Shown: one piece after another, positions 1-64,000 of the stretch
Numbering within the stretch: position 1 is the stretch's first letter
Layout of the letters: every line of letters starts with the position of its first letter
Source of the DNA: an uncultured Clostridia bacterium
GTDB lineage: Bacteria; Bacillota; Clostridia; Christensenellales; Borkfalkiaceae
DNA: 64,000 nt
NCBI GenBank assembly: GCA_947630245.1
Contig: CANRGR010000001.1
Coordinates: forward strand, 11,175 to 75,174
Direction of reading: 5' to 3'
Program-made: the position numbers and the translations under genes
The notes under the pieces: generated by a model
Databases searched by the model: none
The model's input: the letters and a program-made list of their open reading frames with translations, nothing else
What the model was told of the DNA's origin: nothing

Positions 1-229
1 AATTTTTCGCGGGCTCGCGTTTCGCAAGCCCGATGATAAACCTTCCGTTTCCGCATCCCACTTCGAGCTCGACGGGATTATCGTTCCCGAAGAGTTCGGA
101 AAAATCGAGAAGGGCGCGGTAATGCTCCGCCGCCTCCCGAAGGTTGGGCATGGGTCTGCCGCGTGCGACGAGCAAGTCGGCGCACGCCTCCAACCGCGGC
201 TCCAAATGCCGTTTTCTCCGCATCCGCAT
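1..229 (-). CDS. trmB: tRNA (guanine-N7)-methyltransferase TrmB, N-terminal part; gene runs off the left edge
   Basis: Own translation from ATG at 229 (minus): MRMRRKRHLEPRLEACADLL...FGNDNPVELEVGCGNGRFIIGLAKREP. The FGNDNP-x3-EVG-x-G-x-G start of the SAM-binding fold is typical of TrmB. Absent from the ORF track because there is no stop inside the window. Confidence 0.8.
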   Translation of the reverse strand, partial: MRMRRKRHLEPRLEACADLLVARGRPMPNLREAAEHYRALLDFSELFGNDNPVELEVGCGNGRFIIGLAKREPAKN

Positions 230-239
230 TATCTTACCT

Positions 240-668
240 CTATCTGCCCGTGGATCCGAATCCGCCCGCGCCGCGGACGGTCTCGGGAAGGGTCTCCGCC
301 TCGGTAAATTCCGCCGTGTAATAGGGTGCGATCACGAGTTGGGCGATGCGCTCGCCGTCCGAGACCGTTTGGACGCAGCTCCCGTGGTTGTGCAGCGAGA
401 CAATCACCTCGCCGCGGTAATCGCAGTCGATCACCCCCACCTTGTTGGCGGGGGCAAGGTCGCGCTTGCTCGCAAGCCCGCTCCGCGCATAGATGAGCCC
501 GACCGTTCCCTCGGGCAATTCGAGCGCGATCCCCGTGTGCACAAAGACGGTCTGTCCCGCCCCGACGGTATACTCCCCGCAGGCGTACAGATCCGCGCCG
601 GCGGCAAATTCCGAGCCGTATGTGGGCAATTTCGCCCTGTCGCTGAGTTTTTTGACGTTGACTTTCAT
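240..668 (-). CDS. dut: dUTP diphosphatase (dUTPase)
   Basis: Internal Met of ORF 240..848. MKVNVKKLSDRAKLPTYGSEFAAGADLYA...ARSGLASK...GVIDCDYRGEV...RGAGGFGSTG are the classic trimeric dUTPase motifs. Start moved to the ATG at 668; the upstream extension is Arg-rich noise. Confidence 0.9.
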   Translation of the reverse strand: MKVNVKKLSDRAKLPTYGSEFAAGADLYACGEYTVGAGQTVFVHTGIALELPEGTVGLIYARSGLASKRDLAPANKVGVIDCDYRGEVIVSLHNHGSCVQTVSDGERIAQLVIAPYYTAEFTEAETLPETVRGAGGFGSTGR

Positions 669-842
669 CTGTTTCCCTCCGCGCGCCGCGCGTACGCCTC
701 TATGATACGAAAAACGAAGGAATTTGTCAAGAGGAAAACGGAAAATGGCGCGTCCGCGCCGCCGTCCCGTCCGTTTCCGCCGCCCGGATGCAAAATCTTC
801 CCTCTCCTCGATCGGTCGCGGGCAACAATCTTCCCATTTTGC

Positions 843-871
843 TTGCAAAATGCGCGGGAAAATGTTATAAT
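843..871 (+). promoter_or_regulatory. sigma-A type promoter for hybrid kinase 1
   Basis: TTGCAA (843-848), 17-nt spacer, TATAAT (866-871), about 75 nt upstream of the ATG at 948. Confidence 0.55.
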
Positions 872-947
872 CGACATATCATACGGACAAAACTTTTTCT
901 GCTCTGTCCGGCATGGAATCCTCTCGGTGCAAGGAGGAGAGATCCCG

Positions 948-3938
948 ATGAAAAAATGGCTCAACCGAATCATTCCGCCCGCCGTGACGCTTGTCGTCGT
1001 CGGCATTGTCGTCATGATCATCGTCGGTTATTTCCGCTTCATTTCCGTGCAGGTCCGCACGGACAGCGAACGGCATCTCAAAGAAGTCTACGGACAGGTC
1101 ACCCGCTCGTTCCAATCCTTTATCGACAGCAACTGGGGCTTTCTGGAAAGCTGTAAGGAATATTACGCCGCCGTCTCTTCGGACGAGAATCCCGACGATC
1201 CCGCGCAGATGAGACCGTTCATCGAAGCGCAGAAAAAGTATTGGAACTTCACCGAATTCTTCTTCCTCGATGAAAATAGAAATTACTATGCCTTCGGCGC
1301 GGATCAGCGGAGCGGGACGCCGCTTAAAAACGCGCCCGATTCCATGATCCACAACAAGGCTCCCATCATGATGGGCGAAGAGATCAACGGCACGGAAGTC
1401 ACCATGTTCGCCGTTGCGGCGGACGGGGTGTACAAGGGATTCCCGTTCAGCGCGGTCAGCGTCTCTTATACCAATTCCGATCTCGCCGCCTCGCTCGACG
1501 CGGACGCCTTCGAAGAGGACGGCGAATCGCTCGCGGAATGCTACGTCATCCGTCCCGACGGGAGCGTGCTCCTCTCCACCGAAAAGGGCGGGGGCTCCAT
1601 GCGGAACTATTTCGACTATCTCGACGGAATGCTCGACGGGATGGAAATCGCAAAGATCAAGGAAGATCTCAATCGGCTCGCGGAAGAAAAGAACGACGAC
1701 AAAAGAGAGAGCTACGGATATCTGCAATGCAAGATCATGGGCGAGGACCGCTGTCTCATCTATATGCCCATCGACTACGAGTATGCGGATTACTTCTTGC
1801 TCGGCGACGTTCCGCAGACCGCGGTGAGCCAGGGCTTCCTGCTCGCCCAGCGCGCCACGATGCGGGTACTGCTCATCATCTTCTCCCTCATCCTCGCGGC
1901 GCTTCTCATCATTCTCGCACTGCGCATCATCCGTCAATCCAAGCGCAGTAAAAAAGAATTGCAGTACCGGGAGCGGATGTTCGACGTCCTCTCCAACAAC
2001 GTCAACGATATCTTCCTCATGCTGGATCCGCAGACGCAGAAGGTGGACTATATCAGCCCGAACATCGAACGTCTCCTCGGCATCAGCGTCAAAGTCGCCC
2101 GCAGTAACATCCGCGCGATGGCGGCGTGCGCGGTCGATTACAACATCGTCGTCCCGGACGAGGAACTGCGCGCCATCCGCATCGGCGAGAACAAGAGCTG
2201 GGAATGCGAGTATATGCATCAGGCGACGGGCGAACGCAGATGGTACCGCGTCATGATCTATCACATGAGCATTCAGGGCATGGAGAAGTACGTCATCGTC
2301 ATGTCCGACCGCACGCTCGACAAACAGCTCAACCAGAAGTTGCAGGAGGCGCTCGACGCGGCAAAGAGCGCGAACGAGGCGAAGAGCAACTTCCTCTCGA
2401 ATATGTCGCACGACATCCGCACGCCGATGAACGCGATCGTCGGGTTCTCGGTGCTCCTCGAACGGAACGCTTCGGAGCCCGAACTTGTGCGCGAATATAC
2501 GCGCAAGATCATGGCGTCGAGCCATCATCTGCTCTCCCTCATCAACGACGTGCTCGACATGAGCAAGATCGAGAGCGGCAAGACTTCCCTCAATCTGGAA
2601 CGGTTCAGTCTGCCCGACCTGCTCGAAGAGATCAACATCATCATCACGCCGCAAGCGAAGGCAAAGGCGCAGGAATTTTGCATCCACACGCAGGGAATGC
2701 CGCCCAACGACCTCATGGGAGACCGTCTGCGCCTCAACCAGATTCTCTTCAACCTGCTCTCCAATGCCGTCAAATATACGCCCACGGAAGGCAAAATCGA
2801 CTTTACCGTGCAGGAACTGCCCGAACCGTCGCCGCAGTTCACAAAGCTACGCTTCATTGTCAAGGACACCGGCATCGGCATGAGCGAAGAGTTCATCCAA
2901 GAGATCTTCCAGCCGTTCAGCCGCGAGAAAAATTCCGTCGTCAACAAAATTCAGGGCACGGGGCTCGGAATGGCGATCACAAAGAGCCTCGTCGATCTGA
3001 TGGGCGGCATCATCCGCGTGGAGAGCGCGCCCGGGAAGGGAAGCACGTTTACGGTGGAACTCTCCTTCTCCCGCGTCGAAGAGGAGACGCAGGACGCATG
3101 GTTCCGCCAGAAGATCACGCGCATGCTCGTCGCGGACGACGAGGAGGAAATCTGCCTGAATATCCGCGAAATGATGCACGACACGGGCGTGGATGTCGGC
3201 TATGTGACGGACGGTCGCGCCGCCGTGGACGCCGCGGTCCATGCGCACGAACGTCATTCCGATTTCGACGTCATCCTGCTCGACTGGAAGATGCCCCAAA
3301 TGGACGGCGTGGAGACGGCGCGGGCGATCCGCGAAAAGATCGGCTCGGACGTCCCCATCCTCGTGCTTACGTCCTACGATTGGAGCGATATCGAGGCGGA
3401 GGCACGGCAGGCGGGAATCAACGCCTTTATGCCGAAGCCCTTCTTCACGTCCACCTTCTTCCAGACGATCAAACCGCTCTTCTTCCCCACGGAGACGGAG
3501 CCGCAGTCCGCGCCGAGCGGCGTCATGGACGGAAAGCTCTTCCTCGTTGCGGAGGACAACGAGCTCAATGCGGAGATTCTCACCGAGATGCTGCTCATCG
3601 AGGGAGCAAAGTGCGAACTTGCGCAAAACGGCAAAGCCGCCCTCGAACTGTTCGAAAACTCGGAGCCCGGGCGGTACGATCTCATTCTGATGGACGTACA
3701 GATGCCCATCATGAACGGCTATGAGGCGACGCGGGCGATCCGCGCCCTGCCCCGCCCCGACGCAAAGAGCATTCCCATCGTCGCCATGACCGCGAACACC
3801 TTCGCCGAGGACGTGAAAAACGCGCTCGACGCGGGCATGAACGCCCATCTTGCAAAACCGATTGATATGGACGCCGTGAAAAAGACCGTTGCGCGGCTCC
3901 TTGAAAAACATGATTCTTCCGGAGGAGAGACCAAATGA
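948..3938 (+). CDS. hybrid sensor histidine kinase with two C-terminal receiver domains (HK1)
   Basis: ATG at 948 preceded by AAGGAGGAGA (931-940). Architecture: TM, about 280-aa extracytoplasmic region, TM, PAS-like segment, H-box [11 protein letters not shown], HATPase (GTGLGMAI), REC1 (ILLDWKMPQMDG), REC2 (LILMDVQMPIMNG). The ORF-track start at 144 is an upstream extension overlapping dut. Confidence 0.9.
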   Translation: MKKWLNRIIPPAVTLVVVGIVVMIIVGYFRFISVQVRTDSERHLKEVYGQVTRSFQSFIDSNWGFLESCKEYYAAVSSDENPDDPAQMRPFIEAQKKYWNFTEFFFLDENRNYYAFGADQRSGTPLKNAPDSMIHNKAPIMMGEEINGTEVTMFAVAADGVYKGFPFSAVSVSYTNSDLAASLDADAFEEDGESLAECYVIRPDGSVLLSTEKGGGSMRNYFDYLDGMLDGMEIAKIKEDLNRLAEEKNDDKRESYGYLQCKIMGEDRCLIYMPIDYEYADYFLLGDVPQTAVSQGFLLAQRATMRVLLIIFSLILAALLIILALRIIRQSKRSKKELQYRERMFDVLSNNVNDIFLMLDPQTQKVDYISPNIERLLGISVKVARSNIRAMAACAVDYNIVVPDEELRAIRIGENKSWECEYMHQATGERRWYRVMIYHMSIQGMEKYVIVMSDRTLDKQLNQKLQEALDAAKSANEAKSNFLSNMSHDIRTPMNAIVGFSVLLERNASEPELVREYTRKIMASSHHLLSLINDVLDMSKIESGKTSLNLERFSLPDLLEEINIIITPQAKAKAQEFCIHTQGMPPNDLMGDRLRLNQILFNLLSNAVKYTPTEGKIDFTVQELPEPSPQFTKLRFIVKDTGIGMSEEFIQEIFQPFSREKNSVVNKIQGTGLGMAITKSLVDLMGGIIRVESAPGKGSTFTVELSFSRVEEETQDAWFRQKITRMLVADDEEEICLNIREMMHDTGVDVGYVTDGRAAVDAAVHAHERHSDFDVILLDWKMPQMDGVETARAIREKIGSDVPILVLTSYDWSDIEAEARQAGINAFMPKPFFTSTFFQTIKPLFFPTETEPQSAPSGVMDGKLFLVAEDNELNAEILTEMLLIEGAKCELAQNGKAALELFENSEPGRYDLILMDVQMPIMNGYEATRAIRALPRPDAKSIPIVAMTANTFAEDVKNALDAGMNAHLAKPIDMDAVKKTVARLLEKHDSSGGETK

Positions 3939-5185
3939 GAAAATTCTTCCCCATCGGATGCGCCCTTCTGGTTGCGCTCGCGCTTTCGGGCTGCGGCGGA
4001 ACCGGGGAGGACGCGCTCACGCTCATGGGTAAATCGAGCGATCTGCAAAAGCCCTACATGAGAGAAATTTTCGATCATTTCAAAGAGACCACGGGGAAAG
4101 ATCTCGACATCCTCGCCATTGAGGACGCGGAATACGAGACGACGGCGCTCGATCTCCTCCAAAAGGGCGAACTGCCGGACATCTTCCTGCATTTCCATAA
4201 TGCGGATCTCAACCGCTTCGACGTTGCGGAGAACTTCTGTTATCTCAACGACGAAGCGTGGGTGAATGATCTCACGGACAGCGCAAAGGCATACTGCACG
4301 GACGCGGACGGCAACCTGCTCGGGCTCCCCTTCTGGGAGAGCTCCGTCTCGGGCTGTTATTACAATACCAAACTGCTCAAAGGGTTGGGCGCGCCCGCCA
4401 CGCAGGAGGACTTTGACGGGCTCTGCAACGCGCTTTTACGCAAGGGGATCACCCCCATCTGCTGGCCTGCGGACGGCTGTTCCTGGATGGCGCAGTTCGG
4501 GCTCGATCCCATCTTCGCGGACGACCCCGCGCTCCTGCAATCGCTCAACCGCAACGAAATCACCTACGCGGAAATCCCCGCGGTGACAAACATGGTGCAA
4601 TGGATCGCCGACGCGGCGGATCAGGGTTGGTTCGGGGACGATTTCCTCAAAACGGGATGGGACGACATCAGTCCCGCGCTGAGTTCGGGAAAGGCGGCGA
4701 TGACCTTCATCTGGGACACTTGGTTCTATACCGACTTCAAGCCCGGAAACTACACCGTGGACGACTTCGCGCTCATGCCCGTCTTTATGAATACCACCCC
4801 CGGCGGGACTTACGAGGGCGGAAATCTCAATATGATGATGGTGAACAAAAAGAGCGACAAGAAAGATCTCGCGCTCGAATTTCTCTCCTTCTGCGCCACT
4901 CCCGAAAATTACAACGTCGCGTTCTCGGGAATCTCCACCGTCAGCGTATTCAAGGGACAGACGACGAACATCCAATCGGCGATGGTGACGAACGCAATGC
5001 AATCCATCGCCGCACACGAGCGGGTCTCCACGGCGAGCACGAAGATCATCGGATACAGTGCGGAAAACACCGTTGCGGCGCTCAACCGTCTCCTGCGCAA
5101 AAATATCAGCGTGGCGCAATGCATCGCGTCTATGGATTCGGACCGCATCAACGCCGCCGCAAGCCTCGGCACGCCCGGATTTTAA
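3935..5185 (+). CDS. extracellular solute-binding lipoprotein (family-1, sugar-type ABC SBP), orphan
   Basis: Lipobox LALSGC at the N-terminus; length and composition fit sugar-binding SBPs. Its start overlaps the HK1 stop (ATGA at 3935-3938) with GGAGGAGAGA at 3921-3930. No permease or ATPase genes adjacent. Confidence 0.8.
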   Translation: MRKFFPIGCALLVALALSGCGGTGEDALTLMGKSSDLQKPYMREIFDHFKETTGKDLDILAIEDAEYETTALDLLQKGELPDIFLHFHNADLNRFDVAENFCYLNDEAWVNDLTDSAKAYCTDADGNLLGLPFWESSVSGCYYNTKLLKGLGAPATQEDFDGLCNALLRKGITPICWPADGCSWMAQFGLDPIFADDPALLQSLNRNEITYAEIPAVTNMVQWIADAADQGWFGDDFLKTGWDDISPALSSGKAAMTFIWDTWFYTDFKPGNYTVDDFALMPVFMNTTPGGTYEGGNLNMMMVNKKSDKKDLALEFLSFCATPENYNVAFSGISTVSVFKGQTTNIQSAMVTNAMQSIAAHERVSTASTKIIGYSAENTVAALNRLLRKNISVAQCIASMDSDRINAAASLGTPGF

Positions 5186-5212
5186 GTTAGCCGCCGAAAA
5201 TCCAAAATTTTA

Positions 5213-5235
5213 CCGCCCCGCAGGGCGGTTTTTTT
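5213..5235 (+). terminator. rho-independent terminator after the SBP gene
   Basis: CCGCCC-CGCA-GGGCGG followed by TTTTTTT. Confidence 0.8.
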
Positions 5236-5241
5236 ACGGCA

Positions 5242-5266
5242 AAGCCGACCGCAATGCGGTCGGCTT
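5242..5266 (-). terminator. hairpin downstream of pilO (convergent terminator)
   Basis: 11-bp stem AAGCCGACCGC / GCGGTCGGCTT with a 3-nt loop, 17 nt past the pilO stop. Confidence 0.6.
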
Positions 5267-5282
5267 CCGAAGGTTTTACGGA

Positions 5283-5876
5283 TTAACCGTTATCGAGTTC
5301 GTAGAAGTCGATGACGACCGTGACGCCGATCGACGCGCTATCCGGCAGATTGTCCGACCCGCCCGCGAGGCTCAGCGAGGACATCGAGCAGCGGTAACCC
5401 GTCGTCATGAGCGCCATCACGAGATCTTTCGCCCTGTCGTACACGCTCTCCGCGTCGTACTTGTAGGCTTCGTTCACGGTGAAGCGGAAGGTAACTCTCC
5501 GCGTGCGGACGCCGTCCGAGGGCTCGGAGATATTGAAACCGATGTCCGCCTTCATGTCCGCGAAGATCGTATTGAAGATCGCATTGAGCGTTTCCTGTTG
5601 CTCGTTGTTGTTGTAGTCGGGCATTCTGGTCTCGTCGCCGCTCGCCTTGATCTTTTCAAGTTCCTCTTTCATGCGGTCGTATTCGACTTTGAGCGCCTTT
5701 GCAACGTCCATCTGCAACTGGACTTCTTCGAGCTGTTCGTTGACTTCCGCGGTACGGGCGGAGATGGGATAATAGACGAGCCCGAAATAGAGCCCGACGA
5801 GGAGCACCACGAGGAGTACGACGAGAAGGATTTTCTCGCGCAGAGTAAAGCGGCGTTTCAGATACTTATTTGCCAT
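5283..5876 (-). CDS. pilO: PilO-like type IV pilus assembly protein
   Basis: 197 aa with an N-terminal TM (ILLVVLLVVLLVGLYFGLV), a coiled-coil segment and a C-terminal alpha/beta region. It is the last gene of pilM-N-O in a T4P operon. The name rests on context and architecture. Confidence 0.65.
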   Translation of the reverse strand: MANKYLKRRFTLREKILLVVLLVVLLVGLYFGLVYYPISARTAEVNEQLEEVQLQMDVAKALKVEYDRMKEELEKIKASGDETRMPDYNNNEQQETLNAIFNTIFADMKADIGFNISEPSDGVRTRRVTFRFTVNEAYKYDAESVYDRAKDLVMALMTTGYRCSMSSLSLAGGSDNLPDSASIGVTVVIDFYELDNG

Positions 5877-5881
5877 TTCGA

Positions 5882-6511
5882 TTACCTCCCCTCCGAAGGA
5901 TCGTTAAACACGATCGTCATGGTAACGCCCGCGCTCTCGCCGTCTTCGAGATTCGTCCGCGAAACAAAGACGTTGAACACGAGATCATCTTCGCGGATCT
6001 CCTTCTGCATGGCTTCGAGGTCATCACGGGAGACGTCGGCGACATTCAGCACAACGGTATTGTTGCTCGAAATGTTGACGCTCGTAATCTTGCCGCGCTC
6101 GAACACCGTTCTTTCGAGGAGGGCGAGGATCTCCGCGCGGTCGACAATGTTGCGCGGGAAGTTCTCATAGTTGTATTGGCGGTAATCCGCACGGATCTGA
6201 TCGCGGTCGCTCATCGAATTTTGAAGCTGGGAAAGTTCCGTCTCATTCGCGGCGAGCTGTTTTTCCTTTTGTTCGATCTCGCGGTACGGGAGATATGCGC
6301 CGAAATACTCGATGACGAGGAGAACCGCAAAGAAGATGATGAGGATGATGAAAAAGGTTTCGTAAGAAATGCTTTTTCTCTCCTTCATGCAGAGATTGAC
6401 GGTCTCTTTCGAAGAATATTTCGGCGGAACGGGAGCGGCGCCTTGCGCCGAATGGGACGCCACATCGTATTCAACGACCTTGACATCGGCTTCCTTGACT
6501 TTTTTCGCCAT
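5882..6511 (-). CDS. pilN: PilN-like type IV pilus assembly protein
   Basis: Start at the ATG at 6511 (MAKKVKE) with a GGAGGAAAC RBS. Single TM (FFIILIIFFAVLLVIEYF) followed by a coiled coil; lies between pilM and pilO. Confidence 0.65.
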   Translation of the reverse strand: MAKKVKEADVKVVEYDVASHSAQGAAPVPPKYSSKETVNLCMKERKSISYETFFIILIIFFAVLLVIEYFGAYLPYREIEQKEKQLAANETELSQLQNSMSDRDQIRADYRQYNYENFPRNIVDRAEILALLERTVFERGKITSVNISSNNTVVLNVADVSRDDLEAMQKEIREDDLVFNVFVSRTNLEDGESAGVTMTIVFNDPSEGR

Positions 6512-6524
6512 GAAAGTTTCCTCC

Positions 6525-7508
6525 TTATTGCAGAGCGACGCCCGCGGCGGTGGCAATGAGCGGGAAGTCGATTGCGTCTTTGGATTGATTTTCCCCGAAG
6601 AACTCGCTCATATCGGTGAGCGGGATGGGCAGCGTGCCGCGGAGCGTGTTCATGAGCGCCTCGTTGTGGGCGCCGCCGCCGCAGCAATGCAGATGTTCGA
6701 GAGAGCTCCCGCCGTTGAAACGGTAGAAGTTGATCGCTTTGAGCACTTCGAGCGCCATAGCGCCGTACACGGTGCGGCAGGCGTCGAGCTCGTTCGCGCC
6801 GTTGAAGTTGTTCTCGCGGTACGTCCCCGCCATGAAGGAATCGACGCCGAACTTCTCGGAGATGATCTCGTCGAGCGCATTGCAACCGTAGTCGATGACG
6901 CGCACGCCCTCGAAGAGAGTGCCGTCGTAGAGGAAGAGCTTCACGGCGTTGTGTCCGATGTCGAGAATGCCGTGATGATGCGGCGGAACGGACGCCTTGC
7001 GCAGAAGATTCACATAGGCGAACTCCTCGGGAATGATGGTTTTGAGTTTGAATCCCGCCTTGTGGAACATATTGATGTAATCTTCAATCACTTCTTTGCG
7101 GGCGGCCGTTGCGAGCACGTCGAACTCGGGCAGATGATCCTCTCCCGAGCGCACGGCGTTGAGGACGGCGCAGTCGAAGAAGTAATTGCTCTTGTCGTCC
7201 GTGATGAAATCGCGGAATCCGTAGGGCAGATTGAACATCAACTGCTCGCGGGTATTTGCCGCAACGAAGAATCTGCGGCAATAGCAGAGCGGCGCGGGCA
7301 AGATGAGCGCGGCGTTGCGCGTGGGCAATTTCTGCGTCTTGCGGATCTCTTTGAGGAAATCGGACATCGCCTCCAAAGATGTGATGACGCCGTTCTTCAC
7401 GAGATCGGCGGCGATCCGCACGGAAATGCCGCGCACGATCGAGCCCTTCTTCTGGACCGCGATGTGTACCGCATGATTCCCGATGTCGAAACCGATGCAA
7501 TGCTTCAT
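6525..7508 (-). CDS. pilM: PilM, actin-like type IV pilus assembly ATPase
   Basis: 327 aa. N-terminal IGFDIGNHAVHIA and a later GILDIGHNAVKL are phosphate-1/2-like motifs of the actin/HSP70 fold. Position directly after pilD. Confidence 0.8.
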   Translation of the reverse strand: MKHCIGFDIGNHAVHIAVQKKGSIVRGISVRIAADLVKNGVITSLEAMSDFLKEIRKTQKLPTRNAALILPAPLCYCRRFFVAANTREQLMFNLPYGFRDFITDDKSNYFFDCAVLNAVRSGEDHLPEFDVLATAARKEVIEDYINMFHKAGFKLKTIIPEEFAYVNLLRKASVPPHHHGILDIGHNAVKLFLYDGTLFEGVRVIDYGCNALDEIISEKFGVDSFMAGTYRENNFNGANELDACRTVYGAMALEVLKAINFYRFNGGSSLEHLHCCGGGAHNEALMNTLRGTLPIPLTDMSEFFGENQSKDAIDFPLIATAAGVALQ

Positions 7509-7523
7509 GAACGTTCTCCTTTT

Positions 7524-8306
7524 TTATAAAATGAGCGAAAGATACAAATCTATCAGGTCCTGCCCTACGAGGAGGGTGATCACCGTTGCAATCGCAATGG
7601 ACGGACCGAACGGAAACTCCTTTTTGTCCCCCTTCCGCATGGAGAAGGAACAGACGAGCCCGATGATACAGGCGAGCAGGAGCATCAGCAGTCCGCCCAC
7701 GGGACCCGTGAACAGCCCCAACATGGCAAACAGTTTGATGTCCCCTCCGCCGAGGGTCTCCTTTTTGAGGACCATGTCCATCAGCAGGGACAAGACCAAC
7801 GTGCCGCCGCCGTAGATCGCCGCGCCGAGCAACCCGTCCTGTACGCGGGAAGCCGCGCCCCCGTGGGGATACAACATCACCGCAAACAGCACCGCGCCGC
7901 TCACCGTGAGCCCGTCGGGAATCTCCATCGTGTCGTAGTCGATGAGCGAAACGGCAAGGAGCACAGAGAACAGAATGAGATATTCGAGCGTGACGAACGT
8001 GAATCCGAAACGCAGGAAGGTGGCAAGATACAGGAGCGCGCACAAAAGCTCGGTAAAGAGACATCTCGCGGGAATGGGCGCGCCGCAGTTCCGGCACTTG
8101 CCGCGCAGGAACAGGTAGCTGAAAATCGGAATGAGATCGAGCGCGCCGAGCGTTTTGCCGCAGACGGGACAATGACTCCTCCCTTTGAGCACGCTCTCCT
8201 TTGCGACATAGCGATCCGCCGCACAGTTGATGAAACTGCCGAGACAGGCGCCTAAGCAAAAGAGAACAATCGCAAGATAGAGCATGACCGCCGAAGGCAA
8301 TTCCAT
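7524..8306 (-). CDS. pilD: prepilin peptidase (A24 family)
   Basis: Start at the ATG at 8306 (MELPSAVM) with a GGAGGGAAG RBS. N-terminal Cys motif CPVCGKTL...CRNCGAPI, multiple TM segments, GGGDIKL catalytic-Asp region. Confidence 0.9.
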   Translation of the reverse strand: MELPSAVMLYLAIVLFCLGACLGSFINCAADRYVAKESVLKGRSHCPVCGKTLGALDLIPIFSYLFLRGKCRNCGAPIPARCLFTELLCALLYLATFLRFGFTFVTLEYLILFSVLLAVSLIDYDTMEIPDGLTVSGAVLFAVMLYPHGGAASRVQDGLLGAAIYGGGTLVLSLLMDMVLKKETLGGGDIKLFAMLGLFTGPVGGLLMLLLACIIGLVCSFSMRKGDKKEFPFGPSIAIATVITLLVGQDLIDLYLSLIL

Positions 8307-8329
8307 TGATATTCTTCCCTCCTGCGGGA

Positions 8330-8764
8330 TTTGCGCTTTCCCGTCATTCCGCCATTCTTTCCTGTCATTCCGAGGGCACGCAGTGCCCGCCCCGCCCGCA
8401 TTCTTTTTCACGAAGGGCGGCACGAGGAGCGCCAGCGACGAAGTAGTGAATCCCCTCGTTCAAAGCGAACTTCGTATTGGGGGATACACTCCTCCCTCGC
8501 TCCGCTCGGTCGTCGGTATGACAGCGGGGTGCGGACTGCGCTCTTCCTGTCATTCCCCTGTTCTTTCCTGTCATTCCGAACCCCCGAAGGGGGTGAGAGA
8601 ATCCCCTTGTTCAAAACGGACTTCGTATTAGGGGATACACTCGCTACGCTCGGTATGACAGCGGGGCGCGGACTGCGCTCTTCCCTGTCATTCCCCTGTT
8701 CTTTCCTGTCATTCCGAACCCCCGAAGGGGGTGAGAGAATCCCCTCGGTCGATGTTCTTCCCTG
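8330..8764. repeat. intergenic repeat array R1 (about three tandem composite units)
   Basis: Repeated modules: GTCATTCCGA-[hairpin core]-GAGAATCCCC (8364-8455, 8570-8606, 8708-8744), ...ACTTCGTATnnGGGGATACACTC, and GCTCGGT(CGTCGG)TATGACAGCGGGGnGCGGACTGCG. The same modules recur at five other loci. Confidence 0.9.
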
Positions 8765-9040
8765 TCATTCAAGAGAAAGGTCGTTCCATGCAGGATTCCC
8801 CTGCGCTATGAGCTTTACTTTATTGTTATGAGAAAGTTTTTTCACAACTTTCTCGCGTGTAATCGCGTCCTCAATTTGCGTGTACGATTCAAAATAAACC
8901 AACTTCTTTATTTGGTATCTCTTGGTGAACCCGTCGTTCACACCGTTTTTATGCTCGTAAACTCGGCGATTGAGATCGTTTGTGACTCCCGTGTACAACA
9001 CAGTATTGTGTTGGTTTGTCATAATGTAAACGTAATACAT
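8765..9040 (-). CDS. GIY-YIG nuclease family protein (UPF0213/COG2827-like)
   Basis: MYYVYIMTNQHNTVLYTGVTNDLNRRVYEHK... carries the GIY (YVYIM), YTG(V) and R-x3-EH motifs. Clearly more AT-rich than its flanks and embedded between repeat arrays. Confidence 0.85.
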   Translation of the reverse strand: MYYVYIMTNQHNTVLYTGVTNDLNRRVYEHKNGVNDGFTKRYQIKKLVYFESYTQIEDAITREKVVKKLSHNNKVKLIAQGNPAWNDLSLE

Positions 9041-9070
9041 TCAACGCCGTCTTTTTTCACGCCTGTTTGC

Positions 9071-9279
9071 GCCGTCATTCCTCTGTTCTTCCCTGTCATT
9101 CCCCTGTTCTTTCCTGTCATTCCGAACCCCCGAAGGGGGTGAGAGAATCCCCTTGTTCAAAGCGAACTTCGTATCAGGGGATACACTCCTCCCTCGCTCC
9201 GCTCGGTCGTCGGTATGACAGTGGTGTGCGGAACTCGCTCCGCTCGGTCGTCGGTATGACAGTGGTGCGCGGTATGACA
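9071..9279. repeat. intergenic repeat array R2
   Basis: Same modules as R1: GTCATTCC variants 9074-9120, full hairpin module 9113-9152, GGGGATACACTC, and three TATGACA units. Confidence 0.85.
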
Positions 9280-9418
9280 ATTTACGATGTGATAACAGCC
9301 GCAAGGGGGTGCGGGTGTTATGACATCGGGGGGCTTGCGCCCTCCAATGCAACTCTCCGATCCGCCGCATCCCTCATCCCTGTCCGGCGGATCAAAGAGT
9401 TTATGTTTTCAGAATTGA

Positions 9419-9889
9419 TTAGGATTTAGGAATATCCGTAACACTGGTTTCCGTCAAGAGCAATTTAACCGTGTAACCACCGTTGTCGGCTTTCTTTGCT
9501 TCACCCGCAGTCGTATAGGTTGCAGTACCGGTATAGCTCTTATCCGTCTTCGCGACACCAGTCGCAATCGGAGTGACTACCAGTTTCGTAAAATCACCGT
9601 TTGAGGAAATCGTTGCGTCAACCGTCCATGCTCTGACATTGTTTTCGGTACCTTGACCAGTAGGCGCTGCCCAAACTTCACCTGCAGCAGTTTTCTCACT
9701 GTTTTCAAGAAGATAAACAATAGCCGTGCTACGGGTAGTGCGGATATTAGCATCCTTAGTAGCATCCTCTGCCTTGCCAAGCGCACCCACAAAGAGCGGG
9801 ACTGCAATCGCAACAAGGACTGCGATGATCGCAACAACGATCAGGAGTTCGGCAAGGGTAAAGCCCTTGCGGTTCTTTCTTTTCAACAT
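9419..9889 (-). CDS. pilA: type IV major pilin (prepilin with class III signal)
   Basis: MLKRKNRKG|FTLAELLIVVAIIAVLVAIAVPLF has the canonical G/F cleavage site, Glu+5 and a hydrophobic alpha1-N. 156 aa, with GC visibly lower than the neighbours. Confidence 0.9.
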   Translation of the reverse strand: MLKRKNRKGFTLAELLIVVAIIAVLVAIAVPLFVGALGKAEDATKDANIRTTRSTAIVYLLENSEKTAAGEVWAAPTGQGTENNVRAWTVDATISSNGDFTKLVVTPIATGVAKTDKSYTGTATYTTAGEAKKADNGGYTVKLLLTETSVTDIPKS

Positions 9890-9974
9890 AGTTTCATTCT
9901 CCTTATAAAATCATGATTTTATTTCTACCGCCTACGGGATGAATAGGCGTTCGAAACCTTGTTTAATGGGGCCC

Positions 9975-10427
9975 CCCCTCGCTACGCTCGGTATGACGGC
10001 GGGGGCTCCCGCTTGGCGCCCCTCGCAGGGGAGCTCCGCCCGCAGGGCGGTGAGGGGTTTCTGAAACCCTTTCGGCTCACTCCGTTCGCCACTTCCCCTA
10101 TAAGGGGCAGCAAGGGTGCGGACTGCGTATCAGGGGATACACTCCTCCCTCGCTCCGCTCGGTCGTCGGTATGACAACGGGGTGCGGACTGCGCTTTCCT
10201 GTCATTCCGAACCCCCGAAGGGGGTGAGAGAATCCCCTTGTTCAAAGCGGACTTCGTATCAGGGGATACACTCGCTACGCTCGGTATGACAGTGGGGTGC
10301 GGACTTCGTATCAGGGGATACACTCCTCCCTCGCTTCGCTCGGTCGTCGGTATGACAGTGGGGCGCGGACTGCGTATCAGGGGATACACTCGGGCTCCGC
10401 CCTCGGTATGACAACGCGGGTGCGAGG
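9975..10427. repeat. intergenic repeat array R3
   Basis: Contains the about 110-bp module GGCTCCCGCTTGGCGCCCCTCGCAGGGGAGCTCCGCCCGCAGGGCGGTGAGGGGTTTCTGAAACCC...CCCCTATAAGGGGCAGCAAG (10005-10114), one GTCATTCCGA hairpin module (10198-10237) and four GGGGATACACTC/TATGACA units. Confidence 0.9.
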
Positions 10428-10428
10428 A

Positions 10429-11649
10429 TCAATAACTGCCGGCGATGCCCGTGGACATCGTGAAGATGGGAACGTAGATCGCGATGACGATGAATCCGAC
10501 GACAACGCCGAGAATGATCGTAATCATCGGCTCGATCAACGAGAGCGCCTTATCGGACGCGGCAATCGCCTCTTCCGAATAGAACAGCCCGATCGAACGG
10601 AGCGTATCCTCCAACATACCCGAGGATTCCCCTACCGTGATCATTTCGATGAGCATCGGCGGAAGATAGAGCGATTCCTTCAACGATTCCCCCAAACTCA
10701 TGCCGCTTTCGAGCTTGACGATCGACTCGTTCAGCTCTTTGCCGACGCAACGGGTATCGAGGACGCGGCTCACGATATCGAGCGCGCGCGTGACGGGAAG
10801 TCCCGCCGCGAGCAGCGTTGCAAGCGTATTCGCCGTCTGCGCCGCCGCGTTGAAGCGCGTAATCTTGCCGAGAACGGGCATTCTGATGCGGATTTTCGAA
10901 TATACCATTCTGCCCCGCTCGGTTCTTCCGAAGAGGAACAGCCCGAGAATGAGCGCCGCAAGCCCGATGAGGACGAGATACCACCAATTCTTGAAGAATG
11001 TGGAGATTGCAATGAGAATGCGGGTAACGAGCGGGAGCTCGGTTCCGATTCCCTGCAACGTCTCCGTCATTCTCGGCACAAGCACGACCATGACGATGCC
11101 GATGACGACGATCGCCAACAGCAGGACGATTGTGGGATAAGTGAGGGCGGATTTGACCTTTTTCTGCGTTTTATGCGCGCGGGAATAGTATGCTTCGAGG
11201 CTCTTGAACGATTCTTCCAATGTACCGGATTCCTCGCCCGCCGCCACGGTCTCAATAAACACCGCGGGGACTTTTTTGCCGTTCTTGCGGAGACTGCCCG
11301 CCAACGAATAGCCCGCGGCGACGTCTCCCGCGCAAGCGCGCAGAATGCGGCGCATGAGTTTATCGTCGCTCTGGTCGGCGATGAGCTCGATCGTGCGCGT
11401 CATGGTGAGCCCCGCTTTGAGCATGATGGCAAACTGGTTTGCCGTGAGCGAAAGCGTTTTATTGCTGACCCAAAGCGGCTCGTTGATGTCGATATTGACC
11501 CGCCGTTCTTTGCGGACGGGTTTGATGGAATCGACAATCGCGTACGTTTTGCGGATTTCGTTCACCGCTTCGAACTCGTCGTACGCCTCGATTACGCCGT
11601 TCACCGTGGTTCCGTCTTTCGCGATCGCACGGTATTTATACGTCTGCAT
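10429..11649 (-). CDS. pilC: type IV pilus platform protein PilC (T2SS-F family)
   Basis: 406 aa with duplicated T2SSF-type halves and three TM regions. Lies between pilT and pilA. Confidence 0.9.
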   Translation of the reverse strand: MQTYKYRAIAKDGTTVNGVIEAYDEFEAVNEIRKTYAIVDSIKPVRKERRVNIDINEPLWVSNKTLSLTANQFAIMLKAGLTMTRTIELIADQSDDKLMRRILRACAGDVAAGYSLAGSLRKNGKKVPAVFIETVAAGEESGTLEESFKSLEAYYSRAHKTQKKVKSALTYPTIVLLLAIVVIGIVMVVLVPRMTETLQGIGTELPLVTRILIAISTFFKNWWYLVLIGLAALILGLFLFGRTERGRMVYSKIRIRMPVLGKITRFNAAAQTANTLATLLAAGLPVTRALDIVSRVLDTRCVGKELNESIVKLESGMSLGESLKESLYLPPMLIEMITVGESSGMLEDTLRSIGLFYSEEAIAASDKALSLIEPMITIILGVVVGFIVIAIYVPIFTMSTGIAGSY

Positions 11650-11686
11650 ATACCCTCCTTTTCGTTATTTTTTCGAATTTTGTTCG

Positions 11687-12736
11687 TCAATATACGTTTT
11701 TCTTCACATATTCGGGATCGTGCGCGGCGGCTCTCGCCGTCTCCGCCGAAATCACCCGCTGACGGTACAGCGCGATGAGCGAATTGTCCATCGTCACCGA
11801 ACCCTCCGCCGCCGACGTCGCCATAGAGCTTGCGATTTGCGGCGTCTTGCCCTCGCGGATGAGATTGCGGATTGCGGGGGTTACCATCATGAGTTCGCAT
11901 GCCGCCACGCGCCCGCCGTTCTTCCGCGGCAACAACTGCTGCGACAGCACCGCCATGAGCGTTGTGGAAAGCTGCATACGGATTTGCTTCTGCCGCATTT
12001 CGGGGAACACGTCCACGACGCGGTCGATGGAGTCGGGCGCGGAATTGGTGTGCAGTGTGGCAAAGACAAGGTGTCCCGTCTCCGCCGCCGTCAACGCCGT
12101 CTCGATGGTGGACAGATCGCGCATTTCGCCGATGAGAATGACGTCGGGGTCCTCACGCAGGATCGCCCGCAGACCGGTTGCATAGCTCTCGGTGTCCGCG
12201 CCGATTTCGCGCTGGTTGATGACGCAGCGGTCGGGCTCGTAGATGTACTCGATAGGATCTTCGAGGGTGATGATGTGCCCGTTGAGAGTATGGTTGATGC
12301 GGTTGAGCATCGCCGCAAGCGTCGTCGATTTACCGGAACCCGTTTCACCCGTCACGAGCACGATTCCGCGGTTCAACGCGGGAAGCGACTGCACCATCGG
12401 CGGAAGCCCGAGAGAGTCGAGCTCGGGAATCTTATCCGAAAGGATACGGATCGCCGACGACACCGCGCCCTGCTGGCGGAACAAATTGATACGGCAACGG
12501 ATGTGCCCTTGAAACGTCAACGCAAGGTCGAGTTCGCCCATCTTCTCGATGGAGGCGTATTCCTCTCCCGCCATCTGGCGCGCGTAATATTCGCAATCGG
12601 CAGCCGTGAGCGGCGCGCCGAAATCCTGCAATTCGCCGTCTACCCGGATTCGGGGCGGAAGATTCCGCACAAGATGAATATCCGACGCGCGCATATCCCT
12701 CGCCTGTGCGATCATTCTGTTGAGTTCCATCGGCAT
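11687..12736 (-). CDS. pilT: PilT-type retraction ATPase
   Basis: 349 aa. SDIHL motif, Walker A GETGSGKST, Asp/His boxes (ITLEDPIE, GHLVFATLHT). No GspE N-terminal domain. Confidence 0.9.
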   Translation of the reverse strand: MPMELNRMIAQARDMRASDIHLVRNLPPRIRVDGELQDFGAPLTAADCEYYARQMAGEEYASIEKMGELDLALTFQGHIRCRINLFRQQGAVSSAIRILSDKIPELDSLGLPPMVQSLPALNRGIVLVTGETGSGKSTTLAAMLNRINHTLNGHIITLEDPIEYIYEPDRCVINQREIGADTESYATGLRAILREDPDVILIGEMRDLSTIETALTAAETGHLVFATLHTNSAPDSIDRVVDVFPEMRQKQIRMQLSTTLMAVLSQQLLPRKNGGRVAACELMMVTPAIRNLIREGKTPQIASSMATSAAEGSVTMDNSLIALYRQRVISAETARAAAHDPEYVKKNVY

Positions 12737-12775
12737 AATGTTTTACTCTCTCCTCATAAACGATATTTTTCGGTC

Positions 12776-14470
12776 TCAGTCGATATTTGCATTGAAGAGG
12801 TTGATGACCTCTTCCGCCGACGTCACGCCCGCAAGAACCAGCCTGCGGCAGTCGTCGGAGAGGGGCGAAAACGTCCCCTGTTTTACATTTTCGGAAAGCT
12901 GCGTCGCATGACGTCCCTCGGCGATCGCGCGCTTGAAGTCCTTGTCGAGCAAGAGCACTTCGAACACCGCCGTCCGTCCGACGTATCCCGTATGATAGCA
13001 ATGCGGACAGCCCTTTCCGCGGTAAAATCTGATTCCCTCCGCCTTCGGGTCGCACCCGATCGCCTCCAACGTCTCGGGAGAGGGCGTGTACGCCTCCTTG
13101 CAGTGAGGGCAGATCCTCCGCACGAGCCGCTGCGAAATGATTCCGTTCAGCGCGTCCGCGATGAGATAGGGCGCAACGCCGATATCCACGAGACGGTCGA
13201 TTGCGGAGAGTGCGTCGTTCGTGTGCACCGTGGAGAGCACAAGGTGACCCGTGATTGCCGAACGGATCGCGATTTCCGCCGTTTCGCTGTCGCGGATTTC
13301 GCCGATCGCGATGATGTCGGGGTCCTGACGCAGGATGGCGCGAAGCCCGCCCGCGAACGTCATGTTCACTTTTTCGTTGATCTGAACCTGATTTACGCCG
13401 TCGATGTCGTACTCGACGGGGTTTTCCAGCGTGACAAGATTCACTTCATCGGTGTTGAGGGAGCGGATCATTGTGTACATCGTGGAAGATTTGCCCGAAC
13501 CCGTGGGACCGACGATCAGCACCATGCCGTGCGCCGAAGCGAGAAGTTTGTTGTATTTTTCGAGATTCTCCCCTTCGAGCCCGATCGCATGCGCGTCGAG
13601 CAGTTGCGCGGATTTATCCAACAGACGGATAACCACTTTCTCTCCGTACATTGCGGGAAGGGTTGACATACGAAGGTCGATATTGTGTCCCTTGACGAGC
13701 ACGTTCGCACGCCCGTCCTGCGGAAGGCGCGACTCGGTGATGTCCATGCCGCCCATGATCTTCAAACGGGAAATGACGGTGCGTTTCAGCTCATCGGGCA
13801 CGGTGAGAACGGTGCGCAGCTTGCCGTCGATTCTCATGCGGACGACAACTTCCTCCGCACGGGGCTCGATGTGGATATCGCTCGCCCGCTCGGCGGACGC
13901 GCGTTCGAGAATGGAATTGACGAGACGGACCGTCGGCGCGGACTGCTGCGACTCCTCGGTGACTTCCTCGCTTTGGGGGCGTGCGGCAGCCGTTTCGCGG
14001 GCGCCGGAATCCCGCATCTCTTCGATGGCGCGGGCAACGCCCTCGTTCCCGTAGAGGGTTGCAATCGCCTTGTTCACCGCCACCGTCGTGGCGATCTTCG
14101 GCAGGATCCGCTTCCGCGTCGCCGTACGGACTTCTTCGAGCGCAACGAAGTTGAGCGGGTCAGACATGGCAAGCGTGAGCTCGTCTTTGTTCAGCCGCAC
14201 GGGCACGACGCCGTGACGGCGCGCGATGCTCTTGGGCACGAGCGAGGCAAGCTCGATCGGAATGCGCACTTTGGAGAGATCAATAAAATCAATCCCGAGC
14301 TGCAATTCGAGCGTCTCGATGAGCAACTGTTCGTTGATGATGCCCTCTTCGATCAGGATTGTGCCGAGACGCTCATGCTTCGTCTTTTGAAGCGCAAGCG
14401 CCCTGTCAAGCTGTTCCTGCGTGATTGCACCGTTGTTGACGAGTATGTCGCCCAAACGGAAATATTCCAT
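12776..14470 (-). CDS. pilB: PilB/GspE-family pilus extension ATPase with an MshEN-like N-terminus
   Basis: 564 aa. Walker A GPTGSGKSS, tetracysteine CPHC...CPHC, GHLVLSTVHTN. N-terminal residues 5-57 hold two tandem RLG-x8-G...L-x3-L-x2-Q motifs. Confidence 0.9.
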   Translation of the reverse strand: MEYFRLGDILVNNGAITQEQLDRALALQKTKHERLGTILIEEGIINEQLLIETLELQLGIDFIDLSKVRIPIELASLVPKSIARRHGVVPVRLNKDELTLAMSDPLNFVALEEVRTATRKRILPKIATTVAVNKAIATLYGNEGVARAIEEMRDSGARETAAARPQSEEVTEESQQSAPTVRLVNSILERASAERASDIHIEPRAEEVVVRMRIDGKLRTVLTVPDELKRTVISRLKIMGGMDITESRLPQDGRANVLVKGHNIDLRMSTLPAMYGEKVVIRLLDKSAQLLDAHAIGLEGENLEKYNKLLASAHGMVLIVGPTGSGKSSTMYTMIRSLNTDEVNLVTLENPVEYDIDGVNQVQINEKVNMTFAGGLRAILRQDPDIIAIGEIRDSETAEIAIRSAITGHLVLSTVHTNDALSAIDRLVDIGVAPYLIADALNGIISQRLVRRICPHCKEAYTPSPETLEAIGCDPKAEGIRFYRGKGCPHCYHTGYVGRTAVFEVLLLDKDFKRAIAEGRHATQLSENVKQGTFSPLSDDCRRLVLAGVTSAEEVINLFNANID

Positions 14471-14508
14471 TACGCTGTCCTCCTTTCGCGGATACCAAAC
14501 CGCATTAC

Positions 14509-14537
14509 ATGATACAACAATCGAGCTTTCTTGTCAA
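14509..14537 (-). promoter_or_regulatory. sigma-A type promoter for pilB
   Basis: On the minus strand: TTGACA (14532-14537), 17 nt, TATCAT (14509-14514). An AAAGGAGG RBS precedes the ATG at 14470. Confidence 0.6.
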
Positions 14538-14599
14538 GAAATTCGGCAGGGAATCCGAATTTTCCGCTATTTTGTTGAAAACGCCAAATTTATCCGAAC

Positions 14600-17263
14600 T
14601 CAATCCTCTTCCTTCGGAAGGTGGACTTTCAACACCTGTATGAGCTGGGGAATGTCGATCGGCTTTGCGACGTGGGCGTTCATGCCGCACTCCGCCGCTT
14701 TCCGTCTGTCCTCGTCGAAGGCATTTGCGGTCATGGCGACGATGGGCACGGAGGCAAGTTTCGCGTTGGGAAGCGCGCGGATTCTGCGCGTCGCCTCATA
14801 GCCGTCCATCACGGGCATCTGAATGTCCATGAGGATGAGATCGAAATGTCCCGGCTCGGACGATTTCACCTTTTCGACGGCGACGGAACCGTCCTCCGCC
14901 GTCTCCACCGCAAACCCGTTCTCGGTGAGCAGTTCCTCCGCGATCTCGCGGTTGAGTTCATTGTCCTCGACGAGCAGGACGCGCCTGCCCCCGAATTCTC
15001 CCGGATCCGCGGGAGTCTCGCCCTCCGCGGCTCCGTCCGTGCCCGCGTCGATGACCGACTGCAACGTGTCGCGCAGTTCGGAGAGGAAGATGGGCTTGTT
15101 GCAATAGGCGGTGACGCCGATGTCCTTCGCCTCGTCCATAATCGCCGAGACGTCGTATGCGGAAATGATGATGATCGGGATCTCGTCGCCGACGAGTTTC
15201 CGGATCCTGCGGACGATCTCGAAGCCGCTCAGGTCGGGCATGACCCAGTCGATGATGTAGACGGCGAACGAGTCGCCCACGTCGACCGCCTGATGGGCGC
15301 GGAGCACCGCTTCTTTGCCGTACATCGTCCACTCGGCGCGCATGCCGATCTGCATGAGCATCTTGCTGACGCTGTCGCAGGTGTCGAAATTGTCGTCCAC
15401 GACGAGGGCGCGGAGCCCTTCGAGCTCACGGATCGTCTCCGTATTTTTATGCTGTGTTTGCAGACGGAACTGCAAATTGATGATAAATTCGCTCCCCTTG
15501 CCCTGTTCGGTGACGAGATCGATCTTGCCGCCCATCGTGTCGATGATGCTCTTCGTGATCGCCATGCCGAGCCCCGTCCCCTGAATGCCGCTGACGGTTG
15601 ACGTCCGCTCCCGTTCGAAGGGTTCGAAGATGTGTTTCGCAAATTCCTCGCTCATGCCGATTCCCGTATCCTTGACGCGGATCTCATACGCCCCGTAGCC
15701 CGTCGGCGCGCCCGCCTTCTGGCGGACCGTCAACGAGATGGAGCCTCCCGCGGGCGTGAACTTGATGGAATTGGAGAGCAGATTCAAAAGAACCTGGTTG
15801 ACGTGCAGTTTGTCGCAGTAGATGTCCTCGTCGACAACGTCCATCGTATCCATGAAGAAATTGAGCTGTTTGCTCTTCATCTGGGTCTGGATGATGTTGC
15901 GCATGTCGCGGAAGATATCCGAGATACTGCACGGTTTTTCTTCGATGTTGAGTTTCCCGCTCTCGATGCGCGACATGTCGAGAATGTCGTTGATGAGCGA
16001 GAGCAGATGATTCCCGGACGAGAGGATCTTTTTGAGATAATCCTGTACCCGCTCCCTGTTGTCGATATTCGTCTCGGCGAGAGCGGCAAAGCCGAGAATG
16101 GCGTTCATGGGCGTGCGGATATCGTGAGACATGTTCGAGAGGAAGGTCGTCTTGGCGCGCTCCGCCGCCTCCGCCTTGTGCAGTTTCTCTTCGAGCACCG
16201 CGCGCTCCACCGACTTATTCACCGTCTCCCGCGCGACATGGCGCATCCAGAAGAAGTAGGCGACGAGCGCCACGAAGAAGATGACGCCCACAATGATGAA
16301 CACGATCCGCACCTGCTCGACGTTTCCGAAGGCGACGTCCGAGGGAACGGCGATGCAGATGGACCACTGGTTGACCGCCTCGTCCTCCTCCGCAATCGAC
16401 GCAGCGGGAGCAAACGGTGCATAGTAAACGTATTCCCATTTGCCGCTCCTCTCCGATTTGAGTTCGGTATAGCCGCTCAGTTCGAGCCCGAGCATCTCTT
16501 CCGTGACCTGCCCGGCGGACTTGCCGCGCGTTGTGCGGTTTAAGAGCCCAAAGTCGTCGAAACTGCCGAATTTTTTCGTCTCGGGATCGGGACCGTTCAG
16601 AGTGTCCATGATCGTCTCGTGCCCTGCGCTCGAAAGATCGAACACCATGACGCCCGCGTTCCCGTTGTAGATGTTGTCCGTGCGCAGAAGAGCGGGCAGA
16701 GAAGAGAGCGCGGTGACGCCGTAAAGAAGCGCGACAATCTCCCCGTTCTTTTCCACCGGCACAAAATGGGCGATGAGCTGTGTGCCCTCCACGCCCGCGC
16801 GGTGGCTCTCGAACCGGTGCGAGATGTGCTTCCCGTGCGTCTTTTCCTCTTCGAAATCGAACTGTCCGTTTTCGACGGTATTGTCGTCGGGAAGGAAGAT
16901 GACGCCCGACGGCACGAGAATGCGCAGATTCATCGTAAGCTGCAACGGTCTGAGTTCGGAGAGCGACGCGGTGAGAAGCTCCCGGAACTGCTCGGAGTTT
17001 GTATCTTGCAGGTCAAACGCTTCGGACGCGGAGAGAATCTGCGCCATCGAATCGAGCACCTCCCCGTCCCGCTGGAACTTGGAAGCGATCTGGTCGATGA
17101 CGGTGTTCGCCGCGTCCTCGAACTGATCCAGCCCCCGTTCCCGCGTGATTTTGTCGCACCCGAAGTATGCCGCAAGAATCCCCGCAATAATCACGACGAT
17201 GAGAATTACGGTCGCAACCATAGATTTATCGCCGAGCATATAACCTTTGAGCTTATTTTTCAT
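14600..17263 (-). CDS. hybrid sensor histidine kinase with two receiver domains (HK3)
   Basis: Start at the ATG at 17263 (MKNKLKGY) with an AAGGAGT RBS. Architecture: TM, about 300-aa extracytoplasmic region, TM, H-box [11 protein letters not shown], HATPase (GTGLGMAI), REC1 (YIIDWVMPDLSG), REC2 (LILMDIQMPVMDG). Confidence 0.9.
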   Translation of the reverse strand: MKNKLKGYMLGDKSMVATVILIVVIIAGILAAYFGCDKITRERGLDQFEDAANTVIDQIASKFQRDGEVLDSMAQILSASEAFDLQDTNSEQFRELLTASLSELRPLQLTMNLRILVPSGVIFLPDDNTVENGQFDFEEEKTHGKHISHRFESHRAGVEGTQLIAHFVPVEKNGEIVALLYGVTALSSLPALLRTDNIYNGNAGVMVFDLSSAGHETIMDTLNGPDPETKKFGSFDDFGLLNRTTRGKSAGQVTEEMLGLELSGYTELKSERSGKWEYVYYAPFAPAASIAEEDEAVNQWSICIAVPSDVAFGNVEQVRIVFIIVGVIFFVALVAYFFWMRHVARETVNKSVERAVLEEKLHKAEAAERAKTTFLSNMSHDIRTPMNAILGFAALAETNIDNRERVQDYLKKILSSGNHLLSLINDILDMSRIESGKLNIEEKPCSISDIFRDMRNIIQTQMKSKQLNFFMDTMDVVDEDIYCDKLHVNQVLLNLLSNSIKFTPAGGSISLTVRQKAGAPTGYGAYEIRVKDTGIGMSEEFAKHIFEPFERERTSTVSGIQGTGLGMAITKSIIDTMGGKIDLVTEQGKGSEFIINLQFRLQTQHKNTETIRELEGLRALVVDDNFDTCDSVSKMLMQIGMRAEWTMYGKEAVLRAHQAVDVGDSFAVYIIDWVMPDLSGFEIVRRIRKLVGDEIPIIIISAYDVSAIMDEAKDIGVTAYCNKPIFLSELRDTLQSVIDAGTDGAAEGETPADPGEFGGRRVLLVEDNELNREIAEELLTENGFAVETAEDGSVAVEKVKSSEPGHFDLILMDIQMPVMDGYEATRRIRALPNAKLASVPIVAMTANAFDEDRRKAAECGMNAHVAKPIDIPQLIQVLKVHLPKEED

Positions 17264-17294
17264 ACTCCTTCCATGCAAGGATCCACGGATCCGC

Positions 17295-17657
17295 TCAACC
17301 CGCGAGACCGTCCGCAAATTGCGCGATCGCGGCAACGGTGCGCTCGTAGTCCGCGCGCACGGCGGGCAGATATTCGGCATAGCCGTCGAGACTTCCGCCG
17401 CGGAGCGATTCCGTCAACGCCGTCGCCGACTTTTCAAGCAACGTAAAACTCAGATTCTGGCACATTCCCTTGATGGTATGCGCCGCACGGAATGCCTCTT
17501 GCGCATTTCCCTCTTCGAGCGAACGCAAAAGCAGTTCATAGCTTCCGTCCGCAGGGAATTTGAGCACAAATTTTTGCACGAGTCTCTCGCTGCGCAACCG
17601 ACCGATCACTGCGTCGTAATCCCCGCCGAGCGCCCGATAACATTCCGTAAGCGTCAT
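17295..17657 (-). CDS. Hpt (histidine phosphotransfer) domain protein
   Basis: Start at the ATG at 17657 (MTLTECY) with an AGAGGTG RBS. AAHTIKGMCQNL is the Hpt phospho-His motif; about 120-aa helical protein. Confidence 0.8.
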   Translation of the reverse strand: MTLTECYRALGGDYDAVIGRLRSERLVQKFVLKFPADGSYELLLRSLEEGNAQEAFRAAHTIKGMCQNLSFTLLEKSATALTESLRGGSLDGYAEYLPAVRADYERTVAAIAQFADGLAG

Positions 17658-17679
17658 ATCGTCACCTCTTTTTTGGATC

Positions 17680-19764
17680 TCAATCAACCGTTTTGGGAGA
17701 ATCGGGCAGATCCGCGTCCTTCAACGCGGCGTCGTCCTCCATAGATTCGTCATAGAACCGGTACCGCGACCGTCCCTGCTTCTTTGCGGCATAGAGCGCG
17801 ATGTCCGCCTTGCGGAACAGTCCCTTGTACTCCTCGTCCGCGGAGCTCTTTTCGCAGATTCCCATGCTCACCGTGAGCGCAAAATCCCCCACCGCGCCGC
17901 AGATCGCTCCGAACACACGCGCGATGATGGGATGGATGTCGGTATCGTACTCAAAGACGATGAGAAATTCGTCGCCGCCGATGCGCGCGCAGAGATCCCC
18001 TGCCCGCGTGCCGTGAATGAGGCGGTCCGCCACGACGCGGAGCACCCTGTCTCCGAAGAGATGACCGTAGGTGTCGTTCGCATTCTTGAAGAAATCAATG
18101 TCGAACACGGCGACGGCATATTTATGCGCGGGATAATTCGCAAGTTTGCGGTCGATTTCCTCGCCGACGCCGTTGCGGTTCAGAAGTCCCGTGAGCGGAT
18201 CGCGGATGGAGCTCTCCTTCAAAGACGCCAGCTCGTTGTGCAGTTCATGCACGTCCATCAGTTTTCCGATGGCGCTCGTGATCCGCGGCTCGATGTCGTC
18301 CGACCAGATCGCGCGCACGATGACGCGGTACCAGCGCAGTTCGCCGCCGATGGGAAGCTCGCATTCGTAGCGGAATTCGGGGTCTTGCGGCGACGTTTTC
18401 CGGAAAAATTGTATGATTCCTTCGAACCACGTCTTTCCGAGCTGTTCGCGGAGCCGAAGATCCTCGGCGGGGTGCAGAAGCTCGGTCTCGACGCCGAACT
18501 TTTTCGCTCCCGACGGCGAAAGTTTGAGAAGATCGTCGTCGACAAGGTATTCGAATTGGACCTCTTCGGTCAATTCGGCATAGAAATTGAATTTCATCCG
18601 CTCGTAATCGAGCAGTTTCAACGTGCGTTCGGACGCGCTGACGCCCTTTGCGTGATGCACCGCCTCCGCATAGTTGCGGATTTCGCGCCGCGCCGCGTTC
18701 GCCTGTGCGTCGTGCGACAGCTCGTCGCGGATGCGGTCGAATTCGTCCGACAGGCATTCGAGAAGGAGCGGGTTGAACGTCCCGCACTTTCCCGCAAGGA
18801 TCATCTCCTTCGCCTCTTCGGGCGGAAGCGGCGGTTTGTAGACCCGTTCGCTGGTGAGCGCGTCATAGACGTCCGCAAGCGCGACGATCTGGGCGGAAAT
18901 GGGGATTTCGTCCCCCTTCAATCCGTCGGGGTAACCCCTCCCGTCCCAACGCTCGTGATGCCAACGGCAGATCTCATAGGCATGCTGCACAAGCGGATTG
19001 TCCTTATGGGCGGAGAGCCCTTCGAGCATATTCGCCCCGATCATGCTGTGGGTTTTCATAACGGCGAACTCCTCATCTGTGAGTTTGCCGGGTTTATTGA
19101 GAATTTTATCGTCGATCCCGATCTTGCCGATGTCATGCAGGGCGGACGCCTTTGCGATGACGGAGATATCGCGGTCGGTCAGCGGATAGCGGTCCGTCTT
19201 GCGGACCAGTTTGCGAAGCAGAAAGTCGGTGATCGTGCGGACATGCAGGATATGCAGTCCGCTCTCGCCGTTGCGGAATTCGACGATGTGGCTCAGAATG
19301 TCCACCATCATGCTGCTGTCGCGCTCGTTCTCGTCGATCTGCTGTTCGATGATCCCGAGAAGCTGGCGCTGTTTCACATAGAGGAAGATCGTATTGAGCA
19401 CGCGGCGATGGACGATGGAGGCGTCGAACGGGCGCATGATGAAGTCCGTCGCGCCGAGTGAGTATGCCCTCTCGATCTGATCGGACGCCGTCTCCGCGGA
19501 GACCATGATCACGGGAAGATCTTCGATGAGACGGGTGCGGTTCATCTCCGAGAGCACGTCGAAACCGTCTTTCTTGGGCATTACGATGTCGAGCAGAACG
19601 AGAGAGAAGGTTTTCGCGCTGCGGTCAAGGATCGCAAGCGCCGCTTCGCCGTCCTCCGCTTCCTCGATGTCGAACTCATCCGCCAACATGTCCGCGAGAA
19701 TGGAACGGTTCATCTCGGAATCGTCTACGATCAGTATTTTTTCTCTCCCCTTCCCCTTCTGCAT
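17680..19764 (-). CDS. response regulator with HD-GYP phosphodiesterase and GGDEF diguanylate cyclase domains
   Basis: REC (ILIVDDSE...LLDIVMPKKDG), HD-GYP (ALHDIGK...HHERWDGRGYPDGL), a middle PAS-like region, and GGDEF (RAGDLCARIGGDEFLIV, i.e. RxxD I-site five residues before an intact GGDEF). Confidence 0.85.
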   Translation of the reverse strand: MQKGKGREKILIVDDSEMNRSILADMLADEFDIEEAEDGEAALAILDRSAKTFSLVLLDIVMPKKDGFDVLSEMNRTRLIEDLPVIMVSAETASDQIERAYSLGATDFIMRPFDASIVHRRVLNTIFLYVKQRQLLGIIEQQIDENERDSSMMVDILSHIVEFRNGESGLHILHVRTITDFLLRKLVRKTDRYPLTDRDISVIAKASALHDIGKIGIDDKILNKPGKLTDEEFAVMKTHSMIGANMLEGLSAHKDNPLVQHAYEICRWHHERWDGRGYPDGLKGDEIPISAQIVALADVYDALTSERVYKPPLPPEEAKEMILAGKCGTFNPLLLECLSDEFDRIRDELSHDAQANAARREIRNYAEAVHHAKGVSASERTLKLLDYERMKFNFYAELTEEVQFEYLVDDDLLKLSPSGAKKFGVETELLHPAEDLRLREQLGKTWFEGIIQFFRKTSPQDPEFRYECELPIGGELRWYRVIVRAIWSDDIEPRITSAIGKLMDVHELHNELASLKESSIRDPLTGLLNRNGVGEEIDRKLANYPAHKYAVAVFDIDFFKNANDTYGHLFGDRVLRVVADRLIHGTRAGDLCARIGGDEFLIVFEYDTDIHPIIARVFGAICGAVGDFALTVSMGICEKSSADEEYKGLFRKADIALYAAKKQGRSRYRFYDESMEDDAALKDADLPDSPKTVD

Positions 19765-19785
19765 CCTTTCGTCCTTTTTGACCGC

Positions 19786-21519
19786 TTATTCGGTCTTTCC
19801 CTCTTCCGCCGCGGCAACTTCCGCCTCGGGCGTCTCCGCGTCTTGCTTTGCGAGATTGTCGAATGTCCCGCCGTCGACGAAGAACCGTTTCGCGAGACCC
19901 CTATCTACGAGTTCATGTATCCCTTCATAGGGCAGATAGTAATCCTCTTCGGGATGTTCGGCGCGTTCCGTGCCGATCCGCTCCATGCACACGGCGATGA
20001 GTTCCGCCGCACGCTTTGCGCGCCTGTCGTTCTTGATGCGGTACATGCAGGGCGTATCCTCGACCGATTTGTTCTCGGAGACGTCCTCCACCTTGTATTT
20101 GGATTCGAGATAGTCGTTGGCGTCGAGCGGGAGGAAGAGGCAGAGCGACTTGCCGCGGAATCCGAATCTCGCGACGCACTCCCTGCCGTAGCGGTAGGAC
20201 TCCCGTTTCCAGCTCATGCGGCTCTTGATCTTGCGATAGGAGAGCAGTTCGTTTTTGAGCTGACCGTACCAACGCTTCGTATCGTCGCTCGACTGGATGA
20301 GCCGCGCGGTGAAGCTGCGGTCGTAGCAGAGCAGAGTGACGTCCTCATCCTCGGGCTGCGGGAGAACGACGGTGACGGTGTAGGACGCCGTCTTGTCGAG
20401 ATAGCGGATGATAACCTCGTGTTCCCCCTCCGCCGTCATGTCGGGCGCCTCCACTTCATAGTCGACGAGCTGTTCGCTGTACGGCTCCGCGTCGTAGTCC
20501 GCCGTCACGATGAGCCCCATGCTGTTGAACTCTTCGCCCGCCGTAAATTCGCGGCGCACGACGCTCGTATCGAGAGAGATCCCCACGAGCGCGCGCCCTT
20601 CGGCGACGAACACGGGGTAAGTCTGTGTAAATTCGCGGTAATGCACGACGACGTTCGTCATGCCCTTCACCGAAAGATCGGGCGGATCGACGGTGAAATC
20701 GGTCACGCGTTCCCCTTCGGCTTCCCCTTCGTAGCGGGCGATCACGCCCAGCCCGTTGCAATCGAATTCCTCGCCGACGAGGAAATCGGTCTTGACGAAA
20801 TCGAGATCGAGATCAATCCCGACGAGGGTGCGCTCCGCCGCGGGCAGAACGTTGATGGTGTAAAATTCGATGAAATCGTCAAAGCGGACGGCGACGGATT
20901 TTTCTCCCGGCACGTCCATATCCGGTTCGTCCACGGAATAGCTGTACACTTCTTCGGAAAAAGGTTCTTCGTTGTAATTTGCGCGAACGACGAGCCCGCC
21001 GCATTCGAAGGGCTCGCCCGCATGAAATTCCGTATGAACGGCGGAGACGTCGAGCACAATCCCGATGACCGACCGCTCCGCCGCGGGAACGACGTCAATG
21101 GTATACATTGCGGAAAATCCGCCGTATCTGACCGTAACCGAGGGGCTTCCCGCCGCGTCCAGCGAAGGAGGATCGACCAGATAATCCGTAATCGGCTCCA
21201 TCAGACCGTCGCTGTACCGCGCGTTGACCGTGAGCCCGCTGCATTCGAAGGCGTCGCCCACCGTGAATTTGCGTCTGACGGCAGAGGCGTCGAGCACGAT
21301 CCCGACGAGCGCATGTTCCTCCCGCTCGCCTTCCGCAGTATTCGCGACGAGGATCGTCTGCTTTGCCCTGCCGAAGGAATGCTTGCGCAACAGGATGATG
21401 ACGAGCGCAAGGATCGCCACGGCAACAATCACGAGCTGCGCGAACATCAGGATCAGGACCGCGGTGGAAACGGTCCATTCGAGTTCCAACCCGAAGATGC
21501 TGAAACATAAATTCGACAT
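19786..21519 (-). CDS. membrane-anchored protein with four tandem Ig-like repeats and a conserved uncharacterised C-terminal domain
   Basis: Start at the ATG at 21519 (MSNLCFS) with a GGAGAAAGGAGAA RBS. One TM (AVLILMFAQLVIVAVAILALVIILL). Four repeats of about 80 aa fitting LVGI-LD-S-V---F--GE-F---GL-V-A-Y...V-DY-VD-PD(M/L)---G---V-V-Y. The last 170 aa or so is K/R-rich (RSFTARLIQSSDDTKRWYGQLKNELLSYRKIKSRMSW...). Confidence 0.8.
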   Translation of the reverse strand: MSNLCFSIFGLELEWTVSTAVLILMFAQLVIVAVAILALVIILLRKHSFGRAKQTILVANTAEGEREEHALVGIVLDASAVRRKFTVGDAFECSGLTVNARYSDGLMEPITDYLVDPPSLDAAGSPSVTVRYGGFSAMYTIDVVPAAERSVIGIVLDVSAVHTEFHAGEPFECGGLVVRANYNEEPFSEEVYSYSVDEPDMDVPGEKSVAVRFDDFIEFYTINVLPAAERTLVGIDLDLDFVKTDFLVGEEFDCNGLGVIARYEGEAEGERVTDFTVDPPDLSVKGMTNVVVHYREFTQTYPVFVAEGRALVGISLDTSVVRREFTAGEEFNSMGLIVTADYDAEPYSEQLVDYEVEAPDMTAEGEHEVIIRYLDKTASYTVTVVLPQPEDEDVTLLCYDRSFTARLIQSSDDTKRWYGQLKNELLSYRKIKSRMSWKRESYRYGRECVARFGFRGKSLCLFLPLDANDYLESKYKVEDVSENKSVEDTPCMYRIKNDRRAKRAAELIAVCMERIGTERAEHPEEDYYLPYEGIHELVDRGLAKRFFVDGGTFDNLAKQDAETPEAEVAAAEEGKTE

Positions 21520-21618
21520 ACGGTTTCTCCTTTCTCCGATTACGGTTTGCAAAAACAGCTTCCGCTGAGATCTTTTTCCGTTGCACTCCATGCAAAATCA
21601 TTGAAATTGCACAGAGTG

Positions 21619-21647
21619 ATTATAAGACATATTTCGTCAAAATGCAA
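21619..21647 (-). promoter_or_regulatory. sigma-A type promoter for the Ig-repeat / c-di-GMP / Hpt / HK3 operon
   Basis: On the minus strand: TTGCAT (21642-21647), 17 nt, TATAAT (21619-21624). Confidence 0.55.
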
Positions 21648-21668
21648 GTAAAAACGTAAGATTTCGGG

Positions 21669-21694
21669 AAAAAATTCCCGTCGGGCGGACGGAA
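21669..21694 (-). terminator. terminator after SBP2
   Basis: On the minus strand: TTCCGTC-CGCCC-GACGGGAA followed by TTTTTT. Confidence 0.6.
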
Positions 21695-21767
21695 TTGCGG
21701 AAAACAGACCCCTTCCGCGCATTTCCGAGAATAGTTTTATGTAGTTTTCGCCCTCCGTATGCGGACG

Positions 21768-23060
21768 CTATTCCTCGGACAGGCGGGGAAATCCCTTGAT
21801 CGCCCCGGCAATATCGTCCCCCGCGCCCACGCGTTGCAGAAGTTTCCACCACGCGCTGCGCGCCTCCGCCCAGTGGGGCGTGATCTGATAATAGTCCCCG
21901 AGATAGCGGCTGAAAGACGCATATTCGGTCATGAGCTCGTCGTTTTCGTAGGGATCGCGCTCCATCGTACGCACGGGCAGATAGGAGGAAAGCGTCACCG
22001 CCGCCGAATAACTGTCGCCGTTGATGAAACGGATAAATTCTTTCGCCGCCGCGATGCGGTCGTCGTCGCCGTTGTCAAAGATGCCGAATCCCCAGATGCC
22101 GCCTTGCAGGGAAGGTTCCCCCTCGCCCGTCGGAAACGCCATCGGCAGAATGTCGAAATCAATGTTGGGATTGGTGACCGTCTGCGTGACTTCCGCGGCG
22201 ACGTTCCAACAGAACGCCATCGCCATTTCCTTGTCGCAGAACGCGATAATCTCATCGGAGCCGACAAACGTCGGGTCGAACCGGATCCCCTCCGTCTCTT
22301 TCAGAAGGCGGAGCGCCGCGATATTTTCGGGGGAATCCACGGTGTAGACCGTGTGCTGCGGGTCGGTAAAGCTGCCGCCGCAGAGATTTGTGACGAGCGC
22401 GCGCGTGCCCTGGTCGCCGCCCTGCCCGCCGCAGTAGACGACCGCGACGTCCTTGTCGAGCCCCTGCTCCTCATAATAGCTACGGATCGCTCCGACCGCC
22501 TTCACGAAATTTTCCGTCGTCCAGGTGTGGGTCGTCTCGTCGAGATACTTCAACGCCCCTGCCTCTTCGAACAGATCGCGGTTGATTGCCATGCAATGGG
22601 TCGTCATGCAGAGCGGATAGATGAAGTAGTCGCCCTTTCCGTCGTGGCATGCCTCCGCGACGTTCCGCCGGATCGACGACGCCGCGTCCTCCTTCCAGAG
22701 GTCGTTGAGATCTGCCATCAGACCGCGCGCACCCCAGGTTGCGACGAGGCGCTCGGGACCTTCGAGTACGAGATCGGGCGCGGTGCCCTCCTCGATCGCG
22801 CTCTCGATTTCTCCGTCCCCCGTGGAGTAATCCACGCATTTCACCGTGACGCGGATCTCGGGATGGATCTGGCGGAACGCCGTGAGGAAGGGGGCGATGG
22901 TACTGCTCTTGTCCCATCCCCCCACGGGATACGTCCAAAGGGAGATCTCCACTTCCGTGGGCTCTTCCGTCCCGCTTTGACCGGGACCGTCCCCGGCGGG
23001 AGAACACGCCGCGCCGCACAGCAACAGAAGTCCGGCGATGATACATGCGAATTTTTTCAT
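21768..23060 (-). CDS. extracellular solute-binding lipoprotein (family-1, sugar-type), orphan (SBP2)
   Basis: Signal peptide MKKFACIIAGLLLLCGAAC; 430 aa with sugar-SBP-like composition. Start lies 5 nt after the HK2 stop. No permease or ATPase genes adjacent. Confidence 0.8.
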   Translation of the reverse strand: MKKFACIIAGLLLLCGAACSPAGDGPGQSGTEEPTEVEISLWTYPVGGWDKSSTIAPFLTAFRQIHPEIRVTVKCVDYSTGDGEIESAIEEGTAPDLVLEGPERLVATWGARGLMADLNDLWKEDAASSIRRNVAEACHDGKGDYFIYPLCMTTHCMAINRDLFEEAGALKYLDETTHTWTTENFVKAVGAIRSYYEEQGLDKDVAVVYCGGQGGDQGTRALVTNLCGGSFTDPQHTVYTVDSPENIAALRLLKETEGIRFDPTFVGSDEIIAFCDKEMAMAFCWNVAAEVTQTVTNPNIDFDILPMAFPTGEGEPSLQGGIWGFGIFDNGDDDRIAAAKEFIRFINGDSYSAAVTLSSYLPVRTMERDPYENDELMTEYASFSRYLGDYYQITPHWAEARSAWWKLLQRVGAGDDIAGAIKGFPRLSEE

Positions 23061-23065
23061 TTTCT

Positions 23066-25228
23066 CTATTTTCCCTCTTCGAAATATTCTTTCAGAAGTT
23101 TGCAGACAAGCGCCATATCAATCGGTTTTGCCGTATGCGCATTCATGCCGCACGCAAGACAGCGGGAGACGTCGTCCGAAAAGGCGTCTGCGCTCATGGC
23201 GATGATGGGAACCGTCTTTGCGTCGGGACGGTCCATCGCGCGGATCGCCTCCGTCGCCTCATAGCCGGACATGACGGGCATGCGGATATCCATAAAGATC
23301 ACATCGTAATAGCCGACGGGAGACGCTGCGAACAGATCGGCGCACAGTTTTCCGTTCTCCGCCGATTCGACGATGAGCCCGACTTCCGAGAACAGCTCCT
23401 CCGCAATCTCGCGGTTGAGTTCGTTGTCCTCGGCGAGAAGAACGCGCTTCCCGCCGAAATCCGCCGCCTCTTCCTCGGGGGAGAGAGCAAGCTCTCCGGA
23501 GCGCTCAAAATCGAGCGTGACGCGGAATTCCGTGCCCTGTCCGGGCGCGCTGTCGAATTCGATCTCGCCGTGCATCGAGTCGACGATATATTTCGTGATC
23601 GCCATTCCGAGCCCCGATCCCTCGATTTGATGGACCCGTCCGCTGTCCTCGCGGGCAAACGCGTCGAATACCTGCTTTTGGAAGTTCTCCGTCATGCCGA
23701 TGCCCGTGTCCTTCACGCGAAAGACGACCCGCACGAAATTCTCCCCGCGCGGGGAATCCTCCTCCCGGCAGACGAGCAGGATCGATCCCTCCTCGGGCGT
23801 GAATTTCACCGCGTTGCCGAGCAGGTTGAGCAGAATCTGGTTGAGCCGCACGCCGTCGCAACGGACATTTTCGACGGTCAGCGCGTCGATCTCGGTTTCG
23901 AAGTTCTGACCCTTTGCACGGGTCTGCGGCTGGATGATGCCGACGACGTTCCCGAGCGTCTCGCGAAGGGAGACCGTCTCCTCGTGCAGTTCGAGTTTTC
24001 CGCTCTCGATCTTGGACATGTCGAGAATATCGTTGATGAGCCCGAGCAGATGACGGCTCGACATGGCGATCTTGTCGAGACAGTTTTTCACCTGTTCCTC
24101 GTTTCCGACATTGCTGCGCGCGATCGCGGTCATGCCGACAATGCCGTTCATGGGCGTGCGGATGTCGTGGCTCATATTGGACAGAAATTCGCTCTTCGCC
24201 CGATTGGCATGCTCCGCCTCTTTGCGCATCTGTTCCAATGCGCGCATTTGACTGCGGGTGAGACGGTAATAAAAGACGAACACGACGAGGAGCGCAATCA
24301 GAATGACGAGACAGCTGAGAACTGCCGCCAGGCTCCACGACTGCCCGAGGGCGTTGACCGTCGTATTGAGCGGTCCGTAGGGCAGGAACAGCAAAAGATA
24401 CCAATCCGAATAGGGCAGCGCCGTCTCGTAGGAAAACCGCCGCTCGCCGTCGAGCGTAAACTCGACCGAAAACTCCCTGCCGTCCTCCATCGCGCTTTGC
24501 AGTTCTTCGAGATATACTTCCTTTTCGAGTTCTTCTCCGTCCTTGCGGATCGCGCCGTAGCGGCTGCGGACGCGGTCGAAAAAATTTGCCTCATCGCTCT
24601 CGATTCCGCCGCGGAGAATGATCGTCCCGTCCCCGTCGACGATGAAATAATAGATGGACATGCTCGTGAGGTCCACCGAGAGCGCGTCGCTGATGTAGGA
24701 GATGGGACGGGTTGCGACGAGCGCGACGCTCGTTTGTCCGTCCGACATGGGATAGGCGGCGGGGACCCCCATCACGACGAAACGCTCGCCATAAGAATCG
24801 CTCCCGCTCGACATTGTCTCCCCGCCCGAGACGAGAATGTCCAGAAAGTATTCCTCGCGGTCGATCGAGAGCGTACTGCCGTACAGCATATCAATGGAAC
24901 CGTCGGCGGCGATCAGCGCAAGACGGTCGAACCCGCGGTTGCGGGCGTGCGACCGCAGCGCCGTGTGCAGCGCCGCGGGTTCGAGTTTGCTCTCGGGCGG
25001 AACGGCGTCGATGATTGCGCTGACCTGCGAAAGCCTGAGTTCGAAAGTCGTCCCGAAATGAGCGGCGGACTGTTTGCTCATGTCCGCCATATAAATAGAG
25101 CCGAGTTTGCCGATCGCATCCGCGCCTCGTTTGTTCATGACATATGCCATGAACAGAAAAACGGCGACGCACAGAACCGAAATACAGACGATGCTGACGA
25201 GCAAAAAACGGGCTGTTTTGTTTTTCAT
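23066..25228 (-). CDS. hybrid sensor histidine kinase with one receiver domain (HK2)
   Basis: Start at the ATG at 25228 (MKNKTARF). Architecture: TM, extracytoplasmic region, TM, H-box [11 protein letters not shown], HATPase (GSGLGMAI), REC ([13 protein letters not shown]). Confidence 0.9.
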
Positions 25229-25413
25229 GGAACCCCCCGTATCTCTCCGCCGTCCGACGATTGTGTCCGGACGGCACGGAAAATCCGTGATCGGATAAAA
25301 CCACGGATCCTCATTTGCAGATACAGCTATTCTATCATTATCCGAAATCATTTGTCAATAAAAAACATGAAATTTGTTGAAAAACCGCTCATTTTGTCCC
25401 GCAAAATCCTCTC

Positions 25414-25437
25414 ACGGGGGCAAAAAAACTCCCCCGT
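25414..25437 (-). terminator. hairpin downstream of guaA
   Basis: ACGGGGG ... CCCCCGT stem with a T-rich loop on the minus strand, about 50 nt past the guaA stop. Confidence 0.45.
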
Positions 25438-25485
25438 TTGCATCGGCGGAGGAGTTTTTTGCAAGATATTACACAAAATCCGGCG

Positions 25486-27021
25486 TCATTCCCATTCAAT
25501 GGTTGACGGGGGTTTGCTCGTGATGTCGTAGACGACCCTGTTCGCGTGTTTCACTTCGTTGGTGATGCGGTTGGAGACCCGCTCCAACACGTCGAAGGGA
25601 ATGCGCGCCCAATCGGCGGTCATGGCGTCTACGCTCGTGATTGCGCGCAGGGCGATCACGTTTTCATAGGTGCGGAAATCCCCCTGAACGCCCACCGTCT
25701 TGCTGTCCGTGAGGACGGCGAAGTACTGCCAGATCTCCCTTTCGAGCCCCGCGCGGGCGATCTCTTCGCGGAAGATCGCGTCCGCGTCGCGTACGATAGC
25801 GAGTTTTTCGCGCGTGACGTCCCCCATGATCCGGATCGCGAGCGCGGGTCCGGGACAGGGCTGTCTCCAAATGATCCTGTCGGGAAGTCCGAGCTCGGCG
25901 CCGACCCGCCGCACTTCGTCCTTGAAGAGATCCCGCAGAGGCTCCACGATCTCACGGAAATCCACCACGTCGGGCAATCCGCCCACATTGTGATGGGATT
26001 TGATGACCGCGCTCTTCCCCTTTCCGCTCTCGATGACGTCCGGATAGATCGTCCCCTGAACGAGAAAATCGACTTTGCCGATCTTCTTTGCCTCCCGTTC
26101 GAACACACGGATGAACATTTCGCCGATGACGCGCCGTTTTTGCTCGGGATCGGAGATCCCTTCGAGCGCGCCGAGAAACTCCTCCGCCGCGTCCGCTTTG
26201 ACGAGATTCATGCCGAGCCCGTCGCGGAATACGGACATGACTTCCTCCGGCTCGTTCTTCCGGTGCAGACCGTGGTCCACAAAGACGCAGACGAGGCGGT
26301 CTCCCACCGCCCAGTGCACGAGAGTTGCGGCGACGGCGGAATCCACGCCGCCCGACATGGCGCAGAGCACCCTGCCGTCCTTGATCTTTTCGCGCAGCGC
26401 GGCGATCTGTTCTTCGACGAAGTTGCGCATCGTCCAATCCCCCCGTGCTCCGCAGACGCGGTAGAGAAAGTTGCGGAGCATCCCGTTTCCGTACTCGGTG
26501 TGCGCGACTTCGGGATGGAATTGCACCCCGTAGATCTTCCGAACGGGATCCCCGAATGCGGCGACGGGACAGCTTTCGGTGTTTGCGAGCGTCCCGAAGC
26601 CCGCGGGAAGTTCCGTCACGAGATCGGTGTGGCTCATCCAGCAGACGCTCCGCACGGGAATATCCTCCGAGAGCGGGCTCTGCCGCACAAAGGAGACATC
26701 GCGCTTGCCGTATTCGCTCTTCGCGGCGCGGACGACCTTTCCGCCGAGCGTATATGCGATAAGCTGTGCGCCGTAACAGATCCCGAGGACGGGAATGCCG
26801 AGACGGAGAATCTGCGGCGGAATGCGGGGCGCGTTTTCGTCGTACACGCTGTTGGGTCCGCCCGTGAAGATGATGCCGATGGGAGCGTATTTCTCAATCT
26901 CCATAGCGCTCATGTCGCACGGTTTGAGATCGCAATACACGCCGAGATCGCGCACCCTGCGGGCGATGAGTTGGTTATACTGCCCGCCGAAATCGAGGAC
27001 GAGCACTTTCTGATGATCCAT
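25486..27021 (-). CDS. guaA: GMP synthase (glutamine-hydrolysing)
   Basis: 511 aa. GATase-1 N-domain (GICYGAQL), ATP-PPase SGGVDS, and the C-terminal dimerisation domain ending PPSTIEWE. Confidence 0.95.
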
Positions 27022-27035
27022 ATCGTGTCTCCGTT

Positions 27036-27064
27036 TTCAAAAAACGTCCCGCAGAGGGACGTTT
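27036..27064 (-). terminator. intrinsic terminator-like hairpin between guaB and guaA
   Basis: On the minus strand: AAACGTCCC-TCTGC-GGGACGTTT plus TTT run, immediately followed by the guaA RBS (GGAGA). Confidence 0.6.
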
Positions 27065-27131
27065 GATTTTGATGTTCCGAAAGCCGAACGCAAAATCTTT
27101 CCCAAAGAAGAGGCGGATTTTGCGAACCATA

Positions 27132-29247
<2,116 letters not shown>

Positions 29248-29345
29248 TCGACCGTGCCTCGATTATTATCCCATATTGTAACATACCGCGGAAAAAAAAG
29301 CAACCGATTCGGCATAAAAAACCTGTATTTTCATATCCATAGAGC

Positions 29346-29999
29346 ATGAAAAAATCTATCGGCTGTCTCATTTTGGGGCTTTCGCTCCTTCCGCTCTTCT
29401 CCGCATGCGGAAAATACGACTACCTCGCCCATCTCTCGGACGTGCGGAGCGACATCTTCCTCGCCGAGACGGAGGACTTCACGCTCACGGTGTCTTGTCT
29501 CGAACGGGAGCGTCCCTTCGCCGCGGACGGAATCGCCGCGCCGCGCGGCAAGACGGTGGAAGCGGTCCTCTCCGAGAAAGTTCCCTCGGGCGCGGAGTAC
29601 GAGCTGTATTTTCTCGGGGATACCCCCCGCGGGGGAGACATGTCCTTCCGCAACGTCACCGACGACTACTACTATTCGCGCGGGGTGAGCGAATTTCCGC
29701 AGGGCGCAATCTCCCTCCGCGTGGTGAAAGACGGCGCGGGGACCGAACTCGTTGCGACGAGCGTCAAAAACGAGGCGACGCTCTCCCCGGAAGAGGCGCT
29801 CGATTCGGCAATCAAAGCGGAAAAGGAGACCGTGGATCCGCTCATGCAGGGGGGAATCTTCCACGGGGAATTTCATGTGCGGCTCGTCCGCCGCGACAAA
29901 AATTATTATTACGTCGGAATCGTGGACGAGCGTGGCGGGACGACGAGCCTTCTGCTCGACGGCGAGAGCGGAGCGGTTCTTGCGCGGCGAAAAAATTGA
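29346..29999 (+). CDS. hypothetical lipoprotein
   Basis: Signal peptide with lipobox LFSAC; 217 aa. The C-terminal third looks PepSY-like (weak call). Confidence 0.6.
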   Translation: MKKSIGCLILGLSLLPLFSACGKYDYLAHLSDVRSDIFLAETEDFTLTVSCLERERPFAADGIAAPRGKTVEAVLSEKVPSGAEYELYFLGDTPRGGDMSFRNVTDDYYYSRGVSEFPQGAISLRVVKDGAGTELVATSVKNEATLSPEEALDSAIKAEKETVDPLMQGGIFHGEFHVRLVRRDKNYYYVGIVDERGGTTSLLLDGESGAVLARRKN

Positions 30000-30071
30000 A
30001 TCCGATGGCAGACCGTTGACATTTTCCGCAAAAAAGGGTATACTGAAAGCGGATACATAGGAGGAAACGCC

Positions 30072-30914
30072 ATGCGGGGATTTCTGCGCCGATTCGGATT
30101 GGGACTGCTGGGAACGTTCACCGTTCTCTTTGTCTTTCTGTCGTTTGCGGCGGCATTCCTCGCCGTGGCGGATCTCTTTACCGAGCGTTCCGCGCGGACG
30201 ACGCCCTCCTATGAAAAGGCGGATCTTTCCGGACTTCTCCGCAAGGAGAGCTGGACGCAGGAGGATTACGATCTGCTGTATTACCAGACGGGTCTGCGCC
30301 CCGCCGCCCTCGACGTCCTCTCCCGTCCCATGATCACGGAATTTCAGACCGCGCTCTTTCATCAGGGGACGGTCGTGCACGATATGGCGTCTCTCGTCAC
30401 GCCGCACGACCGCGTCCTCCGGTATTCCGCTCCCATTGCGCCGCTCGAACGCGGGGACGTGCTCGTCTCTTCCTCCTGCCATACGCTCGGCTGGCGGAAC
30501 GGACACGCGGCGCTCGTGGTGGACGCGGCGGGACAGAGGGTGCTCGAATCGGTCGCGCCCGGGATCGACAGCGAGATCGGCTCGGCGTCGTGGTTCGCGT
30601 CGTCCTCGAACTTCCTCTTGCTGCGGCTGAAAGGCGTCGCCGCCGAGGAACGAGCGAAGATTGCGGACTGGGCGGAGGAACACATGCTCGGGATCCCCTA
30701 TTCCCTCTTCCCCGGGCTCCTCTCCCCGAAGGACGAAGGGGAGAACGTCACGGTGACGAACTGCTCCCATCTCGTATGGCAGGCATACCGTCATTTCGGC
30801 TACGACATCGACGCGGACGGCGGTCCCGTCTGCACCCCGCGCGACATCGCCAATTCCCCTCTCTTTGAGGTGATTCAGGTGAACGGGTTCGATCCGGACA
30901 AGCTGTGGAGCTGA
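30072..30914 (+). CDS. permuted papain-like amidase (YiiX/C92, NlpC/P60 superfamily-like) with N-terminal TM
   Basis: NGHAALVV ... NCSHLVWQAY shows the His-before-Cys order typical of the permuted papain fold. Confidence 0.6.
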   Translation: MRGFLRRFGLGLLGTFTVLFVFLSFAAAFLAVADLFTERSARTTPSYEKADLSGLLRKESWTQEDYDLLYYQTGLRPAALDVLSRPMITEFQTALFHQGTVVHDMASLVTPHDRVLRYSAPIAPLERGDVLVSSSCHTLGWRNGHAALVVDAAGQRVLESVAPGIDSEIGSASWFASSSNFLLLRLKGVAAEERAKIADWAEEHMLGIPYSLFPGLLSPKDEGENVTVTNCSHLVWQAYRHFGYDIDADGGPVCTPRDIANSPLFEVIQVNGFDPDKLWS

Positions 30915-30938
30915 CCCGTTTCGTGATTTCTTTTGAAA

Positions 30939-30986
30939 CGCCGCCCGCGCTCTTTTCAAAGAGCGCGGGCGGCGATTTTGTTTTTT
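30939..30986. terminator. bidirectional terminator between convergent genes
   Basis: 16-bp stem CGCCGCCCGCGCTCTT / AAGAGCGCGGGCGGCG followed by ATTTTGTTTTTT. Confidence 0.8.
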
Positions 30987-31000
30987 ATGAGATCTTTCGG

Positions 31001-32113
31001 CTATTCCCCGATGAAATCCATGAGGATGCGGTTCTGCACATAGAGATATTCGTCGAGAAACTTCGTACGGTCCCCGTCCTCTTCGAAATAAGCGCGGTTT
31101 TTTGCATACGGTACGGCAAAATCGCTCTTCCAATCGCTCCCGAACGCCTCCCGGTAGCGCGCCGCGGAGATCCCGTCCGACGTCCTGAGCGCAAGCATCA
31201 CAAACTCGGACTTTGCGTCCTTCCCCTCCACTTTCTCGTTTTCGACGACGGGCAGAAATCCCGAGAGAATGCACTTCATGTACTCGTCGAGATCGAACGT
31301 GTTGGTAAATCTGCGTCCGAAGAAGAAGGAGCTCGCCGAAACGCCGACGCCGATGTACTCCCCCCGCCGCCAATAGTTGAGATTGTGGCGGCTGCGGAAT
31401 CCCTCTCTTGCGAAATTGCTGACTTCATACCGCTCGTATCCCTCCTTCCGAAGGAGCTGACAGGCGTAATCGTACAGCTCCCGCACTTCGTCGCCGTCGG
31501 GCAGTTCCCCGTTGAGATAATCGGTGTAGATGGGCGTGCCGTCCTCGGGCGTGAGCGCGTACATGGAGATATGGCTCGCGCCGCTCCCCGCCGCGATCGC
31601 AATCGTCTTTCGAAGGTCCTCTTTGGTCTGCCCTTTGAGCCCGAGCATGACGTCCGCCGAGAAATTCTCCCCTTTCAGAAGGGACGTGCAGTAGAGATAG
31701 TCCCTGACGTTATGAATGCGCCCGAGTTCTTCGAGCTGGCTGTCGATCGCCGTCTGCAAGCCGACCGAAAAGCGGTTGATTCCCGCGCGCTTATAGATTG
31801 CGATCTTCTTTTCGTTGACCGTCCCGGGGTTCATCTCGATCGTGATCTCGGGGTCTTTGGAGAGACGGAAGCACTTCTTGATCTGCTTCATCGCGCCATA
31901 GATGTAATCGGGATCAATGACGGAGGGCGTTCCCCCGCCGAAATAGACGGTGTCGAAACAAACGTCCCCGAGCTCCTTTCCCCTGAGTTCGAGCTCCTTG
32001 AAAAGACACGCCATGTACGCTTCGGCAAAATTGAGGCGGTTGGGGAAGGACGTAAAATCGCAGTATCTGCATTTTTGTCTGCAAAACGGAATGTGAAGAT
32101 AAATTCCCGGCAA
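31001..32113 (-). CDS. hemW: radical SAM heme chaperone HemW (HemN-like)
   Basis: YLHIPFCRQKCRYCDF (CxxxCxxC) at the N-terminus; 370 aa. Confidence 0.85.
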   Translation of the reverse strand: MPGIYLHIPFCRQKCRYCDFTSFPNRLNFAEAYMACLFKELELRGKELGDVCFDTVYFGGGTPSVIDPDYIYGAMKQIKKCFRLSKDPEITIEMNPGTVNEKKIAIYKRAGINRFSVGLQTAIDSQLEELGRIHNVRDYLYCTSLLKGENFSADVMLGLKGQTKEDLRKTIAIAAGSGASHISMYALTPEDGTPIYTDYLNGELPDGDEVRELYDYACQLLRKEGYERYEVSNFAREGFRSRHNLNYWRRGEYIGVGVSASSFFFGRRFTNTFDLDEYMKCILSGFLPVVENEKVEGKDAKSEFVMLALRTSDGISAARYREAFGSDWKSDFAVPYAKNRAYFEEDGDRTKFLDEYLYVQNRILMDFIGE

Positions 32114-32114
32114 A

Positions 32115-32423
32115 TCAGTTTCCCTCCCAGAGATATTTGTTAAGATCGACGTATCCGCTTTCGACTTCCACGCCCTCGGCGCGGAGGAGCCTTGCCTGCA
32201 TGTCCGATCCGCCGAAGGCGAAGGCGGGCGCGAGCCTCCCCTCGCGGTTGACGACCCTGTGACAGGGCACGACGACGGGCGTCGGGTTGCGGTGGAGGGC
32301 GTTCCCGACGAGACGGGACGCCCGAGGTCTCCCGATCGCCCGCGCGATCATGCCGTAGGTGACGACCTTCCCCCTCGGCACGCTCTTTACATATTCATAG
32401 ACAGATTGATCGAAATTGTTCAT
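32115..32423 (-). CDS. MGMT-family protein (methylated-DNA-protein-cysteine methyltransferase DNA-binding/active-site domain only)
   Basis: Start at the ATG at 32423 (MNNFDQS). VPCHRVVN active-site motif; 102 aa. Confidence 0.75.
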   Translation of the reverse strand: MNNFDQSVYEYVKSVPRGKVVTYGMIARAIGRPRASRLVGNALHRNPTPVVVPCHRVVNREGRLAPAFAFGGSDMQARLLRAEGVEVESGYVDLNKYLWEGN

Positions 32424-32540
32424 AAGATTTCTTCCTTCCGCCGTCAGATCGCGCTGCGGCGGCAACGCACCCGGTTTAACAATCCATCGAGCGATGCTTT
32501 TCGGCACTGTTCAAGGGGATCATCTCGGGCTTGTCTCTCG

Positions 32541-33115
32541 GTACGACAGCGGAGCGAACTGCGTATGAGGGGATACACTCGACTCCGCGCTTTGCGCTCC
32601 GCTCGGTATGACAACGGAGAGAGGGCGCGTGTCGGTATGACAGCGAAGGCTCTCACTTGGCGCCCCTCGGGGTCCCCGCAAAAAGACGTAGTATTTTTGC
32701 GGGGTGGTATAGGGGAGCTCCGCCCGTAGGGCGGTGAGGGGTTTCTGAAACCCTTTTGAAACCCTTTCGGCTCACTCCGTTCGCCACTCTCTCATGTGGG
32801 TAGAACCCCGCATTCGGTCACCGTTCGCGCGGCAAATGCGCTCACTCATGTCGCATTGCGCCAACAGTTATCAACTGTTGGCAGGATGCAATGCTCCACC
32901 CTTTCAGGGGCAGCAAGGGGGAGGGAGCAAAGAATTTCGTGAACATCTCTGCGCGGAGCAGGGTTCCCCTGCGGTAGCGCCCACAATTTGCGCGATACTT
33001 CGCGCTTGTTGTCCGATGAAACGAAGAAGAGGTTCGGCAAGTTAAGGCGCGAGAGCACTTTTCCTCGAACGATTCTTTTCGACGCAAGCGAAGCGAGCAA
33101 GCAAAGAATCGTTCG
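32541..33115. repeat. intergenic repeat array R4
   Basis: Holds GGGGATACACTC, TATGACA units, the 110-bp module interrupted by an extra hairpin module (32649-32790), and CCCACAATTTGCGCGATACTTCGCGCTTGTTGTCCGATGAAACGAAG...GTTAAGGCGCGAGAGCAC, which is shared with R5 and R6. Confidence 0.9.
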
Positions 33116-33121
33116 AAACCC

Positions 33122-34930
33122 TCAATCTTTATTCGTCTTCAAAATCTGCATGAATACTTCGCTCGGGACTTCGACCGTACCAATCTGCCGCATCCGCTTT
33201 TTGCCCTCTTTTTGCTTTTCGAGGAGTTTCTTCTTGCGCGTGATGTCGCCGCCGTAGCACTTGGCGAGGACGTCTTTCCGCACCGCCTTCACCGTCTCGC
33301 GGGCGATGATCTTTCCGCCGATCGCCGCCTGCACGGGAATCTCGAACAGCTGCCGCGGGATGGCGTCCTTCAAGTTCTCGCACAGAATCCGCCCTCTTCC
33401 GTACGCTCTGTCCTCGTGCACGATGATCGAGAGCGCGTCGCAGATCTCCCCGTTCAGAAGAATATCCATGCGGACGAGCTTGCTCTTTTCGTAGCCGACG
33501 AGCTCGTAGTCGAAACTCGCATAGCCGCGGGTGCGGGATTTGAGCCCGTCGAAAAAGTCATAGACGATCTCATTGAGCGGCAGACGGTATTCGAGTTTGA
33601 CCCGCCGCGCGTCGAGATAGGTCATGTCCTTGAACACTCCCCGCTTGTCCTGACAGAGCTCCATGATCGACCCCACATAGTCGGGCGGGGTAAAGATCTC
33701 CGCCTTGACGATCGGCTCTTCCATGTAGTCGATGTCCGAGGGGGGCGGAAGGTGGGAGGGATTGTCCACATAAAAACTCGTGCCGTCCGTCTTGTGGACG
33801 AGATAGGAGACGGAGGGCGCGGTCGTGATGATGTCGAGATTGAATTCCCGCTCGATGCGCTCCTGAATGATCTCCATGTGCAGAAGTCCCAGAAATCCGC
33901 AGCGGAAACCGAATCCGAGCGCAACGGAATTATCCGGTTCGAACACGAGGGACGCATCGTTGAGTTTGAGTTTCAGGATCGCCTCTTTGAGGTCGAGAAA
34001 TCTGGATCCGTCGAGGGGATAGATCCCGCAAAAGACGACGGGCTGCACTTTTTTATAGCCGGGAAGCGGCTCCGCCGCGGGGCGGTCCGCGCTCGTGACG
34101 GTGTCGCCCACGGCGACGTCCTCAATGGACTTGATACTCGCGGCGATATAGCCGACTTCGCCCGCCAGAAGCCGATCCTTCGGTTGCAGGGAGGGCGCAA
34201 ATGCGCCGACTTCGGTGACATCATAGGTCTTTTCGGAGAGGAACGCCCGGATTTTGTCCCCCACCTTGACCTTCCCGTCCATGATCCGCACAAAGAGAAT
34301 GACGCCCTTGTAATTGTCGTAATAGCTGTCGAAGATGAGAGCTTTGAGGGGCGCCTCGTCGTCGCCGTCGGGGGGAGGAATGAGCTTGACGACCGCCTCC
34401 AAGATGTCGCGGATGTTCGTCCCCTCCTTTGCGGACACACAGGGACAGCCCTCGCAGTCCAGCCCGATGACTTCCTCGATCTCCTGCTTCGCCTCGTCGA
34501 CGCGGGCGGATTGAAGGTCGATTTTATTGATGACGGGCACGATTTCGAGATCGTTTTCGAGGGCGAGATAGACGTTGGCGAGGGTCTGCGCCTCCACGCC
34601 CTGCGTCGCGTCCACAACGAGAAGCGCGCCCTCGCAGGCGGCAAGGGAGCGGGAGACTTCATAGGTGAAATCCACATGCCCGGGCGTGTCGATGAGGTTG
34701 AATTCGTACTCCTGTCCGTCGAGGGCGGTATAGTACATTCTCACGGGCGCAAGTTTGATCGTAATCCCGCGCTCGCGCTCGATGTCCATGCTGTCGAGAA
34801 GCTGTTCCTCCATATCGCGCTTCGAGACCTGTCCCGTCAGTTCCATGATGCGGTCGGCGATCGTGCTCTTGCCGTGGTCGATGTGAGCGATAATGCAAAA
34901 ATTTCTTAAATTCGGATTTGCCTTTGCCAT
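33122..34930 (-). CDS. lepA: translation elongation factor 4 (LepA)
   Basis: [30 protein letters not shown], plus the LepA-specific C-terminal domain; 602 aa. Confidence 0.95.
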
Positions 34931-35023
34931 TGCGTTCCTTTCCTGTTTTCCCCATTATAACTTTTTTCCGAAAATTTTGCAACCGCTATTGCGATTTTCT
35001 TTTGCGCGTGATACACTGTTCTC

Positions 35024-35755
35024 ATGAATTTTTTACGAACAATCCCTATTGCGCACCGCGGACTGCACGGGAAAGACGTCCCCGAAAACAGCCTCGCCGC
35101 CTTTTTGCGGGCGGCGGAAGCGGGGTATGCCGTGGAGACGGACGTCCGTCTCTCCAAAGACGGGACGCTCGTCGTCTTTCATGACGATACCCTCACCCGC
35201 ATGACGGGCGATCCCCGCGCCGTGTCCGCCTGCACGCTGCGCGAACTCAAAGAGCTCTCCCTTTGCGGGACGAAGGAAAAAATCCCGACGTTTGCCGAAT
35301 TTCTCGCCGCGCTCGGGGAGGTTCCCCTGCTCCTCGAAATCAAGAACATGCCGCAGGTCAAGGGCGGGCCGCTTGCGGAGCGGATCGCCGCGGAATTTGC
35401 CCGCTCGGGATACCGCGGCGAATATGCGGTTCAATCCTTCCAGCCGCTGTACGTCCGCGCCTACCGTACCCTGCTCCCGCACATTCCCTGCGGAGTACTC
35501 TCGGCGGGGCATCTCCCCGCCGACGGCTTTTCGCCTCCGTTTGCGCGGATCAAGCGGCGGATCGTCACCCATATGAGCCTGAACGCTTGGGTAAAACCCG
35601 ATTTTATCAGCGTCGCCTTCGGCGATCCGCCCCGCGGGACGGAGAAATTCAAAGGCGTGCGGCTTTCGTGGACGGTCCGCTCCGAGCAGGACGAAAAAAG
35701 GGCCCGCGCGCTTGCGGACAACATCATTTTCGAGGGCTACCGCCCGAAACTTTGA
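35024..35755 (+). CDS. glycerophosphodiester phosphodiesterase family protein
   Basis: IAHRGLHG..PENSLAAF...AVETDVRLSKDGTLVVFHDDTL is the GDPD catalytic motif pattern. Confidence 0.8.
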   Translation: MNFLRTIPIAHRGLHGKDVPENSLAAFLRAAEAGYAVETDVRLSKDGTLVVFHDDTLTRMTGDPRAVSACTLRELKELSLCGTKEKIPTFAEFLAALGEVPLLLEIKNMPQVKGGPLAERIAAEFARSGYRGEYAVQSFQPLYVRAYRTLLPHIPCGVLSAGHLPADGFSPPFARIKRRIVTHMSLNAWVKPDFISVAFGDPPRGTEKFKGVRLSWTVRSEQDEKRARALADNIIFEGYRPKL

Positions 35756-35773
35756 TCCGGGACCCCGATTCGG

Positions 35774-35809
35774 GAATGCCGCCGAGGGCTTTTGCCCTCG
35801 GCGGCATTC
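35774..35809. terminator. bidirectional terminator hairpin
   Basis: 16-bp perfect stem GAATGCCGCCGAGGGC-TTTT-GCCCTCGGCGGCATTC between convergent genes. Confidence 0.75.
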
Positions 35810-35811
35810 GC

Positions 35812-38109
35812 TTAAAGATTCCAGATGAGTTCCGCATACTCCTTCACGGAGCGGTCGGCGGAGAACTTGCCCGCGGCGCAGATGTTGAAAAGACACTTCC
35901 TGTCGAACTCCTCGGTGCCGTAATCGCGCAGGAGCTCCTCCTTCACGCGGACATACTCGGCAAAGTCATAGAGGACGAGATAGCGGTCGGGCTGGTAATC
36001 GCTGAGCAGGGAATCGTGCAGGCGTTTGAGCATGCCCTTTTCGTCCGGGAAGGTGCCGTCCACAAGCGTTTCCACGGCGCGTTTTAAGCGGGGATTGGTC
36101 TCTGTGAGCTCCCGCGGACAGTAGAAGCGCTTGACGGCGGCGACTTCCTCGACCGTCGCGCCGAAGATATATTCGTTCTCCGCGCCCGCCTCCTCGCAGA
36201 TTTCGACGTTCGCGCCGTCCATCGTGCCGAGGGTGACGGTGCCGTTGAGCATGAACTTCATGTTGCTCGTCCCCGACGCCTCCATGCCCGCCAGCGAAAT
36301 CTGCTCCGAGATGTCCGCCGCGCAGACGATCTTTTCGGCGTAGCTGACGTTGTAATTCTGCACAAAGACGACCTTCATCTTATCCGAGACTTCTTCGTCC
36401 GAATTGACGAGTTTTGCGATCTCGTTGATGAATTTGATGACCGCCTTTGCGTTATAGTATCCCGGGGCGGCCTTCGCGCCGAACAAAAACGCGGTGGGCG
36501 GGAACTCCTCGATCTCGCCGTCCTTGATCCCGAAATAGAAATAGAGAATGGAGAGCGCGTTGAGGAGCTGCCGTTTGTATTCATGGAGCCGTTTCACCTG
36601 AACGTCGAAAATGAAATCGGGCGAGAGTTCCACGCCCTCGTGTTCCTTGATATAGGCGGCGAGCCGCTCCTTGTTCCGCCGTTTGAGCGCGCGGAAGGCG
36701 GGAAGCATCTCATCCGCAAAGGGCGTGAGCCGACGGAACTGCGTCAGATCCGTGTGCCATTCCTCCCCGATGCGCAGATCAATCTCGTGCGCCAGCTCGG
36801 GATTGTTGAGCAGCAGCCATCTTCTCGGCGTGATGCCGTTGGTGATGTTGACGAATTTTTCGGGATAGACCGCATACCAATCGGCGAACGTCTCGGTTTT
36901 GAGGATGTCGGTATGGATGCGCGCGACGCCGTTGACTTTTGCCGAGACGTAGATCGCGAGATTCGCCATGTGGATGACGTTGTCGCGGATGATGAAACAG
37001 CGGGCGGGATCGAGCCCGTCGCTTTCGAGCTGTTGCTGGCAGCGGACGATCTGGGCATAGACGTCGGGCAGAAGATCGGAGAGCGCGAGCGCGTCCCACT
37101 TTTCGAGCGCCTCCGCCATGATGGTATGGTTGGTGAAGTTGAAGCACTTGCGGCAGAGCGCAAACGCCTCCTCAAAGGAGAGCCCTTCCTTCTGCAACAG
37201 GCGCAAAAGCTCGGGGATCGCCAGAACGGGATGGGTGTCATTGAGCTGGAAACAGAAATAGCGGTCGAGCTCGCGCAGATCGTGCCCCTTCCGCTTCTCG
37301 CCGCGGACAATGTCTTGCAAAGAGGCGCTGACCATGAAATACTGCTGTCTGAGGCGGAGCATCTTGCCCACCATCGTATTGTCGTTGGGATAGAGCACGT
37401 CGCAGATCTTCGTCGCGGCGAAATTTTCCTCCGCCGTGTGCTCGCCCTTCATCTCGTTGAACGCCGAAAAGTCGAACGGCTGTACGGGCTCACTGCTCCA
37501 AAGGCGGAGATTGTTGATCACGCCGTTGCGGTAACCGAACACGGGCGCGTCGTAGGGCACCGCCTTCACGCTCCGGTCCGCAAATTCCACAATGACGGAA
37601 TCGCGCTCGACGCGCATCCCCCACGGGTCGCCCCATTTCGTCCAATCGTCCCCCTCTTCATGCTGATAGCCGTCCTCGAAGGTCTGTTTGAAGAGCCCGT
37701 AACGGTAGCGGATCCCGTAGCCGTCGAGGGGAATGCCCATCGTCGCCGCGCTTTCGAGATAGCAGGCGGCGAGCCGTCCGAGCCCTCCGTTGCCGAGGGC
37801 GGCGTCCTCCACGTCCTCGAAGCGGTTGAGATTCTGCCCGATCGAGGCAAACGCCTTGCGCGCGTCGTCGAGCAGTCCGAGGTTGAGCAGATTCGCAAAG
37901 ATGGAGCGCCCCATCAGAAATTCCGCCGAGAAGTAGGCGCAGCGCTTGCCCTCGGCGGGCGCCTTCCGGTCCGCCAGAACCAACCGTTTGACCGCCTTTG
38001 TGAGCGCGACGTACATCTCCTTTTCTTCCGCCGAAGAAAGGGTTGTGCCGAACTCCGTTCCGAGGATGGCGTCGATCTCTTCCAGAAAACGTTTCCCGTC
38101 GAATTTCAT
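35812..38109 (-). CDS. glgP: glycogen/alpha-glucan phosphorylase
   Basis: 765 aa with the PLP-site signature EASGTSNMKFMLNG. Confidence 0.95.
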   Translation of the reverse strand: MKFDGKRFLEEIDAILGTEFGTTLSSAEEKEMYVALTKAVKRLVLADRKAPAEGKRCAYFSAEFLMGRSIFANLLNLGLLDDARKAFASIGQNLNRFEDVEDAALGNGGLGRLAACYLESAATMGIPLDGYGIRYRYGLFKQTFEDGYQHEEGDDWTKWGDPWGMRVERDSVIVEFADRSVKAVPYDAPVFGYRNGVINNLRLWSSEPVQPFDFSAFNEMKGEHTAEENFAATKICDVLYPNDNTMVGKMLRLRQQYFMVSASLQDIVRGEKRKGHDLRELDRYFCFQLNDTHPVLAIPELLRLLQKEGLSFEEAFALCRKCFNFTNHTIMAEALEKWDALALSDLLPDVYAQIVRCQQQLESDGLDPARCFIIRDNVIHMANLAIYVSAKVNGVARIHTDILKTETFADWYAVYPEKFVNITNGITPRRWLLLNNPELAHEIDLRIGEEWHTDLTQFRRLTPFADEMLPAFRALKRRNKERLAAYIKEHEGVELSPDFIFDVQVKRLHEYKRQLLNALSILYFYFGIKDGEIEEFPPTAFLFGAKAAPGYYNAKAVIKFINEIAKLVNSDEEVSDKMKVVFVQNYNVSYAEKIVCAADISEQISLAGMEASGTSNMKFMLNGTVTLGTMDGANVEICEEAGAENEYIFGATVEEVAAVKRFYCPRELTETNPRLKRAVETLVDGTFPDEKGMLKRLHDSLLSDYQPDRYLVLYDFAEYVRVKEELLRDYGTEEFDRKCLFNICAAGKFSADRSVKEYAELIWNL

Positions 38110-38270
38110 ATCATTTCCTCCTCCGCATAAAGCGGACTTCTTCCTCCCGATTATAAACGGAAGCTATTTTACCAAAAACGGATCGTAAAGTCAATGCCTT
38201 CCAAAACATTTATGCCCGCAATTTCCTCATTTTTTCTATGCGAAATTCCCTTGAATTTACCGAAAGTCTC

Positions 38271-38299
38271 TTGAAATCTTTGCGGGATTGTGATATAAT
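38271..38299 (+). promoter_or_regulatory. sigma-A type promoter (extended -10) for the hydrogenase operon
   Basis: TTGAAA (38271-38276), 17 nt, TGaTATAAT (38291-38299). Confidence 0.6.
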
Positions 38300-38381
38300 A
38301 CCCCCAACGAAGCGAATATCCCGCTGTTTTTCCGGATTCCGAGGAAAAACGCGGCGCAGAAGATTTTCAGGAGGTTGAAGA

Positions 38382-38876
38382 ATGGAACATTGTGCAGCGT
38401 GCGGTACACCCGAGCAAGCGGCGGCTTTGAAGACGCTTATCGAAGAATCGCGCTCCACGCCGGGTTGCCTCATGCATATCTTGCAGGAAGCACAGGCGAT
38501 CTACGGTTTCCTGCCCCTCGGCGTACAAAAGACGATCGCGGAAGGGCTCGGAATCTCTCTCTCGGAGGTGTACGGCGTCGTCACCTTCTACTCGCAGTTC
38601 TCGCTCAAACCCAAAGGAAAGCACCGCATCAGCATGTGCCTCGGGACGGCTTGTTACGTCAAGGGCGCGGATAAGGTGCTCGCGGCGATCGAGGAAGAGA
38701 TCGGCATCAAGTGCGGCGAATGCACTTCGGACGGACTGTTCTCCATCGACAGTTGCCGTTGCGTCGGCGCATGCGGGCTCGCGCCCGTCATGATGATCGG
38801 CGAAGAAGTTTACGGCAGACTTACGCCCGACAGGGCGAAGGAGATCCTCAGAGAATACAAGAAGGAGGAAGCGTAA
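38382..38876 (+). CDS. hydC: NuoE-like [2Fe-2S] subunit of NADH-dependent [FeFe] hydrogenase
   Basis: 164 aa. CLGTACYVKG ... CRCVGACGLAP is the thioredoxin-like ferredoxin Cys pattern. Confidence 0.85.
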   Translation: MEHCAACGTPEQAAALKTLIEESRSTPGCLMHILQEAQAIYGFLPLGVQKTIAEGLGISLSEVYGVVTFYSQFSLKPKGKHRISMCLGTACYVKGADKVLAAIEEEIGIKCGECTSDGLFSIDSCRCVGACGLAPVMMIGEEVYGRLTPDRAKEILREYKKEEA

Positions 38877-38877
38877 G

Positions 38878-40791
38878 ATGACAGTACAGGAACTTGACGC
38901 CATCCGTCAGAAGAAAAAAGAACTCATCGAAGTGCGCCGCGTCATCCGCGAGCAGGGCGAAAAGCTCGCCGAACATACGGGGTACAGAAAACAGGTCCTC
39001 GTCTGCGGCGGCACGGGCTGCACTTCCTCCCATTCCATGAAGGTCATCGCCCAGCTCGAAGAATCCTTCAAAGAACTCGGCATCGACGACGTGCTCATCG
39101 TCAAAACGGGTTGCTTCGGGCTCTGCGCGCTCGGTCCCATCATGATCGTCTATCCCGAAGGCGCGTTCTATTCCCAGATGACCCCCGAACATGCGAAAAC
39201 GGTTGCGGAAAAACATCTCGTCAAGGGCGGCGAGATCGTCAAAGAACTGCTCTATGCGGGCACCGTGCATGAGGACGGGTCGATCATTCCCTTCGCGGAA
39301 ACTCCCTTCTATAAGAAACAGCTCCGTATCGCGCTCAGAAACTGCGGCGTGATCGCGGCGGAGGACATCGAAGAGGCAATCGCCGCGGGCGACTATGCGG
39401 CAATCGAAAAAGTGCTCACGACGATGACGCCCGACGACGTCATCAACGAAGTGCTCGCGTCGGGGCTTCGCGGCAGAGGCGGCGCAGGCTTCCCGACGGG
39501 CAGAAAGTGGATGTTTGCAAAGGCTTCGCAGGGCGACGTCAAATACGTCTGCTGTAACGCGGACGAGGGCGACCCCGGCGCGTTCATGGACCGTTCCGTG
39601 CTCGAAGGCGATCCCCACTGCGTGCTCGAAGCCATGACGATTGCAGGATATGCGATCGGCGCGCATCAGGGTTACATCTATGTGCGTGCGGAATACCCCA
39701 TCGCCGTCGAACGTCTGAAAATCGCAATCGGACAGGCGCGCAAATACGGTCTGCTCGGCAAAAACATTTTGGGACTCGGCTTCGATTTCGACATCGAGAT
39801 CCGTCTCGGCGCGGGCGCGTTCGTCTGTGGCGAGGAGACCGCGCTCATGACTTCCATCGAGGGTCACCGCGGCGAACCCCGTCCCCGTCCTCCGTTCCCG
39901 GCGGTCAAGGGTCTGTTCGAAAAACCCACGATCCTCAACAACGTCGAGACGTGGGCGAACATCAACCCGATCATCATGAAAGGCTCGAAGTGGTATTCTT
40001 CGATCGGGACCGAAAAGTCGAAGGGCACGAAGGTGTTCGCGCTCGGCGGCAAGATCACGAACGTCGGGCTCGTGGAAGTTCCGATGGGAACGACGCTTCG
40101 CGAGATCGTCGAGGAGATCGGCGGCGGCATCCCGAACGGGAAGAAGTTCAAGGCTGCCCAGACGGGCGGTCCCTCCGGCGGCTGTATCCCCGCGGAATAC
40201 ATCGACACCCCCATCGACTTCGACAATCTCGTCGCAATCGGCTCCATGATGGGCTCGGGCGGACTCATCGTCCTCGACGAGGACACCTGCATGGTCGATA
40301 TCTCGAAGTTCTATCTCGAATTTACGGCGGATGAATCGTGCGGAAAGTGCACGCCTTGCAGAATCGGCACCAAGCGCCTTTTGCAGCTCCTCACCAAGAT
40401 CACGGAGGGCAAGGGTGAACCCGAAGATCTCACCAAGATCGAAGAACTTGCGGAGCACATGAAGTCCTCCTCGCTCTGCGCGCTGGGACAGTCCGCTCCC
40501 AACCCCGTGCTCTCGACGCTTCATCATTTCAGAAACGAGTACGAGGATCACATCTACAACCACCACTGCACGGCGGGCGTCTGCAAAGCGCTCCTTTCGT
40601 ACACGATCGACAAGGAGAAGTGCATCGGATGCGGCATGTGTTCGAGAAACTGCCCCGTCTCGGCGATCGCAAAGACGGATTATACCGCGCCCGGTCACAA
40701 GCTCCCGTCCTACCAAATCGACACGGCGAAGTGCATCAAGTGCGGCGTGTGCCTCTCCAACTGCAAGTTCAAAGCAGTCGAGAGAAAGTGA
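38878..40791 (+). CDS. hydB: NuoF-like flavoprotein subunit of NADH-dependent [FeFe] hydrogenase
   Basis: GLRGRGGAGFPTGRKW (FMN/NADH site), SLCALGQS, and C-terminal 2x[4Fe-4S] (CIGCGMCSRNCP, CIKCGVCLSNC). Confidence 0.9.
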   Translation: MTVQELDAIRQKKKELIEVRRVIREQGEKLAEHTGYRKQVLVCGGTGCTSSHSMKVIAQLEESFKELGIDDVLIVKTGCFGLCALGPIMIVYPEGAFYSQMTPEHAKTVAEKHLVKGGEIVKELLYAGTVHEDGSIIPFAETPFYKKQLRIALRNCGVIAAEDIEEAIAAGDYAAIEKVLTTMTPDDVINEVLASGLRGRGGAGFPTGRKWMFAKASQGDVKYVCCNADEGDPGAFMDRSVLEGDPHCVLEAMTIAGYAIGAHQGYIYVRAEYPIAVERLKIAIGQARKYGLLGKNILGLGFDFDIEIRLGAGAFVCGEETALMTSIEGHRGEPRPRPPFPAVKGLFEKPTILNNVETWANINPIIMKGSKWYSSIGTEKSKGTKVFALGGKITNVGLVEVPMGTTLREIVEEIGGGIPNGKKFKAAQTGGPSGGCIPAEYIDTPIDFDNLVAIGSMMGSGGLIVLDEDTCMVDISKFYLEFTADESCGKCTPCRIGTKRLLQLLTKITEGKGEPEDLTKIEELAEHMKSSSLCALGQSAPNPVLSTLHHFRNEYEDHIYNHHCTAGVCKALLSYTIDKEKCIGCGMCSRNCPVSAIAKTDYTAPGHKLPSYQIDTAKCIKCGVCLSNCKFKAVERK

Positions 40792-40802
40792 GGTGAAAAC
40801 AA

Positions 40803-42527
40803 ATGGCTAATATGATCAATCTCAAAATCAATAATATTCCCGTCTCCGTTCCGGAAGGCTCGACGATTCTCGACGCGGCGCGGGCGGCTCACATCGAGAT
40901 CCCCACGCTGTGCTATCTGAAAGACGTCTCCTGCGTCGGCTCCTGCCGTATGTGTCTCGTCGAGGCGACGGGCGCGCGCGGGCTCGTTGCGGCATGCGTC
41001 TATCCCGTCTCCGAGGGCATGGAAGTCAAGACCAACACGGAAAAGTGCAGAAAGAGCAGAAAGATGACCCTCGAACTCATGCTCTCCAAGCACAAGAAAG
41101 AGTGCCTCGCCTGCGAACGGGCGGGCAACTGCGAACTTCAAAGACTTTCGACGGAATACGGCTGCGATCCCAACTATTTCGAAGGCGAAACGCTCGACAC
41201 CCCGCTCGATCTCTCGGCTCCCTATGTCGTGAGAGACAGAGATAAGTGCATCAACTGCAACCGCTGCGTGGCGGCGTGCAAGAAGCAGGCGGTCGGCGCG
41301 ATCGGTCCCATCGGCAGAGGATATTCCGTTCATATCGGCAGCGCGTTCGAGATGAGCCTCATGGAATCCGTCTGCGTGGGCTGCGGACAGTGCATCGTCG
41401 CCTGCCCCGTCGGCGCGCTCAAAGAACGCACGACCGTGGACGAAGTCTGGGCGGCGCTCGGCAATCCGGACAAGAAGGTCGTATTCTTCACGGCTCCCTC
41501 CGTCCGCGCAACGCTCGGCGAGGCGTTCGGGCTTCCCGTCGGCACAAACGTCGAGGGCAAGATGGTCGCGGGCATCCGCAGACTCGGACCCGATTATGTG
41601 TTCAATATGGACGTCACGGCGGACCTTACGATCATGGAAGAGGCGACCGAGCTTCTCAACCGCATCCGCACGGGCAAACCCATGCCCATGTTCACTTCCT
41701 GCTGTCCCGCTTGGGTCAAATTCGTGGAACAGAAGCATCCCGAGATGATCCCCCATCTTTCGACCTGCAAATCCCCGCAGGAGATGTTCGGCGGGCTCTT
41801 GAAGAGCTATTGGTGCGAAAAGAACGGCGTCGATCCCAAAGATCTCTACGTCGTCTCCGTCATTCCCTGCACGGCAAAGAAATATGAATGCCACCGCCCC
41901 GAAATGAACGGCGAAGTGGACGCGGCGATCACGACGCGCGAACTTGCACGCATGCTCAAAACCGCGGGCATCAAACTCGCGGAACTTCCCGACGAGGAAT
42001 TCGACAATCCGTTCGCAACCTGCTCGGGCGGCGGGACAATCTTCGGCGCGACGGGCGGCGTGATGGAAGCGGCGCTCCGCGTTGCGGCAAAACTGCTCGA
42101 CGGCGAATTCAAGGTTGTGGACTTCCCCGAAGTGCGCGGCGTGCTCCCCATCAAGGAAGCGACGTACAGCGTTGCGGGCAACACGGTGCGCGTTGCGGTT
42201 GCGAGCGGGCTCGCAAATGCGGAAGAGATCATCCGTCGGCTCGAAAGCGGCGAAAAGCAGTATGATTTCATCGAGATCATGGCTTGCCCCGGCGGCTGTG
42301 TGAACGGCGGCGGTCAGCCGACCCTTCCGGACAGCATCCGCAATACCGAGGATCTCAAATCGCTCCGCGCGCAGGCGCTGTATGCGAGCGATAAGCAGAA
42401 TGCGCTCCGCCGCTCTTCCGACAGCCCTGTGATGGATCTTGTGTACAACGAATATTTCGGCGCGCCCAACAGCCACAAGGCGCACGAAATTCTGCACACG
42501 TCCTATCGGGCAGATAAGAGAATTTAA
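40803..42527 (+). CDS. hydA: [FeFe] hydrogenase catalytic subunit
   Basis: N-terminal 2Fe-2S plus 4Fe-4S Cys clusters, and H-cluster motifs TSCCPAW, PCTAKKYE, EIMACPGGCVNGGGQP. Confidence 0.95.
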   Translation: MANMINLKINNIPVSVPEGSTILDAARAAHIEIPTLCYLKDVSCVGSCRMCLVEATGARGLVAACVYPVSEGMEVKTNTEKCRKSRKMTLELMLSKHKKECLACERAGNCELQRLSTEYGCDPNYFEGETLDTPLDLSAPYVVRDRDKCINCNRCVAACKKQAVGAIGPIGRGYSVHIGSAFEMSLMESVCVGCGQCIVACPVGALKERTTVDEVWAALGNPDKKVVFFTAPSVRATLGEAFGLPVGTNVEGKMVAGIRRLGPDYVFNMDVTADLTIMEEATELLNRIRTGKPMPMFTSCCPAWVKFVEQKHPEMIPHLSTCKSPQEMFGGLLKSYWCEKNGVDPKDLYVVSVIPCTAKKYECHRPEMNGEVDAAITTRELARMLKTAGIKLAELPDEEFDNPFATCSGGGTIFGATGGVMEAALRVAAKLLDGEFKVVDFPEVRGVLPIKEATYSVAGNTVRVAVASGLANAEEIIRRLESGEKQYDFIEIMACPGGCVNGGGQPTLPDSIRNTEDLKSLRAQALYASDKQNALRRSSDSPVMDLVYNEYFGAPNSHKAHEILHTSYRADKRI

Positions 42528-42543
42528 CCTCCGTTTGCATAGA

Positions 42544-42578
42544 TAAATCCCCGCGTTCTACGCGGGGATTTCTCATTT
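42544..42578 (+). terminator. rho-independent terminator after hydA
   Basis: AAATCCCCGCG-TTCTA-CGCGGGGATTT followed by CTCATTTT. Confidence 0.8.
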
Positions 42579-42620
42579 TCGGGCAAATGCCGCCCAAATG
42601 CAGGGCTCTACCCGCGGGCG

Positions 42621-43338
42621 GAGTTCCTCCTCTTGGCGCCCCTCGGGGTCTCCGCAAAAAGACGTAGTATTTTTGTGGGGTGGTTGTTTTTCTTGTCATT
42701 CCGAGGGAGCCGTAGGCGACTGAGAGAATCCCCTTCTCCAAAGCGGACTTCGTATCGGGGGATACACTCGGGCTCCGCCCTCGGTATGACAGAAAAGGCT
42801 CTCGCTTGGCGCCCCTCGCAGGGGAGATGTCACGAGCTTGCGAGTGACAGAGGGGTTTCTGAAATCCTTTCCCTCTCACTCCGTTCGAGGACTTCCCCTA
42901 TAAGGGGCAGCAAGGCGCGGCGCGGGATTCTCCCGCGCCGCGCCATTTTCAAATCACGTCATGTTGAGCGCAGTCGAAACATCGCCTTGATTTTTTAAGA
43001 CCTTGCACCTTGGGCGGCAGGGACCGCCGCAAAGCGGTCGCGCCCGCCAGCGCTCCTGTCACGAGACGCTCACAGCGCACCGCGCTGTTGAGCAGAATGC
43101 CTCGCTCCACCTCGACAAGTTCAGAGTGACATAATCAGAACGCATTCTTGTTCTCCTCTGTCATTTCGAGGGAGCCGTAGGCGACTGAGAGAATCCCCTT
43201 CTCCAAAGCGGACTGCGTATCAGGGGATACACTCGCTCCGCTCGGTATGACAGCTAAAAATCTTATGCGCGTTGGAAAACCACGCTTTTCCATAAGCGCC
43301 CACAATTTGCCGCATACTTGCGGCTTGTTGTTTGCGCA
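42621..43338. repeat. intergenic repeat array R5
   Basis: Two GTCATT(C/T)CGA-GGGAGCCGTAGGCGACT-GAGAGAATCCCC modules (42695-42733 and about 43159-43198), GGGGATACACTC/TATGACA units, a 110-bp module variant (42797-42914), GTCATGTTGAGCGCAGTCGAAACATC, and the CCCACAATTTGCCGCATACTTGCGGCTTGTTGT module (about 43300-43335). Confidence 0.9.
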
Positions 43339-43467
43339 AGGCAGATTGTAGGCGGGCGAATGGGTTTCATGAAATCAAATCGCTTAACCCCTCACGAAAT
43401 TTTTCCGCAAGGAAAAATTTGTGAACCCCTTCTCTTGAACCATGCGCGCGCGTGGTTTTCTTTTAGA

Positions 43468-43498
43468 CAAAAAGAGCAACGGTTTTTTGCCGCTGCTC
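43468..43498 (-). terminator. rho-independent terminator after the 80-aa gene
   Basis: On the minus strand: GAGCAGCGG-CAAAAAA-CCGTTGCTC followed by TTTTTG. Confidence 0.7.
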
Positions 43499-43555
43499 AA
43501 AAATGCAATTCCGCCGTTCCGCGGTTCTTCTCTCTGTCCCGTTTGCGTTTCTCCG

Positions 43556-43798
43556 CTAAAAGATCTCCTCCACGCCGATCCGAAAATTCTGTCCGTTGCG
43601 GAATCTGACGATCAAAGCGTTCCCCTCGCAGGTGCTGTCCGCGTCGAACACTTCGTCCGCGAAGATCAAGAGATCGTATAGGACGTTGGATTCCGTGAGG
43701 ATATAGTCGTCCGGATGCGCCGAGATCGCGATCTCCTCCTTGCTTTCGAGCCGTTCGAGTACCGTTTCGATAATTCGTTTTACGTGTTCATCTTCCAT
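43556..43798 (-). CDS. hypothetical small acidic protein (80 aa)
   Basis: Start at the ATG at 43798 (MEDEHVKRII) with an AGGAGAAACA RBS; low-GC context; no family recognised. The ORF-track start at 43879 lacks an RBS. Confidence 0.55.
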   Translation of the reverse strand: MEDEHVKRIIETVLERLESKEEIAISAHPDDYILTESNVLYDLLIFADEVFDADSTCEGNALIVRFRNGQNFRIGVEEIF

Positions 43799-44052
43799 AT
43801 TGTTTCTCCTTTGCGATAAAATTAAAGCGCATCCCGCAAAGAGACGCGCTCCATCGGCGGTGTTTGTTTGCGACAACAACCGAAACTTTTGCTAAAAACA
43901 CAAGTTTTTACCGCGCAATGGCAATCTTACCTTGTGTCCTCATGGCAAAATATATTCGATTGTTGTCGCAGTTTCAGTATAACACGGTTTAGTTTGGTTG
44001 TCAAGAACTTTTTCACGCCTTCAAAATGACCGCACTTTCTCAATCACAAGAC

Positions 44053-44084
44053 AGCGCCGCGCGGGCGACTGCCCGCGCGGCGCT
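44053..44084 (-). terminator. GC-rich hairpin directly after the XRE gene stop
   Basis: 14-bp stem AGCGCCGCGCGGGC / GCCCGCGCGGCGCT with a 4-nt loop, 4 nt past the stop. The T-run is weak. Confidence 0.5.
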
Positions 44085-44087
44085 AAA

Positions 44088-44291
44088 TTATTTTCTCTTG
44101 ATTTGCAAAAGCTCATCTGCACTGATATCAAAGTACATGCAAAGAATCCGTATTGACCGAAAGTCGGGCAATCTTCCGGCATTTAGCCATCCACTGATCG
44201 TTGTCTTTGGAATGCCGGTATCGCGCGACAATTTTGCCTGTGTAATCCCAAATTCCGTCAGCAAATTTTGTAATAATTCCGAAAAAGTCAT
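44088..44291 (-). CDS. XRE-family helix-turn-helix transcriptional regulator (67 aa)
   Basis: FGITQAKLSRDTGIPKTTISGWLNAGRLP is a typical Cro/CI-type HTH. No SD precedes the ATG. Confidence 0.85.
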   Translation of the reverse strand: MTFSELLQNLLTEFGITQAKLSRDTGIPKTTISGWLNAGRLPDFRSIRILCMYFDISADELLQIKRK

Positions 44292-44310
44292 AAAAATATT
44301 ATATGTAAAT

Positions 44311-44354
44311 TACCTAATTAGGTATTGACAATACCTAATTAGGTATGATATAAT
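44311..44354. promoter_or_regulatory. divergent promoter region with two identical 14-bp palindromic operators
   Basis: TACCTAATTAGGTA at 44311-44324 and 44332-44345 flank TTGACA (44325-44330). TGaTATAAT follows at 44346-44354 (18-nt spacer), then the AAGGAGA RBS at 44361-44367. Confidence 0.8.
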
Positions 44355-44373
44355 CAAGTTAAGGAGAATGCAA

Positions 44374-45498
44374 ATGATTCGATGCAGATTTTGTGGAACG
44401 GAATTTGACGGAAATTTTTGCCCAAATTGCGGAAAAAAACGACAGGAAACCTATTTTTGTTCTCATTGCGGTGCGCGGCTTGTGGAAAATTGGAAATTTT
44501 GTACCGAATGCGGCTTTCCGACTGATTCTGACTCTCCCATTTTACACACAAATCCCATGTCCGATAAGAAGCGATCGCAAGAACTGCCTGTTAAAAGCAT
44601 TTTTCAAAAGATTGCGCTGTTTATGCCCGATCTTTTTCTCCTGCTCTTTTCTTTGGCGTCGTTCTTCTTTTTTCTTGCGCCCATCGCCGTAATGCCCGGC
44701 GGAGAAATTCTCGGAGAAAAGATTCCGGCTGAAAGTTTTGGCAATCTCTATCAACTGATAAAACCAAGCGAAGAAGGCACTTTGTCTCCCTTGATCATTT
44801 TCCCTATTGTTGCCGCGGTTTCCGCTCTTTTTGCCGCCTACAATCTGTTCTTCTCCCAAAAACACCCCGTCCGTATCGTCATTCGATATTTATTCTTCCT
44901 ATTTTTCATTGTATATGCAAGCGTAATCATTGCAATCATAAATGCCACAGACGAAGGAATGGGGTTGATGGCGGTCGGAAATTGTTGTATCTTGATTCTT
45001 TCCTTTTCCGTTATCTTTTTTGTTTTTTCTCTCGCATTCGATCTGTACCTTCTTTTCAATCCTCCGGAAAAGGATTCTGTGGCGGCTTCCATCTGCCTTT
45101 CCCCATCGCAATCCGAAACATCGGACGAAATATCGGATAACGCATACAGCGAACGTGATGATCTATATTCTGTCAAAATCGAAAAAGGATATCGAAGTAT
45201 AGGGAAAGAAGCGTTCCGCGACTGTTTAAGACTATGCTCCGTCTCCGTCGGAGAGGGATTGACTTTCATCGCAGATAACGCTTTTCTCGGCTGCGTCTCC
45301 TTAAAGGAAATCGTCTTGCCCGCTTCGCTCAGGGAGATCGGATGGTATGCCCTTTGTAATTGTATCGCGCTTGAAAAAATCGAATTCAACGGCACAACAG
45401 AGCAGTGGAAACATATCAGCAAGGGTGGAATGTGGGACGATCAGAGCGGAGAATATCGTGTAATTTGTTCGGACGGCATATTGCAAAAAGAACAGTAA
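44374..45498 (+). CDS. double zinc-ribbon / multi-pass membrane / BspA-type leucine-rich-repeat protein
   Basis: CRFCGTEFDGNFCPNCG and CSHCGARLVENWKFCTECG zinc ribbons, about five hydrophobic segments, and a C-terminal IGKEAFRDCLRLCSVSV..IADNAFLGCVSLKEIVLP..IGWYALCNCIALEKIEF (LRR_5-like). The ATG at 44374 is preferred over 44368 on RBS spacing. Confidence 0.8.
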   Translation: MIRCRFCGTEFDGNFCPNCGKKRQETYFCSHCGARLVENWKFCTECGFPTDSDSPILHTNPMSDKKRSQELPVKSIFQKIALFMPDLFLLLFSLASFFFFLAPIAVMPGGEILGEKIPAESFGNLYQLIKPSEEGTLSPLIIFPIVAAVSALFAAYNLFFSQKHPVRIVIRYLFFLFFIVYASVIIAIINATDEGMGLMAVGNCCILILSFSVIFFVFSLAFDLYLLFNPPEKDSVAASICLSPSQSETSDEISDNAYSERDDLYSVKIEKGYRSIGKEAFRDCLRLCSVSVGEGLTFIADNAFLGCVSLKEIVLPASLREIGWYALCNCIALEKIEFNGTTEQWKHISKGGMWDDQSGEYRVICSDGILQKEQ

Positions 45499-45652
45499 TC
45501 TTTGTTACTGCCTCTCTCTTCCTCCTAAATGTACCCGTCGCTTAGCGGGTGGTTCCTGTTCCAAAGAAGCGGCGTTGGTTCAGTTCATCAGCCCTATGAA
45601 CATCCTTTCCGCGCCCGAATAAATATCCAAATAGGTCTCAAAGGAAACAAAA

Positions 45653-45673
45653 CCCCCGTGGGGTTCACGGGGG
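45653..45673. terminator. hairpin between convergent genes
   Basis: CCCCCGTG-GGGTT-CACGGGGG. Confidence 0.5.
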
Positions 45674-45695
45674 GGCGACAAACGGAACGAAAAAA

Positions 45696-47039
45696 TCAGC
45701 GGAACAGCTCTTCTCCGTTGGTTTCGATGACCTTTTTGTAGAACGCCGCGCTCTTTTTGGGCGTGCGTTCGAGGGTCTCGGGGTCGAAATGCACGAGCCC
45801 GAATTTCTTCGAGAAGCCCTCCGCCCATTCGAAGTTATCGTAGAGCGTCCAATAGAAATAGCCGTAGATGGGCACCTCGCACGAGGCGCGGAACATTTCG
45901 CGCAGATAGCGCTTCAAAAAGTCGATCCTGCAATCGTCGTTGATCTCTCCGTTGAGATCCTTCCACTCCGAGAGCGCCACGCCGTTTTCGGTGTAGATGA
46001 TGGGAAGCCCGTAGCGTTCAAAGAGGAATTTGGGACCGTAATACATGACGTCGGGATAGACGTTCCAACGGGTGTCCGTCTTGGGCGTGGCGGGGGTGGG
46101 CGTGAGCGTAATGATTTTCCCGTTCTGCTCCCTCACGCGGTTGCCGGAGTAGGTATTCACCCCATAGAAGTCGATCTTCGAGCGGATGATCTCCATATCG
46201 CTCTCGGGATAGGAGAATCCGCACTCCTCCTGCCATGCGCGGAACTCTTCGGGATATGTTCCGAAGATGAGCGGATCGGTGTAATAGTTGACCGAACCGA
46301 AATCCCTGTGGCAGGCGAACGTGTCCTGTTTTGCCACACGGTAGTCGTCGGGGGTGTCGGGAATGGACGGCCAATACGCCTGCGACGTGCCGACTTTGAT
46401 CGGATGTTTGCATGTCTTGCGGAGCATCTTTTCCCCCAGCCCGCAGGCGAGCAGGACATGGTGCGCCGCGCGCATGACTTCGCCGTCCGAGAGCCTCAGA
46501 AACGGCGCGTGCGTCCCCGCGGAATGTCCGAGTCCCAAAAAGACCTGCGGTTCGTTGATGAGGATGAAGTGCGAAATGCTGTCGCCGAACAGCTCGGCGA
46601 CGACGCGGGCATATTCCTCGAACCATTTGGGACTTTCGGGGTTAAGCCAGCCGCCGCGCAGATAGAGGGCGTACGGATAATCCCAATGGAAGAGGGTGAC
46701 CCACGGTTCGATCCCCGCCTCCCGGAGCGCGGCAAGGAGTTCGCCGTAAAACCGCTTTCCGTCCTCGCTGACCTTTCCGACACCCTCGGGCAGGAGCCGC
46801 GCCCAGTTGATGGAAAAGCGGTACGCCTTGATGCCGAGCTCCTTCATGAGCGCGACGTCCTCGCGGAATTTGTGGTAGTGGTCGCAGCCGACGTCGCCGC
46901 GATGACCTTCAAAGATGCGCCCCTCGGTCGCGGAGCCGACGTCCCAGACGTTGAGCCCCTTGTCTGCCTCATGGGCGCCGCCTTCGATCTGATAGGACGC
47001 AGTTGCCACGCCCCAGACAAAGTTTTTGACAAAAGACAT
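45696..47039 (-). CDS. GH1 beta-glucosidase / 6-phospho-beta-glucosidase
   Basis: Start at the ATG at 47039 (MSFVKNFVWGVATASYQIEGG) with a GGAGGAGAA RBS. Acid/base LINEP and nucleophile YTENG. Confidence 0.9.
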   Translation of the reverse strand: MSFVKNFVWGVATASYQIEGGAHEADKGLNVWDVGSATEGRIFEGHRGDVGCDHYHKFREDVALMKELGIKAYRFSINWARLLPEGVGKVSEDGKRFYGELLAALREAGIEPWVTLFHWDYPYALYLRGGWLNPESPKWFEEYARVVAELFGDSISHFILINEPQVFLGLGHSAGTHAPFLRLSDGEVMRAAHHVLLACGLGEKMLRKTCKHPIKVGTSQAYWPSIPDTPDDYRVAKQDTFACHRDFGSVNYYTDPLIFGTYPEEFRAWQEECGFSYPESDMEIIRSKIDFYGVNTYSGNRVREQNGKIITLTPTPATPKTDTRWNVYPDVMYYGPKFLFERYGLPIIYTENGVALSEWKDLNGEINDDCRIDFLKRYLREMFRASCEVPIYGYFYWTLYDNFEWAEGFSKKFGLVHFDPETLERTPKKSAAFYKKVIETNGEELFR

Positions 47040-47056
47040 ATCATTCTCCTCCAAAT

Positions 47057-48979
47057 TCAAAGATTGTCGATCTCCCGCAGCCAGAGATCTGCCGATGCGT
47101 CGGACGGCATCCGCCAATCGGCGCGGGGAGAGAGGCTCACCGAGCCCACTTTCACGCCGTCCGGCACACAGTTGCGCTTGAATTGCTGCGCAAAGAAGCG
47201 CCGATAGAAGTTCTTCAACCATTTCCGCAGTTCGGAACGGTCATATTTGTCCCGGAACGCATATTCCGCCAGATAGAGCGTCTTGGCGGGACTGTCTCCG
47301 CGGCGCAGAAAATGCCAGAGATAGAAGTCGTGCAGTTCGTAGGGACCCACGAGATCCTCCGTCTTTTGCGCGATATTTCCCTTTTCGTCGGGCGGAAGGA
47401 GCTCGGGAGAGATCTCCGTGCTCAGAATTGATTTGAGCACGACTTCCATTCTTCCGCCGAGCCGCTTCGCCTCATATGCGACAAGCGATCTCACAAGCGT
47501 CTTGGGAATGGAGGAATTGACGGCATACATGCTCATATGGTCGCCGTTATACGTGCACCAGCCGAGCGCGAGTTCGCTCAGATCCCCCGTCCCGACGACG
47601 AGCCCTTGCGTTTCATTGGCGATGTCCATGAGCACCATCGTGCGGTATCTCGCCTGCGCGTTCTCATAGGTGACGTTCCTGTCCTCGGGATCGTGGTCGA
47701 TGTCGCGGAAATGGCGGTTCACCGTCCCGCCGATGCTGACGGAGCGGACAGTCACCCCCGCCGCCTGCATGAGCGACATGGCGTTGTTGCGGGTCTTGAC
47801 GGAAGTCCCGAAGCCCGGCATCGTCACCGCGACGACGTGCTCCCTGTCCTTTCCCAAAAGGTCGAACGCGCGGCAGGCGACGAGGAGCGCGAGCGCGGAA
47901 TCGAGCCCGCCCGAGATCCCGATGACCGCGCTCTCGGCACGGGTATGTGCGAGCCGCTTCGCAAGCGCGGACGACTGCATCGAGAGAATGAGCCCGCATC
48001 GCCGTTCGAGTTCCTTGCCCTGCGGCACAAAGGGAAGTTGCGGCACCTTGCGCACGGTGAGATCGCCCTCGCCCACAAAGTCCGCCCACTTCTCCGCGGG
48101 GATCCGATCTCCCTCGCCGTGAGAGAAGGTCGTCTGCTTTCTGCGCTCCGAAACGAGGAATCCGACGTCCACTTCCGCGACCGCCGTCCCACCCGAGAAG
48201 GGCAGAGCCTCCGCAAGGCAAGCGCCGTTTTCATAGATGAGATTGTTGCCCGCAAAGACCATGTCGGACGTGCTCTCCCCCGTGCCCGCGTCGGCATAGA
48301 TATAGGCACAAAGATTCTTGCCCGACTGCGCGGCAAGGAGCGTCTTTCGGTATTCCCTCTTCCCCACCGTCTCGTTGGAGGCGGAAAGATTGACGATGAT
48401 TGTCGCGCCACGGCGGCAGAGGGAGACGGAGGGCGATTCGGGCGCCCAGAGATCCTCGCAGATCTCGCAGCCGACGGTGACCCCGGGGTGATTTTTGTCG
48501 CGGATGAGAAGTTCGCGGTCCATGTAGGGGATTTCGCCGTTGAAAGTCGCCTCAAGGATGAGGACCGGTCGCTCCTCGGGCGCGGGCGAAAAGTAGCGCG
48601 CCTCGTAAAATTCATTGTAATTGGGAAGGTAGGTCTTGGGGACGAATTCCAAAATTTTGCCGTCCGCAAGCGCCGCGGCGCAGTTATAGAGCTTGCCGCC
48701 GTGGCTGAGCGGGAGCCCGACAAAGACGAGCATCTTCTTGCCCGCCGTCGCCCTTGCGATCGCTTTGAGCGCGTCAAGACAGCCGTCCAAGAGGGTCTGC
48801 CGCAAGAAGAGATCGCCGCAGGTGTAGCCCGAAATACAGAGCTCGGGAAAGACGAGGAGCTCCGTACCGTTTTCGGCATGTTCCCCGATGATCTCAATGA
48901 TCTTTTTCGCGTTGAATTTCGGATCGGCAACCCGCAGTTCCGGGCTCGCCGCCGCAACTTTTACAAATCCGTATTTCAT
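47057..48979 (-). CDS. nadE: glutamine-dependent NAD+ synthetase
   Basis: Start at the ATG at 48979 (MKYGFVKVAAASP) with an AGGAGGAAA RBS. N-terminal CN-hydrolase (FPELCISGY) plus a C-terminal NAD synthetase domain (ISGGLDSAL). Confidence 0.9.
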   Translation of the reverse strand: MKYGFVKVAAASPELRVADPKFNAKKIIEIIGEHAENGTELLVFPELCISGYTCGDLFLRQTLLDGCLDALKAIARATAGKKMLVFVGLPLSHGGKLYNCAAALADGKILEFVPKTYLPNYNEFYEARYFSPAPEERPVLILEATFNGEIPYMDRELLIRDKNHPGVTVGCEICEDLWAPESPSVSLCRRGATIIVNLSASNETVGKREYRKTLLAAQSGKNLCAYIYADAGTGESTSDMVFAGNNLIYENGACLAEALPFSGGTAVAEVDVGFLVSERRKQTTFSHGEGDRIPAEKWADFVGEGDLTVRKVPQLPFVPQGKELERRCGLILSMQSSALAKRLAHTRAESAVIGISGGLDSALALLVACRAFDLLGKDREHVVAVTMPGFGTSVKTRNNAMSLMQAAGVTVRSVSIGGTVNRHFRDIDHDPEDRNVTYENAQARYRTMVLMDIANETQGLVVGTGDLSELALGWCTYNGDHMSMYAVNSSIPKTLVRSLVAYEAKRLGGRMEVVLKSILSTEISPELLPPDEKGNIAQKTEDLVGPYELHDFYLWHFLRRGDSPAKTLYLAEYAFRDKYDRSELRKWLKNFYRRFFAQQFKRNCVPDGVKVGSVSLSPRADWRMPSDASADLWLREIDNL

Positions 48980-49030
48980 AATTTCCTCCTTCCCGCGCGT
49001 TGAAACACCACGCTTCCGGTGCTTTCCCAC

Positions 49031-49620
49031 TCTTTTTGTCATTCCGAACCCCGAAGGGGGGGGGTGAATCCCTAAGTCACTGTTTTTCCTGTCATTCCGA
49101 ACCCCGAAGGGGTGCCCCGCCCGCATTCTTTTTCACGAAGGGCGGCACGAGCACGCAGTGCGAAGTAGTGAATCTCCTCATTCAATACGGACTGCGTATC
49201 GGGGGATACACTCGGGCTACGCCCTCGGTATGACAGCGAAGGCTCTCGCTTGGCGCCCCTCGGGGTCCCCGCAAAAAGACGTAGTATTTTTGTGGGGTGG
49301 TATAGGGGAGCTCCGCCCGCAGGGCGGTGAGGGGTTTCTGAAACCCTTTCGGCTCACTCCGTTCGCCACTTTCCCTTTCAGGGACAGCAAGCGTTCCCAC
49401 AAATTCCCCGCGAGCAGAACCACGCTTCTGCGTAGCGGGACACAATTTGCCGCATACCTGCGGCTTGTTGTCCGATGAAACGAACGAGAGGACAAACAAG
49501 TTAAGGCGCGGAAGCACGTTTCTTCACGGAAATTCTTTACGAAGCGCGGCGGCGCGCCGCTTGCGGCAAGCCGCAAGCGAGCAAAGAATTTCGTGAAAAA
49601 GCAAGGAATTTCGTGAAAAA
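49031..49620. repeat. intergenic repeat array R6
   Basis: Holds GTCATTCCGAACCCCGAAGGGG modules, the long-core variant shared with R1 (…CGCATTCTTTTTCACGAAGGGCGGCACGAG…GTAGTGAATC), GGGGATACACTC/TATGACA units, the interrupted 110-bp module (49241-49391), and the ACAATTTGCCGCATACCTGCGGCTTGTTGTCCGATGAAACGAA...GTTAAGGCGCGGAAGCAC module. Confidence 0.9.
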
Positions 49621-49626
49621 CAAATT

Positions 49627-50649
49627 TTATTCCTCTCCCCCGGCGACGTCGGCAACCGACGCGCCTTTGGCGGCGACGCGGATCTTCTCTTCGATCTCCT
49701 GCGAGAGTTCGGGATTGTCTTTGAGGAACTGGCGCATTTTCTCTCTTCCGTTGGCGACCTTGTTGTCGTTATAGCTGAACCATGCGCCGCTCTTCTTAAT
49801 GATGTCGTATTGGATTCCGAGGTCGATGAGGCACCCCTCCTGCGAGACACCCTCGCCGAACATGATGTCGAATTCCGCCTGACGGAAGGGAGGCGCGAGC
49901 TTGTTTTTGACCACCTTGGCGCGGGTACGGTTGCCCGACGCGCCATCGGCGTCTTTGAGGGTGTCGATCTTCCTCACGTCGATGCGCACGGACGCATAGA
50001 ATTTGAGCGCCTTGCCGCCGGGAGTGACTTCGGGATTGCCGAACATCACGCCCACTTTTTCGCGGAGCTGGTTGATAAAGACGACGCACGTCTTGCTCTT
50101 GTTGACGATTGCGGTAAGTTTCCGAAGCGCCGGCGACATGAGCCGCGCTTGAAGTCCCACATGGGAATCCCCCATGTCCCCCTCGATCTCCGCCTTGGGC
50201 GTGAGCGCGGCGACGGAGTCCACGACGATGATGTCCACCGCGGAGGAACGGACAAGGCTGTCCACAATGTCGAGCGCCTGTTCGCCCGTGTCGGGCTGGG
50301 AGACGTAAAGTTCGTCGAGATTGACCCCGAGATGCTTGGCATACACGGGATCGAGCGCGTGTTCCGCGTCGATAAACGCCGCGATTCCGCCCGCCTTCTG
50401 TGCCTGTGCGACCGCGTGGAGCGCGACCGTCGTCTTGCCCGAGGACTCGGGGCCGTAGATCTCGATCATTCTGCCGCGGGGAAGTCCTCCGACGCCGAGC
50501 GCGAGATCGAGCGCGAGGCACCCCGTCGGAATGACGTCGATGTCCGTGTTCCCCGCCTCGTCGCCGAGTTTCATGATCGCCCCCTTGCCGTACTGCTTTT
50601 CGATCTGTGCGAGCACGGCGTCGAGCGCTTTGAGCTTGTCTTCGTTCAT
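49627..50649 (-). CDS. recA: recombinase RecA
   Basis: [16 protein letters not shown] (Walker A); 340 aa with full-length RecA signatures. Confidence 0.97.
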
Positions 50650-50681
50650 ATATTTTTCTCCTTCGATGGTTTTCCCCGATC

Positions 50682-51758
50682 CTAACGGATCTCTTTATAG
50701 GCATGGAAGAGCGCGAGATTGACCGCCTTCCGCGTGACCGCGCCGCGGTCCCCTTCCAGACGGTATTCGAATACGCGCACTCTCTCCCGCGTACCGACGG
50801 CGATGTAGCAAAGTCCCGCCGGTTTGCCGGAGGCGTCCGAATCCGGTCCCGCAATGCCCGTTGTGGCAACGGCGACGTCGCAGACCCCGTCGCGGAGCAA
50901 TCCCGCCGCCATTTCGTACGCCGTCTCGTTGGAGACCGCGCCCTTGTTTTTGAGCGTGTATTCGCTCACGCCGAGGCGGGCTTTCTTTGCCTCCTCGTCA
51001 TAGACGTTGAGTCCCTCGTAAAATACCTTGCTCGCCCCGGGGTTGGACACGATCGCCTGTCCCACGCCGCCGCCCGTAAAGGATTCCGCCGTCGCGATTT
51101 TCAGGCGGTGCAGTTTCAGCGCGGCAAAGAGCCGCTCCGCGATCGGGACGTCTTCGAGGGCGTACACATAGGGTTCGAGCTCGCTCGCGAGAATCCTCAC
51201 TATTTCGTCGACGGTCACTTTGGGCGTGTTGCCGTCGTAGATGACTTCGATCCTGCCGCAGCCGTCAATTTCGCTCGCATGGATCGAGAGCGTTCCGTCC
51301 GCCTCGTCCTGCGCGTCGGCGACCGCCGCGAGCACTTTCTCCGCCGGTGCGGCGACCGTGCGTACCACGACGCTGCCGTAGGACGTTCCCCGTCTCTTGT
51401 CCACGGCGGGAATGATTTCGGCGCGGGCGATCTCCCCGCCGCGCTCCCCCGCAGGCAGTACCGCAAAGAGACAGGTCGGCGTTTCGAGGAGCGTTCCCGT
51501 AAATTCCTTGCCCACGGCGACGGACACCGCCTCCCGTGCGGGAGAGAGAAGCACCTTATCGCAGATGACAAAGACGCCGTCGCACTCCCGCGCGAGGCGC
51601 GCGATGGAGTTTGTGACGGCGGCGGGGGCGTCATAGGGCAGAAGAACGACCTCGTCGAGCAGGACGCCGCCCGAGAGCAGAGCATCCGTCACGCAAGCGT
51701 AGTTCACGGACGAGACGGAATGATTGAGATTGCGTAGCACGACTGCCGCGTATTTCAT
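50682..51758 (-). CDS. cinA: CinA-family protein (PncC-like nicotinamide-nucleotide amidase C-domain, divergent N-domain)
   Basis: The C-terminal [14 protein letters not shown]...ATTGIAGPD is a typical CinA_C. In the N-terminal half I could not find the usual MoCF-type GTE/GGLGPT motifs. Classic cinA-recA adjacency. Confidence 0.75.
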
Positions 51759-51759
51759 C

Positions 51760-52371
51760 TTACTTCTTCTCTTTGGTTTCTTCGCGGAGAACTTGTCTGT
51801 TCCCGATGATATAGTTCATTCCCGAGAGAATGGTGAGCCCGGTCGCAAGCAGAAGCATGGCAAACCCGACGACCGCGGCGATCTTTCCCGCTTCGGTTTC
51901 GGGGAAGGAGGAGGCGACGACGAGAATGACGAGCGCAAAATCCTGCGCGACCGTTTTGAGTTTACCGAAAATGTCGGCGGCGAGCACGATTTTGCACTCC
52001 GCGGCGACCATGCGGAATCCGCTCACGATGAGTTCCCGCGCGAGAATCACGGCGGTGCAGACGCCCGCGGCGATCAGTCCCCAGCCCGCAAGATATTCCG
52101 TTTCGAACACGGCGGGAATGGCGAGCAGGAGAATGAGCGCGGTGGAGACGAGCACTTTATCCGCGATGGGGTCGAGAAATTTCCCGAGATTGGTGACGAG
52201 ATGGCGTTTGCGCGCGATGTATCCGTCGAGAAAGTCCGTGGATGCGGCGAGCGCAAAGACAATCCCCGCAATGAGAAAATTGTAGGGAAGAACGCCGTCT
52301 AAACAGAAAAAAACGGCGAAAACCGGGATCATCAAAATTCTTGTCAACGTGATTTTATTCGGTAAATTCAT
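51760..52371 (-). CDS. pgsA: CDP-diacylglycerol--glycerol-3-phosphate 3-phosphatidyltransferase
   Basis: Start at the ATG at 52371 (MNLPNKITLTRI). DG-x2-AR-x8-G-x3-D-x3-D motif (DFLDGYIARKRHLVTNLGKFLDPIADK). Confidence 0.9.
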   Translation of the reverse strand: MNLPNKITLTRILMIPVFAVFFCLDGVLPYNFLIAGIVFALAASTDFLDGYIARKRHLVTNLGKFLDPIADKVLVSTALILLLAIPAVFETEYLAGWGLIAAGVCTAVILARELIVSGFRMVAAECKIVLAADIFGKLKTVAQDFALVILVVASSFPETEAGKIAAVVGFAMLLLATGLTILSGMNYIIGNRQVLREETKEKK

Positions 52372-53683
52372 GGATGTTCTCCTCGGTATGTCCATACAAG
52401 TCATATGTATCGGCGCGGTCGATCAAGACCGTACAGATCTTTCCCTCCTCCGCCTGCGGCGCGTGAAAGTACGTCACGCCGTCGATCTCGGGAGCCTGAA
52501 AATAAGTTCTTCCGACAAAGCAGTTCCGTTTGAAATCAATCCCGTCGCAGAGCACGGGAATCCGCGTTCCGACGAATCCCCCGAGAAATTCCCGGGAAAC
52601 CCCCTCCTGCGCCGCATACAGTTCTCTGCGGCGGCGGTTTTTCACGCGCGCGGGGATCTGTCCCGCCATGCGGTAGGCGGGCGTATCCTCCTCCCGCGAA
52701 TAGGCGAAGAACCCGGCGTTTGTGAGGTTCGCCTCGCGCACAAAGGAGACGAGCGCGGCGTGTTCCTCCTCCGTTTCGGAGGGAAACCCCGTCATGAACG
52801 TCGTGCGGAGCGCGATCCCCGGAATCCGCTCTTTGAGGCGTCTGACGAGCGCGAGATATTCCGCGCGGCTCCCCTGCCGCCCCATGAGTTTCAGAATCCT
52901 GTCCTCCGAATGCTGCAACGGAATGTCGAGATATTTGAGGACCTTCGGATTGTCCGCTATCTCCCGGATCAATTCCTCCGTCACCCGCTCCGGATAACAG
53001 TATAGCAGTCTTATATGACAGATATTGTCAAGTTCGGAAATTTTTTTAATGAGTTTTACGAAATTATTTTCGCCCTTGTCCTCGCCGTAGCGGGACGTAT
53101 CCTGCGCGACGAGAATGAGTTCCTCGGTTCTGCCGAGCGAGCGCGCCTCTTCGACGAGCGTCTCGATCGGATAGGACGTATATTTCCCGCGGATCTTCGG
53201 AATCAGGCAATAGGTGCAGTGATTGGAGCAGCCCTCCGCGATTTTCAGATATTTGTAGTGCGGAGCGGTGGAGACGAGGCGGCTGCGTAAAGTCCCGTCG
53301 CCCTTTCCGACGGCGTCGACCCGCTCGCCCGCATATGCCCGTTCGAGCGCGGGGAACAGTTCCGAGACGTCGTTGATTCCCAAAAAGACGTCCCCCTCCG
53401 TGAGGGCGGGAAAGAGCTCGGAGATGAAGTGTTGGGGCAGACAGCCCGCCACAACGATCTTTTCGAGCGCGCCGCCGCGGTAGCGGTTCCCTTCGAGGAC
53501 GGTTTCGATCGCCTCCTTGCGCGCCGCATTCAGAAATGCGCATGTGTTCACAATGAGGATCTGCGCTTGGGAAAGGTCGTTGGTGATCGTACATCCGTGA
53601 GAGGCGATCTCCCCGAGCAGACGCTCGCCGTCCACGCGGTTCTTGTCGCAGCCGAGGGAGATCATTCCGAAAATTTTCTGCAT
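52355..53683 (-). CDS. rimO: ribosomal protein S12 methylthiotransferase RimO
   Basis: MTTase N-domain (SLGCDKN), radical SAM CSNHCTYC, C-terminal TRAM; 442 aa. Confidence 0.85.
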   Translation of the reverse strand: MQKIFGMISLGCDKNRVDGERLLGEIASHGCTITNDLSQAQILIVNTCAFLNAARKEAIETVLEGNRYRGGALEKIVVAGCLPQHFISELFPALTEGDVFLGINDVSELFPALERAYAGERVDAVGKGDGTLRSRLVSTAPHYKYLKIAEGCSNHCTYCLIPKIRGKYTSYPIETLVEEARSLGRTEELILVAQDTSRYGEDKGENNFVKLIKKISELDNICHIRLLYCYPERVTEELIREIADNPKVLKYLDIPLQHSEDRILKLMGRQGSRAEYLALVRRLKERIPGIALRTTFMTGFPSETEEEHAALVSFVREANLTNAGFFAYSREEDTPAYRMAGQIPARVKNRRRRELYAAQEGVSREFLGGFVGTRIPVLCDGIDFKRNCFVGRTYFQAPEIDGVTYFHAPQAEEGKICTVLIDRADTYDLYGHTEENIHEFTE

Positions 53684-53695
53684 GCGTGCTCCTTA

Positions 53696-56600
53696 TCAAT
53701 CGAGAGGACCGTATTTGCTCTCGAACTCTTCCTTCGTGAGGAGCACCGCCCTTGCGCGCGCCTTCCCGTCGAAGGGGGAGACATACCCCATCGTCTCCAT
53801 CCATTCCATGATCTTGCCCGCGTGGTTGTACCCCACCGAGCATCTGCGCTGAATGAGCGAGATGGACGCCGATCCGAGCTTGACGACCATGCCGAGCGCG
53901 CGGATATATTCGGGCGTGATCGCGCCGCCGCCATCCTCGTCGTCATCGTCGTAATTCTCCTCCGCCTCCTCGTTGCGGTTGATGTAATCGGTGACGTCGG
54001 GATCGAAATACGCCTCGTTGTGCGTCTTGATCTCCTCGACGATCGCCTGAACTTCCTCCGACGATATGAACGCGCACTGCACGCGGGAACAGTAGAACAT
54101 TCCCTCCGACTTATAGAGCATATCGCCGTTGCCGAGCAGTTTCTCCGCGCCCGATTCGTCGAGAATGGTACGGGAGTCCACTTCCTGAATGACGCGGAAC
54201 GCCATACGGGTGGGCAAATTCCCCTTGATGACGCCCGTGATGACGTCCACCGAGGGACGCTGGGTTGCGATGATGAGATGGATTCCCGCGGCGCGCGCCT
54301 TCTGCGCGATGCGCTGGATGCGCTCCTCGATGTCCTTCTTGGCGACGGACATGAGATCGGCGAGCTCGTCCACGACGATGACGATCTTGGGAAGTTTCTG
54401 ATCGCCTTCCGAGAGCGTGTCGTTATATTCGTCGAGATTGCGCACGACCGTGCCCGAGCGCGTCGTCTGCTCGAAGAGATCGAACCTGCGCTCCATCTCC
54501 TTGATCGCCCAGTTAAGCGCCATCACCGCCTTCTGTGCGTCCGCGACGATCTCGTTGATCATGAGATGAGGAAGTCCGTCGTAAACGGTGAATTCCACCT
54601 TCTTGGGGTCGATGAGAATGAGCCTCAAATCCTCGGGGGAATATTTGCAGATCAGGCTGATGAGAATCGCGTTCAGACAGACCGATTTCCCCGAGCCCGT
54701 CGCGCCTGCGATGAGCATATGCTTCATCTTGGTGATGTTGCCGCACACATTTCTGCCCTCGATGTCCTTCCCGATGGCAAACATGAGCGCGTCCCGCGTG
54801 CCGCCGAGATATTCGTTCGCCTGCATGACGGAGCGGAGCCCGACCGTCGCGCGCACGGAATTGGGCACTTCGATGGAGATGAGCCCGGATTCGTTGTTGG
54901 CATACATATTCACGCCGTCGCGGGCATGCAGCCGCATGGCGATCTCCCCGCCCCTGCGGGTGACCGTGTTCAGGGAAATGTTGTGCGGAATATCGAGATC
55001 GTAGCGCGTCACGGAAGGACCCGTCGTAACCCGCATGATCTCCGCGTCCACGCGGAATCCCGCAAGCGTCTCGATGATGATCTCCGAATTCCGCTCGACC
55101 TCCTCGGGCGGGACGGCGATCGTATCGTCGTACTGGCGGAACAGCGCCATCGAAGGCTGCTGGTAGGGACGGTAGACATGTCTCTCGGGACGGGGCGCCG
55201 CTTTGGACTTTTTCTCCGCAGGGCGCGGCGCGCTCTCCTCCGGGGGAGCGTCGTCATCAAAGAGATTCGCATCCGATCTCCGCAATCTGCCGATCGCACG
55301 GCTGTCCCCGAGATCTTCCTCCTCCGCGCTCTCTCTTCCGCGCGGCTCTTCAAACGTCTCTCTTCCGCGCGGTTCCTCGAACGATTCACTCTCCTGCGGC
55401 TCTTCGAAGGTCTCCCTTCCCCGCGGTTCCTCGAAGGTCTCCCTTCCCCGCGGTTCCTCGAACGTATTCTTTCTGCGCGGCGTATAGTCGTCCAATCCGC
55501 GGAGACCGCCGTATTCGGGGGGATCGTCGATCTTGTCGAGGAAATTCTTTTCTTCCCCCCTTCCGAACTCTCTTCCGAAGGAGGGATCAATCCTCGTGCG
55601 CTCCGCCCTCGGGCGGGAGAAGAGACTGCGGAACTCATCGTGCAGTTCATCCTTTTTCTCTGCGGGCTCCGCGGAGACGGGAGGATGCTCGCTCTTGACG
55701 GGCTCGGGTTCGGGGCTGACGGGCGCGCGTTTCACCCGCTCGGGCTCCTCCGTCCGCACATCTTCCGCGGCGGACGGTTCGTCGAAAATATTCGGCGCGG
55801 ACGTGAACTCCTCCTCAAAGGGAACGTCTTTGGCATAGCGGTCATGCGGCTCCTCCGGGGGCGTGATCGGCGCGCGATAGGAGGGCTTTGCGGGATAGTT
55901 GATATCCTCCGCCCGCACGGTATAGCCGTCGGGACGGGAGTCCGGTCTCTGTTCCACGATCTTGCGCGGCATCGGCTCGCGGGTGAGTTCCGCCTGCGCG
56001 CCGTAACGGTCGGTGTAGCTCGGCGCCGACCCGCCGCTCTGCCGGGGCTCCGTCCGCTTTTCGAAACTTGCGGGAATGCCGTAATCGGTTCTGCGCGCGG
56101 GAGAATCGCTCGGTTCGATGCTGCTCCTGCGCACACGGGAATTGAAATAGGAATCCTGGTTGTAAATCAAATTGCGCTTGAAATCCTGCGCGGGAGACGA
56201 ATACAGAATATCCATTCCGGAATACCCGCCGAACAATCCCGCGTCGTCCGCGGGCGCGTTGTACTGCGGCTCCGACGGCTGTTCGTACCGCGGTTGTTCA
56301 TATCTCGGCTGTTCATACCGCGGCTGTTCGTATTGAGGCTGTTCGTATTGAGGCTGTTCATAGCGCGGTTGTTCATATTGAGGCTGTTCGCGCACGGGCG
56401 CCTCTGCAGGGGGGGCGGTGCGGTAACGGACGGTACGGGGCGTCGGTGCCGCGTCTGCCTCGGAGACGTTCTTGCCGCCCGTTTTCTTCTCCTTTGCGGG
56501 TTTCTCCGCGCGCGGACCGCGGCGGGAGAACGCCAACGCAAAAAACGGTTTCAAGAGGAAGAATGCGCAGACCGCGAGGAGCAGGGAGAACAGAACGTAC

Positions 56601-57076
56601 GCTCCCACGGGCGAGAGAATCGCCTGCACGGGGTAGACGAGGAGCCCGAGAAAGACCCCGCCGGGCGTGGAAGCCGAGGCGGACGTCTCCGCCGCGTTCC
56701 AGCAGTGCGACATATACGCCCCGAATCCGCCGCCGAGGGAGGCGGACGTCAGGGCGAGATGGACGATGAGAAAGACGCACACCGTCGCCGCCGAGCCCTT
56801 CAAAACCCAGCGCCACGGGAGTAATTTCCTTCCCGAGATCATGACGACGGAGAGATAGAGGCAGAGGACGAGCGCGGGATAGACGAAAAATCCGAGCGCG
56901 CCGAAAAGAAACGCCGTGATCGACGTGCCGATCTCGCCGAGTATGTAATTCCCTATGATTGAAATGACGAGCAGGATGACGCTGAACAACAGCAACGTCA
57001 TGCCGAAGGTTTCCCTCGTGATGACGGAGCCGACGCCCGGGCTTTTCTTGTCCTCCCCGCGACCGTAACCGTTCAA
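53696..57076 (-). CDS. ftsK: DNA translocase FtsK/SpoIIIE with a long repetitive linker
   Basis: TTG start at 57076 preceded by GGAGG. N-terminal four or so TM segments, an about 450-aa low-complexity linker, the motor domain (Walker A GATGSGKSV) and a C-terminal gamma winged helix. Confidence 0.9.
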   Translation of the reverse strand: MNGYGRGEDKKSPGVGSVITRETFGMTLLLFSVILLVISIIGNYILGEIGTSITAFLFGALGFFVYPALVLCLYLSVVMISGRKLLPWRWVLKGSAATVCVFLIVHLALTSASLGGGFGAYMSHCWNAAETSASASTPGGVFLGLLVYPVQAILSPVGAYVLFSLLLAVCAFFLLKPFFALAFSRRGPRAEKPAKEKKTGGKNVSEADAAPTPRTVRYRTAPPAEAPVREQPQYEQPRYEQPQYEQPQYEQPRYEQPRYEQPRYEQPSEPQYNAPADDAGLFGGYSGMDILYSSPAQDFKRNLIYNQDSYFNSRVRRSSIEPSDSPARRTDYGIPASFEKRTEPRQSGGSAPSYTDRYGAQAELTREPMPRKIVEQRPDSRPDGYTVRAEDINYPAKPSYRAPITPPEEPHDRYAKDVPFEEEFTSAPNIFDEPSAAEDVRTEEPERVKRAPVSPEPEPVKSEHPPVSAEPAEKKDELHDEFRSLFSRPRAERTRIDPSFGREFGRGEEKNFLDKIDDPPEYGGLRGLDDYTPRRKNTFEEPRGRETFEEPRGRETFEEPQESESFEEPRGRETFEEPRGRESAEEEDLGDSRAIGRLRRSDANLFDDDAPPEESAPRPAEKKSKAAPRPERHVYRPYQQPSMALFRQYDDTIAVPPEEVERNSEIIIETLAGFRVDAEIMRVTTGPSVTRYDLDIPHNISLNTVTRRGGEIAMRLHARDGVNMYANNESGLISIEVPNSVRATVGLRSVMQANEYLGGTRDALMFAIGKDIEGRNVCGNITKMKHMLIAGATGSGKSVCLNAILISLICKYSPEDLRLILIDPKKVEFTVYDGLPHLMINEIVADAQKAVMALNWAIKEMERRFDLFEQTTRSGTVVRNLDEYNDTLSEGDQKLPKIVIVVDELADLMSVAKKDIEERIQRIAQKARAAGIHLIIATQRPSVDVITGVIKGNLPTRMAFRVIQEVDSRTILDESGAEKLLGNGDMLYKSEGMFYCSRVQCAFISSEEVQAIVEEIKTHNEAYFDPDVTDYINRNEEAEENYDDDDEDGGGAITPEYIRALGMVVKLGSASISLIQRRCSVGYNHAGKIMEWMETMGYVSPFDGKARARAVLLTKEEFESKYGPLD
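55329..55463. repeat. 27-bp in-frame tandem repeat inside ftsK
   Basis: Five or so units encoding FEEPRGRET variants. Confidence 0.85.
56266..56392. repeat. 15-bp in-frame tandem repeat inside ftsK
   Basis: Eight or so units encoding YEQP(Q/R). Confidence 0.85.
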
Positions 57077-57128
57077 AATATTCCTCCGTTCCCCGAAAAG
57101 ACAGGGTATCGCTATTTTCTCATGTTAT

Positions 57129-57157
57129 AGTATAACATTTCGCGGCGGAATTTTCAA
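57129..57157 (-). promoter_or_regulatory. sigma-A type promoter for ftsK
   Basis: On the minus strand: TTGAAA (57152-57157), 17 nt, TATACT (57129-57134). Confidence 0.5.
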
Positions 57158-57246
57158 CGATATTGACATGGATTTTTTGCGGGAAATAAAAAAATATTTG
57201 TAGACGGGACATGCTATCGCGCGAAAAATGTTGCTCCGCAGGCAGA

Positions 57247-57286
57247 GAGACCGCCCCGACGGACTTTCCTCCGCCGGGGCGGTCTC
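57247..57286 (-). terminator. hairpin after the spo0A-like gene
   Basis: 12-bp stem GAGACCGCCCCG / CGGGGCGGTCTC, about 20 nt past the stop. No strong T-run. Confidence 0.55.
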
Positions 57287-57308
57287 CCCCTTTCCTTATC
57301 TATCCGAC

Positions 57309-58070
57309 TTATACCATGCTTTCGAGGATGAGCTTGTCCGCCACCAGCGCGATAAACTCGCTGTTGGTCGGCTTTTCGGTGCCGATATAGACCCGTGCGC
57401 CGAAGATTGCGTTCACGGCGTCGATCCTTCCGCGGTTCCATGCCACCTCAATCGCATGACGGATCGCACGTTCCACTTTGCTCGCCGTCGTGTGAAATTT
57501 TTCGCCGATGATGGGATACAGTCCCTTTGTGACGTTGTTGATGATGTGAGGATCCTCCACCGCCATCTTGATCCCCTCGCGGAGGTATCCGTACCCCTTG
57601 ATGTGGGGCGGAATCCCGATCGAGATGAAGATGCCCGAGATGCGTTCGTCGAGAGAATTGGCGCGTCTGCGCTCCACGCTTTCGCGGACGGGCGGTTCCT
57701 CCTCGCCCACAACTTCCGCCACGCGGTCCGCCACGACGGACGCCGAAACGGGTTTCATCAGATAGTACTTTGCGCCGAGCGAGATCGCGCGGTTGATGAT
57801 CTTATCGTCCGAAAAGTTCCCCATGACGATAAAATCCGCCTTGCGCTGTTCTTTGCGCGCCTCCTCCATGACGGTGAAACCGTCGAGATTCCGCAAAAAG
57901 AGACTGAGCACGACGATCGACGGACCGGCGGACTTCATCAGCTCGATCCCCTCCGCGCCGTCGTCGCTCACGCCGCAGACATTGAACCCGTTTCTCGCCG
58001 AGAGCTCTTTTCTCAATTCTTCCGCAAATGCTTCGTTGCTTTCCAAAATCAAAATCTGTACTTGTTTCAT
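57309..58070 (-). CDS. spo0A: Spo0A-like transcription factor with a degenerate (pseudo-)receiver domain
   Basis: The C-terminal domain is unmistakably Spo0A_C (IGIPPHIKGYGYLREGI...TTASKVERAIRHAIEVAW...KPTNSEFIALVADKL). The N-terminal receiver fold has E10-S11, S56 and G in place of D-D, D and T. Start at the ATG at 58070. Confidence 0.85.
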   Translation of the reverse strand: MKQVQILILESNEAFAEELRKELSARNGFNVCGVSDDGAEGIELMKSAGPSIVVLSLFLRNLDGFTVMEEARKEQRKADFIVMGNFSDDKIINRAISLGAKYYLMKPVSASVVADRVAEVVGEEEPPVRESVERRRANSLDERISGIFISIGIPPHIKGYGYLREGIKMAVEDPHIINNVTKGLYPIIGEKFHTTASKVERAIRHAIEVAWNRGRIDAVNAIFGARVYIGTEKPTNSEFIALVADKLILESMV

Positions 58071-58292
58071 ATTCCGTTCCCCCCGCTTCATTTCATTACG
58101 GTATCATTATAGTACCTCCGACCGGAAATGTAAAGCAATTTTTGTACAAAATTCATCTATTTTTTTACGAAATTCATAGAATTATGTACAGAATTGTCGA
58201 ATGATGACGAATCTCTCGTCACAGTTCCGAAATTGACTGAAAATAAAGAAAATTTCCTTCGTTTCGAAGGAAATTTGTCTGTTTTCGGAAAA

Positions 58293-59870
58293 TTACTCGC
58301 TCACCGAATCGAGATACTCGTCGAACGTGATGCGTTTATCGAACACTTTCGTGCCGTCGAGGACGATGATGCGGTTGCAGACGGTGTTCATGAGCTCCTG
58401 GTCGTGGGACGTGAGCAACATGCAGCCCTTGAAGGAGGTCAGCCCGTTGTTGAGGGATGTGATGGATTCGAGATCGAGGTGGTTCGTGGGCTCGTCGAAG
58501 ATGAGGAAATTCCCCCCTTCGAGCATCATTTTGGCGAGCATACAGCGCACCTTTTCGCCGCCCGAGAGGACCTTCGCCTCTTTGAGCGCCTCCTCGCCCG
58601 AGAAGAGCATGCGCCCGAGCCAGCCGCGCAGGTACTCCTCATAGTGGTCTTTGGAAAAGCGGGAGAGCCACTGCACGAGCGTCAGATCGCACCCGTCGAA
58701 AAATTCGCCGTTGTCCACGGGGAAATAGGAATAGTTGATCGTCTTTCCCCACTTCACCGTCCCCTCGTCGGGCTGCTGTTTGCCGGTGAGAATGTCATAG
58801 AGCATGGTGACCGACGTGGATTTATCGCCGAGAATGCCGATCTTGTCCCCCTTCTGCACAGTGAATGAGACGTCCTCGAAAAATCCCTTCTTTGTGAGCC
58901 CCTCTACCATGAGGATATCGTTTCCGATCTCCCGTTCGTACTTGAATTCGATAAAGGGATACTTTCGGAGGGAGGGTTTGAAGTCGGAGATCGTCAGTTT
59001 TTCGAGCTCCTTCTTTCTCGCCGTCGCCTGCCGAGACTTGGAGGCGTTCGCCGCAAAGCGCGCGATGAACTCTTTGAGCTCCGCGGCGCGCTGTTCCGCC
59101 TTCTTGTTCGCGTCGCGCTGCTGCCGCGCCATGAGTTGGGACGTCTGATACCAGAAATCGTAATTCCCGAGATAGAGTTCGATCTTGCCGAAATCCACGT
59201 CGCAGATGTGCGTGCAGACCTTGTTGAGAAAGTGGCGATTGTGCGAGACGATGATGATCGTATTTTCGAAGTCGAGAAGGTAATTTTCGAGCCAACGCAC
59301 CGTTTTGAGGTCGAGGTTGTTGGTCGGCTCGTCTAGGAGCAGGACGTCGGGGTTGCCGAAGAGCGCCTGCGCAAGCAGTACCTTCACCTTCTGTTTGCCG
59401 TCGAGTTCCCCCATCATCATGGAATGATATTCCGAGGGAATGTCCAGCTCGTTGAGAAGGGTCTGCGCTTCGCTCTCCGCCTCCCAGCCGCCGAGTTCGG
59501 CAAACTCGCTTTCGAGCTCGGAAGCGCGGACGCCGTCCTCCTCGGTAAAGTCGGTATGGGCATAGAGCGCGTCCTTCTCGTCCATGATCTCGACGAGCCG
59601 CTTGTGCCCGAGCATCACCGTGCGGAGCACCGTCTCGAAGTCGTACTTATTTTGGTTTTGCGCGAGAACGGACATGCGCTCGTTCTTGTCGAGCGTGACG
59701 TCCCCCTTGTTCGGCTCGATCTCCCCGGAGAGCACTTTGAGGAACGTGGATTTTCCCGCGCCGTTCGCGCCGATGATCCCATAGCAGTTGCCTTTCGTAA
59801 ATTTGAGATTGACTTCCTGAAATAATTTCTTGCTTCCGTATTGCAGACTGACGTTGTTGACCTGTAACAT
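58293..59870 (-). CDS. ABC-F family ATPase (YbiT-like)
   Basis: Two ABC cassettes without TM domains. NBD1 Walker A is GANGAGKST; the inter-domain linker is FIARFAANASKSRQATARKKELEKL; NBD2 has signature LSGGEK and Walker B FLIFDEPTNHLD, but its Walker A is GILGDKSTS. Confidence 0.85.
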   Translation of the reverse strand: MLQVNNVSLQYGSKKLFQEVNLKFTKGNCYGIIGANGAGKSTFLKVLSGEIEPNKGDVTLDKNERMSVLAQNQNKYDFETVLRTVMLGHKRLVEIMDEKDALYAHTDFTEEDGVRASELESEFAELGGWEAESEAQTLLNELDIPSEYHSMMMGELDGKQKVKVLLAQALFGNPDVLLLDEPTNNLDLKTVRWLENYLLDFENTIIIVSHNRHFLNKVCTHICDVDFGKIELYLGNYDFWYQTSQLMARQQRDANKKAEQRAAELKEFIARFAANASKSRQATARKKELEKLTISDFKPSLRKYPFIEFKYEREIGNDILMVEGLTKKGFFEDVSFTVQKGDKIGILGDKSTSVTMLYDILTGKQQPDEGTVKWGKTINYSYFPVDNGEFFDGCDLTLVQWLSRFSKDHYEEYLRGWLGRMLFSGEEALKEAKVLSGGEKVRCMLAKMMLEGGNFLIFDEPTNHLDLESITSLNNGLTSFKGCMLLTSHDQELMNTVCNRIIVLDGTKVFDKRITFDEYLDSVSE

Positions 59871-60048
59871 TGCTCTCCTCTTTCGCGGCGTCTTTTGCGC
59901 ATGCCGCCGAAATCAAAGAGCATTATACCATATTTCTCCCGTTTTATCAAATAAAAAGCGCCGCCGCAGAGAGATTTGTTCTCCAAAGCGCATTGAAAAT
60001 CGCTCCGAAAAAAATTGCATGAATAGTTCACTTTATGAATAAAAATAC

Positions 60049-60077
60049 TTGACAGACTTCCGATGGGGAGCTATAAT
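60049..60077 (+). promoter_or_regulatory. perfect-consensus sigma-A promoter
   Basis: TTGACA (60049-60054), 17 nt, TATAAT (60072-60077). An AAGGTG RBS precedes the ATG at 60109. Confidence 0.75.
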
Positions 60078-60108
60078 ATATCAAGATAATTTGAAAAAGG
60101 TGAAAACG

Positions 60109-62691
60109 ATGAAAAAGAAGATGAATTTTTTACGTCGGGTCAAATGCCGTGCGGTTCAGACGGTATTCCGTCTTGCGATTCCGTTCATGCCCTACCGTGC
60201 GCCGCGCCTCCTCGACAGCTGTGCCGACGCCGCCGAGCTCGCGGACAGAAAGAAGAGGACGCGCGCGCTGATCGTGACGGACGGGGGCGTGCGCGGACAC
60301 GGACTGCTCGATCCCGTTCTCGCCGCGCTGGGGGAGAAGGGAATTTCCTTTGAGATCTTCGACCGGACGCCCCCGAATCCGACGGTCGCCGCGATCGAAG
60401 AGGCGCTCGGAATGTATCGGGAGAAGAAGTGCGATTTCCTCATCGCCGTGGGAGGCGGATCCCCGATGGACTGCGCCAAAGGGGTGTGCGCAAGGATCAT
60501 CAAGCCGAAGAAATCGCTCGCAAAGATGAAGGGCGTTCTCAAAGTGCGGGGACGGCAGCCCCTCTTTATCGCCGTGCCGACGACTTCCGGCACGGGCAGC
60601 GAGGCGACGGTCGCCGCCGTCGTGACCGACGAAAAGACCCACTACAAATTCACGATCCTCTCCTTCTGCCTCGCGCCGAAATACGCCCTTCTCGACCCCG
60701 TGATGACGCGCACGCTCCCGCCCGCGCAGACGGCGGAGACGGGGCTCGACGCGCTCACCCATGCCGTCGAGGCATACATCGGGAGATCGACGACCCGCGC
60801 CACGAGAAAGCTCGCGGTGCACGCCGTCTCCCTCATCAAGGACAACCTGCTCCCCGCGTTCCGGAACGGAGACGATCTTGCCGCGAGAAAGAATATGCAG
60901 ATTGCCGCATACGAGGCAGGGCGCGCCTTCACGATCTCCTATGTGGGATATGTGCACGCGCTTGCGCATGCCCTCGGAGGCATGTACAACGCTCCGCACG
61001 GAAGGACGAACGCGACCCTCCTGCCCATCGTGCTGAAAGCGTACGGAAAATCGTGCCAAAGGCGGCTTGCGAATCTTGCGCGGAAGAGCGGCGTGTGCGC
61101 GGAGAGAAGAAACGACGTCTGCGCGGACGCGATGATCGCTTGGGTGGAGGAACTCAACCGAAAAACGGGTATTCCCGCAGCGCTCGACGTGTGGGAAAAG
61201 GACATTCCCGTCCTTGCAAAGCGCGCGGACCGGGAGGCGAATCCGCTCTATCCCGTTCCCCTGCTCATGAACCGGCTTCATCTCGAAGAACTGCTCCGTC
61301 TCGCCCGCGCGCCGAAGGCACGCACGCCGCAGGAACTGCTCTCTCTGCAAAGGGAGTACTTCGAAAGCGGCGCGACCCTTTCCGTCGCACGGCGGAAGAT
61401 GTGGCTGAAAAAGCTGTATGCCGCGATCAAGGCGCATGAGACCGAGCTCCACGCGGCAATCCGCGCCGATCTCGGCAAGAGCGACATGGAGAGCGTCATG
61501 TGCGAGACGGGGCTCGTCCTCTCCGAGATCTCCTTCATGCTCAAACACATGAAGCGGTACGCAAAGGAGGAACGGGTGAAAACGCCGCTCGCGCAGTTCC
61601 CCTCGCGCAGTTTCCGCAAGCCTTCGCCCTACGGCAACACGCTCATCATGAGCCCGTGGAATTATCCCTTCCTGCTGACCGTCGAGCCCCTTGTGGACGC
61701 CCTCGCCGCGGGAAATACGGCGATTCTCAAACCCTCCGCCTACTCCCCCGCCACGGGTGAGGCGATCGCGAAGCTCATCGGGGAAGTCTTTCCGCCCGAA
61801 CTCGCCGCAGTGGTGCTCGGCGGACGGGCGGAGAACGGGCTGCTCCTCGATCTCGCTTTCGACAAGATCTTCTTTACGGGGAGCGCGGCGGTCGGGAGAG
61901 AAGTGATGCGGCGGGCGAGCGAACGGCTCATTCCCGTCACGCTCGAACTCGGCGGAAAGAGTCCCTGCATCGTGACGAAATCCGCCGACGTCAGGCTCGC
62001 CGCAAAGCGGATTGTGTTCGGGAAATTCCTCAACTGCGGGCAGACCTGCGTCGCTCCGGACTACATTCTCGTGCACAAAGACGTCGAAAAACCCCTGCTG
62101 TTTGAGCTGAAACGGCAGATCGGACTGCAATTCGGGAAGGATCCGCTCGGCAATCCCGACTACGGGAAGATCATCAACGAAAAACACTTCCGAAGGATCT
62201 GCGGGCTGATCGACGAAAAAAAGATCTATTGCGGCGGAAGGCGGGACGAGGCGGCGCTTCGGATCGAGCCGACCGTGCTCTCGGGCGTGACCTACGACGA
62301 CGCCGTCATGGGCGAAGAGATCTTCGGACCCGTCCTCCCCGTTCTGACCTATACGGACGACGAGGCGATCATCGCCAAGATCAATGCGGGGAACTCGCCG
62401 CTCGCGGCGTATCTCTTCTCCTCCGATAAAAAGCAAATCGGGATGTTTCTCTCCCGTCTCCGCTTCGGCGGCGGATGCGTGAACGACGTCGTCATCCATC
62501 TTGCCACGCCCTATATGGGCTTCGGCGGCGTGGGCGAGAGCGGAATGGGAAGCTATCACGGCAAAGACGGGTTCGATTGCTTCACGCATAAGAAGAGCGT
62601 CGTCGGGAAGAGCCGTAAAATCGATCTCCCCATGCGCTACCAGCCCTATCGCAAAGGTTACGAGAAACTCGTGCGATTCTTTCTGAAATGA
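60109..62691 (+). CDS. fusion protein: N-terminal iron-containing alcohol dehydrogenase + C-terminal class-3-type aldehyde dehydrogenase
   Basis: The N-half has GGGSPMDCAK, PTTSGTGSE and the His-rich metal site (HAVEAY..HALAHALGG). The C-half has WNYP, ELGGKSP (catalytic Glu), CGQTCVAPDY (catalytic Cys) and EEIFGPVLP. Linker at about 61290-61335. Confidence 0.85.
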   Translation: MKKKMNFLRRVKCRAVQTVFRLAIPFMPYRAPRLLDSCADAAELADRKKRTRALIVTDGGVRGHGLLDPVLAALGEKGISFEIFDRTPPNPTVAAIEEALGMYREKKCDFLIAVGGGSPMDCAKGVCARIIKPKKSLAKMKGVLKVRGRQPLFIAVPTTSGTGSEATVAAVVTDEKTHYKFTILSFCLAPKYALLDPVMTRTLPPAQTAETGLDALTHAVEAYIGRSTTRATRKLAVHAVSLIKDNLLPAFRNGDDLAARKNMQIAAYEAGRAFTISYVGYVHALAHALGGMYNAPHGRTNATLLPIVLKAYGKSCQRRLANLARKSGVCAERRNDVCADAMIAWVEELNRKTGIPAALDVWEKDIPVLAKRADREANPLYPVPLLMNRLHLEELLRLARAPKARTPQELLSLQREYFESGATLSVARRKMWLKKLYAAIKAHETELHAAIRADLGKSDMESVMCETGLVLSEISFMLKHMKRYAKEERVKTPLAQFPSRSFRKPSPYGNTLIMSPWNYPFLLTVEPLVDALAAGNTAILKPSAYSPATGEAIAKLIGEVFPPELAAVVLGGRAENGLLLDLAFDKIFFTGSAAVGREVMRRASERLIPVTLELGGKSPCIVTKSADVRLAAKRIVFGKFLNCGQTCVAPDYILVHKDVEKPLLFELKRQIGLQFGKDPLGNPDYGKIINEKHFRRICGLIDEKKIYCGGRRDEAALRIEPTVLSGVTYDDAVMGEEIFGPVLPVLTYTDDEAIIAKINAGNSPLAAYLFSSDKKQIGMFLSRLRFGGGCVNDVVIHLATPYMGFGGVGESGMGSYHGKDGFDCFTHKKSVVGKSRKIDLPMRYQPYRKGYEKLVRFFLK

Positions 62692-62694
62692 CCC

Positions 62695-62736
62695 CGCGCG
62701 CCGCCCCTTCCGAACCCACGGAAGGGGCGGCGCGCG
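62695..62736 (+). terminator. GC-rich hairpin after the ADH/ALDH gene
   Basis: 18-bp stem CGCGCGCCGCCCCTTCCG / CGGAAGGGGCGGCGCGCG. The T-run is weak. Confidence 0.55.
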
Positions 62737-62854
62737 TTCGGGGCGAATTGCGCCAAAGTACGTCAAATCGCTTGCAATTATAGATTCGTTATGATAAAAT
62801 ATCCGTAAATAAATTCTTTTTTATCGGCTTATATTTATAATGGAGGTATTTTTG

Positions 62855-64000
62855 ATGCACAAATGCAATCGGTGCGGAGCCGAGTTCGAAGGCAAGACCT
62901 GCCCCGAATGCGGATGGAAAGCGGCGTCCTCTCTGCGGGCGCTCCTGTCCTTCGCATTCTTTCTGCCCCATCTCACCCCGCGCGAGAAGCGGACGGAACG
63001 GATCGGCAGTCTGAAATTTTTCTCCGCATTCCTCTTTCTCATCTTTTCCGTCGGGCTGTTTCTGCTCTTCATCGCCCCCGTGTTCGAACTTTCGGGCGAC
63101 AAGGCGGACGTCTGGAACGGCTATTCGCTCTACGGATTGCTTGCGGGCGCAAGGGAAACGGCTGAAATCGTCGCGTTCGCTCCCGCCCTCCTCGTTCTTC
63201 TCTATGGATTCCTCTCCCTCGCGGCGGCGATCGTCTGTCTTGTGTTCCGCATCAAGCGCAAGACGGGACGCTTGGAACCCCTCTTCATCGCGCTCCCCTA
63301 CGTTTTCACGCTCTGCGGCGCGCTCATCGGGATTCTCTTTTCGGCGCTCCTTCCCGCAAAGGCGAGTTCCGGACTTCATCTCACGGAGGGCGGCTCCGTC
63401 GTCTCCCCCTTCTCCACCGCGATTCTCGCGATCTCTCTCATCGCCGCGGCGGTTCTCTGCGTGTGCGATCTTCTCTGCCTGCACGCAAAGTATCTCGATG
63501 ACTATCGCTATCACACCGCAAAGGGCGAGAAACTGACGGAGACGGCGGCGCAGATCAACAACATCTCCGCGCGTGGAACATTCACCATGCGGAACATCCT
63601 CAAATACATCACGTCCGCAGTCTGCATTCTGTTCTTTGTCGTATATCTCGCACTCTGCTTTTTGCCGGGCGGCGTCCTTGCGAAGCTCTCCGAGGCAAAG
63701 GAGACCCTCGCGTGGGCGGAGACCCTCACCGACACCGAGCGGCAATTCGAGGCGCAAAAGATCGCACAGGCAAACGCCGTCGCTCCGGCGGGTACCGCGG
63801 CGTTCGTTCTCCTCGGGATCTTCCTCGCCTGCGCCATCGCCGTTTTTGTCTACCGTCTCGTGAAAAAGGACAAGAAGATTTCGTCCTTCTTTACCGCGGC
63901 GCCCTTCGTGCTCTACGGGCTATTGGTGTTCTTCGGTCTGATCTTTGCGATGGATCTCATGAGCGGGGCGACCTTCCTCTGCGCCGTTGTCATTCCCACG
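62855..64000 (+). CDS. zinc-ribbon multi-pass membrane protein, 3' end beyond the window
   Basis: Own translation from the ATG at 62855 (GGAGG at 62842-62846): MHKCNRCGAEFEGKTCPECGWK... followed by several hydrophobic segments. The frame stays open to position 64000. Absent from the ORF track (no stop); the antisense ORF 62789..63757 is judged spurious. Confidence 0.7.
   Translation, partial: MHKCNRCGAEFEGKTCPECGWKAASSLRALLSFAFFLPHLTPREKRTERIGSLKFFSAFLFLIFSVGLFLLFIAPVFELSGDKADVWNGYSLYGLLAGARETAEIVAFAPALLVLLYGFLSLAAAIVCLVFRIKRKTGRLEPLFIALPYVFTLCGALIGILFSALLPAKASSGLHLTEGGSVVSPFSTAILAISLIAAAVLCVCDLLCLHAKYLDDYRYHTAKGEKLTETAAQINNISARGTFTMRNILKYITSAVCILFFVVYLALCFLPGGVLAKLSEAKETLAWAETLTDTERQFEAQKIAQANAVAPAGTAAFVLLGIFLACAIAVFVYRLVKKDKKISSFFTAAPFVLYGLLVFFGLIFAMDLMSGATFLCAVVIPT

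Follow-up and report, generated by a model that had tools for sequence, protein, structure and literature searches.

A predicted phosphorelay to c-di-GMP beside a type IV pilus operon in an uncultured Clostridia bacterium

Closest described systems

In Vibrio quorum sensing, LuxP-LuxQ, CqsS and other hybrid kinases signal through the Hpt protein LuxU to LuxO, whose output is that of a sigma-54 activator. LuxP is a periplasmic solute-binding protein that belongs to no transporter. In the clostridial XylFII-LytS/YesN systems, a transporter-independent solute-binding lipoprotein encoded beside a membrane kinase presents a sugar signal; kinases of this type are non-hybrid and are encoded beside an AraC-type regulator of a transporter. 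Borrelia burgdorferi Hk1, a hybrid kinase with solute-binding-type sensor domains and an Hpt, phosphorylates the REC-GGDEF enzyme Rrp1. In Clostridioides difficile, a relative within the Clostridia, c-di-GMP controls flagella and pili oppositely, and flgB is under an upstream riboswitch. An upstream riboswitch is also described for its pilA1 (Bordeleau 2015, in the passage of PMC11656802 that cites it). In Vibrio furnissii, the dCache kinase AsrK controls the phosphodiesterase AsrR and, hence, motility and biofilm (PMC11796354). In Xanthomonas, the hybrid kinase RpfC and its Hpt act on the REC-HD-GYP regulator RpfG, altering c-di-GMP and pilus-dependent motility; RpfG is tied to the pilus through GGDEF, PilZ and FimX partners that bind PilB (PMC8389850). 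Finally, MshE, Clostridium perfringens PilB2 and Myxococcus xanthus PilB bind c-di-GMP, the MshE-type motifs are widespread among PilB-type ATPases, and the ATPase rate of PilB2 in vitro was unchanged by c-di-GMP (PMC11656802).

We analysed a window of 64,000 nt from an uncultured Clostridia bacterium (GTDB lineage Bacillota; Clostridia; Christensenellales; Borkfalkiaceae), which is positions 11,175-75,174 of the forward strand of contig CANRGR010000001.1 in assembly GCA_947630245.1. The host is a gut bacterium known solely from metagenome-type assemblies. The feature under study spans positions 948-25228 of the window (~24 kb), and genes were called by Pfam profile search and inspection of translations. 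All the genes named in an earlier note on this DNA were found in the places it gave. Its count of three kinases, all hybrid (two REC domains each in HK1 and HK3, one in HK2), with a single stand-alone Hpt, one REC/HD-GYP/GGDEF protein (RHG) and no DNA-binding response regulator within the 24 kb, also agreed with the Pfam results.

As in Vibrio, the membrane hybrid kinases have no Hpt of their own, there is one stand-alone Hpt and one receiver protein, and kinases are paired with transporter-free solute-binding proteins as LuxQ is with LuxP. Being of LuxQ/TorS/BarA type, the kinase cores have their best scores with those models, under the equivalog cut-offs. However, the score for LuxQ was 331 against a cut-off of 1200 bits, the sensor domains are of unrelated kinds, a c-di-GMP enzyme rather than a sigma-54 activator is the predicted output, and the host is a Gram-positive-type member of the Clostridia. 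The path from hybrid kinase and Hpt to a REC-HD-GYP regulator resembles RpfC-RpfG, but the Hpt is fused to the kinase in RpfC, RpfG has no GGDEF domain, its pilus link does not run through an MshE-type motif on PilB, and only RHG of the two has an Arg for Lys in its receiver. Hk1-Rrp1 and AsrK-AsrR each consist of a single kinase and a single-activity enzyme, with no pilus or flagellar operon physically linked to either; the binding domains are fused to Hk1, whereas they are separate lipoproteins here. As in XylFII-LytS/YesN, solute-binding lipoprotein genes adjoin membrane kinase genes, but here these kinases are hybrid and the pairs have neither a regulator gene nor a transporter gene beside them.

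PilB of this locus is predicted to be a c-di-GMP-binding extension ATPase like V. cholerae MshE, C. perfringens PilB2, Myxococcus PilB and Thermus PilF. It has in common with these four two N-terminal 24-residue motifs with a 5-residue spacer (PMC11656802), but the literature compared describes neither a dedicated relay nor a c-di-GMP enzyme beside the ATPase genes of MshE, PilB2, Myxococcus PilB or PilF. Unlike in C. difficile, no c-di-GMP riboswitch was detected in the window, where an Rfam search gave no match, or in 13 relatives' loci, which fits post-translational control. The literature searched yielded no description of the arrangement as a unit, as the earlier note had supposed.

Genes of the locus

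HK1 (948-3938, + strand) encodes a membrane hybrid histidine kinase, with the order transmembrane segment, extracellular domain of ~270 aa, transmembrane segment, HisKA, HATPase_c, REC, REC (Pfam and translation). Although its ORF is open from 144, the stretch 240-848 (-) is taken up by a dUTPase gene and a promoter-like TTGCAA-17-TATAAT (843-871) precedes the Met at 948 and, therefore, this Met was taken as the start. SBP1 (3935-5185, +), whose start overlaps the HK1 stop, encodes a solute-binding lipoprotein (SBP_bac_1/SBP_bac_8) with weak PDB matches to maltose- and chitin-oligosaccharide-binding proteins. The pair converges with pilO on the minus strand, as previously proposed, and a terminator-like hairpin with a T-run (5212-5229, +) lies in the gap after SBP1. 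At the other end, HK2 (23066-25228, -) encodes a membrane hybrid kinase with a dCache domain (a weak match under the Pfam cut-off), HisKA, HATPase_c and one REC, and its start is fixed by a promoter-like TTGACA-18-TAGAAT (25358-25329, -). SBP2 (21768-23060, -) encodes a carbohydrate-type solute-binding lipoprotein (SBP_bac_1/8) that matched the PDB entries 9rsi ('sugar ABC transporter, sugar-binding protein'; E 8e-58) and CbpB (7x0i; E 8.5e-11). It is followed by a terminator-like hairpin with a T-run (21694-21676, -) and then, before the next gene, by a promoter-like TTGCAT-17-TATAAT (-). These signals lie where they had been placed before, as consensus matches only, and their total count was not above the shuffled expectation.

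Both SBP1 and SBP2 are carbohydrate-type, and no ABC permease or ATPase gene or DNA-binding regulator was found beside them in the window or in loci L085-L087. By sequence comparison, none of the three sensor domains resembles another, nor do the two binding proteins resemble each other and, therefore, the inputs differ. Pairwise identity among the terminal receivers of HK1, HK2 and HK3 is 53-54%, against 23-32% with the internal receivers and the RHG receiver; this similarity may only reflect a general subfamily of hybrid-kinase receivers. No Hpt domain fused to any of the three kinases was found. The large high-GC3 ORFs tested in the remainder of the 64 kb are housekeeping genes and include no DNA-binding response regulator; since these 64 kb were all of the genome seen here, other Hpt proteins or regulators may exist elsewhere in it.

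The pilus operon, on the minus strand throughout, begins with pilB (12776-14470), encoding the extension ATPase (MshEN and T2SSE), with a sigma-70-like promoter TTGACA-17-TATCAT upstream (14537-14509, -; consensus match only). It is followed by pilT (11687-12736), encoding the retraction ATPase (T2SSE; TIGR01420 pilT_fam at 438.9 bits, cut-off 319), pilC (10429-11649) for the platform protein (two T2SSF domains) and pilA (9419-9889) for the major prepilin, with the leader MLKRKNRKG / FTLAELL (N_methyl and sequence). The prepilin peptidase gene pilD (7524-8306; A24_N_bact and Peptidase_A24) precedes pilM (6525-7508; PilM_2 above cut-off), pilN (5882-6511; assigned by position) and pilO (5283-5876; a weak T2SSM-like match), and pilMNO orthologues keep this gene order in L009, L011 and L085. 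Between pilA and pilD, a 91-aa GIY-YIG ORF (8765-9040, -; Pfam), which relative L003/L085 has in the corresponding place, is probably a passenger outside the signalling. The intergenic gaps flanking pilA contain dense local repeats; two ORFs (9041-9370 and 9982-10389) were rejected as artefacts over these repeats.

The PilB N-terminus carries both MshE-type c-di-GMP motifs (aa 5-28 and 34-57) above the NCBI curated cut-off (NF053729 c-di-GMP_motif, 64.7 bits against 38), as the earlier note had suspected. Residues 5-113 align to MshE (5htl, E 6e-16), the N-terminus also aligns to the c-di-GMP domain of PilF, and both motifs are strictly conserved in orthologues. Such motifs would respond to c-di-GMP whichever enzyme of the cell had made it.

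Upstream of pilB lie RHG, Hpt and HK3, in this order. RHG (17680-19764, -) encodes a response regulator with REC, HD-GYP, a linker of ~170 aa and GGDEF, and its PDB profile matches were PleD, PmGH (4mcw) and PA4781 (4r8z), with the HD-GYP relative 5z7c, a cGAMP-specific phosphodiesterase, also in the list. Asp59 of the receiver, the HD and the HHExxDGxGYP motif were each present in 80/80 orthologues, and RxxD with GG(D/E)EF in 78/80. With two catalytic domains that both look active, the sequence of RHG does not indicate the direction of the response. The acceptor Asp, the acidic pair and the Ser/Thr position of the receiver are all conserved, but Arg-Pro replaces Lys-Pro in 80/80 orthologues. 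Arg is also present in 38/38 of the nearest receiver relatives, whereas 221 of the 231 other receivers from the same search have Lys. The CheY K109R protein is phosphorylated but not activated and, by analogy, the RHG switch may, therefore, be atypical. The stand-alone Hpt (17295-17657, -; 38.6 bits in Pfam, cut-off 24.6) has its His in HTIKG, and HT[ILV]KG occurs in 69/69 orthologues. HK3 (14600-17263, -) encodes a membrane hybrid kinase with the order transmembrane segment, extracellular domain, transmembrane segment, HisKA, HATPase_c, REC, REC (Pfam); its full-length orthologues are 56-72% identical. The kinase H-box and REC Asp are intact and conserved. Lying 21 nt upstream of RHG, a gene for a membrane protein with four Big_3 repeats (19786-21591, -; Pfam) is also found there in L003-L006 and L008. 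The C-terminal domain of this protein had no Pfam match and only weak matches in a fold search, and its AF2 model had a pLDDT of 86.5.

Conservation across related loci

The comparison set was 81 species-level loci from Oscillospiraceae-like Clostridia. Hpt followed RHG in 72 of them and a hybrid kinase followed Hpt in 64. The real core is, in short, the three-gene unit RHG-Hpt-hybrid kinase and not the 24-kb block. The interpretation of the earlier note stood with regard to the motifs, including those of PilB, and the synteny of this core, but needed correction for the block as a constant unit. The neighbourhood does extend beyond its own genome, as the entire 24-kb layout recurs in GCA_947595585.1 (72% RHG identity).

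Unbiased clustering of ORFs around the core gave flagellar genes (in 21 loci) and type IV pilus genes (in 10) as the only recurrent functional neighbours, the remainder being housekeeping (RNase J-like, PGM, Rnf and FTHFS). The core abuts the flagellar flgB-fliI operon in 21 other species, in two arrangements. The pilus operon is joined to it only in the window's own clade and, because of this confinement, the pilus link counts as about one evolutionary event. Four junction types were seen (pilus downstream, a second pilus-type set upstream, flagella divergent and flagella co-directional), each restricted to one part of the RHG tree. Of the 29 loci with 9 kb or more of sequence on either flank, 14 had neither pilus nor flagellar genes within 10 kb. 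The loci of relatives that were examined showed no DNA-binding regulator.

The HK1-SBP1 pair is conserved in many Oscillospiraceae, and its orthologues adjoin the core in four further species with other layouts. L021 has RHG-Hpt-HK3 and then convergent SBP1-HK1, all full-length orthologues, which is the layout of the window minus the pilus operon; in L045 and L083, HK1-SBP1 is upstream of the core. In other genomes, the pair is frequently solitary and away from the core and, therefore, this adjacency is not obligatory. The pilus operon is really nested, as first proposed, since the sister group has HK1-SBP1 at the core with no pilus operon there. HK2-SBP2 is conserved in L003, L006 and L008 only, present in three and absent from three of the six clade loci with enough upstream sequence, and is a variable accessory.

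Signal flow and its alternatives

The best explanation of these data, to which we give somewhat better than even chances, is a multi-kinase phosphorelay that would run through Hpt and the c-di-GMP of RHG to PilB. Each transfer of phosphate, the ligands, the sign of the output and the binding of c-di-GMP to this PilB are inferred from sequence and synteny. HK3 would autophosphorylate and pass phosphate to its own terminal receiver, to Hpt and to Asp59 of RHG, shifting the balance between making (GGDEF) and breaking (HD-GYP) c-di-GMP. HK1 and HK2, each working with a secreted binding lipoprotein of carbohydrate type rather than with a transporter and having no Hpt or output regulator of their own, would feed the same Hpt. 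Up to three extracellular cues could thus be integrated, of which sugars or oligosaccharides probably make up at least two. Bound to the tandem MshE-type motifs of PilB, c-di-GMP would set pilus extension post-translationally, with pilT supplying retraction; in flagellated relatives, the same core is sited beside the flagellar operon instead.

It is less probable, but still a serious alternative, that only RHG-Hpt-HK3 is a functional unit and that HK1-SBP1 and HK2-SBP2 are independent sugar sensors with unlinked partners, such as another Hpt and a DNA-binding regulator of glycan use. The position of the pilus operon would then be a lineage-specific rearrangement, and c-di-GMP from RHG would join a global pool instead of serving PilB specifically. 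This is consistent with the solitary HK1-SBP1 pairs, the variability of HK2-SBP2 inside the clade, a pilus junction that amounts to about one event in one clade, the half of well-flanked loci with neither organelle nearby, and how common the MshE motif is in PilB-type ATPases (PMC11656802). However, the adjacency of HK1-SBP1 to the core recurs in at least three layouts in different species, no alternative Hpt, regulator or transporter was found beside either pair in any locus examined, and there are four separate types of junction between the core and a pilus or flagellar operon.

We consider it improbable that the organelle is controlled mainly by transcription or another target, with the PilB motif minor or structural and the signal passing from Hpt to an unlinked DNA-binding regulator, or from c-di-GMP to a transcription factor or PilZ protein. 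The promoter-like site of pilB, apart from the signalling operon, would suit this, as would the in vitro behaviour of PilB2 (PMC11656802). The operon adjacent to the core in flagellated relatives has no MshE-type receptor and, therefore, another receptor must exist there. On the other hand, neither the relatives' loci examined nor the large ORFs that were tested in the 64 kb gave a DNA-binding regulator, no riboswitch was found in the window or in 13 relatives' loci, and both PilB motifs are strictly conserved. Less probable again is that RHG is not switched by phosphorylation, its Lys-to-Arg receiver being a pseudo-receiver or constitutive dimerisation module. HD-GYP/GGDEF would then serve as a sensor or adaptor (through I-site binding or protein contacts, as RpfG makes with GGDEF proteins) or act on another nucleotide. 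The uniform Arg of RHG and its nearest receiver relatives, against the Lys kept in most other receivers, and the cGAMP specificity of 5z7c point in this direction, but the remaining receiver residues and the catalytic motifs of both enzyme domains are strongly conserved, and the Hpt that follows RHG in most loci is hard to explain without phosphotransfer.

The opposite control of flagella and pili in C. difficile fits, by analogy, one module serving either organelle. The arrangement looks like a new wiring of known parts, through which the use of pili or flagella is probably coupled to the sensing of sugars.

Gene content and signals of the block

The gene map was built from Pfam scans of large ORFs in the 1-27 kb region together with their translations. 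GC content in the window is about 58%, and a third-position GC of 0.73-0.81 marks real genes. On the plus strand, the hybrid kinase HK1 (948-3938) crosses the membrane twice, with an extracellular domain of some 270 aa in between, and continues with HisKA, HATPase_c and two receiver (REC) domains. It is followed by SBP1 (3935-5185, plus strand), an SBP_bac_1 protein with a lipoprotein-type signal, and by a terminator-like hairpin downstream (5212-5229). The minus-strand set has the order pilO-pilN-pilM-pilD-GIY-YIG-pilA-pilC-pilT-pilB-HK3-Hpt-RHG-Big_3 protein-SBP2-HK2, and converges on HK1-SBP1. HK3 has two REC domains, Hpt has 120 aa, RHG is a REC/HD-GYP/GGDEF response regulator of 694 aa and the Big_3 protein is a membrane protein with four Big_3 repeats. 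SBP2 lies between the Big_3 protein and HK2, which has one REC domain and a weak dCache match, below the Pfam cut-off. guaA and guaB lie beyond HK2.

The Pfam matches and translations bore out the gene observation of the earlier note as a whole. The block ends it gave coincide exactly with the probable start codons, that of HK1 at 948 and that of HK2 at 25228. The HK1 start is backed by a dUTPase gene at 240-848 (minus strand) and a promoter-like site at 843-871, and the HK2 start by TTGACA-18-TAGAAT at 25358-25329. The remaining promoter- and terminator-like sites were found at the positions it had reported; these are consensus matches whose total count does not exceed the shuffled expectation. 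Also, its claim that the 24 kb holds no DNA-binding response regulator agreed with our finding of none among the large ORFs tested across 64 kb.

HK1, HK2 and HK3 each carry HisKA, HATPase_c and a C-terminal REC above the Pfam cut-offs and are hybrid histidine kinases. They have an identical 12-residue H-box, the acceptor Asp is present in every REC and no Hpt domain is fused to any of them. The kinase cores matched the LuxQ, TorS and BarA models best, with 331-347 bits against NCBIfam equivalog cut-offs of 676-1200 and with only the kinase and receiver core aligned, so they are not members of these families by score. No similarity was detectable among the extracellular sensor domains of the three kinases, or between SBP1 and SBP2, which implies that the kinases probably sense three different cues. 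The sensor domains of HK1 and HK3 had no Pfam match even at E 0.1, and no NCBIfam match was found for the Big_3 protein, Hpt or SBP2. SBP2 matched a solved sugar-binding protein (E 8e-58) and the solved binding protein CbpB (7x0i, E 8.5e-11). SBP1 gave weak matches to maltose- and chitin-oligosaccharide-binding proteins (NgcE-like at 26 bits). In each pair the lipoprotein gene adjoins that of a membrane kinase, and no ABC permease or ATPase genes lie beside HK1-SBP1 or HK2-SBP2 in the window or in the related loci L003 and L085-L087. Both pairs therefore fit predicted transporter-independent binding-protein/kinase sensors.

Hpt is an Hpt-domain protein by PF01627 (38.6 bits, cut-off 24.6) and contains HTIKG, the motif of the phosphorylatable His; HT[ILV]KG was present in 69/69 orthologues. 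RHG has D14, D15, D59 and S89, LHDIGK, HHERWDGRGYP and RAGD-x5-GGDEF, all at invariant positions in an alignment of 10 sequences with 53-76% identity to it. The acceptor Asp, the HD dyad and HHExxDGxGYP were each found in 80/80 RHG orthologues, and RxxD plus GG(D/E)EF in 78/80. The HD dyad with HHExxDGxGYP points to a putative HD-GYP phosphodiesterase, and RAGD-LCARI-GGDEF, with the RxxD inhibitory site five residues upstream, to a putative GGDEF cyclase. In PDB profile searches, RHG residues 142-347 retrieved the HD-GYP structures 4mcw and 4r8z, and residues 508-667 retrieved PleD as the best match along with other cyclases.

The remainder of the window contains housekeeping genes: IMPDH, LepA, glycogen phosphorylase, HydABC-type hydrogenase, NadE, RecA, CinA, MiaB, FtsK, ABC-F and an ADH/ALDH fusion. 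The fusion (60049-62691, plus strand, 880 aa) has its iron alcohol dehydrogenase N-terminal and its aldehyde dehydrogenase C-terminal, which we take to be the reverse of the classical AdhE order. A low-GC island at about 43000-46700 (GC 0.455 compared to about 0.58) has no ORFs with high third-position GC and may be foreign DNA; it encodes a 376-aa protein (44368-45498, plus strand) that combines a zinc ribbon with BspA-type leucine-rich repeats. Three ORFs with gene-like third-position GC, at 28588-29247 (minus strand), 29346-29999 (plus strand) and 30072-30914 (plus strand), had no Pfam match at E 1e-4 or better. No RNA family in the window matched Rfam at the gathering score.

The RHG-Hpt-kinase core and its neighbors

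RHG has hundreds of close relatives, and those bearing a name are Oscillibacter or Lawsonibacter. One genome per species was scanned, and the best 80 of 574 relatives' loci were kept. The closest of these 80 (62-77% identity) are rabbit-gut "uncultured Clostridia" MAGs, and the rest (51-56%) are labeled as Oscillibacter, Lawsonibacter, Flavonifractor and unclassified Oscillospiraceae, Clostridia or Lachnospiraceae MAGs. The window proteins and a flagellar protein set were mapped by tblastn on 81 non-redundant loci. All ORFs were also clustered without labels, and recurrent clusters were then annotated. Since conserved antisense ORFs of GC-rich genomes polluted the unfiltered clustering, the ORF clusters were filtered.

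Within this best-match set, Hpt comes after RHG in 72/81 loci and the hybrid kinase cluster is present in 64/81. Therefore, the conserved unit is RHG-Hpt-hybrid kinase. Conservation of the neighborhood across relatives thus held for this three-gene core but not for pilus adjacency, as pilB-pilT-pilC-pilA-pilD-pilMNO follows the core only in the window's clade (8 of the 81 loci, with RHG identity of at least 62%). A flagellar flgB/C-fliE-fliF-fliG-fliH-fliI operon abuts the core in 21 other species, divergently upstream in 12 and co-directionally downstream in 9. The culturable Oscillibacter sp. 1-3 is one relative with the flagellar form. A different pilus-type set lies directly upstream of RHG in the locus L042 (4898-9952) and of HK1-SBP1-RHG in L045 (997-5607). 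It consists of a transglutaminase-like protein, a PilC-like T2SSF protein, small ORFs and a PilT-like ATPase with 42-45% identity to the window PilT. Every other recurrent neighbor of the core is unrelated housekeeping (RNase J-like, phosphoglucomutase, Rnf, formate-THF ligase). Of the 29 loci whose flanks reach 9 kb or more on each side, 11 had flagellar genes, 4 had pilus genes and 14 had neither. In a neighbor-joining tree of RHG each junction type occupied its own part of the tree and, therefore, there were about four independent juxtapositions with a pilus or flagellar operon rather than 31.

The pilus operon is truly nested, as had been proposed, since L021 has the layout of the window minus the 9-kb pilus operon: RHG-Hpt-HK3 and then convergent SBP1-HK1, with full-length orthologues at 56-62% identity. 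RHG-Hpt and then convergent SBP1-HK1 were found in L057, and (HK1-)SBP1 directly upstream of RHG in L045 and L083. L021, L057, L045 and L083 directly adjoin the pilus clade in the RHG tree. The relative GCA_947595585.1, whose RHG is 72% identical, has the whole block, HK2-SBP2-Big_3-RHG-Hpt-HK3-pilB...pilO plus convergent SBP1-HK1, with the GIY-YIG ORF included.

The C-terminal domain of the Big_3 protein (residues 410-601, window 19789-20364, minus strand) had no match in Pfam, even at E 0.1, or in NCBIfam. Its predicted model is confident (pLDDT 86.5) but gave only weak YdhG/DUF1801/YjbR-like matches in Foldseek against the PDB, with E 0.017 or worse. The family of this domain consists of hypothetical proteins of 280-330 aa from gut Clostridia, and stand-alone copies lie just upstream of RHG in L006 and L011.

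PilB and the pilus operon

The type IV pilus operon is of the Gram-positive type, with extension and retraction ATPases, a platform protein, a prepilin with G/FxxxE (pilA leader MLKRKNRKG/FTLAELL), a peptidase and PilMNO, where pilN and pilO were assigned by position and weak matches. The earlier suggestion that PilB carries an MshEN-like c-di-GMP receptor motif was upheld. The MshE motif, RLGxx(L/V/I)(L/V/I)xxG(L/V/I)(L/V/I)xxxxLxxxLxxQ, is N-terminal and occurs in two copies with a 5-residue spacer. PilB has both 24-residue copies, at aa 5-28 (with Ala at motif position 11) and aa 34-57 (exact), separated by the 5-residue spacer KTKHE, and scored 64.7 bits with NF053729, the NCBI curated MshE-related c-di-GMP motif (cut-off 38). 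PilB residues 5-113 aligned to the MshE N-domain (5htl, E 6e-16) and to the PilF c-di-GMP domains. Both motifs matched in 6/7 PilB orthologues from related pilus loci; in L011 only the second fits the pattern used. These data predict that PilB binds c-di-GMP. This N-terminal region binds c-di-GMP in MshE, C. perfringens PilB2 and M. xanthus PilB, and the in vitro ATPase rate of PilB2 is unaltered by c-di-GMP (PMC11656802).

Several features of the operon were seen in passing. The GIY-YIG ORF (8765-9040, minus strand, 91 aa), a stand-alone nuclease-family ORF between pilA and pilD, is in the same position in GCA_947595585.1 with 57% identity. The gaps pilC-pilA, pilA-GIY-YIG and GIY-YIG-pilD are unusually long and are filled by dense interspersed direct repeats (8330-9400 and 9970-10420). 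The repeat modules are about 40-120 nt, and a 41-mer with a CCCCC-GAA-GGGGG hairpin is present in four exact copies. All the repeat copies around pilA are in plus orientation, the rest of the 64 kb has none, and 87/87 related loci lack the exact repeat core. The repeats were rejected as a structured RNA, as they fold no better than shuffles (z -0.02). ORFs at 9041-9370 and 9982-10389 were considered as minor pilins and discarded as artefacts: they have low GC3, match no family and translate into repeat sequence.

A candidate phosphorelay to c-di-GMP and its alternatives

The interpretation in the earlier note, a multi-kinase phosphorelay through Hpt and c-di-GMP to PilB, was reasonable and gained comparative support, but its unit had to be redrawn as a three-gene core with lineage-specific partners. 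We lean towards a model in which HK1, HK2 and HK3, each responding to its own presumed ligand, would transfer phosphate to the one Hpt and from there to RHG. As a dual c-di-GMP enzyme, RHG would then raise or lower c-di-GMP, and the MshE-type region of PilB would be the local receptor. This model builds on the gene content, the integrity of the motifs, the conservation of the core, its recurrence next to pilus or flagellar operons and the absence of c-di-GMP-I and c-di-GMP-II riboswitches, for which the window and 13 related loci had no Rfam match at the gathering score.

The Vibrio LuxPQ/CqsS-LuxU-LuxO relay is closest in logic, with many hybrid kinases, one of them with a binding protein, and one Hpt; it differs from the window in output and lineage. 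Xanthomonas RpfC-RpfG is like the window in its REC-HD-GYP output and its link to pilus motility, but the Hpt is fused to the kinase in RpfC and RpfG has no GGDEF domain. In Xanthomonas, moreover, PilB is reached through PilZ and FimX (PMC8389850). Borrelia Hk1-Rrp1 and V. furnissii AsrK-AsrR (PMC11796354) are single-kinase versions. In C. difficile, pili and flagella are under c-di-GMP riboswitches, in contrast to the window and the 13 related loci.

The main competing explanation is that the three-gene core is kept, with the HK-SBP pairs and the pilus adjacency only loosely linked to it or unlinked. HK1-SBP1 occurs alone amid unrelated genes in other Oscillospiraceae, and HK2-SBP2 was found in only 3/6 clade loci with enough upstream sequence. 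On the other hand, neither an Hpt nor a DNA-binding regulator accompanied solitary HK1-SBP1, or HK2-SBP2, at the loci compared, and GCA_947595585.1 has the block whole. Among the three kinases the terminal receivers share 53-54% identity, as against only 23-32% with the internal receivers or the RHG receiver. This likeness is compatible with a shared Hpt partner, or it could mark a general subfamily of hybrid-kinase receivers. We consider this loose-linkage explanation unlikely. Another possible explanation, less likely still, is a mainly transcriptional output or an output via another receptor; the PilB motifs and the lack of a DNA-binding regulator among the large ORFs tested count against it.

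Of similarly small weight is the possibility that RHG is non-canonical and not switched by phosphorylation. The RHG receiver is a REC domain by Pfam score and keeps D14, D15, D59 and S89, but the conserved Lys (CheY K109) is replaced by Arg (RPF). Residues 109-111 (IMR) are encoded at 19431-19439, with the Arg111 codon at 19431-19433, and Arg-Pro in place of Lys-Pro was found in 80/80 orthologues (L003-L084). When the receiver alone was compared with 1.84 billion representative proteins, 40 single-stretch matches with 52-73% identity were picked out. Arg was present in 38/38 with a readable position, compared to Lys in 221/231 of the other receivers in the same match list, and most of the 40 that are long enough to show it carry HD-GYP, some with GGDEF. 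These Arg receivers look like a subfamily tied to HD-GYP outputs. CheY K109R is phosphorylated but not activated, and its dephosphorylation is slow. No description of the Lys-to-Arg receiver variant was found in the literature. The Arg is a caveat for a simple phosphorylation-switch model; the acceptor Asp is invariant in the orthologues.

All the component classes are already known, and no description of this gene arrangement was found in the literature. The novelty lies in a cassette, conserved in gut Oscillospiraceae, that joins a stand-alone Hpt to a REC(Arg)/HD-GYP/GGDEF regulator, in the coupling of this cassette to either pili or flagella, and in the accessory kinases with their binding proteins. 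A broader and rather doubtful reading is that RHG-Hpt-hybrid kinase serves gut Oscillospiraceae as a portable phosphorelay cassette acting through c-di-GMP. On this reading, gene adjacency would have connected it more than once to the surface organelle in use in a lineage (flagellum or type IV pilus), binding-protein-coupled kinases would have been recruited as carbohydrate inputs, and its receiver would belong to an Arg-for-Lys subfamily that had gone unremarked and is specialized for HD-GYP outputs. The phosphorylation kinetics of the receiver subfamily flagged here are measurable.

Oscillospiraceae are abundant gut Clostridia that are mostly uncultured and, to our knowledge, almost nothing is known of how their motility and adhesion are controlled. 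If the relay model is true, extracellular carbohydrates would act on pilus extension or, in relatives, on flagellar function by a short and testable route that passes through one Hpt and one dual c-di-GMP enzyme. The defined parts for biochemistry would be the three kinases, both binding proteins, the Hpt, RHG and the N-terminus of PilB. A Vibrio-like scheme in which many kinases feed one Hpt would then also exist in a lineage of the Gram-positive type, with a second messenger as its output. If the cassette reading were true as well, fibre-associated gut Clostridia would have a dedicated swim/stick switch that responds to diet.

Follow-up and report, generated by a model that had tools for sequence, protein, structure and literature searches.

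Hairpin repeat arrays around the major pilin gene of an uncultured gut Clostridia bacterium are probably part of an Ssn-type repeat and nuclease cassette

In the pilus operon described here, the major pilin gene is surrounded by arrays of hairpin-rich repeats, and the locus raises the question of whether these arrays serve pilus gene control or belong to another kind of element. The window was the whole stretch of DNA analysed, 64,000 nt from an uncultured Clostridia bacterium, and its gene identities were taken from a Pfam domain search. The minus-strand operon pilB-pilT-pilC-pilA-pilD contained three structured, co-oriented repeat arrays (designated R1, R2, and R3), which bracketed both pilA and the gene of a 91-aa GIY-YIG protein (ssn). 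The features were as follows:

7524-8306, minus strand: pilD, prepilin peptidase (Pfam A24_N_bact and Peptidase_A24)
8330-8764: array R1, pilD-ssn spacer (repeat analysis; RNA fold z -2.5)
8765-9040, minus strand: ssn, putative GIY-YIG nuclease gene, 91 aa (PF01541, E 1.2e-15, residues 1-74 of 91)
9071-9279: array R2, pilA-ssn spacer (repeat analysis)
9291-9324, minus strand: single-copy SRM-like tagged hairpin, TGTC-ATAACA...TGTTAT-C (structural search; paired in RNA fold)
9351-9401, minus strand: conserved pilA 3' hairpin, 17-nt arms, loop GGGAUGAGGGAUG (inverted repeat; paired in RNA fold)
9419-9889, minus strand: pilA, major type IV pilin, 156 aa (N_methyl, E 3e-9; NCBIfam pilin models)
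9929-9949, minus strand: conserved pilA leader hairpin, loop UUCAUCCCG, stem covarying across species
9975-10427: array R3, pilC-pilA spacer (repeat analysis; RNA fold z -4.8)
10429-11649, minus strand: pilC, platform protein (Pfam T2SSF, E 1.6e-53)
11687-12736, minus strand: pilT (Pfam)
12776-14470, minus strand: pilB (Pfam)

The hairpin-rich arrays that the initial annotation had placed between pilC and pilA and between pilA and pilD were found at these positions. The probable start of pilD was the ATG at 8306, with a GGAGG ribosome-binding site ahead of it on reading of the sequence; the longest pilD ORF extended into R1, up to 8423. The pilA 3' hairpin was unique sequence outside the repeat family and was present in 6 of 12 related operons, and the leader hairpin was located between R3 and the pilA start codon. 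Both hairpins, lying between the arrays and the ORF, were retained in the relatives examined. An Rfam search of 7000-12000 returned chance-level matches only.

R1 contained tandem half-heads TGTCATTCC with a 21-nt period, two type II units on the plus strand (8570-8606 and 8708-8744), two type III units on the minus strand (8481-8522 and 8632-8659), one long-core unit (8364-8455), and a head-to-head dimer (8568-8661). R2 consisted of half-heads, a type II unit (9116-9152, plus strand), a type III unit (9178-9219, minus strand), a dimer (9114-9221), and a 41-nt tandem duplication (9193-9272). R3 carried a 110-nt module from a second repeat family (10005-10114), four type III units on the minus strand (10134-10175, 10263-10290, 10315-10356, and 10381-10412), one type II unit on the plus strand (10201-10237), and a dimer (10199-10292). 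Eight direct-repeat families, and no inverted family, linked the three spacers; therefore, the arrays were co-oriented with one another, in agreement with the orientation along the operon proposed earlier. The window contained 16 copies of the motif CTGTCATWCCGA, where 0.05 were expected; 0 of 100 shuffles had that many.

The mini-hairpins quoted at first, CCCCCGAAGGGGG, GTATCAGGGGATAC, and CCGCCCGCAGGGCGG (the last at 10038), were all present, but the main structures were the head-to-head dimers of about 95 nt. As RNA of the operon strand, the spacers folded more stably than shuffles; besides the z scores listed for R1 and R3, this gave a z of -6.7 for R2 together with the unique part of its spacer. 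Folded as DNA, the dimers reached -23 kcal/mol (z -4.8), while single repeat units had no advantage over shuffles (z about 0 to +1).

Genome-wide analysis showed that the pilin-flanking arrays are local clusters of a genome-wide repeat family. Each unit had a 5' (C/T)GTC tag, an AT-starting closing stem of 4-5 bp, a GA...GA mismatch pair, an exchangeable core of 7 to about 70 nt, and a C directly 3' of the stem. There were four closing-stem subtypes (ATTCC/GGAAT, ATTC/GAAT, ATAC/GTAT, and ATTTC/GAAAT), all of which read (C/T)GTC-AT...AT-C, and the units paired head-to-head as 95-nt palindromes that stacked into polar arrays. The same modules were present in about 230-330 copies at about 60 loci in the 1.7-Mb genome; complete units of the four subtypes together numbered about 230, and CTGTCATWCCGA heads numbered 194, in 63 clusters over 42 contigs. 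Most repeat heads were intergenic (306 of 335, 91%). Many contigs broke off in the arrays. At the largest arrays elsewhere in the genome, the neighbouring genes looked like housekeeping genes when their translations were judged by eye, so there was no obvious bias toward surface proteins.

A structure search for a GTC tag, an AT palindrome, and a following C gave 226 matches in the genome versus 37-64 in simulated genomes. The published SRM pattern HGTCWYN(0-2)YYVSBRHN(0-5)WNVSBRGN(0-2)RNCYNB was not enriched (21 matches versus 7-21 in ten simulated genomes) and matched 0 of 28 ssn loci in the genus; on distant loci it worked, with matches at 9 of 63 near the gene versus 1 of 63 distal. Since the repeat variants described here escape this pattern, pattern-based surveys would undercount such systems. 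A literature search by repeat sequence found nothing relevant.

The gene ssn had a GC content of 40% versus 57% for the genome. Its TGA stop fell inside a GAATGACAG repeat head, and the repeats began at this stop codon and 31 nt upstream of the start. Pfam analysis found PF01541 alone and no further domain, and the nearest solved structures were UPF0213 protein BH0048 and the UvrC N-terminal domain. In an alignment of 12 homologues, the catalytic-type residues Y5, Y16, R26, H30, E63, and N82 were invariant. SsnA mutants at Y6, Y17, or E64 are inactive (PMC11893778), and Y5, Y16, and E63 aligned with these three positions, the one-residue offset fitting the length difference (91 versus 94 aa). 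Homologues from other phyla, 54-57% identical to the window protein (L085, L090, and L097), were flanked by TGTCATTCCCGCGAAAGCGGGAATCCAG, which is the Neisseria NTS consensus, and this indirectly supports a place in the Ssn clade. The 91-aa GIY-YIG protein is assigned to the Ssn family, CDD model cd10448, as a putative site-specific single-stranded-DNA nuclease. A second GIY-YIG gene of the genome, on contig C50, was placed outside the system because it was of a high-GC, UPF0213-like housekeeping type and no repeats directly adjoined it; the first array downstream was about 1.7 kb away.

Comparative analysis of the genus showed that gene presence predicts repeat abundance. The 28 ssn homologues (28 species) were located in at least 18 different contexts, and at most of these loci species-specific repeats lay within 130 nt of ssn, mainly on both sides. 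At least five repeat-pattern matches were found in 26 of 28 ssn-positive genomes and in 20 of 73 ssn-negative genomes (p 1.8e-9). The gene-repeat link was thereby replicated independently within one genus. Across 12 species variants, the closing stem was paired in 97% of cells versus 76% after shuffling and 26-51% in slid controls; both-side changes were seen in 17 cells versus 4.8 expected, a number reached in 0 of 500 shuffles. This covariation of the 5-bp closing stem among species points to a hairpin stem maintained by selection. In other phyla, tagged hairpins were present on both sides of the gene at 53 of 75 loci, versus 4 of 63 control segments.

Ssn nucleases and their NTS/SRM repeats have been described by Chenal et al. 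2025 in Nat Commun (PMC11893778). The locus resembled that system in having a single-domain GIY-YIG protein of about 91-94 aa, a gene flanked on both sides by oriented hairpins with a (C/T)GTC tag, an AT-starting stem, and a C after it, and hundreds of intergenic copies that cluster near some genes and whose abundance is predicted by gene presence. It differed in that the units failed the published pattern, conserved GA/GA mismatches and exchangeable cores of often considerable length came after the short closing stem, one ssn gene was accompanied by four stem subtypes, the head-to-head dimers were polar, and the nuclease is a predicted one from an uncultured gut Clostridia genus. CGTC-tagged REPs, including Neisseria dRS3 and Rickettsia RPE-4/6 (Di Nocera et al. 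2013, PMC3733652), share with the family a CGTC/TGTC/CCTC tag, an AT-starting stem, a predominance of head-to-head dimers, sites between co-directional and convergent genes, and the lack of a known dedicated transposase; their described stems are 8-9 bp and their loops 4-5 nt, whereas the stems here were shorter, the cores variable, and the arrays long mosaics. By these likenesses, the repeats are classed as a predicted divergent variant of the NTS/SRM hairpins (CGTC-tagged REPs/Neisseria dRS3).

It is therefore probable that the arrays are Ssn-related hairpin repeat clusters and that ssn encodes their cognate nuclease, the two together forming the published repeat-ssn-repeat cassette; this would extend Ssn/SRM systems to an uncultured gut Clostridia genus. 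Counted against this reading were the lack of enrichment of the SRM pattern, the instability of single units by nearest-neighbour energies, the shortness of the closing stems (4-5 bp), and the repeats carried by 20 ssn-negative genomes. The gene-direction polarity of the repeats, also counted against it, fits an RNA-level role equally well.

Binding and nicking of hairpin single strands have been studied experimentally with Ssn homologues of Neisseria and Wolbachia (PMC11893778). By analogy, the nuclease of the window would act on DNA that is single-stranded on entry by transformation or during replication or repair; it would bind the hairpin of just one of the two strands and nick a few bases 5' of the tag. 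The cassette may have been inserted in permissive spacers beside pilA, outside the pilA leader and 3' hairpins, and the repeats may then have multiplied locally. With the repeat-pilA-repeat layout, incoming pilA-bearing single strands could be cut on both sides, and such two-sided cutting might limit or delimit pilA allele replacement; if mRNA stability were affected as well, this would be a side effect.

The alternative that survived best, although it is unlikely, holds that selection maintains the arrays as RNA elements, either REP-type stabilisers of 3' ends or partial terminators, and that they set the ratio of pilA to machinery mRNA, as the initial annotation had suggested. The spacers were strongly structured as RNA, and the initial annotation was right about the REP-type character of the hairpins. 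Repeats were enriched 3' of genes and depleted between divergent genes genome-wide: the 48 repeat-bearing spacers were co-directional in 29 cases, convergent in 16, and divergent in 3, against 770/176/180 for all spacers. Of 24 co-directional spacers, 19 had repeats whose polarity matched the strand of the genes. This would fit transcribed elements, and an RNA action has been proposed for CGTC-tagged REPs elsewhere with the same placement (PMC3733652). However, polarity was inseparable from replication direction, with one informative lagging-strand case.

The partial terminators postulated earlier did not appear: in 7400-11800, no intrinsic terminator (stem plus U tract) was found on the operon strand within the arrays, and the five terminator-like sites of this region, all on the plus strand, compared with a shuffle expectation of 4.8. 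In the comparison with relatives, the arrays were not conserved; the orthologous operons in G006, G066, and G061 lacked them and had compact spacers, and array content and position differed in G018 and others. In G018, the operon had arrays of other variants and an additional array between pilT and pilC. Any uncoupling of pilA would not require the arrays, because pilA has conserved leader and 3' hairpins of its own, which lie inside them. The idea of a pilus device also failed against the distribution of the family, which stood at about 60 loci beside all kinds of genes and flanked unrelated housekeeping genes. Because the repeat family is genome-wide and travels with ssn, the arrays are not a pilus-specific control device, and a dedicated role in uncoupling pilA was unsupported. 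A tempting but unsupported regulatory story is thereby removed, the arrays being read as a nuclease-linked repeat system and not as pilus gene control.

It is more doubtful still that the arrays promote pilin variation by recombination, with cassettes exchanged through arrays shared by pilA and a second pilin gene. A second major-pilin paralogue (C86:709-1146, 48% identical) had one array 13 nt past its stop and a further one about 390 nt upstream, a repeat unit lay between two minor-pilin genes on C37, and between-species identity was 38-75% for pilA versus 72-92% for pilB, pilC, and pilT (full-length matches). However, fast divergence is general for pilins, which to our knowledge diverge quickly everywhere; the two pilin genes were 72% identical in DNA over their 5' parts with no mosaic tracts, and many non-pilin genes were also array-flanked. 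The model for such exchange is provided by the RS repeats at the Neisseria pilE/pilS loci (Haas and Meyer 1986, as cited in PMC11893778). In both cases, repeats of one superfamily lie on either side of pilin genes in a species that has type IV pili; the difference is that silent cassettes or gene conversion were not evidenced here.

The weakest alternative, that the repeats are REPIN/MITE-type miniature transposons moved by a RAYT/IS200-type HUH or other transposase with the GIY-YIG gene as a bystander, is very improbable: the head-to-head dimers with terminal inverted heads resemble REPINs and the genome has one Y1_Tnp gene (C54:11105-11461), but that gene was an IS200-like element of low GC content that had separate hairpins and no adjoining GTCAT repeats, the tag was GTC and not GTAG, and the GIY-YIG gene was repeat-flanked and predicted repeats across 28 species and 75 distant loci. 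RAYT/IS200 was accordingly rejected as mobiliser. REP/BIME-RAYT systems (REPINs) and the present family share short palindromic units of alternating orientation, mosaic arrays downstream of genes, and one repeat-flanked, single-copy cognate nuclease gene per genome; they differ in the enzyme (HUH tyrosine there, GIY-YIG here), in the tag, and in the partner gene, which here changes locus between species.

Returning to the Ssn cassette, its position in a pilus operon raises a further possibility. SsnA restricts transformation in Neisseria; therefore, the nuclease might be co-expressed with the DNA-uptake pilus. That Ssn nuclease/repeat elements are preferentially tied to type IV pilin loci is a tentative idea with low odds. 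The link was not general in these samples, because pilus genes were found near 0 of 18 class-level ssn loci outside the genus (about 3 kb on each side) and near 2 of 80 distant ssn loci (about 1.5 kb on each side). If it holds, the nuclease might keep incoming single strands in check, or might protect the pilin gene or make it more diverse. The recurrent co-location of ssn and pilin genes is relevant to the question of whether Ssn works together with DNA uptake by pili in organisms other than Neisseria. Within the genus, ssn was located inside the pilus operon, on either side of pilA, in 5 of 10 species having both, and these five operon-borne genes represented at least two to three Ssn lineages. 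SRM-type arrays occupied the pilC-pilA spacer in at least 10 of 15 species of the genus, and in the present genome the second pilin paralogue and the minor-pilin operon also bore repeat units. In a distant gammaproteobacterium, the gene order was pilC-ssn-pilin-pilD.

Pfam analysis of the window identified a minus-strand type IV pilus operon, with the genes arranged as follows.

12776-14470, minus strand, pilB
11687-12736, minus strand, pilT
10429-11649, minus strand, pilC
9419-9889, minus strand, pilA
8765-9040, minus strand, GIY-YIG gene of 91 aa (ssn)
7524-8306, minus strand, pilD

The arrays in the three spacers were built from shared modules and were linked by eight families of direct repeats; no inverted family linked the three spacers, so the arrays are co-oriented. 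The 12-nt head (CTGTCATWCCGA) was present in 16 copies in the window (0.05 expected). As operon-strand RNA, the spacers exceeded shuffled sequences in fold stability (z -4.8, -6.7, and -2.5). The stable structures were head-to-head dimers of about 95 nt (-23 kcal/mol as DNA, z -4.8), and single repeat units folded no better than shuffles. These results confirmed the co-oriented arrays around pilA described in the initial annotation. At the pilus locus, type II units numbered four, all on the plus strand, and type III units seven, all on the minus strand; tandem half-heads were also present, as was a 110-nt module from a second repeat family.

Sorting of all repeat copies showed that the unit consisted of a (C/T)TGTC tag, an AT-initial stem, CGA or GA, an exchangeable core, GAG, the complementary arm, and AT-C. 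Four subtypes were distinguished.

Repeat subtypes, counted as complete units genome-wide (lower bounds)
Subtype I, ATTCC-GA-GCGNAGY-CGA-GGAAT, 58
Subtype II, ATTC...GAAT with hairpin core, 59
Subtype III, ATAC...GTAT, 82
Subtype IV, ATTTC...GAAAT, 31

The 110-nt module (GGGGCGCC...GGGGTTTCTGAAACCC...GGGGCAGCAAGGG) was found at 10005-10114, 32649-32790, 42797-42914, and 49241-49391 of the window; it belongs to a separate repeat family and was frequently fused beside type III heads.

The source genome (1.70 Mb, 57% GC) comprised 99 contigs. BLAST analysis with the three arrays revealed 106 intervals covering about 11 kb, and 194 exact heads formed 63 clusters spread over 42 contigs, often at contig ends. 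Contigs often terminated within repeats (e.g., C4, C12, C14, C22, C59, C65, C66, C69, and C84); the repeat family is therefore one of the main reasons why the assembly is fragmented, and its copy numbers in this genome are lower bounds. According to our own crude gene call (1225 genes, 85% coding, with a pilin paralogue on contig C86 missed), 306 of 335 relaxed heads were intergenic. This genome-wide distribution argued against a regulatory function specific to the pilus. Of the spacers carrying units, 29 were co-directional, 16 convergent, and 3 divergent (770, 176, and 180 among all spacers), which is the classic REP placement. The REP-type nature proposed initially was upheld. Polarity was uniform inside each array, and 19 of 24 co-directional spacers showed agreement between polarity and gene strand (p 0.007). 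Type III heads were mostly sense (38:8) and type II/I heads mostly antisense (41:5). The directions of transcription and replication are indistinguishable in these data.

The ssn gene had a GC content of 40%, and its stop codon fell within a repeat head. Residues Y5, Y16, and E63, corresponding to Y6, Y17, and E64 mutated in SsnA, were invariant across homologues, as were R26, H30, and N82. Ssn (cd10448) is a single-domain GIY-YIG protein of about 94 aa with NTS/SRM repeats on its flanks; it binds only one strand of the repeats, solely in single-stranded DNA, and cuts a few nt upstream; cutting is influenced by the tag, and binding by the C that follows the palindrome (Chenal et al., 2025; PMC11893778). 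In N. meningitidis, SsnA lowered transformation by NTS-bearing DNA about five-fold, and NTS clusters surround surface-protein genes (PMC11893778). The CGTC/TGTC-tagged REPs, including Neisseria dRS3, have AT-initial stems, form mostly head-to-head dimers, and were reported without a dedicated transposase (Di Nocera et al., 2013; PMC3733652). The only Y1 transposase gene of the source genome (C54:11105-11461, minus strand, outside the window) was low in GC and IS200-like; it had its own flanking hairpins and was rejected as an unrelated gene rather than a partner of the repeats.

A close ssn homologue was found in 27 of 100 further genomes of the genus, and the 28 loci, including that of the source genome, spanned at least 18 genomic contexts. 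Nearly all had repeats of the same plan within 130 nt, with species-specific stems (ATCCT/AGGAT, ATGTT/AACAT, ATGGT/ACCAT, ACCCT/AGGGT, ATTCT/AGAAT, ATTGC/GCAAT, and others). In 12 species variants, hand-picked as the commonest unit beside each ssn gene, the 5-bp closing stem paired in 97% of cells vs. 76% in shuffles and 26-51% in slid controls; 17 cells were changed on both sides (4.8 expected; 0 of 500 shuffles). At least five matches to TCAYNNNGAGCGNAGYSGA were present in 26 of 28 ssn-positive genomes (median 31) vs. 20 of 73 ssn-negative genomes (median 0), with a Fisher p of 1.8e-9 that overstates the evidence since the genomes are related; the reversed pattern gave 0 matches in every genome. 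Among 80 distant homologues from many phyla (49-63% identical), tagged hairpins lay on both sides of ssn at 53 of 75 loci vs. 4 of 63 control segments. The Neisseria NTS consensus TGTCATTCCCGCGAAAGCGGGAATCCAG flanked three of them, in Ignavibacteriota, Omnitrophota, and Kapaibacterium (loci L085, L090, and L097), which shows the wide spread of the exact motif. One Clostridia genome carried two ssn copies with equal match scores 1.6 kb apart (L144; G267:C2:122722-122985 and 124382-124645), and the pair may have arisen by recent duplication or reflect an active element.

In the source genome, the degenerate SRM pattern from the literature was not enriched (21 matches vs. 7-21 in simulated genomes), and it had 0 matches at the genus ssn loci; the described CGTC families also have longer stems than the repeats here. 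Judged from sequence, the system is a putative new example of the published Ssn/SRM systems; because of the unmatched pattern and the shorter stems, it would be filed as a new pairing of an Ssn with divergent repeats rather than as canonical NTS.

PilC orthologues (at least 71% identity) were present in 16 of 101 genus genomes, and the comparison covered the 15 operons for which sequence beyond pilC was available. SRM-type arrays filled the pilC-pilA spacer in at least 10 of the 15, and other repeats filled it in genomes G103 and G060. The spacer was compact in G006, G066, and G061, the operon of G006 being clean with 36 units elsewhere in the genome; G018 had an additional array between pilT and pilC. 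Every species examined had a hairpin some 50 nt before the pilA start codon (9929-9949, minus strand; at least 11 related operons), and it invariably separated the arrays from pilA. Its loop was (A/U)UCAUCCC(G) and its stems covaried (ACGCCUA, ACGUUGU, CGUUGC, CACUGC, and GACGG); GGUUUC lay before the hairpin and AAAUAAA after it. This hairpin may serve as a leader or regulatory element of pilA. A 3' hairpin following pilA (9351-9401, minus strand), whose loop GGGAUGnGGGAUG contained two GGGAUG repeats, occurred in 6 of 12 related operons. This loop resembled the CsrA-type RUACARGGAUGU motif and was complementary to the leader loop UCAUCCC; the two hairpins may pair 5' to 3' or share a protein site.

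Since both hairpins sit between the arrays and pilA, the arrays lie outside the conserved pilA core unit, and they varied freely among related operons. The initial annotation also considered them possible partial terminators, and no stem-plus-U-tract site was found within them on the operon strand. For these reasons, a selected role in uncoupling pilA mRNA from the machinery genes is weakly grounded; an incidental effect on RNA is possible.

Several observations concerned pilin loci as preferred sites. Among 10 species with both, ssn lay inside the operon in five (four pilA-ssn-pilD and one pilC-ssn-pilA). On the Ssn tree, these five genes needed four label changes, of which well-supported branches forced at least two. 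The gene was present in 10 of 16 operon-bearing vs. 18 of 85 other genomes (p 0.0016, overstated since the genomes are related). Within about 3 kb on each side of ssn, no pilus genes were found at the 18 class-level loci outside the genus, and within about 1.5 kb on each side they were found at only 2 of 80 distant loci. The evidence for an affinity of the system for pilin loci is suggestive, and a functional tie of Ssn elements to them is unlikely. The source genome, which has ComEC and DprA, carried a second major-pilin paralogue outside the window (C86:709-1146, minus strand). It encodes 145 aa, shares 48% identity with PilA, and has a similar leader; repeats of the family lay on both sides, with one array from 13 nt past the stop and another upstream. 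On contig C37, a repeat unit lay between two minor-pilin genes. In an uncultured Gammaproteobacteria locus (L058, 248-3259), the order pilC-ssn-prepilin gene-pilD echoed the window layout in a distant phylum, and pilD adjoined ssn at one Dehalococcoidia locus.

Follow-up and report, generated by a model that had tools for sequence, protein, structure and literature searches.

Repeat arrays between protein-coding genes

The window, by which we mean the whole 64-kb stretch of DNA analysed, carries six repeat arrays, R1 to R6, that share common repeat families (Table 1). All six were recovered where the original prediction had placed them, except that R4 starts about 40 nt earlier, with a degenerate unit. 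They sum to about 2.98 kb (4.7% of the window), close to the earlier estimate of roughly 3 kb and about 5%. The arrays are intergenic, as proposed, and occupy spacers between Pfam-supported genes: prepilin peptidase, a GIY-YIG gene, pilin and PilC; MGMT and LepA; NadE and RecA. A further site lies downstream of an FeFe hydrogenase gene. The open reading frames across the arrays are spurious, as had been suspected; they have no family matches and translate as repeat peptides. The GIY-YIG gene between R1 and R2, hereafter ssn, is a real gene that had gone unmentioned. It shares its strand with the type IV pilus genes and forms one co-directional cluster with the pilin and PilC-like genes that flank R2 and R3. 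The likely start of the prepilin peptidase is the Met of MELPSAV.

Table 1. Array components and neighbouring genes in the window
Feature	Coordinates	Strand	Remarks
Empty site, dut-trmB spacer	229..241	-	about 10 nt; pairwise alignment with L034
Prepilin peptidase gene (PilD-like)	7524..8306	-	Pfam A24_N_bact + Peptidase_A24; left boundary of R1
Array R1	8330..8764	.	head-only repeats among contents
R1 long A unit	8363-8456	+	nested hairpin insertion
R1 B units	8481-8523, 8632-8660	-	
R1 A units	8569-8607, 8707-8745	+	
R1 truncated head			TGTCATTCA; overlaps ssn stop codon
ssn gene	8765..9040	-	91-aa single-domain GIY-YIG nuclease; Pfam PF01541, E=1e-15, residues 1-74
Array R2	9071..9324	.	three tandem heads, 21-nt period (9074, 9095, 9116)
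R2 A unit	9115-9153	+	
R2 B unit	9178-9220	-	
R2 partial B copies (two)	9234-9279		
R2 subtype-D unit	9291-9324	-	GTCATAACACCCGCACCCCCTTGCGGCTGTTATC; single-stranded DNA fold z = -7.1
Type IV pilin gene	9419-9889	-	Pfam N_methyl
Array R3	9975..10427	.	
R3 partial B unit	9975-9997		
R3 module 4	10013-10114		
R3 B units	10134-10176, 10263-10291, 10315-10357, 10381-10413	-	
R3 A unit	10200-10238	+	
PilC-like platform protein gene	10429-11649	-	identity inferred from ORF translation
Array R4	32500..33117	.	
R4 degenerate B unit	32514-32550		
R4 B unit	32570-32642	-	duplicated head
R4 module 4	32657-32917		two nested insertions
R4 module 5	32980-33051		
R4 inverted-repeat module	33066-33117		
Array R5	42621..43338	.	
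R5 module 4, 5' part	42633-42684		42-nt hairpin insert
R5 doublet, A / B	42694-42734 / 42759-42791	+ / -	
R5 module 4	42806-42914		
R5 subtype-C unit	42958-42983	+	GTCATGTTGAGCGCAGTCGAAACATC
R5 second doublet, A / B	43159-43199 / 43224-43252	+ / -	
R5 module 5 core	43299-43331		
Array R6	49031..49620	.	
R6 A unit	49037-49073	+	
R6 long A unit	49090-49178	+	nested hairpin
R6 B unit	49203-49235	-	
R6 module 4	49250-49391		hairpin insert
R6 module 5	49439-49510		
R6 inverted-repeat module	49524-49618		

Dinucleotide shuffles predict 0.04 copies of the motif TGTCATWCCGA; the window has 21, every one of them inside the six arrays. For CGTATNNGGGGATACACTC we found 11 matches where none was expected. 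The arrays had been described as built from five modules, numbered 1 to 5, and all five were found: nine copies of module 1, 11 complete copies of modules 2 and 3 plus partial ones, four full and one partial copy of module 4, and three of module 5. Their presence thus stands, but not their independence and equivalence, because one hairpin unit type, present in two orientations, accounts for three of them: modules 2 and 3, read on the minus strand, form a second subtype of the unit represented by module 1. Two extra unit subtypes, C and D, add to the earlier list.

A bipartite, strand-specific hairpin unit

The unit has the layout TGTCAT(T/A)CCGA, variable inner hairpin, GAG.G(A/T)ATCCCC. A (C/T)GTC head is followed by a 4-bp outer arm beginning with AT (ATTC in subtype A, ATAC in subtype B). 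Between the outer arms lie C-GA, a hypervariable inner hairpin that is perfectly paired in nearly all cases and commonly has a GNA triloop, and GA-G, with one bulged base; the complementary arm and then CCCC make up the 3' end. Subtype B carries a conserved 15-nt tail, CTNATACGAAGTCCG. Units are strictly strand-ruled: A units occupy the plus strand, B units the minus strand.

The frame GTC-ATTC...GAAT-C is invariant in 37 A units, as is GTC-ATAC...GTAT-C in 122 B units. The inner cores are diverse (20 distinct in subtype A, 65 in subtype B), and 70-74% of them form a perfect stem of at least 4 bp, compared with 1% of shuffled cores. Subtype B alone has 27 distinct stem arms, with loops that are mostly GAA, GTA, GCA or GGA; variation in the inner hairpins is compensated. 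Both GNA triloops and GCGNAGC cores typify very stable DNA mini-hairpins. Units are usually paired as tail-to-tail inverted A/B doublets, of which we counted 29 across the window and the related loci, all in the same arrangement. As single-stranded DNA, a doublet folds into one long hairpin (z = -4.7 and -5.7 on the two strands).

An Ssn-family nuclease gene among the units

Sequence homology identifies the protein encoded at 8765-9040 as an Ssn-family GIY-YIG nuclease, predicted to be cognate to the units. It aligns with the 94-aa N. gonorrhoeae SsnA orthologue at 43% identity over 88 aa (BLASTP, E=2e-27). Residues Y5, Y16 and E63 match the catalytic Y6, Y17 and E64 of SsnA and are invariant in an alignment of 28 homologues; the Neisseria orthologue has all three catalytic residues and an adjacent NTS. 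The window protein is also single-domain, with no extra DNA-binding domain, in keeping with the Ssn family (cd10448), and its homologues are 90-100 aa long. The nearest solved structures are UPF0213 (cd10456) proteins, at E=2e-6 only, and NCBIfam holds no specific model for it. Compared with the usual A-ssn-B order, the ssn gene of the window is inverted, and it is flanked by an A unit and head-only repeats.

The Ssn nuclease and its NTS/SRM repeats were described by Chenal et al. (Nat Commun 2025; PMC11893778), who reported the biochemistry, strand specificity, loop tolerance, effect on transformation and IS-like NTS-ssnA-NTS architecture. SsnA binds hairpin repeats of the NTS/SRM class and cleaves the DNA immediately upstream; site-specific single-stranded DNA cleavage beside a hairpin has been demonstrated for four homologues only (PMC11893778). 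In our units, conservation begins sharply at -2/-1 before GTCAT, which agrees with cleavage in a non-conserved upstream flank (PMC11893778). The hypervariable paired inner hairpin is consistent with the reported tolerance of SsnA for loop extensions, and its variation offers natural design rules for programmable single-stranded-DNA cutting.

We compared ssn homologues and their surroundings in other genomes. In related MAGs, the homologues lie inside or beside A/B units, and in Bacteroidia and Syntrophaceae units of this type, whose arms covary, flank them. Among 80 metagenomic homologue loci, a forward unit lies within 200 nt upstream in 54 of 77 and a reverse unit within 200 nt downstream in 58 of 74, against a shuffled background of 0.11 units per kb. 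Most of the homologue contigs are shorter than 2 kb. In the window, too, units of 26-42 nt, a length within the 20-50 nt of SRMs, lie on both sides of ssn, keep the GTC 5' and the C 3' of the palindrome, and are multi-copy, intergenic and clustered (21 heads in six arrays, and many contigs in 11 MAGs).

We also searched with the published SRM pattern, HGTCWYN(0-2)YYVSBRHN(0-5)WNVSBRGN(0-2)RNCYNB. It matched none of the A and B units, because of their extra hypervariable inner hairpin; its sole match in the window is a non-unit sequence, as expected by chance. The pattern has a match within 300 nt at 5 of the 80 homologue loci, compared with 74 of the 80 for the generic unit definition. Since the pattern serves as an operational search aid, adjusted to stems of the simple NTS-like kind, we class the units as an SRM variant. 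The published pattern therefore misses the bipartite type that flanks most close homologues, and current SRM censuses probably undercount the system. The single Ssn encoded in the window would have to act on four or more unit subtypes (A to D), unless the genome has further paralogues elsewhere.

Dispersal among related genomes

The arrays had been predicted to belong to a dispersed multi-locus family, and A/B units are indeed spread over many contigs in 11 related species-level MAGs. In the genome collection, 76 of 82 matches fell in 11 Lapin Clostridia MAGs, representing at least 11 rabbit-gut Clostridia species. A presence/absence comparison with relatives, proposed along with the original prediction, uncovered one orthologous site that is empty in the window and filled in L034 (Lapin-024__bin89), where the dut-trmB spacer is 167 nt long and holds one A/B doublet; dut and trmB were identified from six-frame translation. 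The ssn gene itself sits at three different loci. In the window its neighbours are pilD and the pilin gene; L055, L069 and L079 have it between queA and tgt, and L084 carries it downstream of hemN. These relocated cassettes and the filled/empty site are concrete material on the question of mobility. Comparisons between species alone suggest that the units and the ssn cassette may be mobile; a search for a target-site duplication or a defined insertion site recognised neither.

Two earlier suggestions need qualifying. Identical neighbouring copies do suggest recent activity, but they mostly reflect local array expansion. The elements form a family, as proposed, but calling them simply non-autonomous does not fit the cognate ssn gene within the array cluster.

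Modules 4 and 5 and comparison with known systems

Modules 4 and 5 stand apart as hairpin-rich filler and can be likened to the RS units of Neisseria intergenic mosaics. Module 4 is conserved and has five hairpins; comparison between species shows compensatory changes in two of the stems, H2 and H4. Modules 4 and 5 are found beside reverse B-unit heads in R3 to R6 as well as in related MAGs; this adjacency is what links them to Ssn, and their sequences are lineage-specific.

Neisseria intergenic mosaic elements (NIMEs) consist of RS units flanked by dRS3. The window's arrays share with them an intergenic organisation, with unrelated 50-150-bp modules interleaved with short palindromic units of the dRS3/NTS type, and a clustering around pilus and surface genes, whereas module sequences, unit architecture and phylum differ. 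We take this as a likeness in organisation alone, since NIME is a name for sequences of Neisseria. Our analysis showed no connection with filamentous-phage integration.

The closest counterpart is the Ssn/NTS-SRM system. Shared features are a small single-domain GIY-YIG protein (about 91-94 aa) whose gene is embedded among hairpin repeats, the GTC head, AT-initiated palindrome and directly following C, and directional, intergenic, clustered, multi-copy repeats with an IS-like repeat-ssn-repeat layout. The window differs in its bipartite units (4-bp outer arm, tandem GA/GA, hypervariable inner hairpin), in having two main subtypes on opposite strands in fixed doublets, and in its host, an uncultured gut Clostridia lineage in which the system is known from sequence. 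CGTC-tagged REPs (Di Nocera et al. 2013; PMC3733652), which include Rickettsia RPE-4/6 and dRS3, likewise have a tagged head, stems whose first pairs are A-T, a short tail rich in C and no RAYT, and they too often form dimers. The units of the window differ from these in a tag that is mostly TGTC and in stems that GA/GA and the inner hairpin interrupt; the phyla listed in that paper do not include Firmicutes. The earlier view that the arrays go beyond simple REP elements overlooks precedents in SRM/NTS (PMC11893778), CGTC-tagged REPs (PMC3733652), NIMEs and E. coli BIMEs.

Interpretation and alternatives

The arrays are very probably intergenic mosaics of the NIME/BIME kind, whose main block is a strand-specific hairpin repeat of the SRM/NTS, CGTC-tagged REP class with a cognate Ssn. 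Points that count against this view are the mismatch with the published SRM pattern, the inverted ssn gene, the number of subtypes for a single Ssn, the failure to recognise a target-site duplication or insertion site, and the link of modules 4 and 5 to Ssn by adjacency. The system is the gut-Clostridia version of the Ssn/hairpin-repeat system described in 2025, genuine and mostly already explained. A system characterised only in Neisseria and Wolbachia thus also shapes about 5% of the window in uncultured gut Clostridia.

By analogy with N. meningitidis SsnA (PMC11893778), Ssn would bind the folded unit only in single-stranded DNA, for example during replication, repair or DNA uptake. Its key contacts would be the GTC head and the C after the palindrome, the inner hairpin would merely keep the two arms together, and the nick would fall a few nucleotides 5' of the head (PMC11893778). 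The resulting strand-specific trimming of array-bearing single-stranded DNA may lower recombination of incoming DNA around the flanked genes, here the type IV pilus cluster, lepA/MGMT, the hydrogenase and nadE/recA. It may also leave recombinogenic ends exactly at unit boundaries. Such ends would account for several features: the sharp 5' boundary, tandem copies of the head alone, the joining of module 4, module 5 and other unrelated hairpin modules beside heads, the doublets without an ORF, which resemble the A-ssn-B cassette after a deletion, and the dispersal of units and of the ssn cassette into further intergenic regions.

We advance more tentatively, as a possibility that we doubt, that the A-ssn-B cassette is an autonomous single-stranded-DNA mobile element driven by its GIY-YIG nuclease, with ORF-less A/B doublets as miniature derivatives and Ssn nicking at heads stitching modules such as module 4 into arrays. 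With the ORF removed, the cassette junctions equal the doublet spacer. This spacer, the filled/empty site, the three ssn loci and the sharp boundaries at the predicted cleavage position are compatible with such an element, without proving it. We know of no established GIY-YIG transposase type among prokaryotic insertion sequences.

It is unlikely that the arrays act primarily as RNA, either through transcribed hairpins that serve in mRNA stabilisation or termination or as sources of small RNAs, with the nuclease association being secondary. Five of the six arrays, each with co-directional genes on either side, are probably transcribed, all modules are hairpin-rich, and the compensatory changes in module 4 would fit such a role. 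However, orientation relative to transcription varies, B units being sense in the pilus cluster of the window and antisense between queA and tgt in L055 and L069. No Rfam family matched, even in E-value mode, terminator-like sites are not in excess, and the GNA triloops and GCGNAGC cores are those of stable DNA mini-hairpins. SsnA, moreover, does not bind RNA (PMC11893778). Side effects of the arrays on RNA are possible.

Mobilisation of classical REP/REPIN/BIME elements by a RAYT (an IS200/IS605-type Y1 transposase), with the GIY-YIG gene an unrelated neighbour, is highly improbable. The window shares with the E. coli and Pseudomonas systems hairpin units that a small nuclease, its gene flanked by the units, would recognise as single-stranded DNA, inverted doublets with long single-stranded hairpins, short intergenic palindromes and mosaic arrays, as in REPINs and BIMEs (PMC3116915, PMC3333891). 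But the tag is (C/T)GTC rather than GTAG, and CGTC-tagged REPs were explicitly found to be unlinked to RAYTs (PMC3733652). The enzyme fold is GIY-YIG rather than HUH/Y1, the GIY-YIG gene is the sole gene embedded in the arrays here and at four related loci, and units flank 70-78% of the 80 independent homologue loci. We rejected membership in this class on the tag and on the GIY-YIG identity of the flanked gene in the window.

Local duplication or a decayed gene confined to the region, which the original prediction had named as its own refutation, has a negligible probability: the 92-100% identity of neighbouring R1 to R3 copies shows that local array expansion does occur, but units lie in four separated regions of the window, the spurious ORFs yield only repeat peptides without family matches, the inner hairpins vary with compensation, and the units on many contigs in MAGs of 11 other species refute it.

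In practice, these arrays yield spurious ORFs and break metagenome assemblies.

The arrays are intergenic and share common repeat families

We assessed the six repeat arrays of the window, R1-R6. All six were confirmed in place, and a repeat search put them into common families. The motif TGTCATWCCGA has 21 copies in the window versus 0.04 expected, and 21 out of 21 copies are within the six arrays. For CGTATNNGGGGATACACTC, we counted 11 copies versus 0 expected. The reality of the array observation is statistically overwhelming. The original prediction described the arrays as intergenic and the open reading frames (ORFs) across them as spurious, and this was upheld because the arrays are bounded by Pfam-supported genes (see the table). 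The stop codon of the hydrogenase gene is followed, before R5 begins, by an intrinsic-terminator-like hairpin (CCCCGCGTTCTACGCGGGG, then a T-rich stretch), and R5 is therefore beyond this gene's own terminator. The tRNA/tmRNA scan gave no match and the promoter and terminator scan of R1-R3 showed no excess. Rfam searches of all arrays and three homologue loci, at the gathering threshold and in E-value mode, returned nothing relevant. A CRISPR-like reading was dropped, given the irregular spacing and the absence of cas genes.

Coordinates of the arrays, the genes that bound them and other features of the window
Feature	Position	Strand	Basis
Array R1	8330-8764		
Array R2	9071-9324		
Array R3	9975-10427		
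Array R4	32500-33117		
Array R5	42621-43338		
Array R6	49031-49620		
Prepilin peptidase gene (bounding)	7524-8306	-	Pfam
GIY-YIG gene, ssn (bounding)	8765-9040	-	Pfam
Pilin gene (bounding)	9419-9889	-	Pfam
PilC-like gene (bounding)	10429-11649	-	Translation only
MGMT and LepA genes (bounding)			Pfam
FeFe hydrogenase gene (bounding)			Pfam
NadE and RecA genes (bounding)			Pfam
Subtype C unit	42958-42983		
Subtype D unit	9291-9324		
Head-only copies	8343-8371, 8549-8577, 8687-8715, 9074-9123		
Terminator-like hairpin	42546-42580		
Low-GC island	43400-45700		
ctRNA_pGA1-like match	44034-44112	both	
Zinc-ribbon and LRR protein gene	44368-45498	+	
FtsK/SpoIIIE gene	53696-57076	-	
Tandem repeats	55319-55491, 56261-56395		
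Collinear segments	14889-16176 vs 23352-24219		

The hairpin units are subtypes of one architecture

The heads are split by strand, with every GTCATTCC copy on the plus strand and every GTCATACC copy on the minus strand. Modules 1, 2 and 3 had been proposed as separate modules, a distinction that our analysis did not bear out. Module 1 is TGTCATTCCGA-core-GAGAGAATCCCC (subtype A), and modules 2 and 3 read on the minus strand form TGTCATACCGA-core-GAGTGTATCCCC-TGATACGAAGTCCG (subtype B), so that the two are subtypes with a common architecture. Counting distinct core sequences in the window and related loci, we obtained 20 for A and 65 for B. A perfect stem of at least 4 bp is present in 70-74% of the cores versus 1% of shuffled cores. 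The B stem arms comprise 27 different sequences and the loops are mainly GAA, GTA, GCA or GGA. The outer 4-mers are paired (ATTC/GAAT and ATAC/GTAT) and enclose a C-G pair plus tandem GA/GA. Conservation has a sharp onset at -2/-1 before GTCAT, and subtype B has a conserved 3' extension of 15 nt. Subtypes A and B are nearly always arranged tail to tail as an inverted doublet, ~24 nt apart (n = 29); as single-stranded DNA, a doublet folds into one long hairpin (z = -4.7 and -5.7 for the two strands). A primarily RNA-level role for the arrays is disfavoured because the orientation of the units is variable relative to transcription and their loops are of DNA type. We also dropped a kink-turn reading, for which the bulge would have to be on the other strand.

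Head-only copies (TGTCATTCC plus ~12 nt) occur with a 21-nt period directly upstream of complete A units, and similar truncated heads (TGTCATTTCGAGGC...) precede A units in relatives. Nick-and-repair at the head may have left these copies as footprints.

Units flank homologues of the ssn nuclease gene

The 91-aa ORF between R1 and R2 (ssn) encodes a GIY-YIG protein according to Pfam; NCBIfam and PADLOC provided no specific family for it. Searching the loci fetched from other genomes with this protein (tblastn) detected three homologues (L055, L069 and L079). In L055 and L069, ssn is between queA and tgt within an A/B doublet, and nearby ORF-less doublets have identical junction sequences, minus the ORF. 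The L079 homologue (Lapin-002__bin90, 93-365, minus strand) is between queA and tgt, after a complete doublet and before reverse B units. It has an in-frame TAA at a position that is Lys in homologues, its flanking units are intact, and it is probably a pseudogene. L084 encodes a 71%-identical homologue between a forward unit and a reverse unit downstream of hemN, where the window has a plain terminator. Together with the window site, ssn is thus at three different loci in related species.

Homologues with 60-65% identity were found in Bacteroidia, Anaerolineae, Roseiflexus and Syntrophaceae. Units of the same type also flank the homologue in L089 and L093, but their covarying arms are different (ATCCC/GGGAT and ATTGC/GCAAT). 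Across 80 independent metagenomic loci, 54 out of 77 homologues had a forward unit no more than 200 nt upstream and 58 out of 74 had a reverse unit no more than 200 nt downstream; the shuffled background was 0.11 units per kb. Contigs with close homologues are mostly <2 kb, consistent with assembly breaks at flanking repeat arrays. In several of the called homologue proteins, the N or C terminus is extended by read-through of the units (e.g., VIQRERSDRRNL and NVIPSETE).

The window system resembles SsnA and its targets

SsnA of N. meningitidis is a single-domain GIY-YIG protein of 94 aa (Chenal et al. 2025, PMC11893778) that binds the Neisseria hairpin repeats termed NTS and cleaves shortly upstream of each repeat. 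Cleavage is governed by GTC upstream of the palindrome and binding by a C just after it; the loop need not have a particular identity and may be extended (PMC11893778). The same study reported that ssnA knockout increases transformation about five-fold for NTS-carrying DNA, that Ssn-related motifs (SRM) flank homologues from many phyla, and that the NTS-ssnA-NTS layout is IS-like, without demonstrated mobility. Our comparison sequence was the 94-aa N. gonorrhoeae orthologue, which has Y6, Y17, E64 and an adjacent NTS. It came from L179 (NZ_CP119140.1) and NZ_CP119142.1, N. gonorrhoeae chromosomes of 2.17 Mb each that are filed in PLSDB as plasmids. The window protein and this orthologue share 43% identity (E = 2e-27), and the catalytic residues are aligned.

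Like SRM/NTS, the window units have the critical GTC head, an AT-initiated palindrome and a C after the palindrome. The published degenerate SRM pattern matched no unit in the window. This pattern misses the flanks of 75 out of 80 close ssn homologues, whereas a generic unit definition finds 74 out of 80. We filed the window units as a bipartite SRM variant rather than a canonical member because the critical residues are kept but the published pattern is unmatched. The arrays are of the kind described in 2025, represented in gut Clostridia by a bipartite variant. The same repeat class was catalogued earlier as CGTC-tagged REPs, including dRS3 and the Rickettsia RPEs, for which no dedicated transposase was found (Di Nocera et al. 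2013, PMC3733652). An interpretation of the arrays as REP elements with a RAYT is disfavoured, as it disagrees with both the tag and the identity of the flanked gene (GIY-YIG).

The units are dispersed and their sites are polymorphic

We scanned species-representative genomes with the B-tail pattern and detected 82 loci. Of these, 76 were in 11 rabbit-gut metagenome-assembled genomes (MAGs) titled "uncultured Clostridia bacterium Lapin-...", and in each MAG they were spread over many contigs. Local duplication, which would confine the modules to the window, is refuted by this distribution. The original interpretation was right in part: the dispersed family stands and the five independent modules do not.

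The fetched loci are from genomes other than the source genome, and their best match to the window has 78% DNA identity, at recA. A check of related genomes for presence or absence revealed that the dut-trmB junction is ~10 nt in the window (229-241) versus 167 nt with one doublet in L034. Two other spacers, nadE-recA (compared with L048) and lepA-MGMT (compared with L084), contain arrays in the window as well as in the other locus, in each case with different composition. No target-site duplication was visible around isolated doublets. Viral contigs lacked the B-unit pattern entirely, and 2.9 million of them yielded only 9 ssn homologues; given this rarity, the system is not carried by phages.

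Modules 4 and 5

The conserved module 4 (TTGGCGCCCCT..AGGGGAG-H2-GGGGTTT..AAACCC-TTTC-H4-ACTTYCCCT..AGGGRCAGCRAG) comprises five hairpins, and the window and the Lapin loci together contain 20 full copies of it. Hairpins H2 and H4 have compensatory changes, and the loops of H1, H3 and H5 are sites of nested insertions. We rejected a long-range closing helix proposed by RNAalifold in favour of local hairpins because covariation at the sole variable position fits the 3' local hairpin. Module 4 usually has a reverse B-unit head no more than ~45 nt away (14-25 nt for the window copies), which places it beside the predicted nick site of Ssn. The closest relatives (L035 and L036) also contain module 5 and an inverted-repeat module. 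Modules 4 and 5 and the inverted-repeat module had no match in Rfam, and their fold z-scores are modest (about -2). The RS units of the Neisseria mosaics are their organisational counterpart.

Proposed mechanism

By analogy with the Neisseria work, the window Ssn would recognize the folded unit on single-stranded DNA and nick it 5' of the head. Such nicks could reduce the recombination of single-stranded DNA that carries arrays, and might also lead to unit duplication, head-only copies, module joining and spread. The ssn cassette and the doublets may be a GIY-YIG-driven mobile element system.

Other features of the window

Directly to the right of R5 is a low-GC island (42-50% versus about 58%) that contains a gene for a protein with a zinc ribbon and BspA-type LRR. 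The island also includes a near-palindromic, sub-threshold match to ctRNA_pGA1 on both strands (38 bits versus a gathering score of 45). The island may have been acquired horizontally and inserted beside the array. Tandem repeats with 27-nt and 15-nt periods in the FtsK/SpoIIIE gene are in-frame, coding and ahead of the alpha domain (from residue 641), and are unrelated to the arrays. Finally, three collinear segments with 71-77% identity (repeat families D8, D15 and D20) indicate two large paralogous genes ~8 kb apart.

Follow-up and report, generated by a model that had tools for sequence, protein, structure and literature searches.

A dispersed intergenic repeat of an uncultured Clostridia bacterium exists in two states, one of which carries a second, 42-nt hairpin within the loop of its own first hairpin. 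Referring to the host repeat as E2 and to the insert as E4, we find this nested arrangement to be real, non-random and discrete, with the guest being a true separate module. E4 is hairpin 1 of P, a two-hairpin element of ~107 nt that is abundant and structurally conserved, has not been described before and is without an Rfam family. As the best explanation, to which we give about an even chance, a single P hairpin was captured into E2, after which the two were amplified together and short patches were exchanged between subtypes of E2. The window, that is, the whole stretch of 64,000 nucleotides analysed (G000:C1:11175-75174), belongs to a genome assembly of 1.70 Mb in 99 contigs (57% GC, 94% complete). 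The genus comprises at least 130 species and was sampled with 130 genomes, which are related by kinship and thus not independent samples. The source assemblies are fragmented MAGs with many contigs ending within repeats, so all copy counts are lower bounds, and our junction and pattern scans relied on exact matching, which divergent junctions could escape.

E2 is ~105 bp long and intergenic, with inverted, hairpin-bearing ends. From left to right, it consists of CTTG(G/T)CGCCCCT, a loop of 2–4 nt, AGGGGAG, hairpin 2, GAGGGGTT, at least one (TCTGAAACCC) unit, TTTCGGCTCACTCCGTTCGCCAC and then TTCCCCTATAAGGGGCAGCAAG. Terminal inverted repeats are present, the left end CTTGGCGCCCCTcgcAGGGGAG matching the right end (CTTGCTGCCCCTtatAGGGGAAG) in reverse complement. 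On the forward strand, the window holds an empty copy at 10012..10114 (loop CGCA, hairpin 2 of the CCGCCC type, right end CTTCCCCTATAAGGGGCAGCAAG inverting the left end) and another at 42805..42914, again with the loop CGCA and with an alternative hairpin 2 (TGTCACGAGCTTGCGAGTGACA). The filled copy at 32656..32787 (forward strand) has the left arm CTTGGCGCCCCT, E4 in the hairpin-1 loop and a CCGCCC-type hairpin 2; its GAAACCC unit is doubled and the usual right-end hairpin is missing. The filled copy at 49249..49391 (forward strand) is complete through the right-end hairpin (TTTCCCTTTCAGGGACAGCAAG). All sequences quoted in the original prediction are present, and its description of a 110-bp module interrupted by a hairpin at the same point is correct for the window copies. 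What it had called a solo partial copy of the insert (42640-42685) is not independent: this is a truncated E2 left part plus 39 nt of E4 (42632..42684, forward strand), into which the next module (TGTCATTCCGAGG...) cuts after the hairpin.

Within filled E2, E4 is positioned at the tip of hairpin 1. The insert at 32670..32711 (forward strand) reads GGGTCCCCGCAAAAAGACGTAGTATTTTTGCGGGGTGGTATA and comprises an 11-bp stem with the loop GACGTAGTA, and the one at 49263..49304 (forward strand) has a G.T wobble in its stem (TTTTTGTGGGG). Folded alone as single-stranded DNA, E4 forms its 11-bp stem at -13.8 kcal/mol (z = -6.3), in keeping with the earlier claim that the insert is a hairpin in its own right. 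Its 31-nt core has three matches in the window (≤3 mismatches) versus 0.00 expected from 100 shuffles. Genome-wide, the length of the hairpin-1 loop is bimodal, with 24 E2 copies at 2–4 nt, ten at 40–44 nt and no intermediates, i.e. filled and empty states rather than a continuum. Additional filled copies are located at C2:8474 and C88:4846, and truncated filled copies are two in number, the one in the window at 42632-42684 and C2:58348.

The common junction runs from CCCCTCG through the guest (GGGTCCCC...GGTGGTAT) to AGGGGAG, has CCCCTCGCAGGGGAG as its empty counterpart and replaces one base. All filled copies but one have this junction; in the exception, C88:290, the guest stem is lengthened to ACACCCCCGC...GCGGGGGTGT. 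Overall, one to three loop bases are replaced at E4 junctions, which are not cleanly split, and the loops of empty copies are varied (CGCA, TTCA, ATAA, TATA, CACA, CTTA). Comparison of filled and empty copies disclosed no target-site duplication flanking E4, neither in E2 nor in the two other frameworks described below, and the terminal inverted repeats of E4 are its own stem only. The original prediction had taken the nesting as the footprint of site-specific, MITE-like insertion or of templated hairpin replacement. Recurrent insertion of the former kind does not agree with the absence of a duplication, the replaced loop bases, the one junction and the lack of a partner, and templated hairpin replacement is a plausible origin of E4 in E2. 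The term 'hairpin replacement' fits the pattern; its mechanism is one that we infer.

Fifty E4 copies represent 19 distinct variants in which stem pairing is kept (e.g. CCCCACAAAAA/TTTTTGTGGGG and TTCTCAAAAAA/TTTTTTGAGAA); in 18 of them, the loop conforms to G(A/G)CGNAG(T/C)(A/G). G.T pairs of the stem occur in one strand orientation only, and thus it is the fold of the strand drawn here that matters. E4 does not resemble an intrinsic terminator, as no T tract follows its stem on either strand (E4 is followed by GGTGGTATAGGGG, its complement by GACCCCGAGG).

Could the host be an RNA? As a single strand, E2 is predicted to form several small hairpins in a row (z = -3.0), and its filled form reaches z = -4.2; an outer closing stem (TGGCG/CGCCA) is not claimed here, being without covariation support among E2 subtypes. 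Most E2 arrays adjoin the 3′ ends of genes or separate convergent ones. These folds and locations, together with hairpin sequences that vary while pairing is kept and with G.T pairs that suit one strand only, would be consistent with E2 being a structured functional RNA or a set of mRNA 3′-end-stabilising hairpins. E4 would then be a tolerated helix extension, kept in loops only because insertion elsewhere would break the fold. We regard such an RNA role as unlikely. A match to an Rfam family is absent (with Rfam 15, the window gave none at the gathering score and the array at 49000-49650 none at E≤1), and the orientation of E2 relative to neighbouring genes is mixed, including antisense within the window. 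Furthermore, dozens of copies occupy sites that are not orthologous, and from species to species the content of orthologous spacers is replaced completely: the recA-nadE spacers of 30 relatives all contain repeat mosaics of unrelated composition and yielded no orthologous empty/filled pair. An exact protein look-up (RecA, MGMT-like protein) for orthologous loci in other strains returned no record. The replication-strand bias of E2 is weak, with 15 copies on the C-rich versus nine on the G-rich strand.

E2 is modular beyond its first hairpin. The hairpin swap noted earlier for the copy at 42797-42914 is real, and at least four alternative hairpin 2 types share one E2 frame, with E4-filled copies being known for three of them. 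In this genome, the ratio of filled to empty copies is 7–8 to 8 for the CCGCCC type, 1 to 9 for GTCACGAGC, 3 to 2 for GTCGAGGC and 0 to 3 for the short GTCAC type. The sole filled copy of the GTCACGAGC type carries the left arm typical for that subtype.

E4 also occurs independently of E2, both alone and, in other species, in at least two other frameworks. With one genome scanned per species, an exact pattern for E4 matched 21 stretches belonging to about a dozen MAGs, and the contexts of E4 amount to at least four: E2 hairpin 1, framework A, framework C and element P. In framework A, found in G137, E4 occupies the loop of GGCACCCTCCC-loop-AGGGAGGGCAAG, a counterpart of the E2 right-end hairpin; this genome has 16 empty copies (TTACAC/TTGCAC), 11 filled ones (47-nt loop) and none between. 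Framework C (AAATTGTGTCGCGCAGCGGA^AAAGCGTGGTT) has many empty and few filled copies in G138 and G139. Its nine copies in our genome are all empty, among them one at 43278..43308 on the reverse strand (AAATTGTGGGCGCTTATGGAAAAGCGTGGTT) and a second in the window at 49418-49448. The left flank of E4 varies by framework (TCG, AATA, GATA/CATA, CAA). A constant tetra- or pentanucleotide left target and a strong strand bias, by which an IS200/IS605-type (PATE-like) element would be recognised, are both missing. Independent E4 cores of the present genome are found on two contigs: C25 has three, within a 205-nt tandem repeat, and C23 has one at its end, immediately 3′ of a tRNA-Thr(GGT). The E4 hairpin is shared by public records named 'uncultured Clostridia bacterium', which are MAGs of rabbit ('Lapin') and 'BRZ' samples, rabbit caecum being where the related MAGs come from.

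Where does the guest come from? P is laid out as AGGGCTCC, hairpin 1 (E4 or a variant of it), GGAAGAGGAG, a long variable hairpin 2 and CGACGAGG. Hairpin 2 is often tipped by AGCTTTTC-GNRA-GAAAAGC, and P then ends in CGACGA(G/A)G. In an alignment of 11 P sequences (A1), 17 of 29 predicted pairs show compensatory double changes, and single-stranded motifs and ends are invariant. The covariance model built from A1 identifies full-length P in 119 of the 130 genomes, with more than 1100 matches, and copies per genome reach at least 29. Rfam searches of P-bearing loci returned tRNAs and weak sub-threshold matches only, and a plasmid collection searched with P gave no match. P may act either as folded single-strand DNA or as RNA.

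The genomic location of P is equally distinctive. A tRNA gene lies within ~300 nt at 19 of the best 29 P loci. At tRNA-Thr loci, P is followed by the first base of the T-loop (tRNA position 54) in eight of nine cases, with 0 mismatches in the 12 nt that come next (the ninth, L080, gave no parsed P end), and at all nine the last 20 nt of the tRNA are repeated ~200 nt downstream. At tRNA-Pro loci, the P junction falls on position 33, 37 or 38 of the anticodon loop. The stretch between tRNA and displaced fragment measures ~120–205 nt and is essentially P. In this genome, tRNA-junction P loci are present on C25, C23 and C3. Such a geometry is known from integrases whose crossover lies within a tRNA stem-loop and restores the gene (PMC4383910). 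At locus L020, P adjoins a tyrosine integrase and a tRNA; at L026, it precedes a MobV-type relaxase that has a large serine recombinase as its neighbour, and on contig C92 of our genome it follows a homologue of the L026 small ORF. From these contexts, we read P as the structured segment next to the attachment site in integrative elements, which may be mobilizable, and in derivatives of them that lack genes. The latter are comparable to cis-mobilizable elements (PMC5704250). P would normally reside at the end of integrative or gene-less mini-elements, directly against the displaced tRNA part. On C25, P units form a tandem array, the final unit of which consists of E4 alone, an unrelated mosaic module cutting in after hairpin 1. 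This provides a route by which an isolated E4 could arise beside a repeat array, and the unit is a possible capture intermediate.

The P model raises the prospect that the filled form is the ancestral one, with E2 built round a P-like core (E4, GGGGAG, hairpin 2, TGAGGGG) and empty copies arising as GGGG-run deletions. In our genome, the model scores E2::E4 copies as well, chiefly via E4. It spans the composite end to end, with E2 hairpin 2 in the place of P hairpin 2; the 72-nt matches score 43–45 bits versus 35.6 bits for E4 alone, a gain of only ~8 bits beyond E4. Flanks are alike in E2 and P, with GRGGAG before and GAGG after hairpin 2, and the copy C96:90 reads CCCCTCGGGGGAGC, near the expected product of a GGGG-repeat deletion. 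Against this order of events, empty E2 is far wider spread, filled copies occurring in three of 130 genomes, and the empty loops are diverse (six sequences) rather than one deletion product. We therefore hold an ancestral filled form to be improbable.

Single capture of a P hairpin into E2 draws on comparison across species. Filled E2 copies were found only in the present genome, G075 and G058, and the E2::E4 junction is common to all three, its right side reading GGTGGTnT followed directly by AGGGGAG. The other 127 sampled genomes are devoid of filled copies, including G128, G109 and G011, the nearest relatives by RecA (94–95% identity), and no other insert type was found in the E2 hairpin-1 loop among the 130 genomes. 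The filled share of E2 is about one third in our genome and ~18% each in G075 (18 filled, 82 empty) and G058 (six filled, 29 empty). Filled copies of G075 have the E4 loop GACAAAGTA or GACAACGTA, with the loop flipped in one copy, and the six of G058 have a compensated stem. P elements of G075 carry the loop GACGCAGTA and a stem unlike that of E4 in E2. Concerted evolution of E4 in E2 with hairpin 1 of P in one genome is therefore not seen in G075, and since the two differ there, E4 is not being renewed from P. Together, the common junction, the composite in three species, the filled share of ~18% and the mismatch between E4 and P fit one capture, after which the composite was inherited or transferred and amplified with E2.

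In an ancestor or donor of the lineage, one copy of P hairpin 1 would have been placed into the apical loop of E2 hairpin 1, replacing one or two loop bases and leaving no target duplication. Template switching or short-patch conversion between hairpins would be the likely route, assisted by the runs of G and C that the hairpins have in common at the base of the stem. The E2::E4 composite would then have multiplied along with E2, the later spread of E4 being presumably passive, and short-patch recombination would have passed E4 between E2 subtypes. A single capture event is thus what we infer. In G075, E4 is found at equal frequency on the two E2 haplotypes TTGGCG...GAGCT and TTGTCG...GAGAT: nine filled copies are GG..CT, eight TG..AT and one is a recombinant, with an arm linkage of 17:1. 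Together with the three hairpin-2 types, this calls for at least one short-patch transfer or for repeated insertion at one site. Counting against single capture, the two haplotypes and three hairpin-2 types fit repeated insertion or homing-like conversion more directly. Similarly, the presence of E4 in at least two other frameworks, in or beside hairpin loops, and the deviating junction of C88:290 suggest some loop-directed process.

Also to be counted against single capture is a second guest in a second host within the same window. The repeat E1 consists of GTCATTCCGA, an inner hairpin and G(A/T)GAATCC. Its inner part measures 14–23 nt in 36 copies and 62–72 nt in four. The guest Q (GCCCCGCCCGC...GGCACGAG, hairpin, CGAAGTA) is present in three of the four with a long inner part, and the window has two of the three. 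The E1 copy at 8364..8450 (forward strand; GTCATTCCGA...GTGAATCCCC) has a 72-nt inner stretch that is mostly Q; the one at 49091..49175 (forward strand) nests Q in a 67-nt inner stretch and lies directly upstream of a filled E2 in the same array. In G015, tRNA-Ala fragments have a Q-like element directly at their T-loop junction. It is mainly because two guests with tRNA-junction relatives reside in two repeat hairpins that we retain a stem-loop-directed recombinase as a serious rival.

A trans-acting enzyme might, accordingly, place E4 or P into stem-loops actively and site-specifically, a scenario that we consider possible yet not probable. The likeliest enzyme would be whichever recombinase inserts elements carrying P into tRNA T- or anticodon loops, with REP-like hairpins such as E2 hairpin 1 serving as secondary attachment sites; an HUH/Y1 single-strand transposase would be the alternative. 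In its favour, the P 3′ end abuts tRNA position 54 or 33/37/38 with a duplicated tRNA 3′ end ~200 nt downstream, and an integrase with a tRNA (L020) and a MobV relaxase with a serine recombinase (L026) adjoin P. E4 resides in hairpin loops of three frameworks and on both E2 haplotypes, its G.T pairs are restricted to a single strand orientation, and Q, located at a tRNA-Ala T-loop in a relative, is nested in an E1 hairpin here. Yet 42 bp is far too small for a double-strand circle, and E4 comprises P hairpin 1 only, the conserved tRNA-abutting 3′ end of P being missing. The untidy junctions, the minority share of filled copies (18–33%) and the one junction across three species likewise argue against active insertion. 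So do the absence of Y1 from G137, which has 11 filled framework copies, its broken state in G008, and the location of the integrases of this assembly, which are not beside repeat arrays or P copies.

The original prediction had proposed to look for an autonomous partner with the same termini, such as a transposase or GIY-YIG nuclease, and none was found in this 94%-complete, fragmented assembly; searches for RT, TnpB and IS110 were likewise negative. The sole Y1 transposase (PF01797, on C54) belongs to a low-GC IS200 with its own ends and is not flanked by E2- or E4-type repeats; a Y1 transposase flanked by these repeats, the mark of a REP/RAYT system, was not found in the assembly. A RAYT/IS200 mobiliser can thus be rejected: the Y1 gene is part of a foreign-looking IS200, the E4-rich G137 lacks Y1, and the copies in G008 are broken. 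A GIY-YIG gene of 91 aa (window 8765-9040, minus strand) lies between two E1 copies and is a doubtful partner, its flanking module being E1 and neither E2 nor E4. Tyrosine and serine recombinases, generic PF00589 matches included, are encoded on other contigs, namely C31, C85, C79, C49, C21 and C24.

How does this system relate to known ones? On the side of the host, REP/BIME mosaics and nested MITEs come closest; on the side of the guest, its source most resembles tRNA-integrating mini-islands. REP/BIME mosaics and REPINs of proteobacteria (PMC2817692, PMC3333891, PMC3116915) are alike in combining GC-rich hairpins of 30–40 nt with motifs into intergenic mosaics. E2 shares with REPs short imperfect palindromes, inverted doublets and intergenic mosaic arrays; like a REP doublet, it has two inverted hairpin-bearing ends, and its arrays are mostly at gene ends. 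Unlike in REP/RAYT systems, there is no REP-associated Y1 transposase, the host is a Clostridia bacterium, and the E4 hairpin is nested in the loop of another hairpin. We know of no description of such nesting for REPs, and our literature search for it returned no case. MITEs and nested MITEs (PMC3184786) are similarly small, non-coding and multi-copy and show nesting, and E2 has terminal inverted repeats as they do, but here we see no target-site duplication and no parent transposon, and the inverted repeats of E4 are its stem only. By the defining features tested, the system belongs to neither the MITE nor the REP/RAYT family.

A repeat hairpin that is a landing site for other mobile DNA is known from IS1397 and from IS621/ISPpu9, which come as complete insertion sequences, each having a recombinase of its own and defined junctions (PMC1525189, PMC12288879). 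E4, in contrast, is a 42-nt gene-free hairpin with an untidy junction and no target duplication. With tRNA-integrating islands and cis-mobilizable elements (PMC4383910, PMC5704250, PMC6323972), P has in common an intact tRNA plus a displaced 3′ part, a junction in the T- or anticodon loop, tandem accumulation and, in some cases, an integrase, relaxase or serine recombinase nearby. Unlike such islands, P elements span only ~120–205 nt, are built on a conserved, covarying two-hairpin element and reach at least 29 copies per genome in some cases. P also combines conserved structure with variable sequence as integron attC sites do. Finally, intervening sequences of rRNA helices and variable arms of RNAs belong to essential host RNAs. 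In these, too, an extra hairpin replaces an apical loop and filled and unfilled forms coexist, but the host of E4 is a dispersed repeat, and the guest is common to unrelated frameworks.

Short hairpin repeats make up several percent of many bacterial genomes, and how their mosaic arrays are assembled is poorly understood outside the proteobacterial REP/RAYT systems. From an uncultured lineage of Clostridia, the data presented here provide a clean example of a module within a module whose states are discrete and whose guest is traceable; the guest leads to an element located exactly at the tRNA positions that integrases use. A more far-reaching reading, which we consider rather doubtful, is that P and Q are folded recombination sites of tiny gene-less integrative elements, which a trans-acting recombinase would insert into stem-loops, with the T- and anticodon loops of tRNAs as primary and the hairpins of REP-like repeats such as E2 and E1 as secondary targets. 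If true, nested and mosaic arrays throughout the genus would be built by recombinase-driven accretion of miniature cassettes. If the link to P is mechanistic, it would tie tRNA-gene integration to the origin of intergenic arrays and offer a small, testable recombination substrate; if not, E2 and E4 would still stand as a documented exchange of a hairpin cassette between repeat families.

Element P, whose first hairpin is the guest hairpin E4, consists of two hairpins spanning ~107 nt with strong covariation, and it matched no Rfam family. It is carried by 119 of 130 sampled genomes of the genus, with matches totalling more than 1100; we located copies at C25:21358-21917 and C23:21860-22063 of the own genome and at loci L009, L011, L019, L025 and L075-L104. 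The 3′ end of P adjoins position 54 in tRNA-Thr and position 33 or 37 in tRNA-Pro, the tRNA 3′ end being duplicated downstream of this junction, and tandem P units measure ~120–205 nt each. At the anticodon-loop junction, the usual neighbour of P is a tRNA-Pro gene whose anticodon is called as AGG (L009 1628-1704; L076, L083, L099 and L104, all in relatives). In bacterial tRNA-Pro, A at position 34 is unusual.

Besides E4 within the ~105 bp host repeat E2, there is a second nested pair, wherein the guest Q (~53 nt; GCCCCGCCCGC...GGCACGAG-hairpin-CGAAGTA) lies within the hairpin of the host repeat E1 (window 8364-8450 and 49091-49175; also C14:5495). The length of the inner part of E1 is bimodal, with 36 copies at 14–23 nt and four at 62–72 nt. 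In genome G015 (L011 380-670), a Q-like element adjoins T-loop fragments of tRNA-Ala. The left module of E1 also flanks, on both sides (8679-8750 and 9087-9158; 97% identical to each other), a stand-alone, low-GC GIY-YIG gene of 91 aa on the minus strand (window 8765-9040), whose stop codon overlaps a GAATGACAGG repeat motif.

In some E4 copies (G075:C41:11532-11594; L008, about 1506-1530), an unaltered stem carries the reverse complement of the usual 9-nt loop (TACTTTGTC versus GACAAAGTA), and this reversal is a hairpin-mediated loop flip. The E2 copy at C96:90 of the own genome reads CCCCTCGGGGGAGC, with a loop of 2 nt, and may be an excision footprint of E4, because its sequence is near the product expected from deletion of E4 between the flanking GGGG runs. 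Genome G129, from another species, has hairpins 1 and 2 of E2 as a 51-nt unit that is repeated in tandem, head to tail, up to four times (for example, C24:18875-19050 and C11:38-213). Near one end of the single IS200 of the own genome (C54; L001, about 1325-1345) lies a hairpin, CCCCTAAAAGGGG, identical to the hairpin at the right end of several E2 copies, although over so short a stretch the identity may be due to chance.

Two further tandem arrays, one repeating every 27 nt (window 55319-55491) and the other every 15 nt (56261-56395), bear no relation to the hairpin repeats and probably encode repeats inside a gene. The recA-nadE spacer (loci L037-L046 of relatives) contains repeat mosaics in most close species, yet their module content is wholly different. 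Such differences within one and the same spacer indicate that these arrays turn over very fast.
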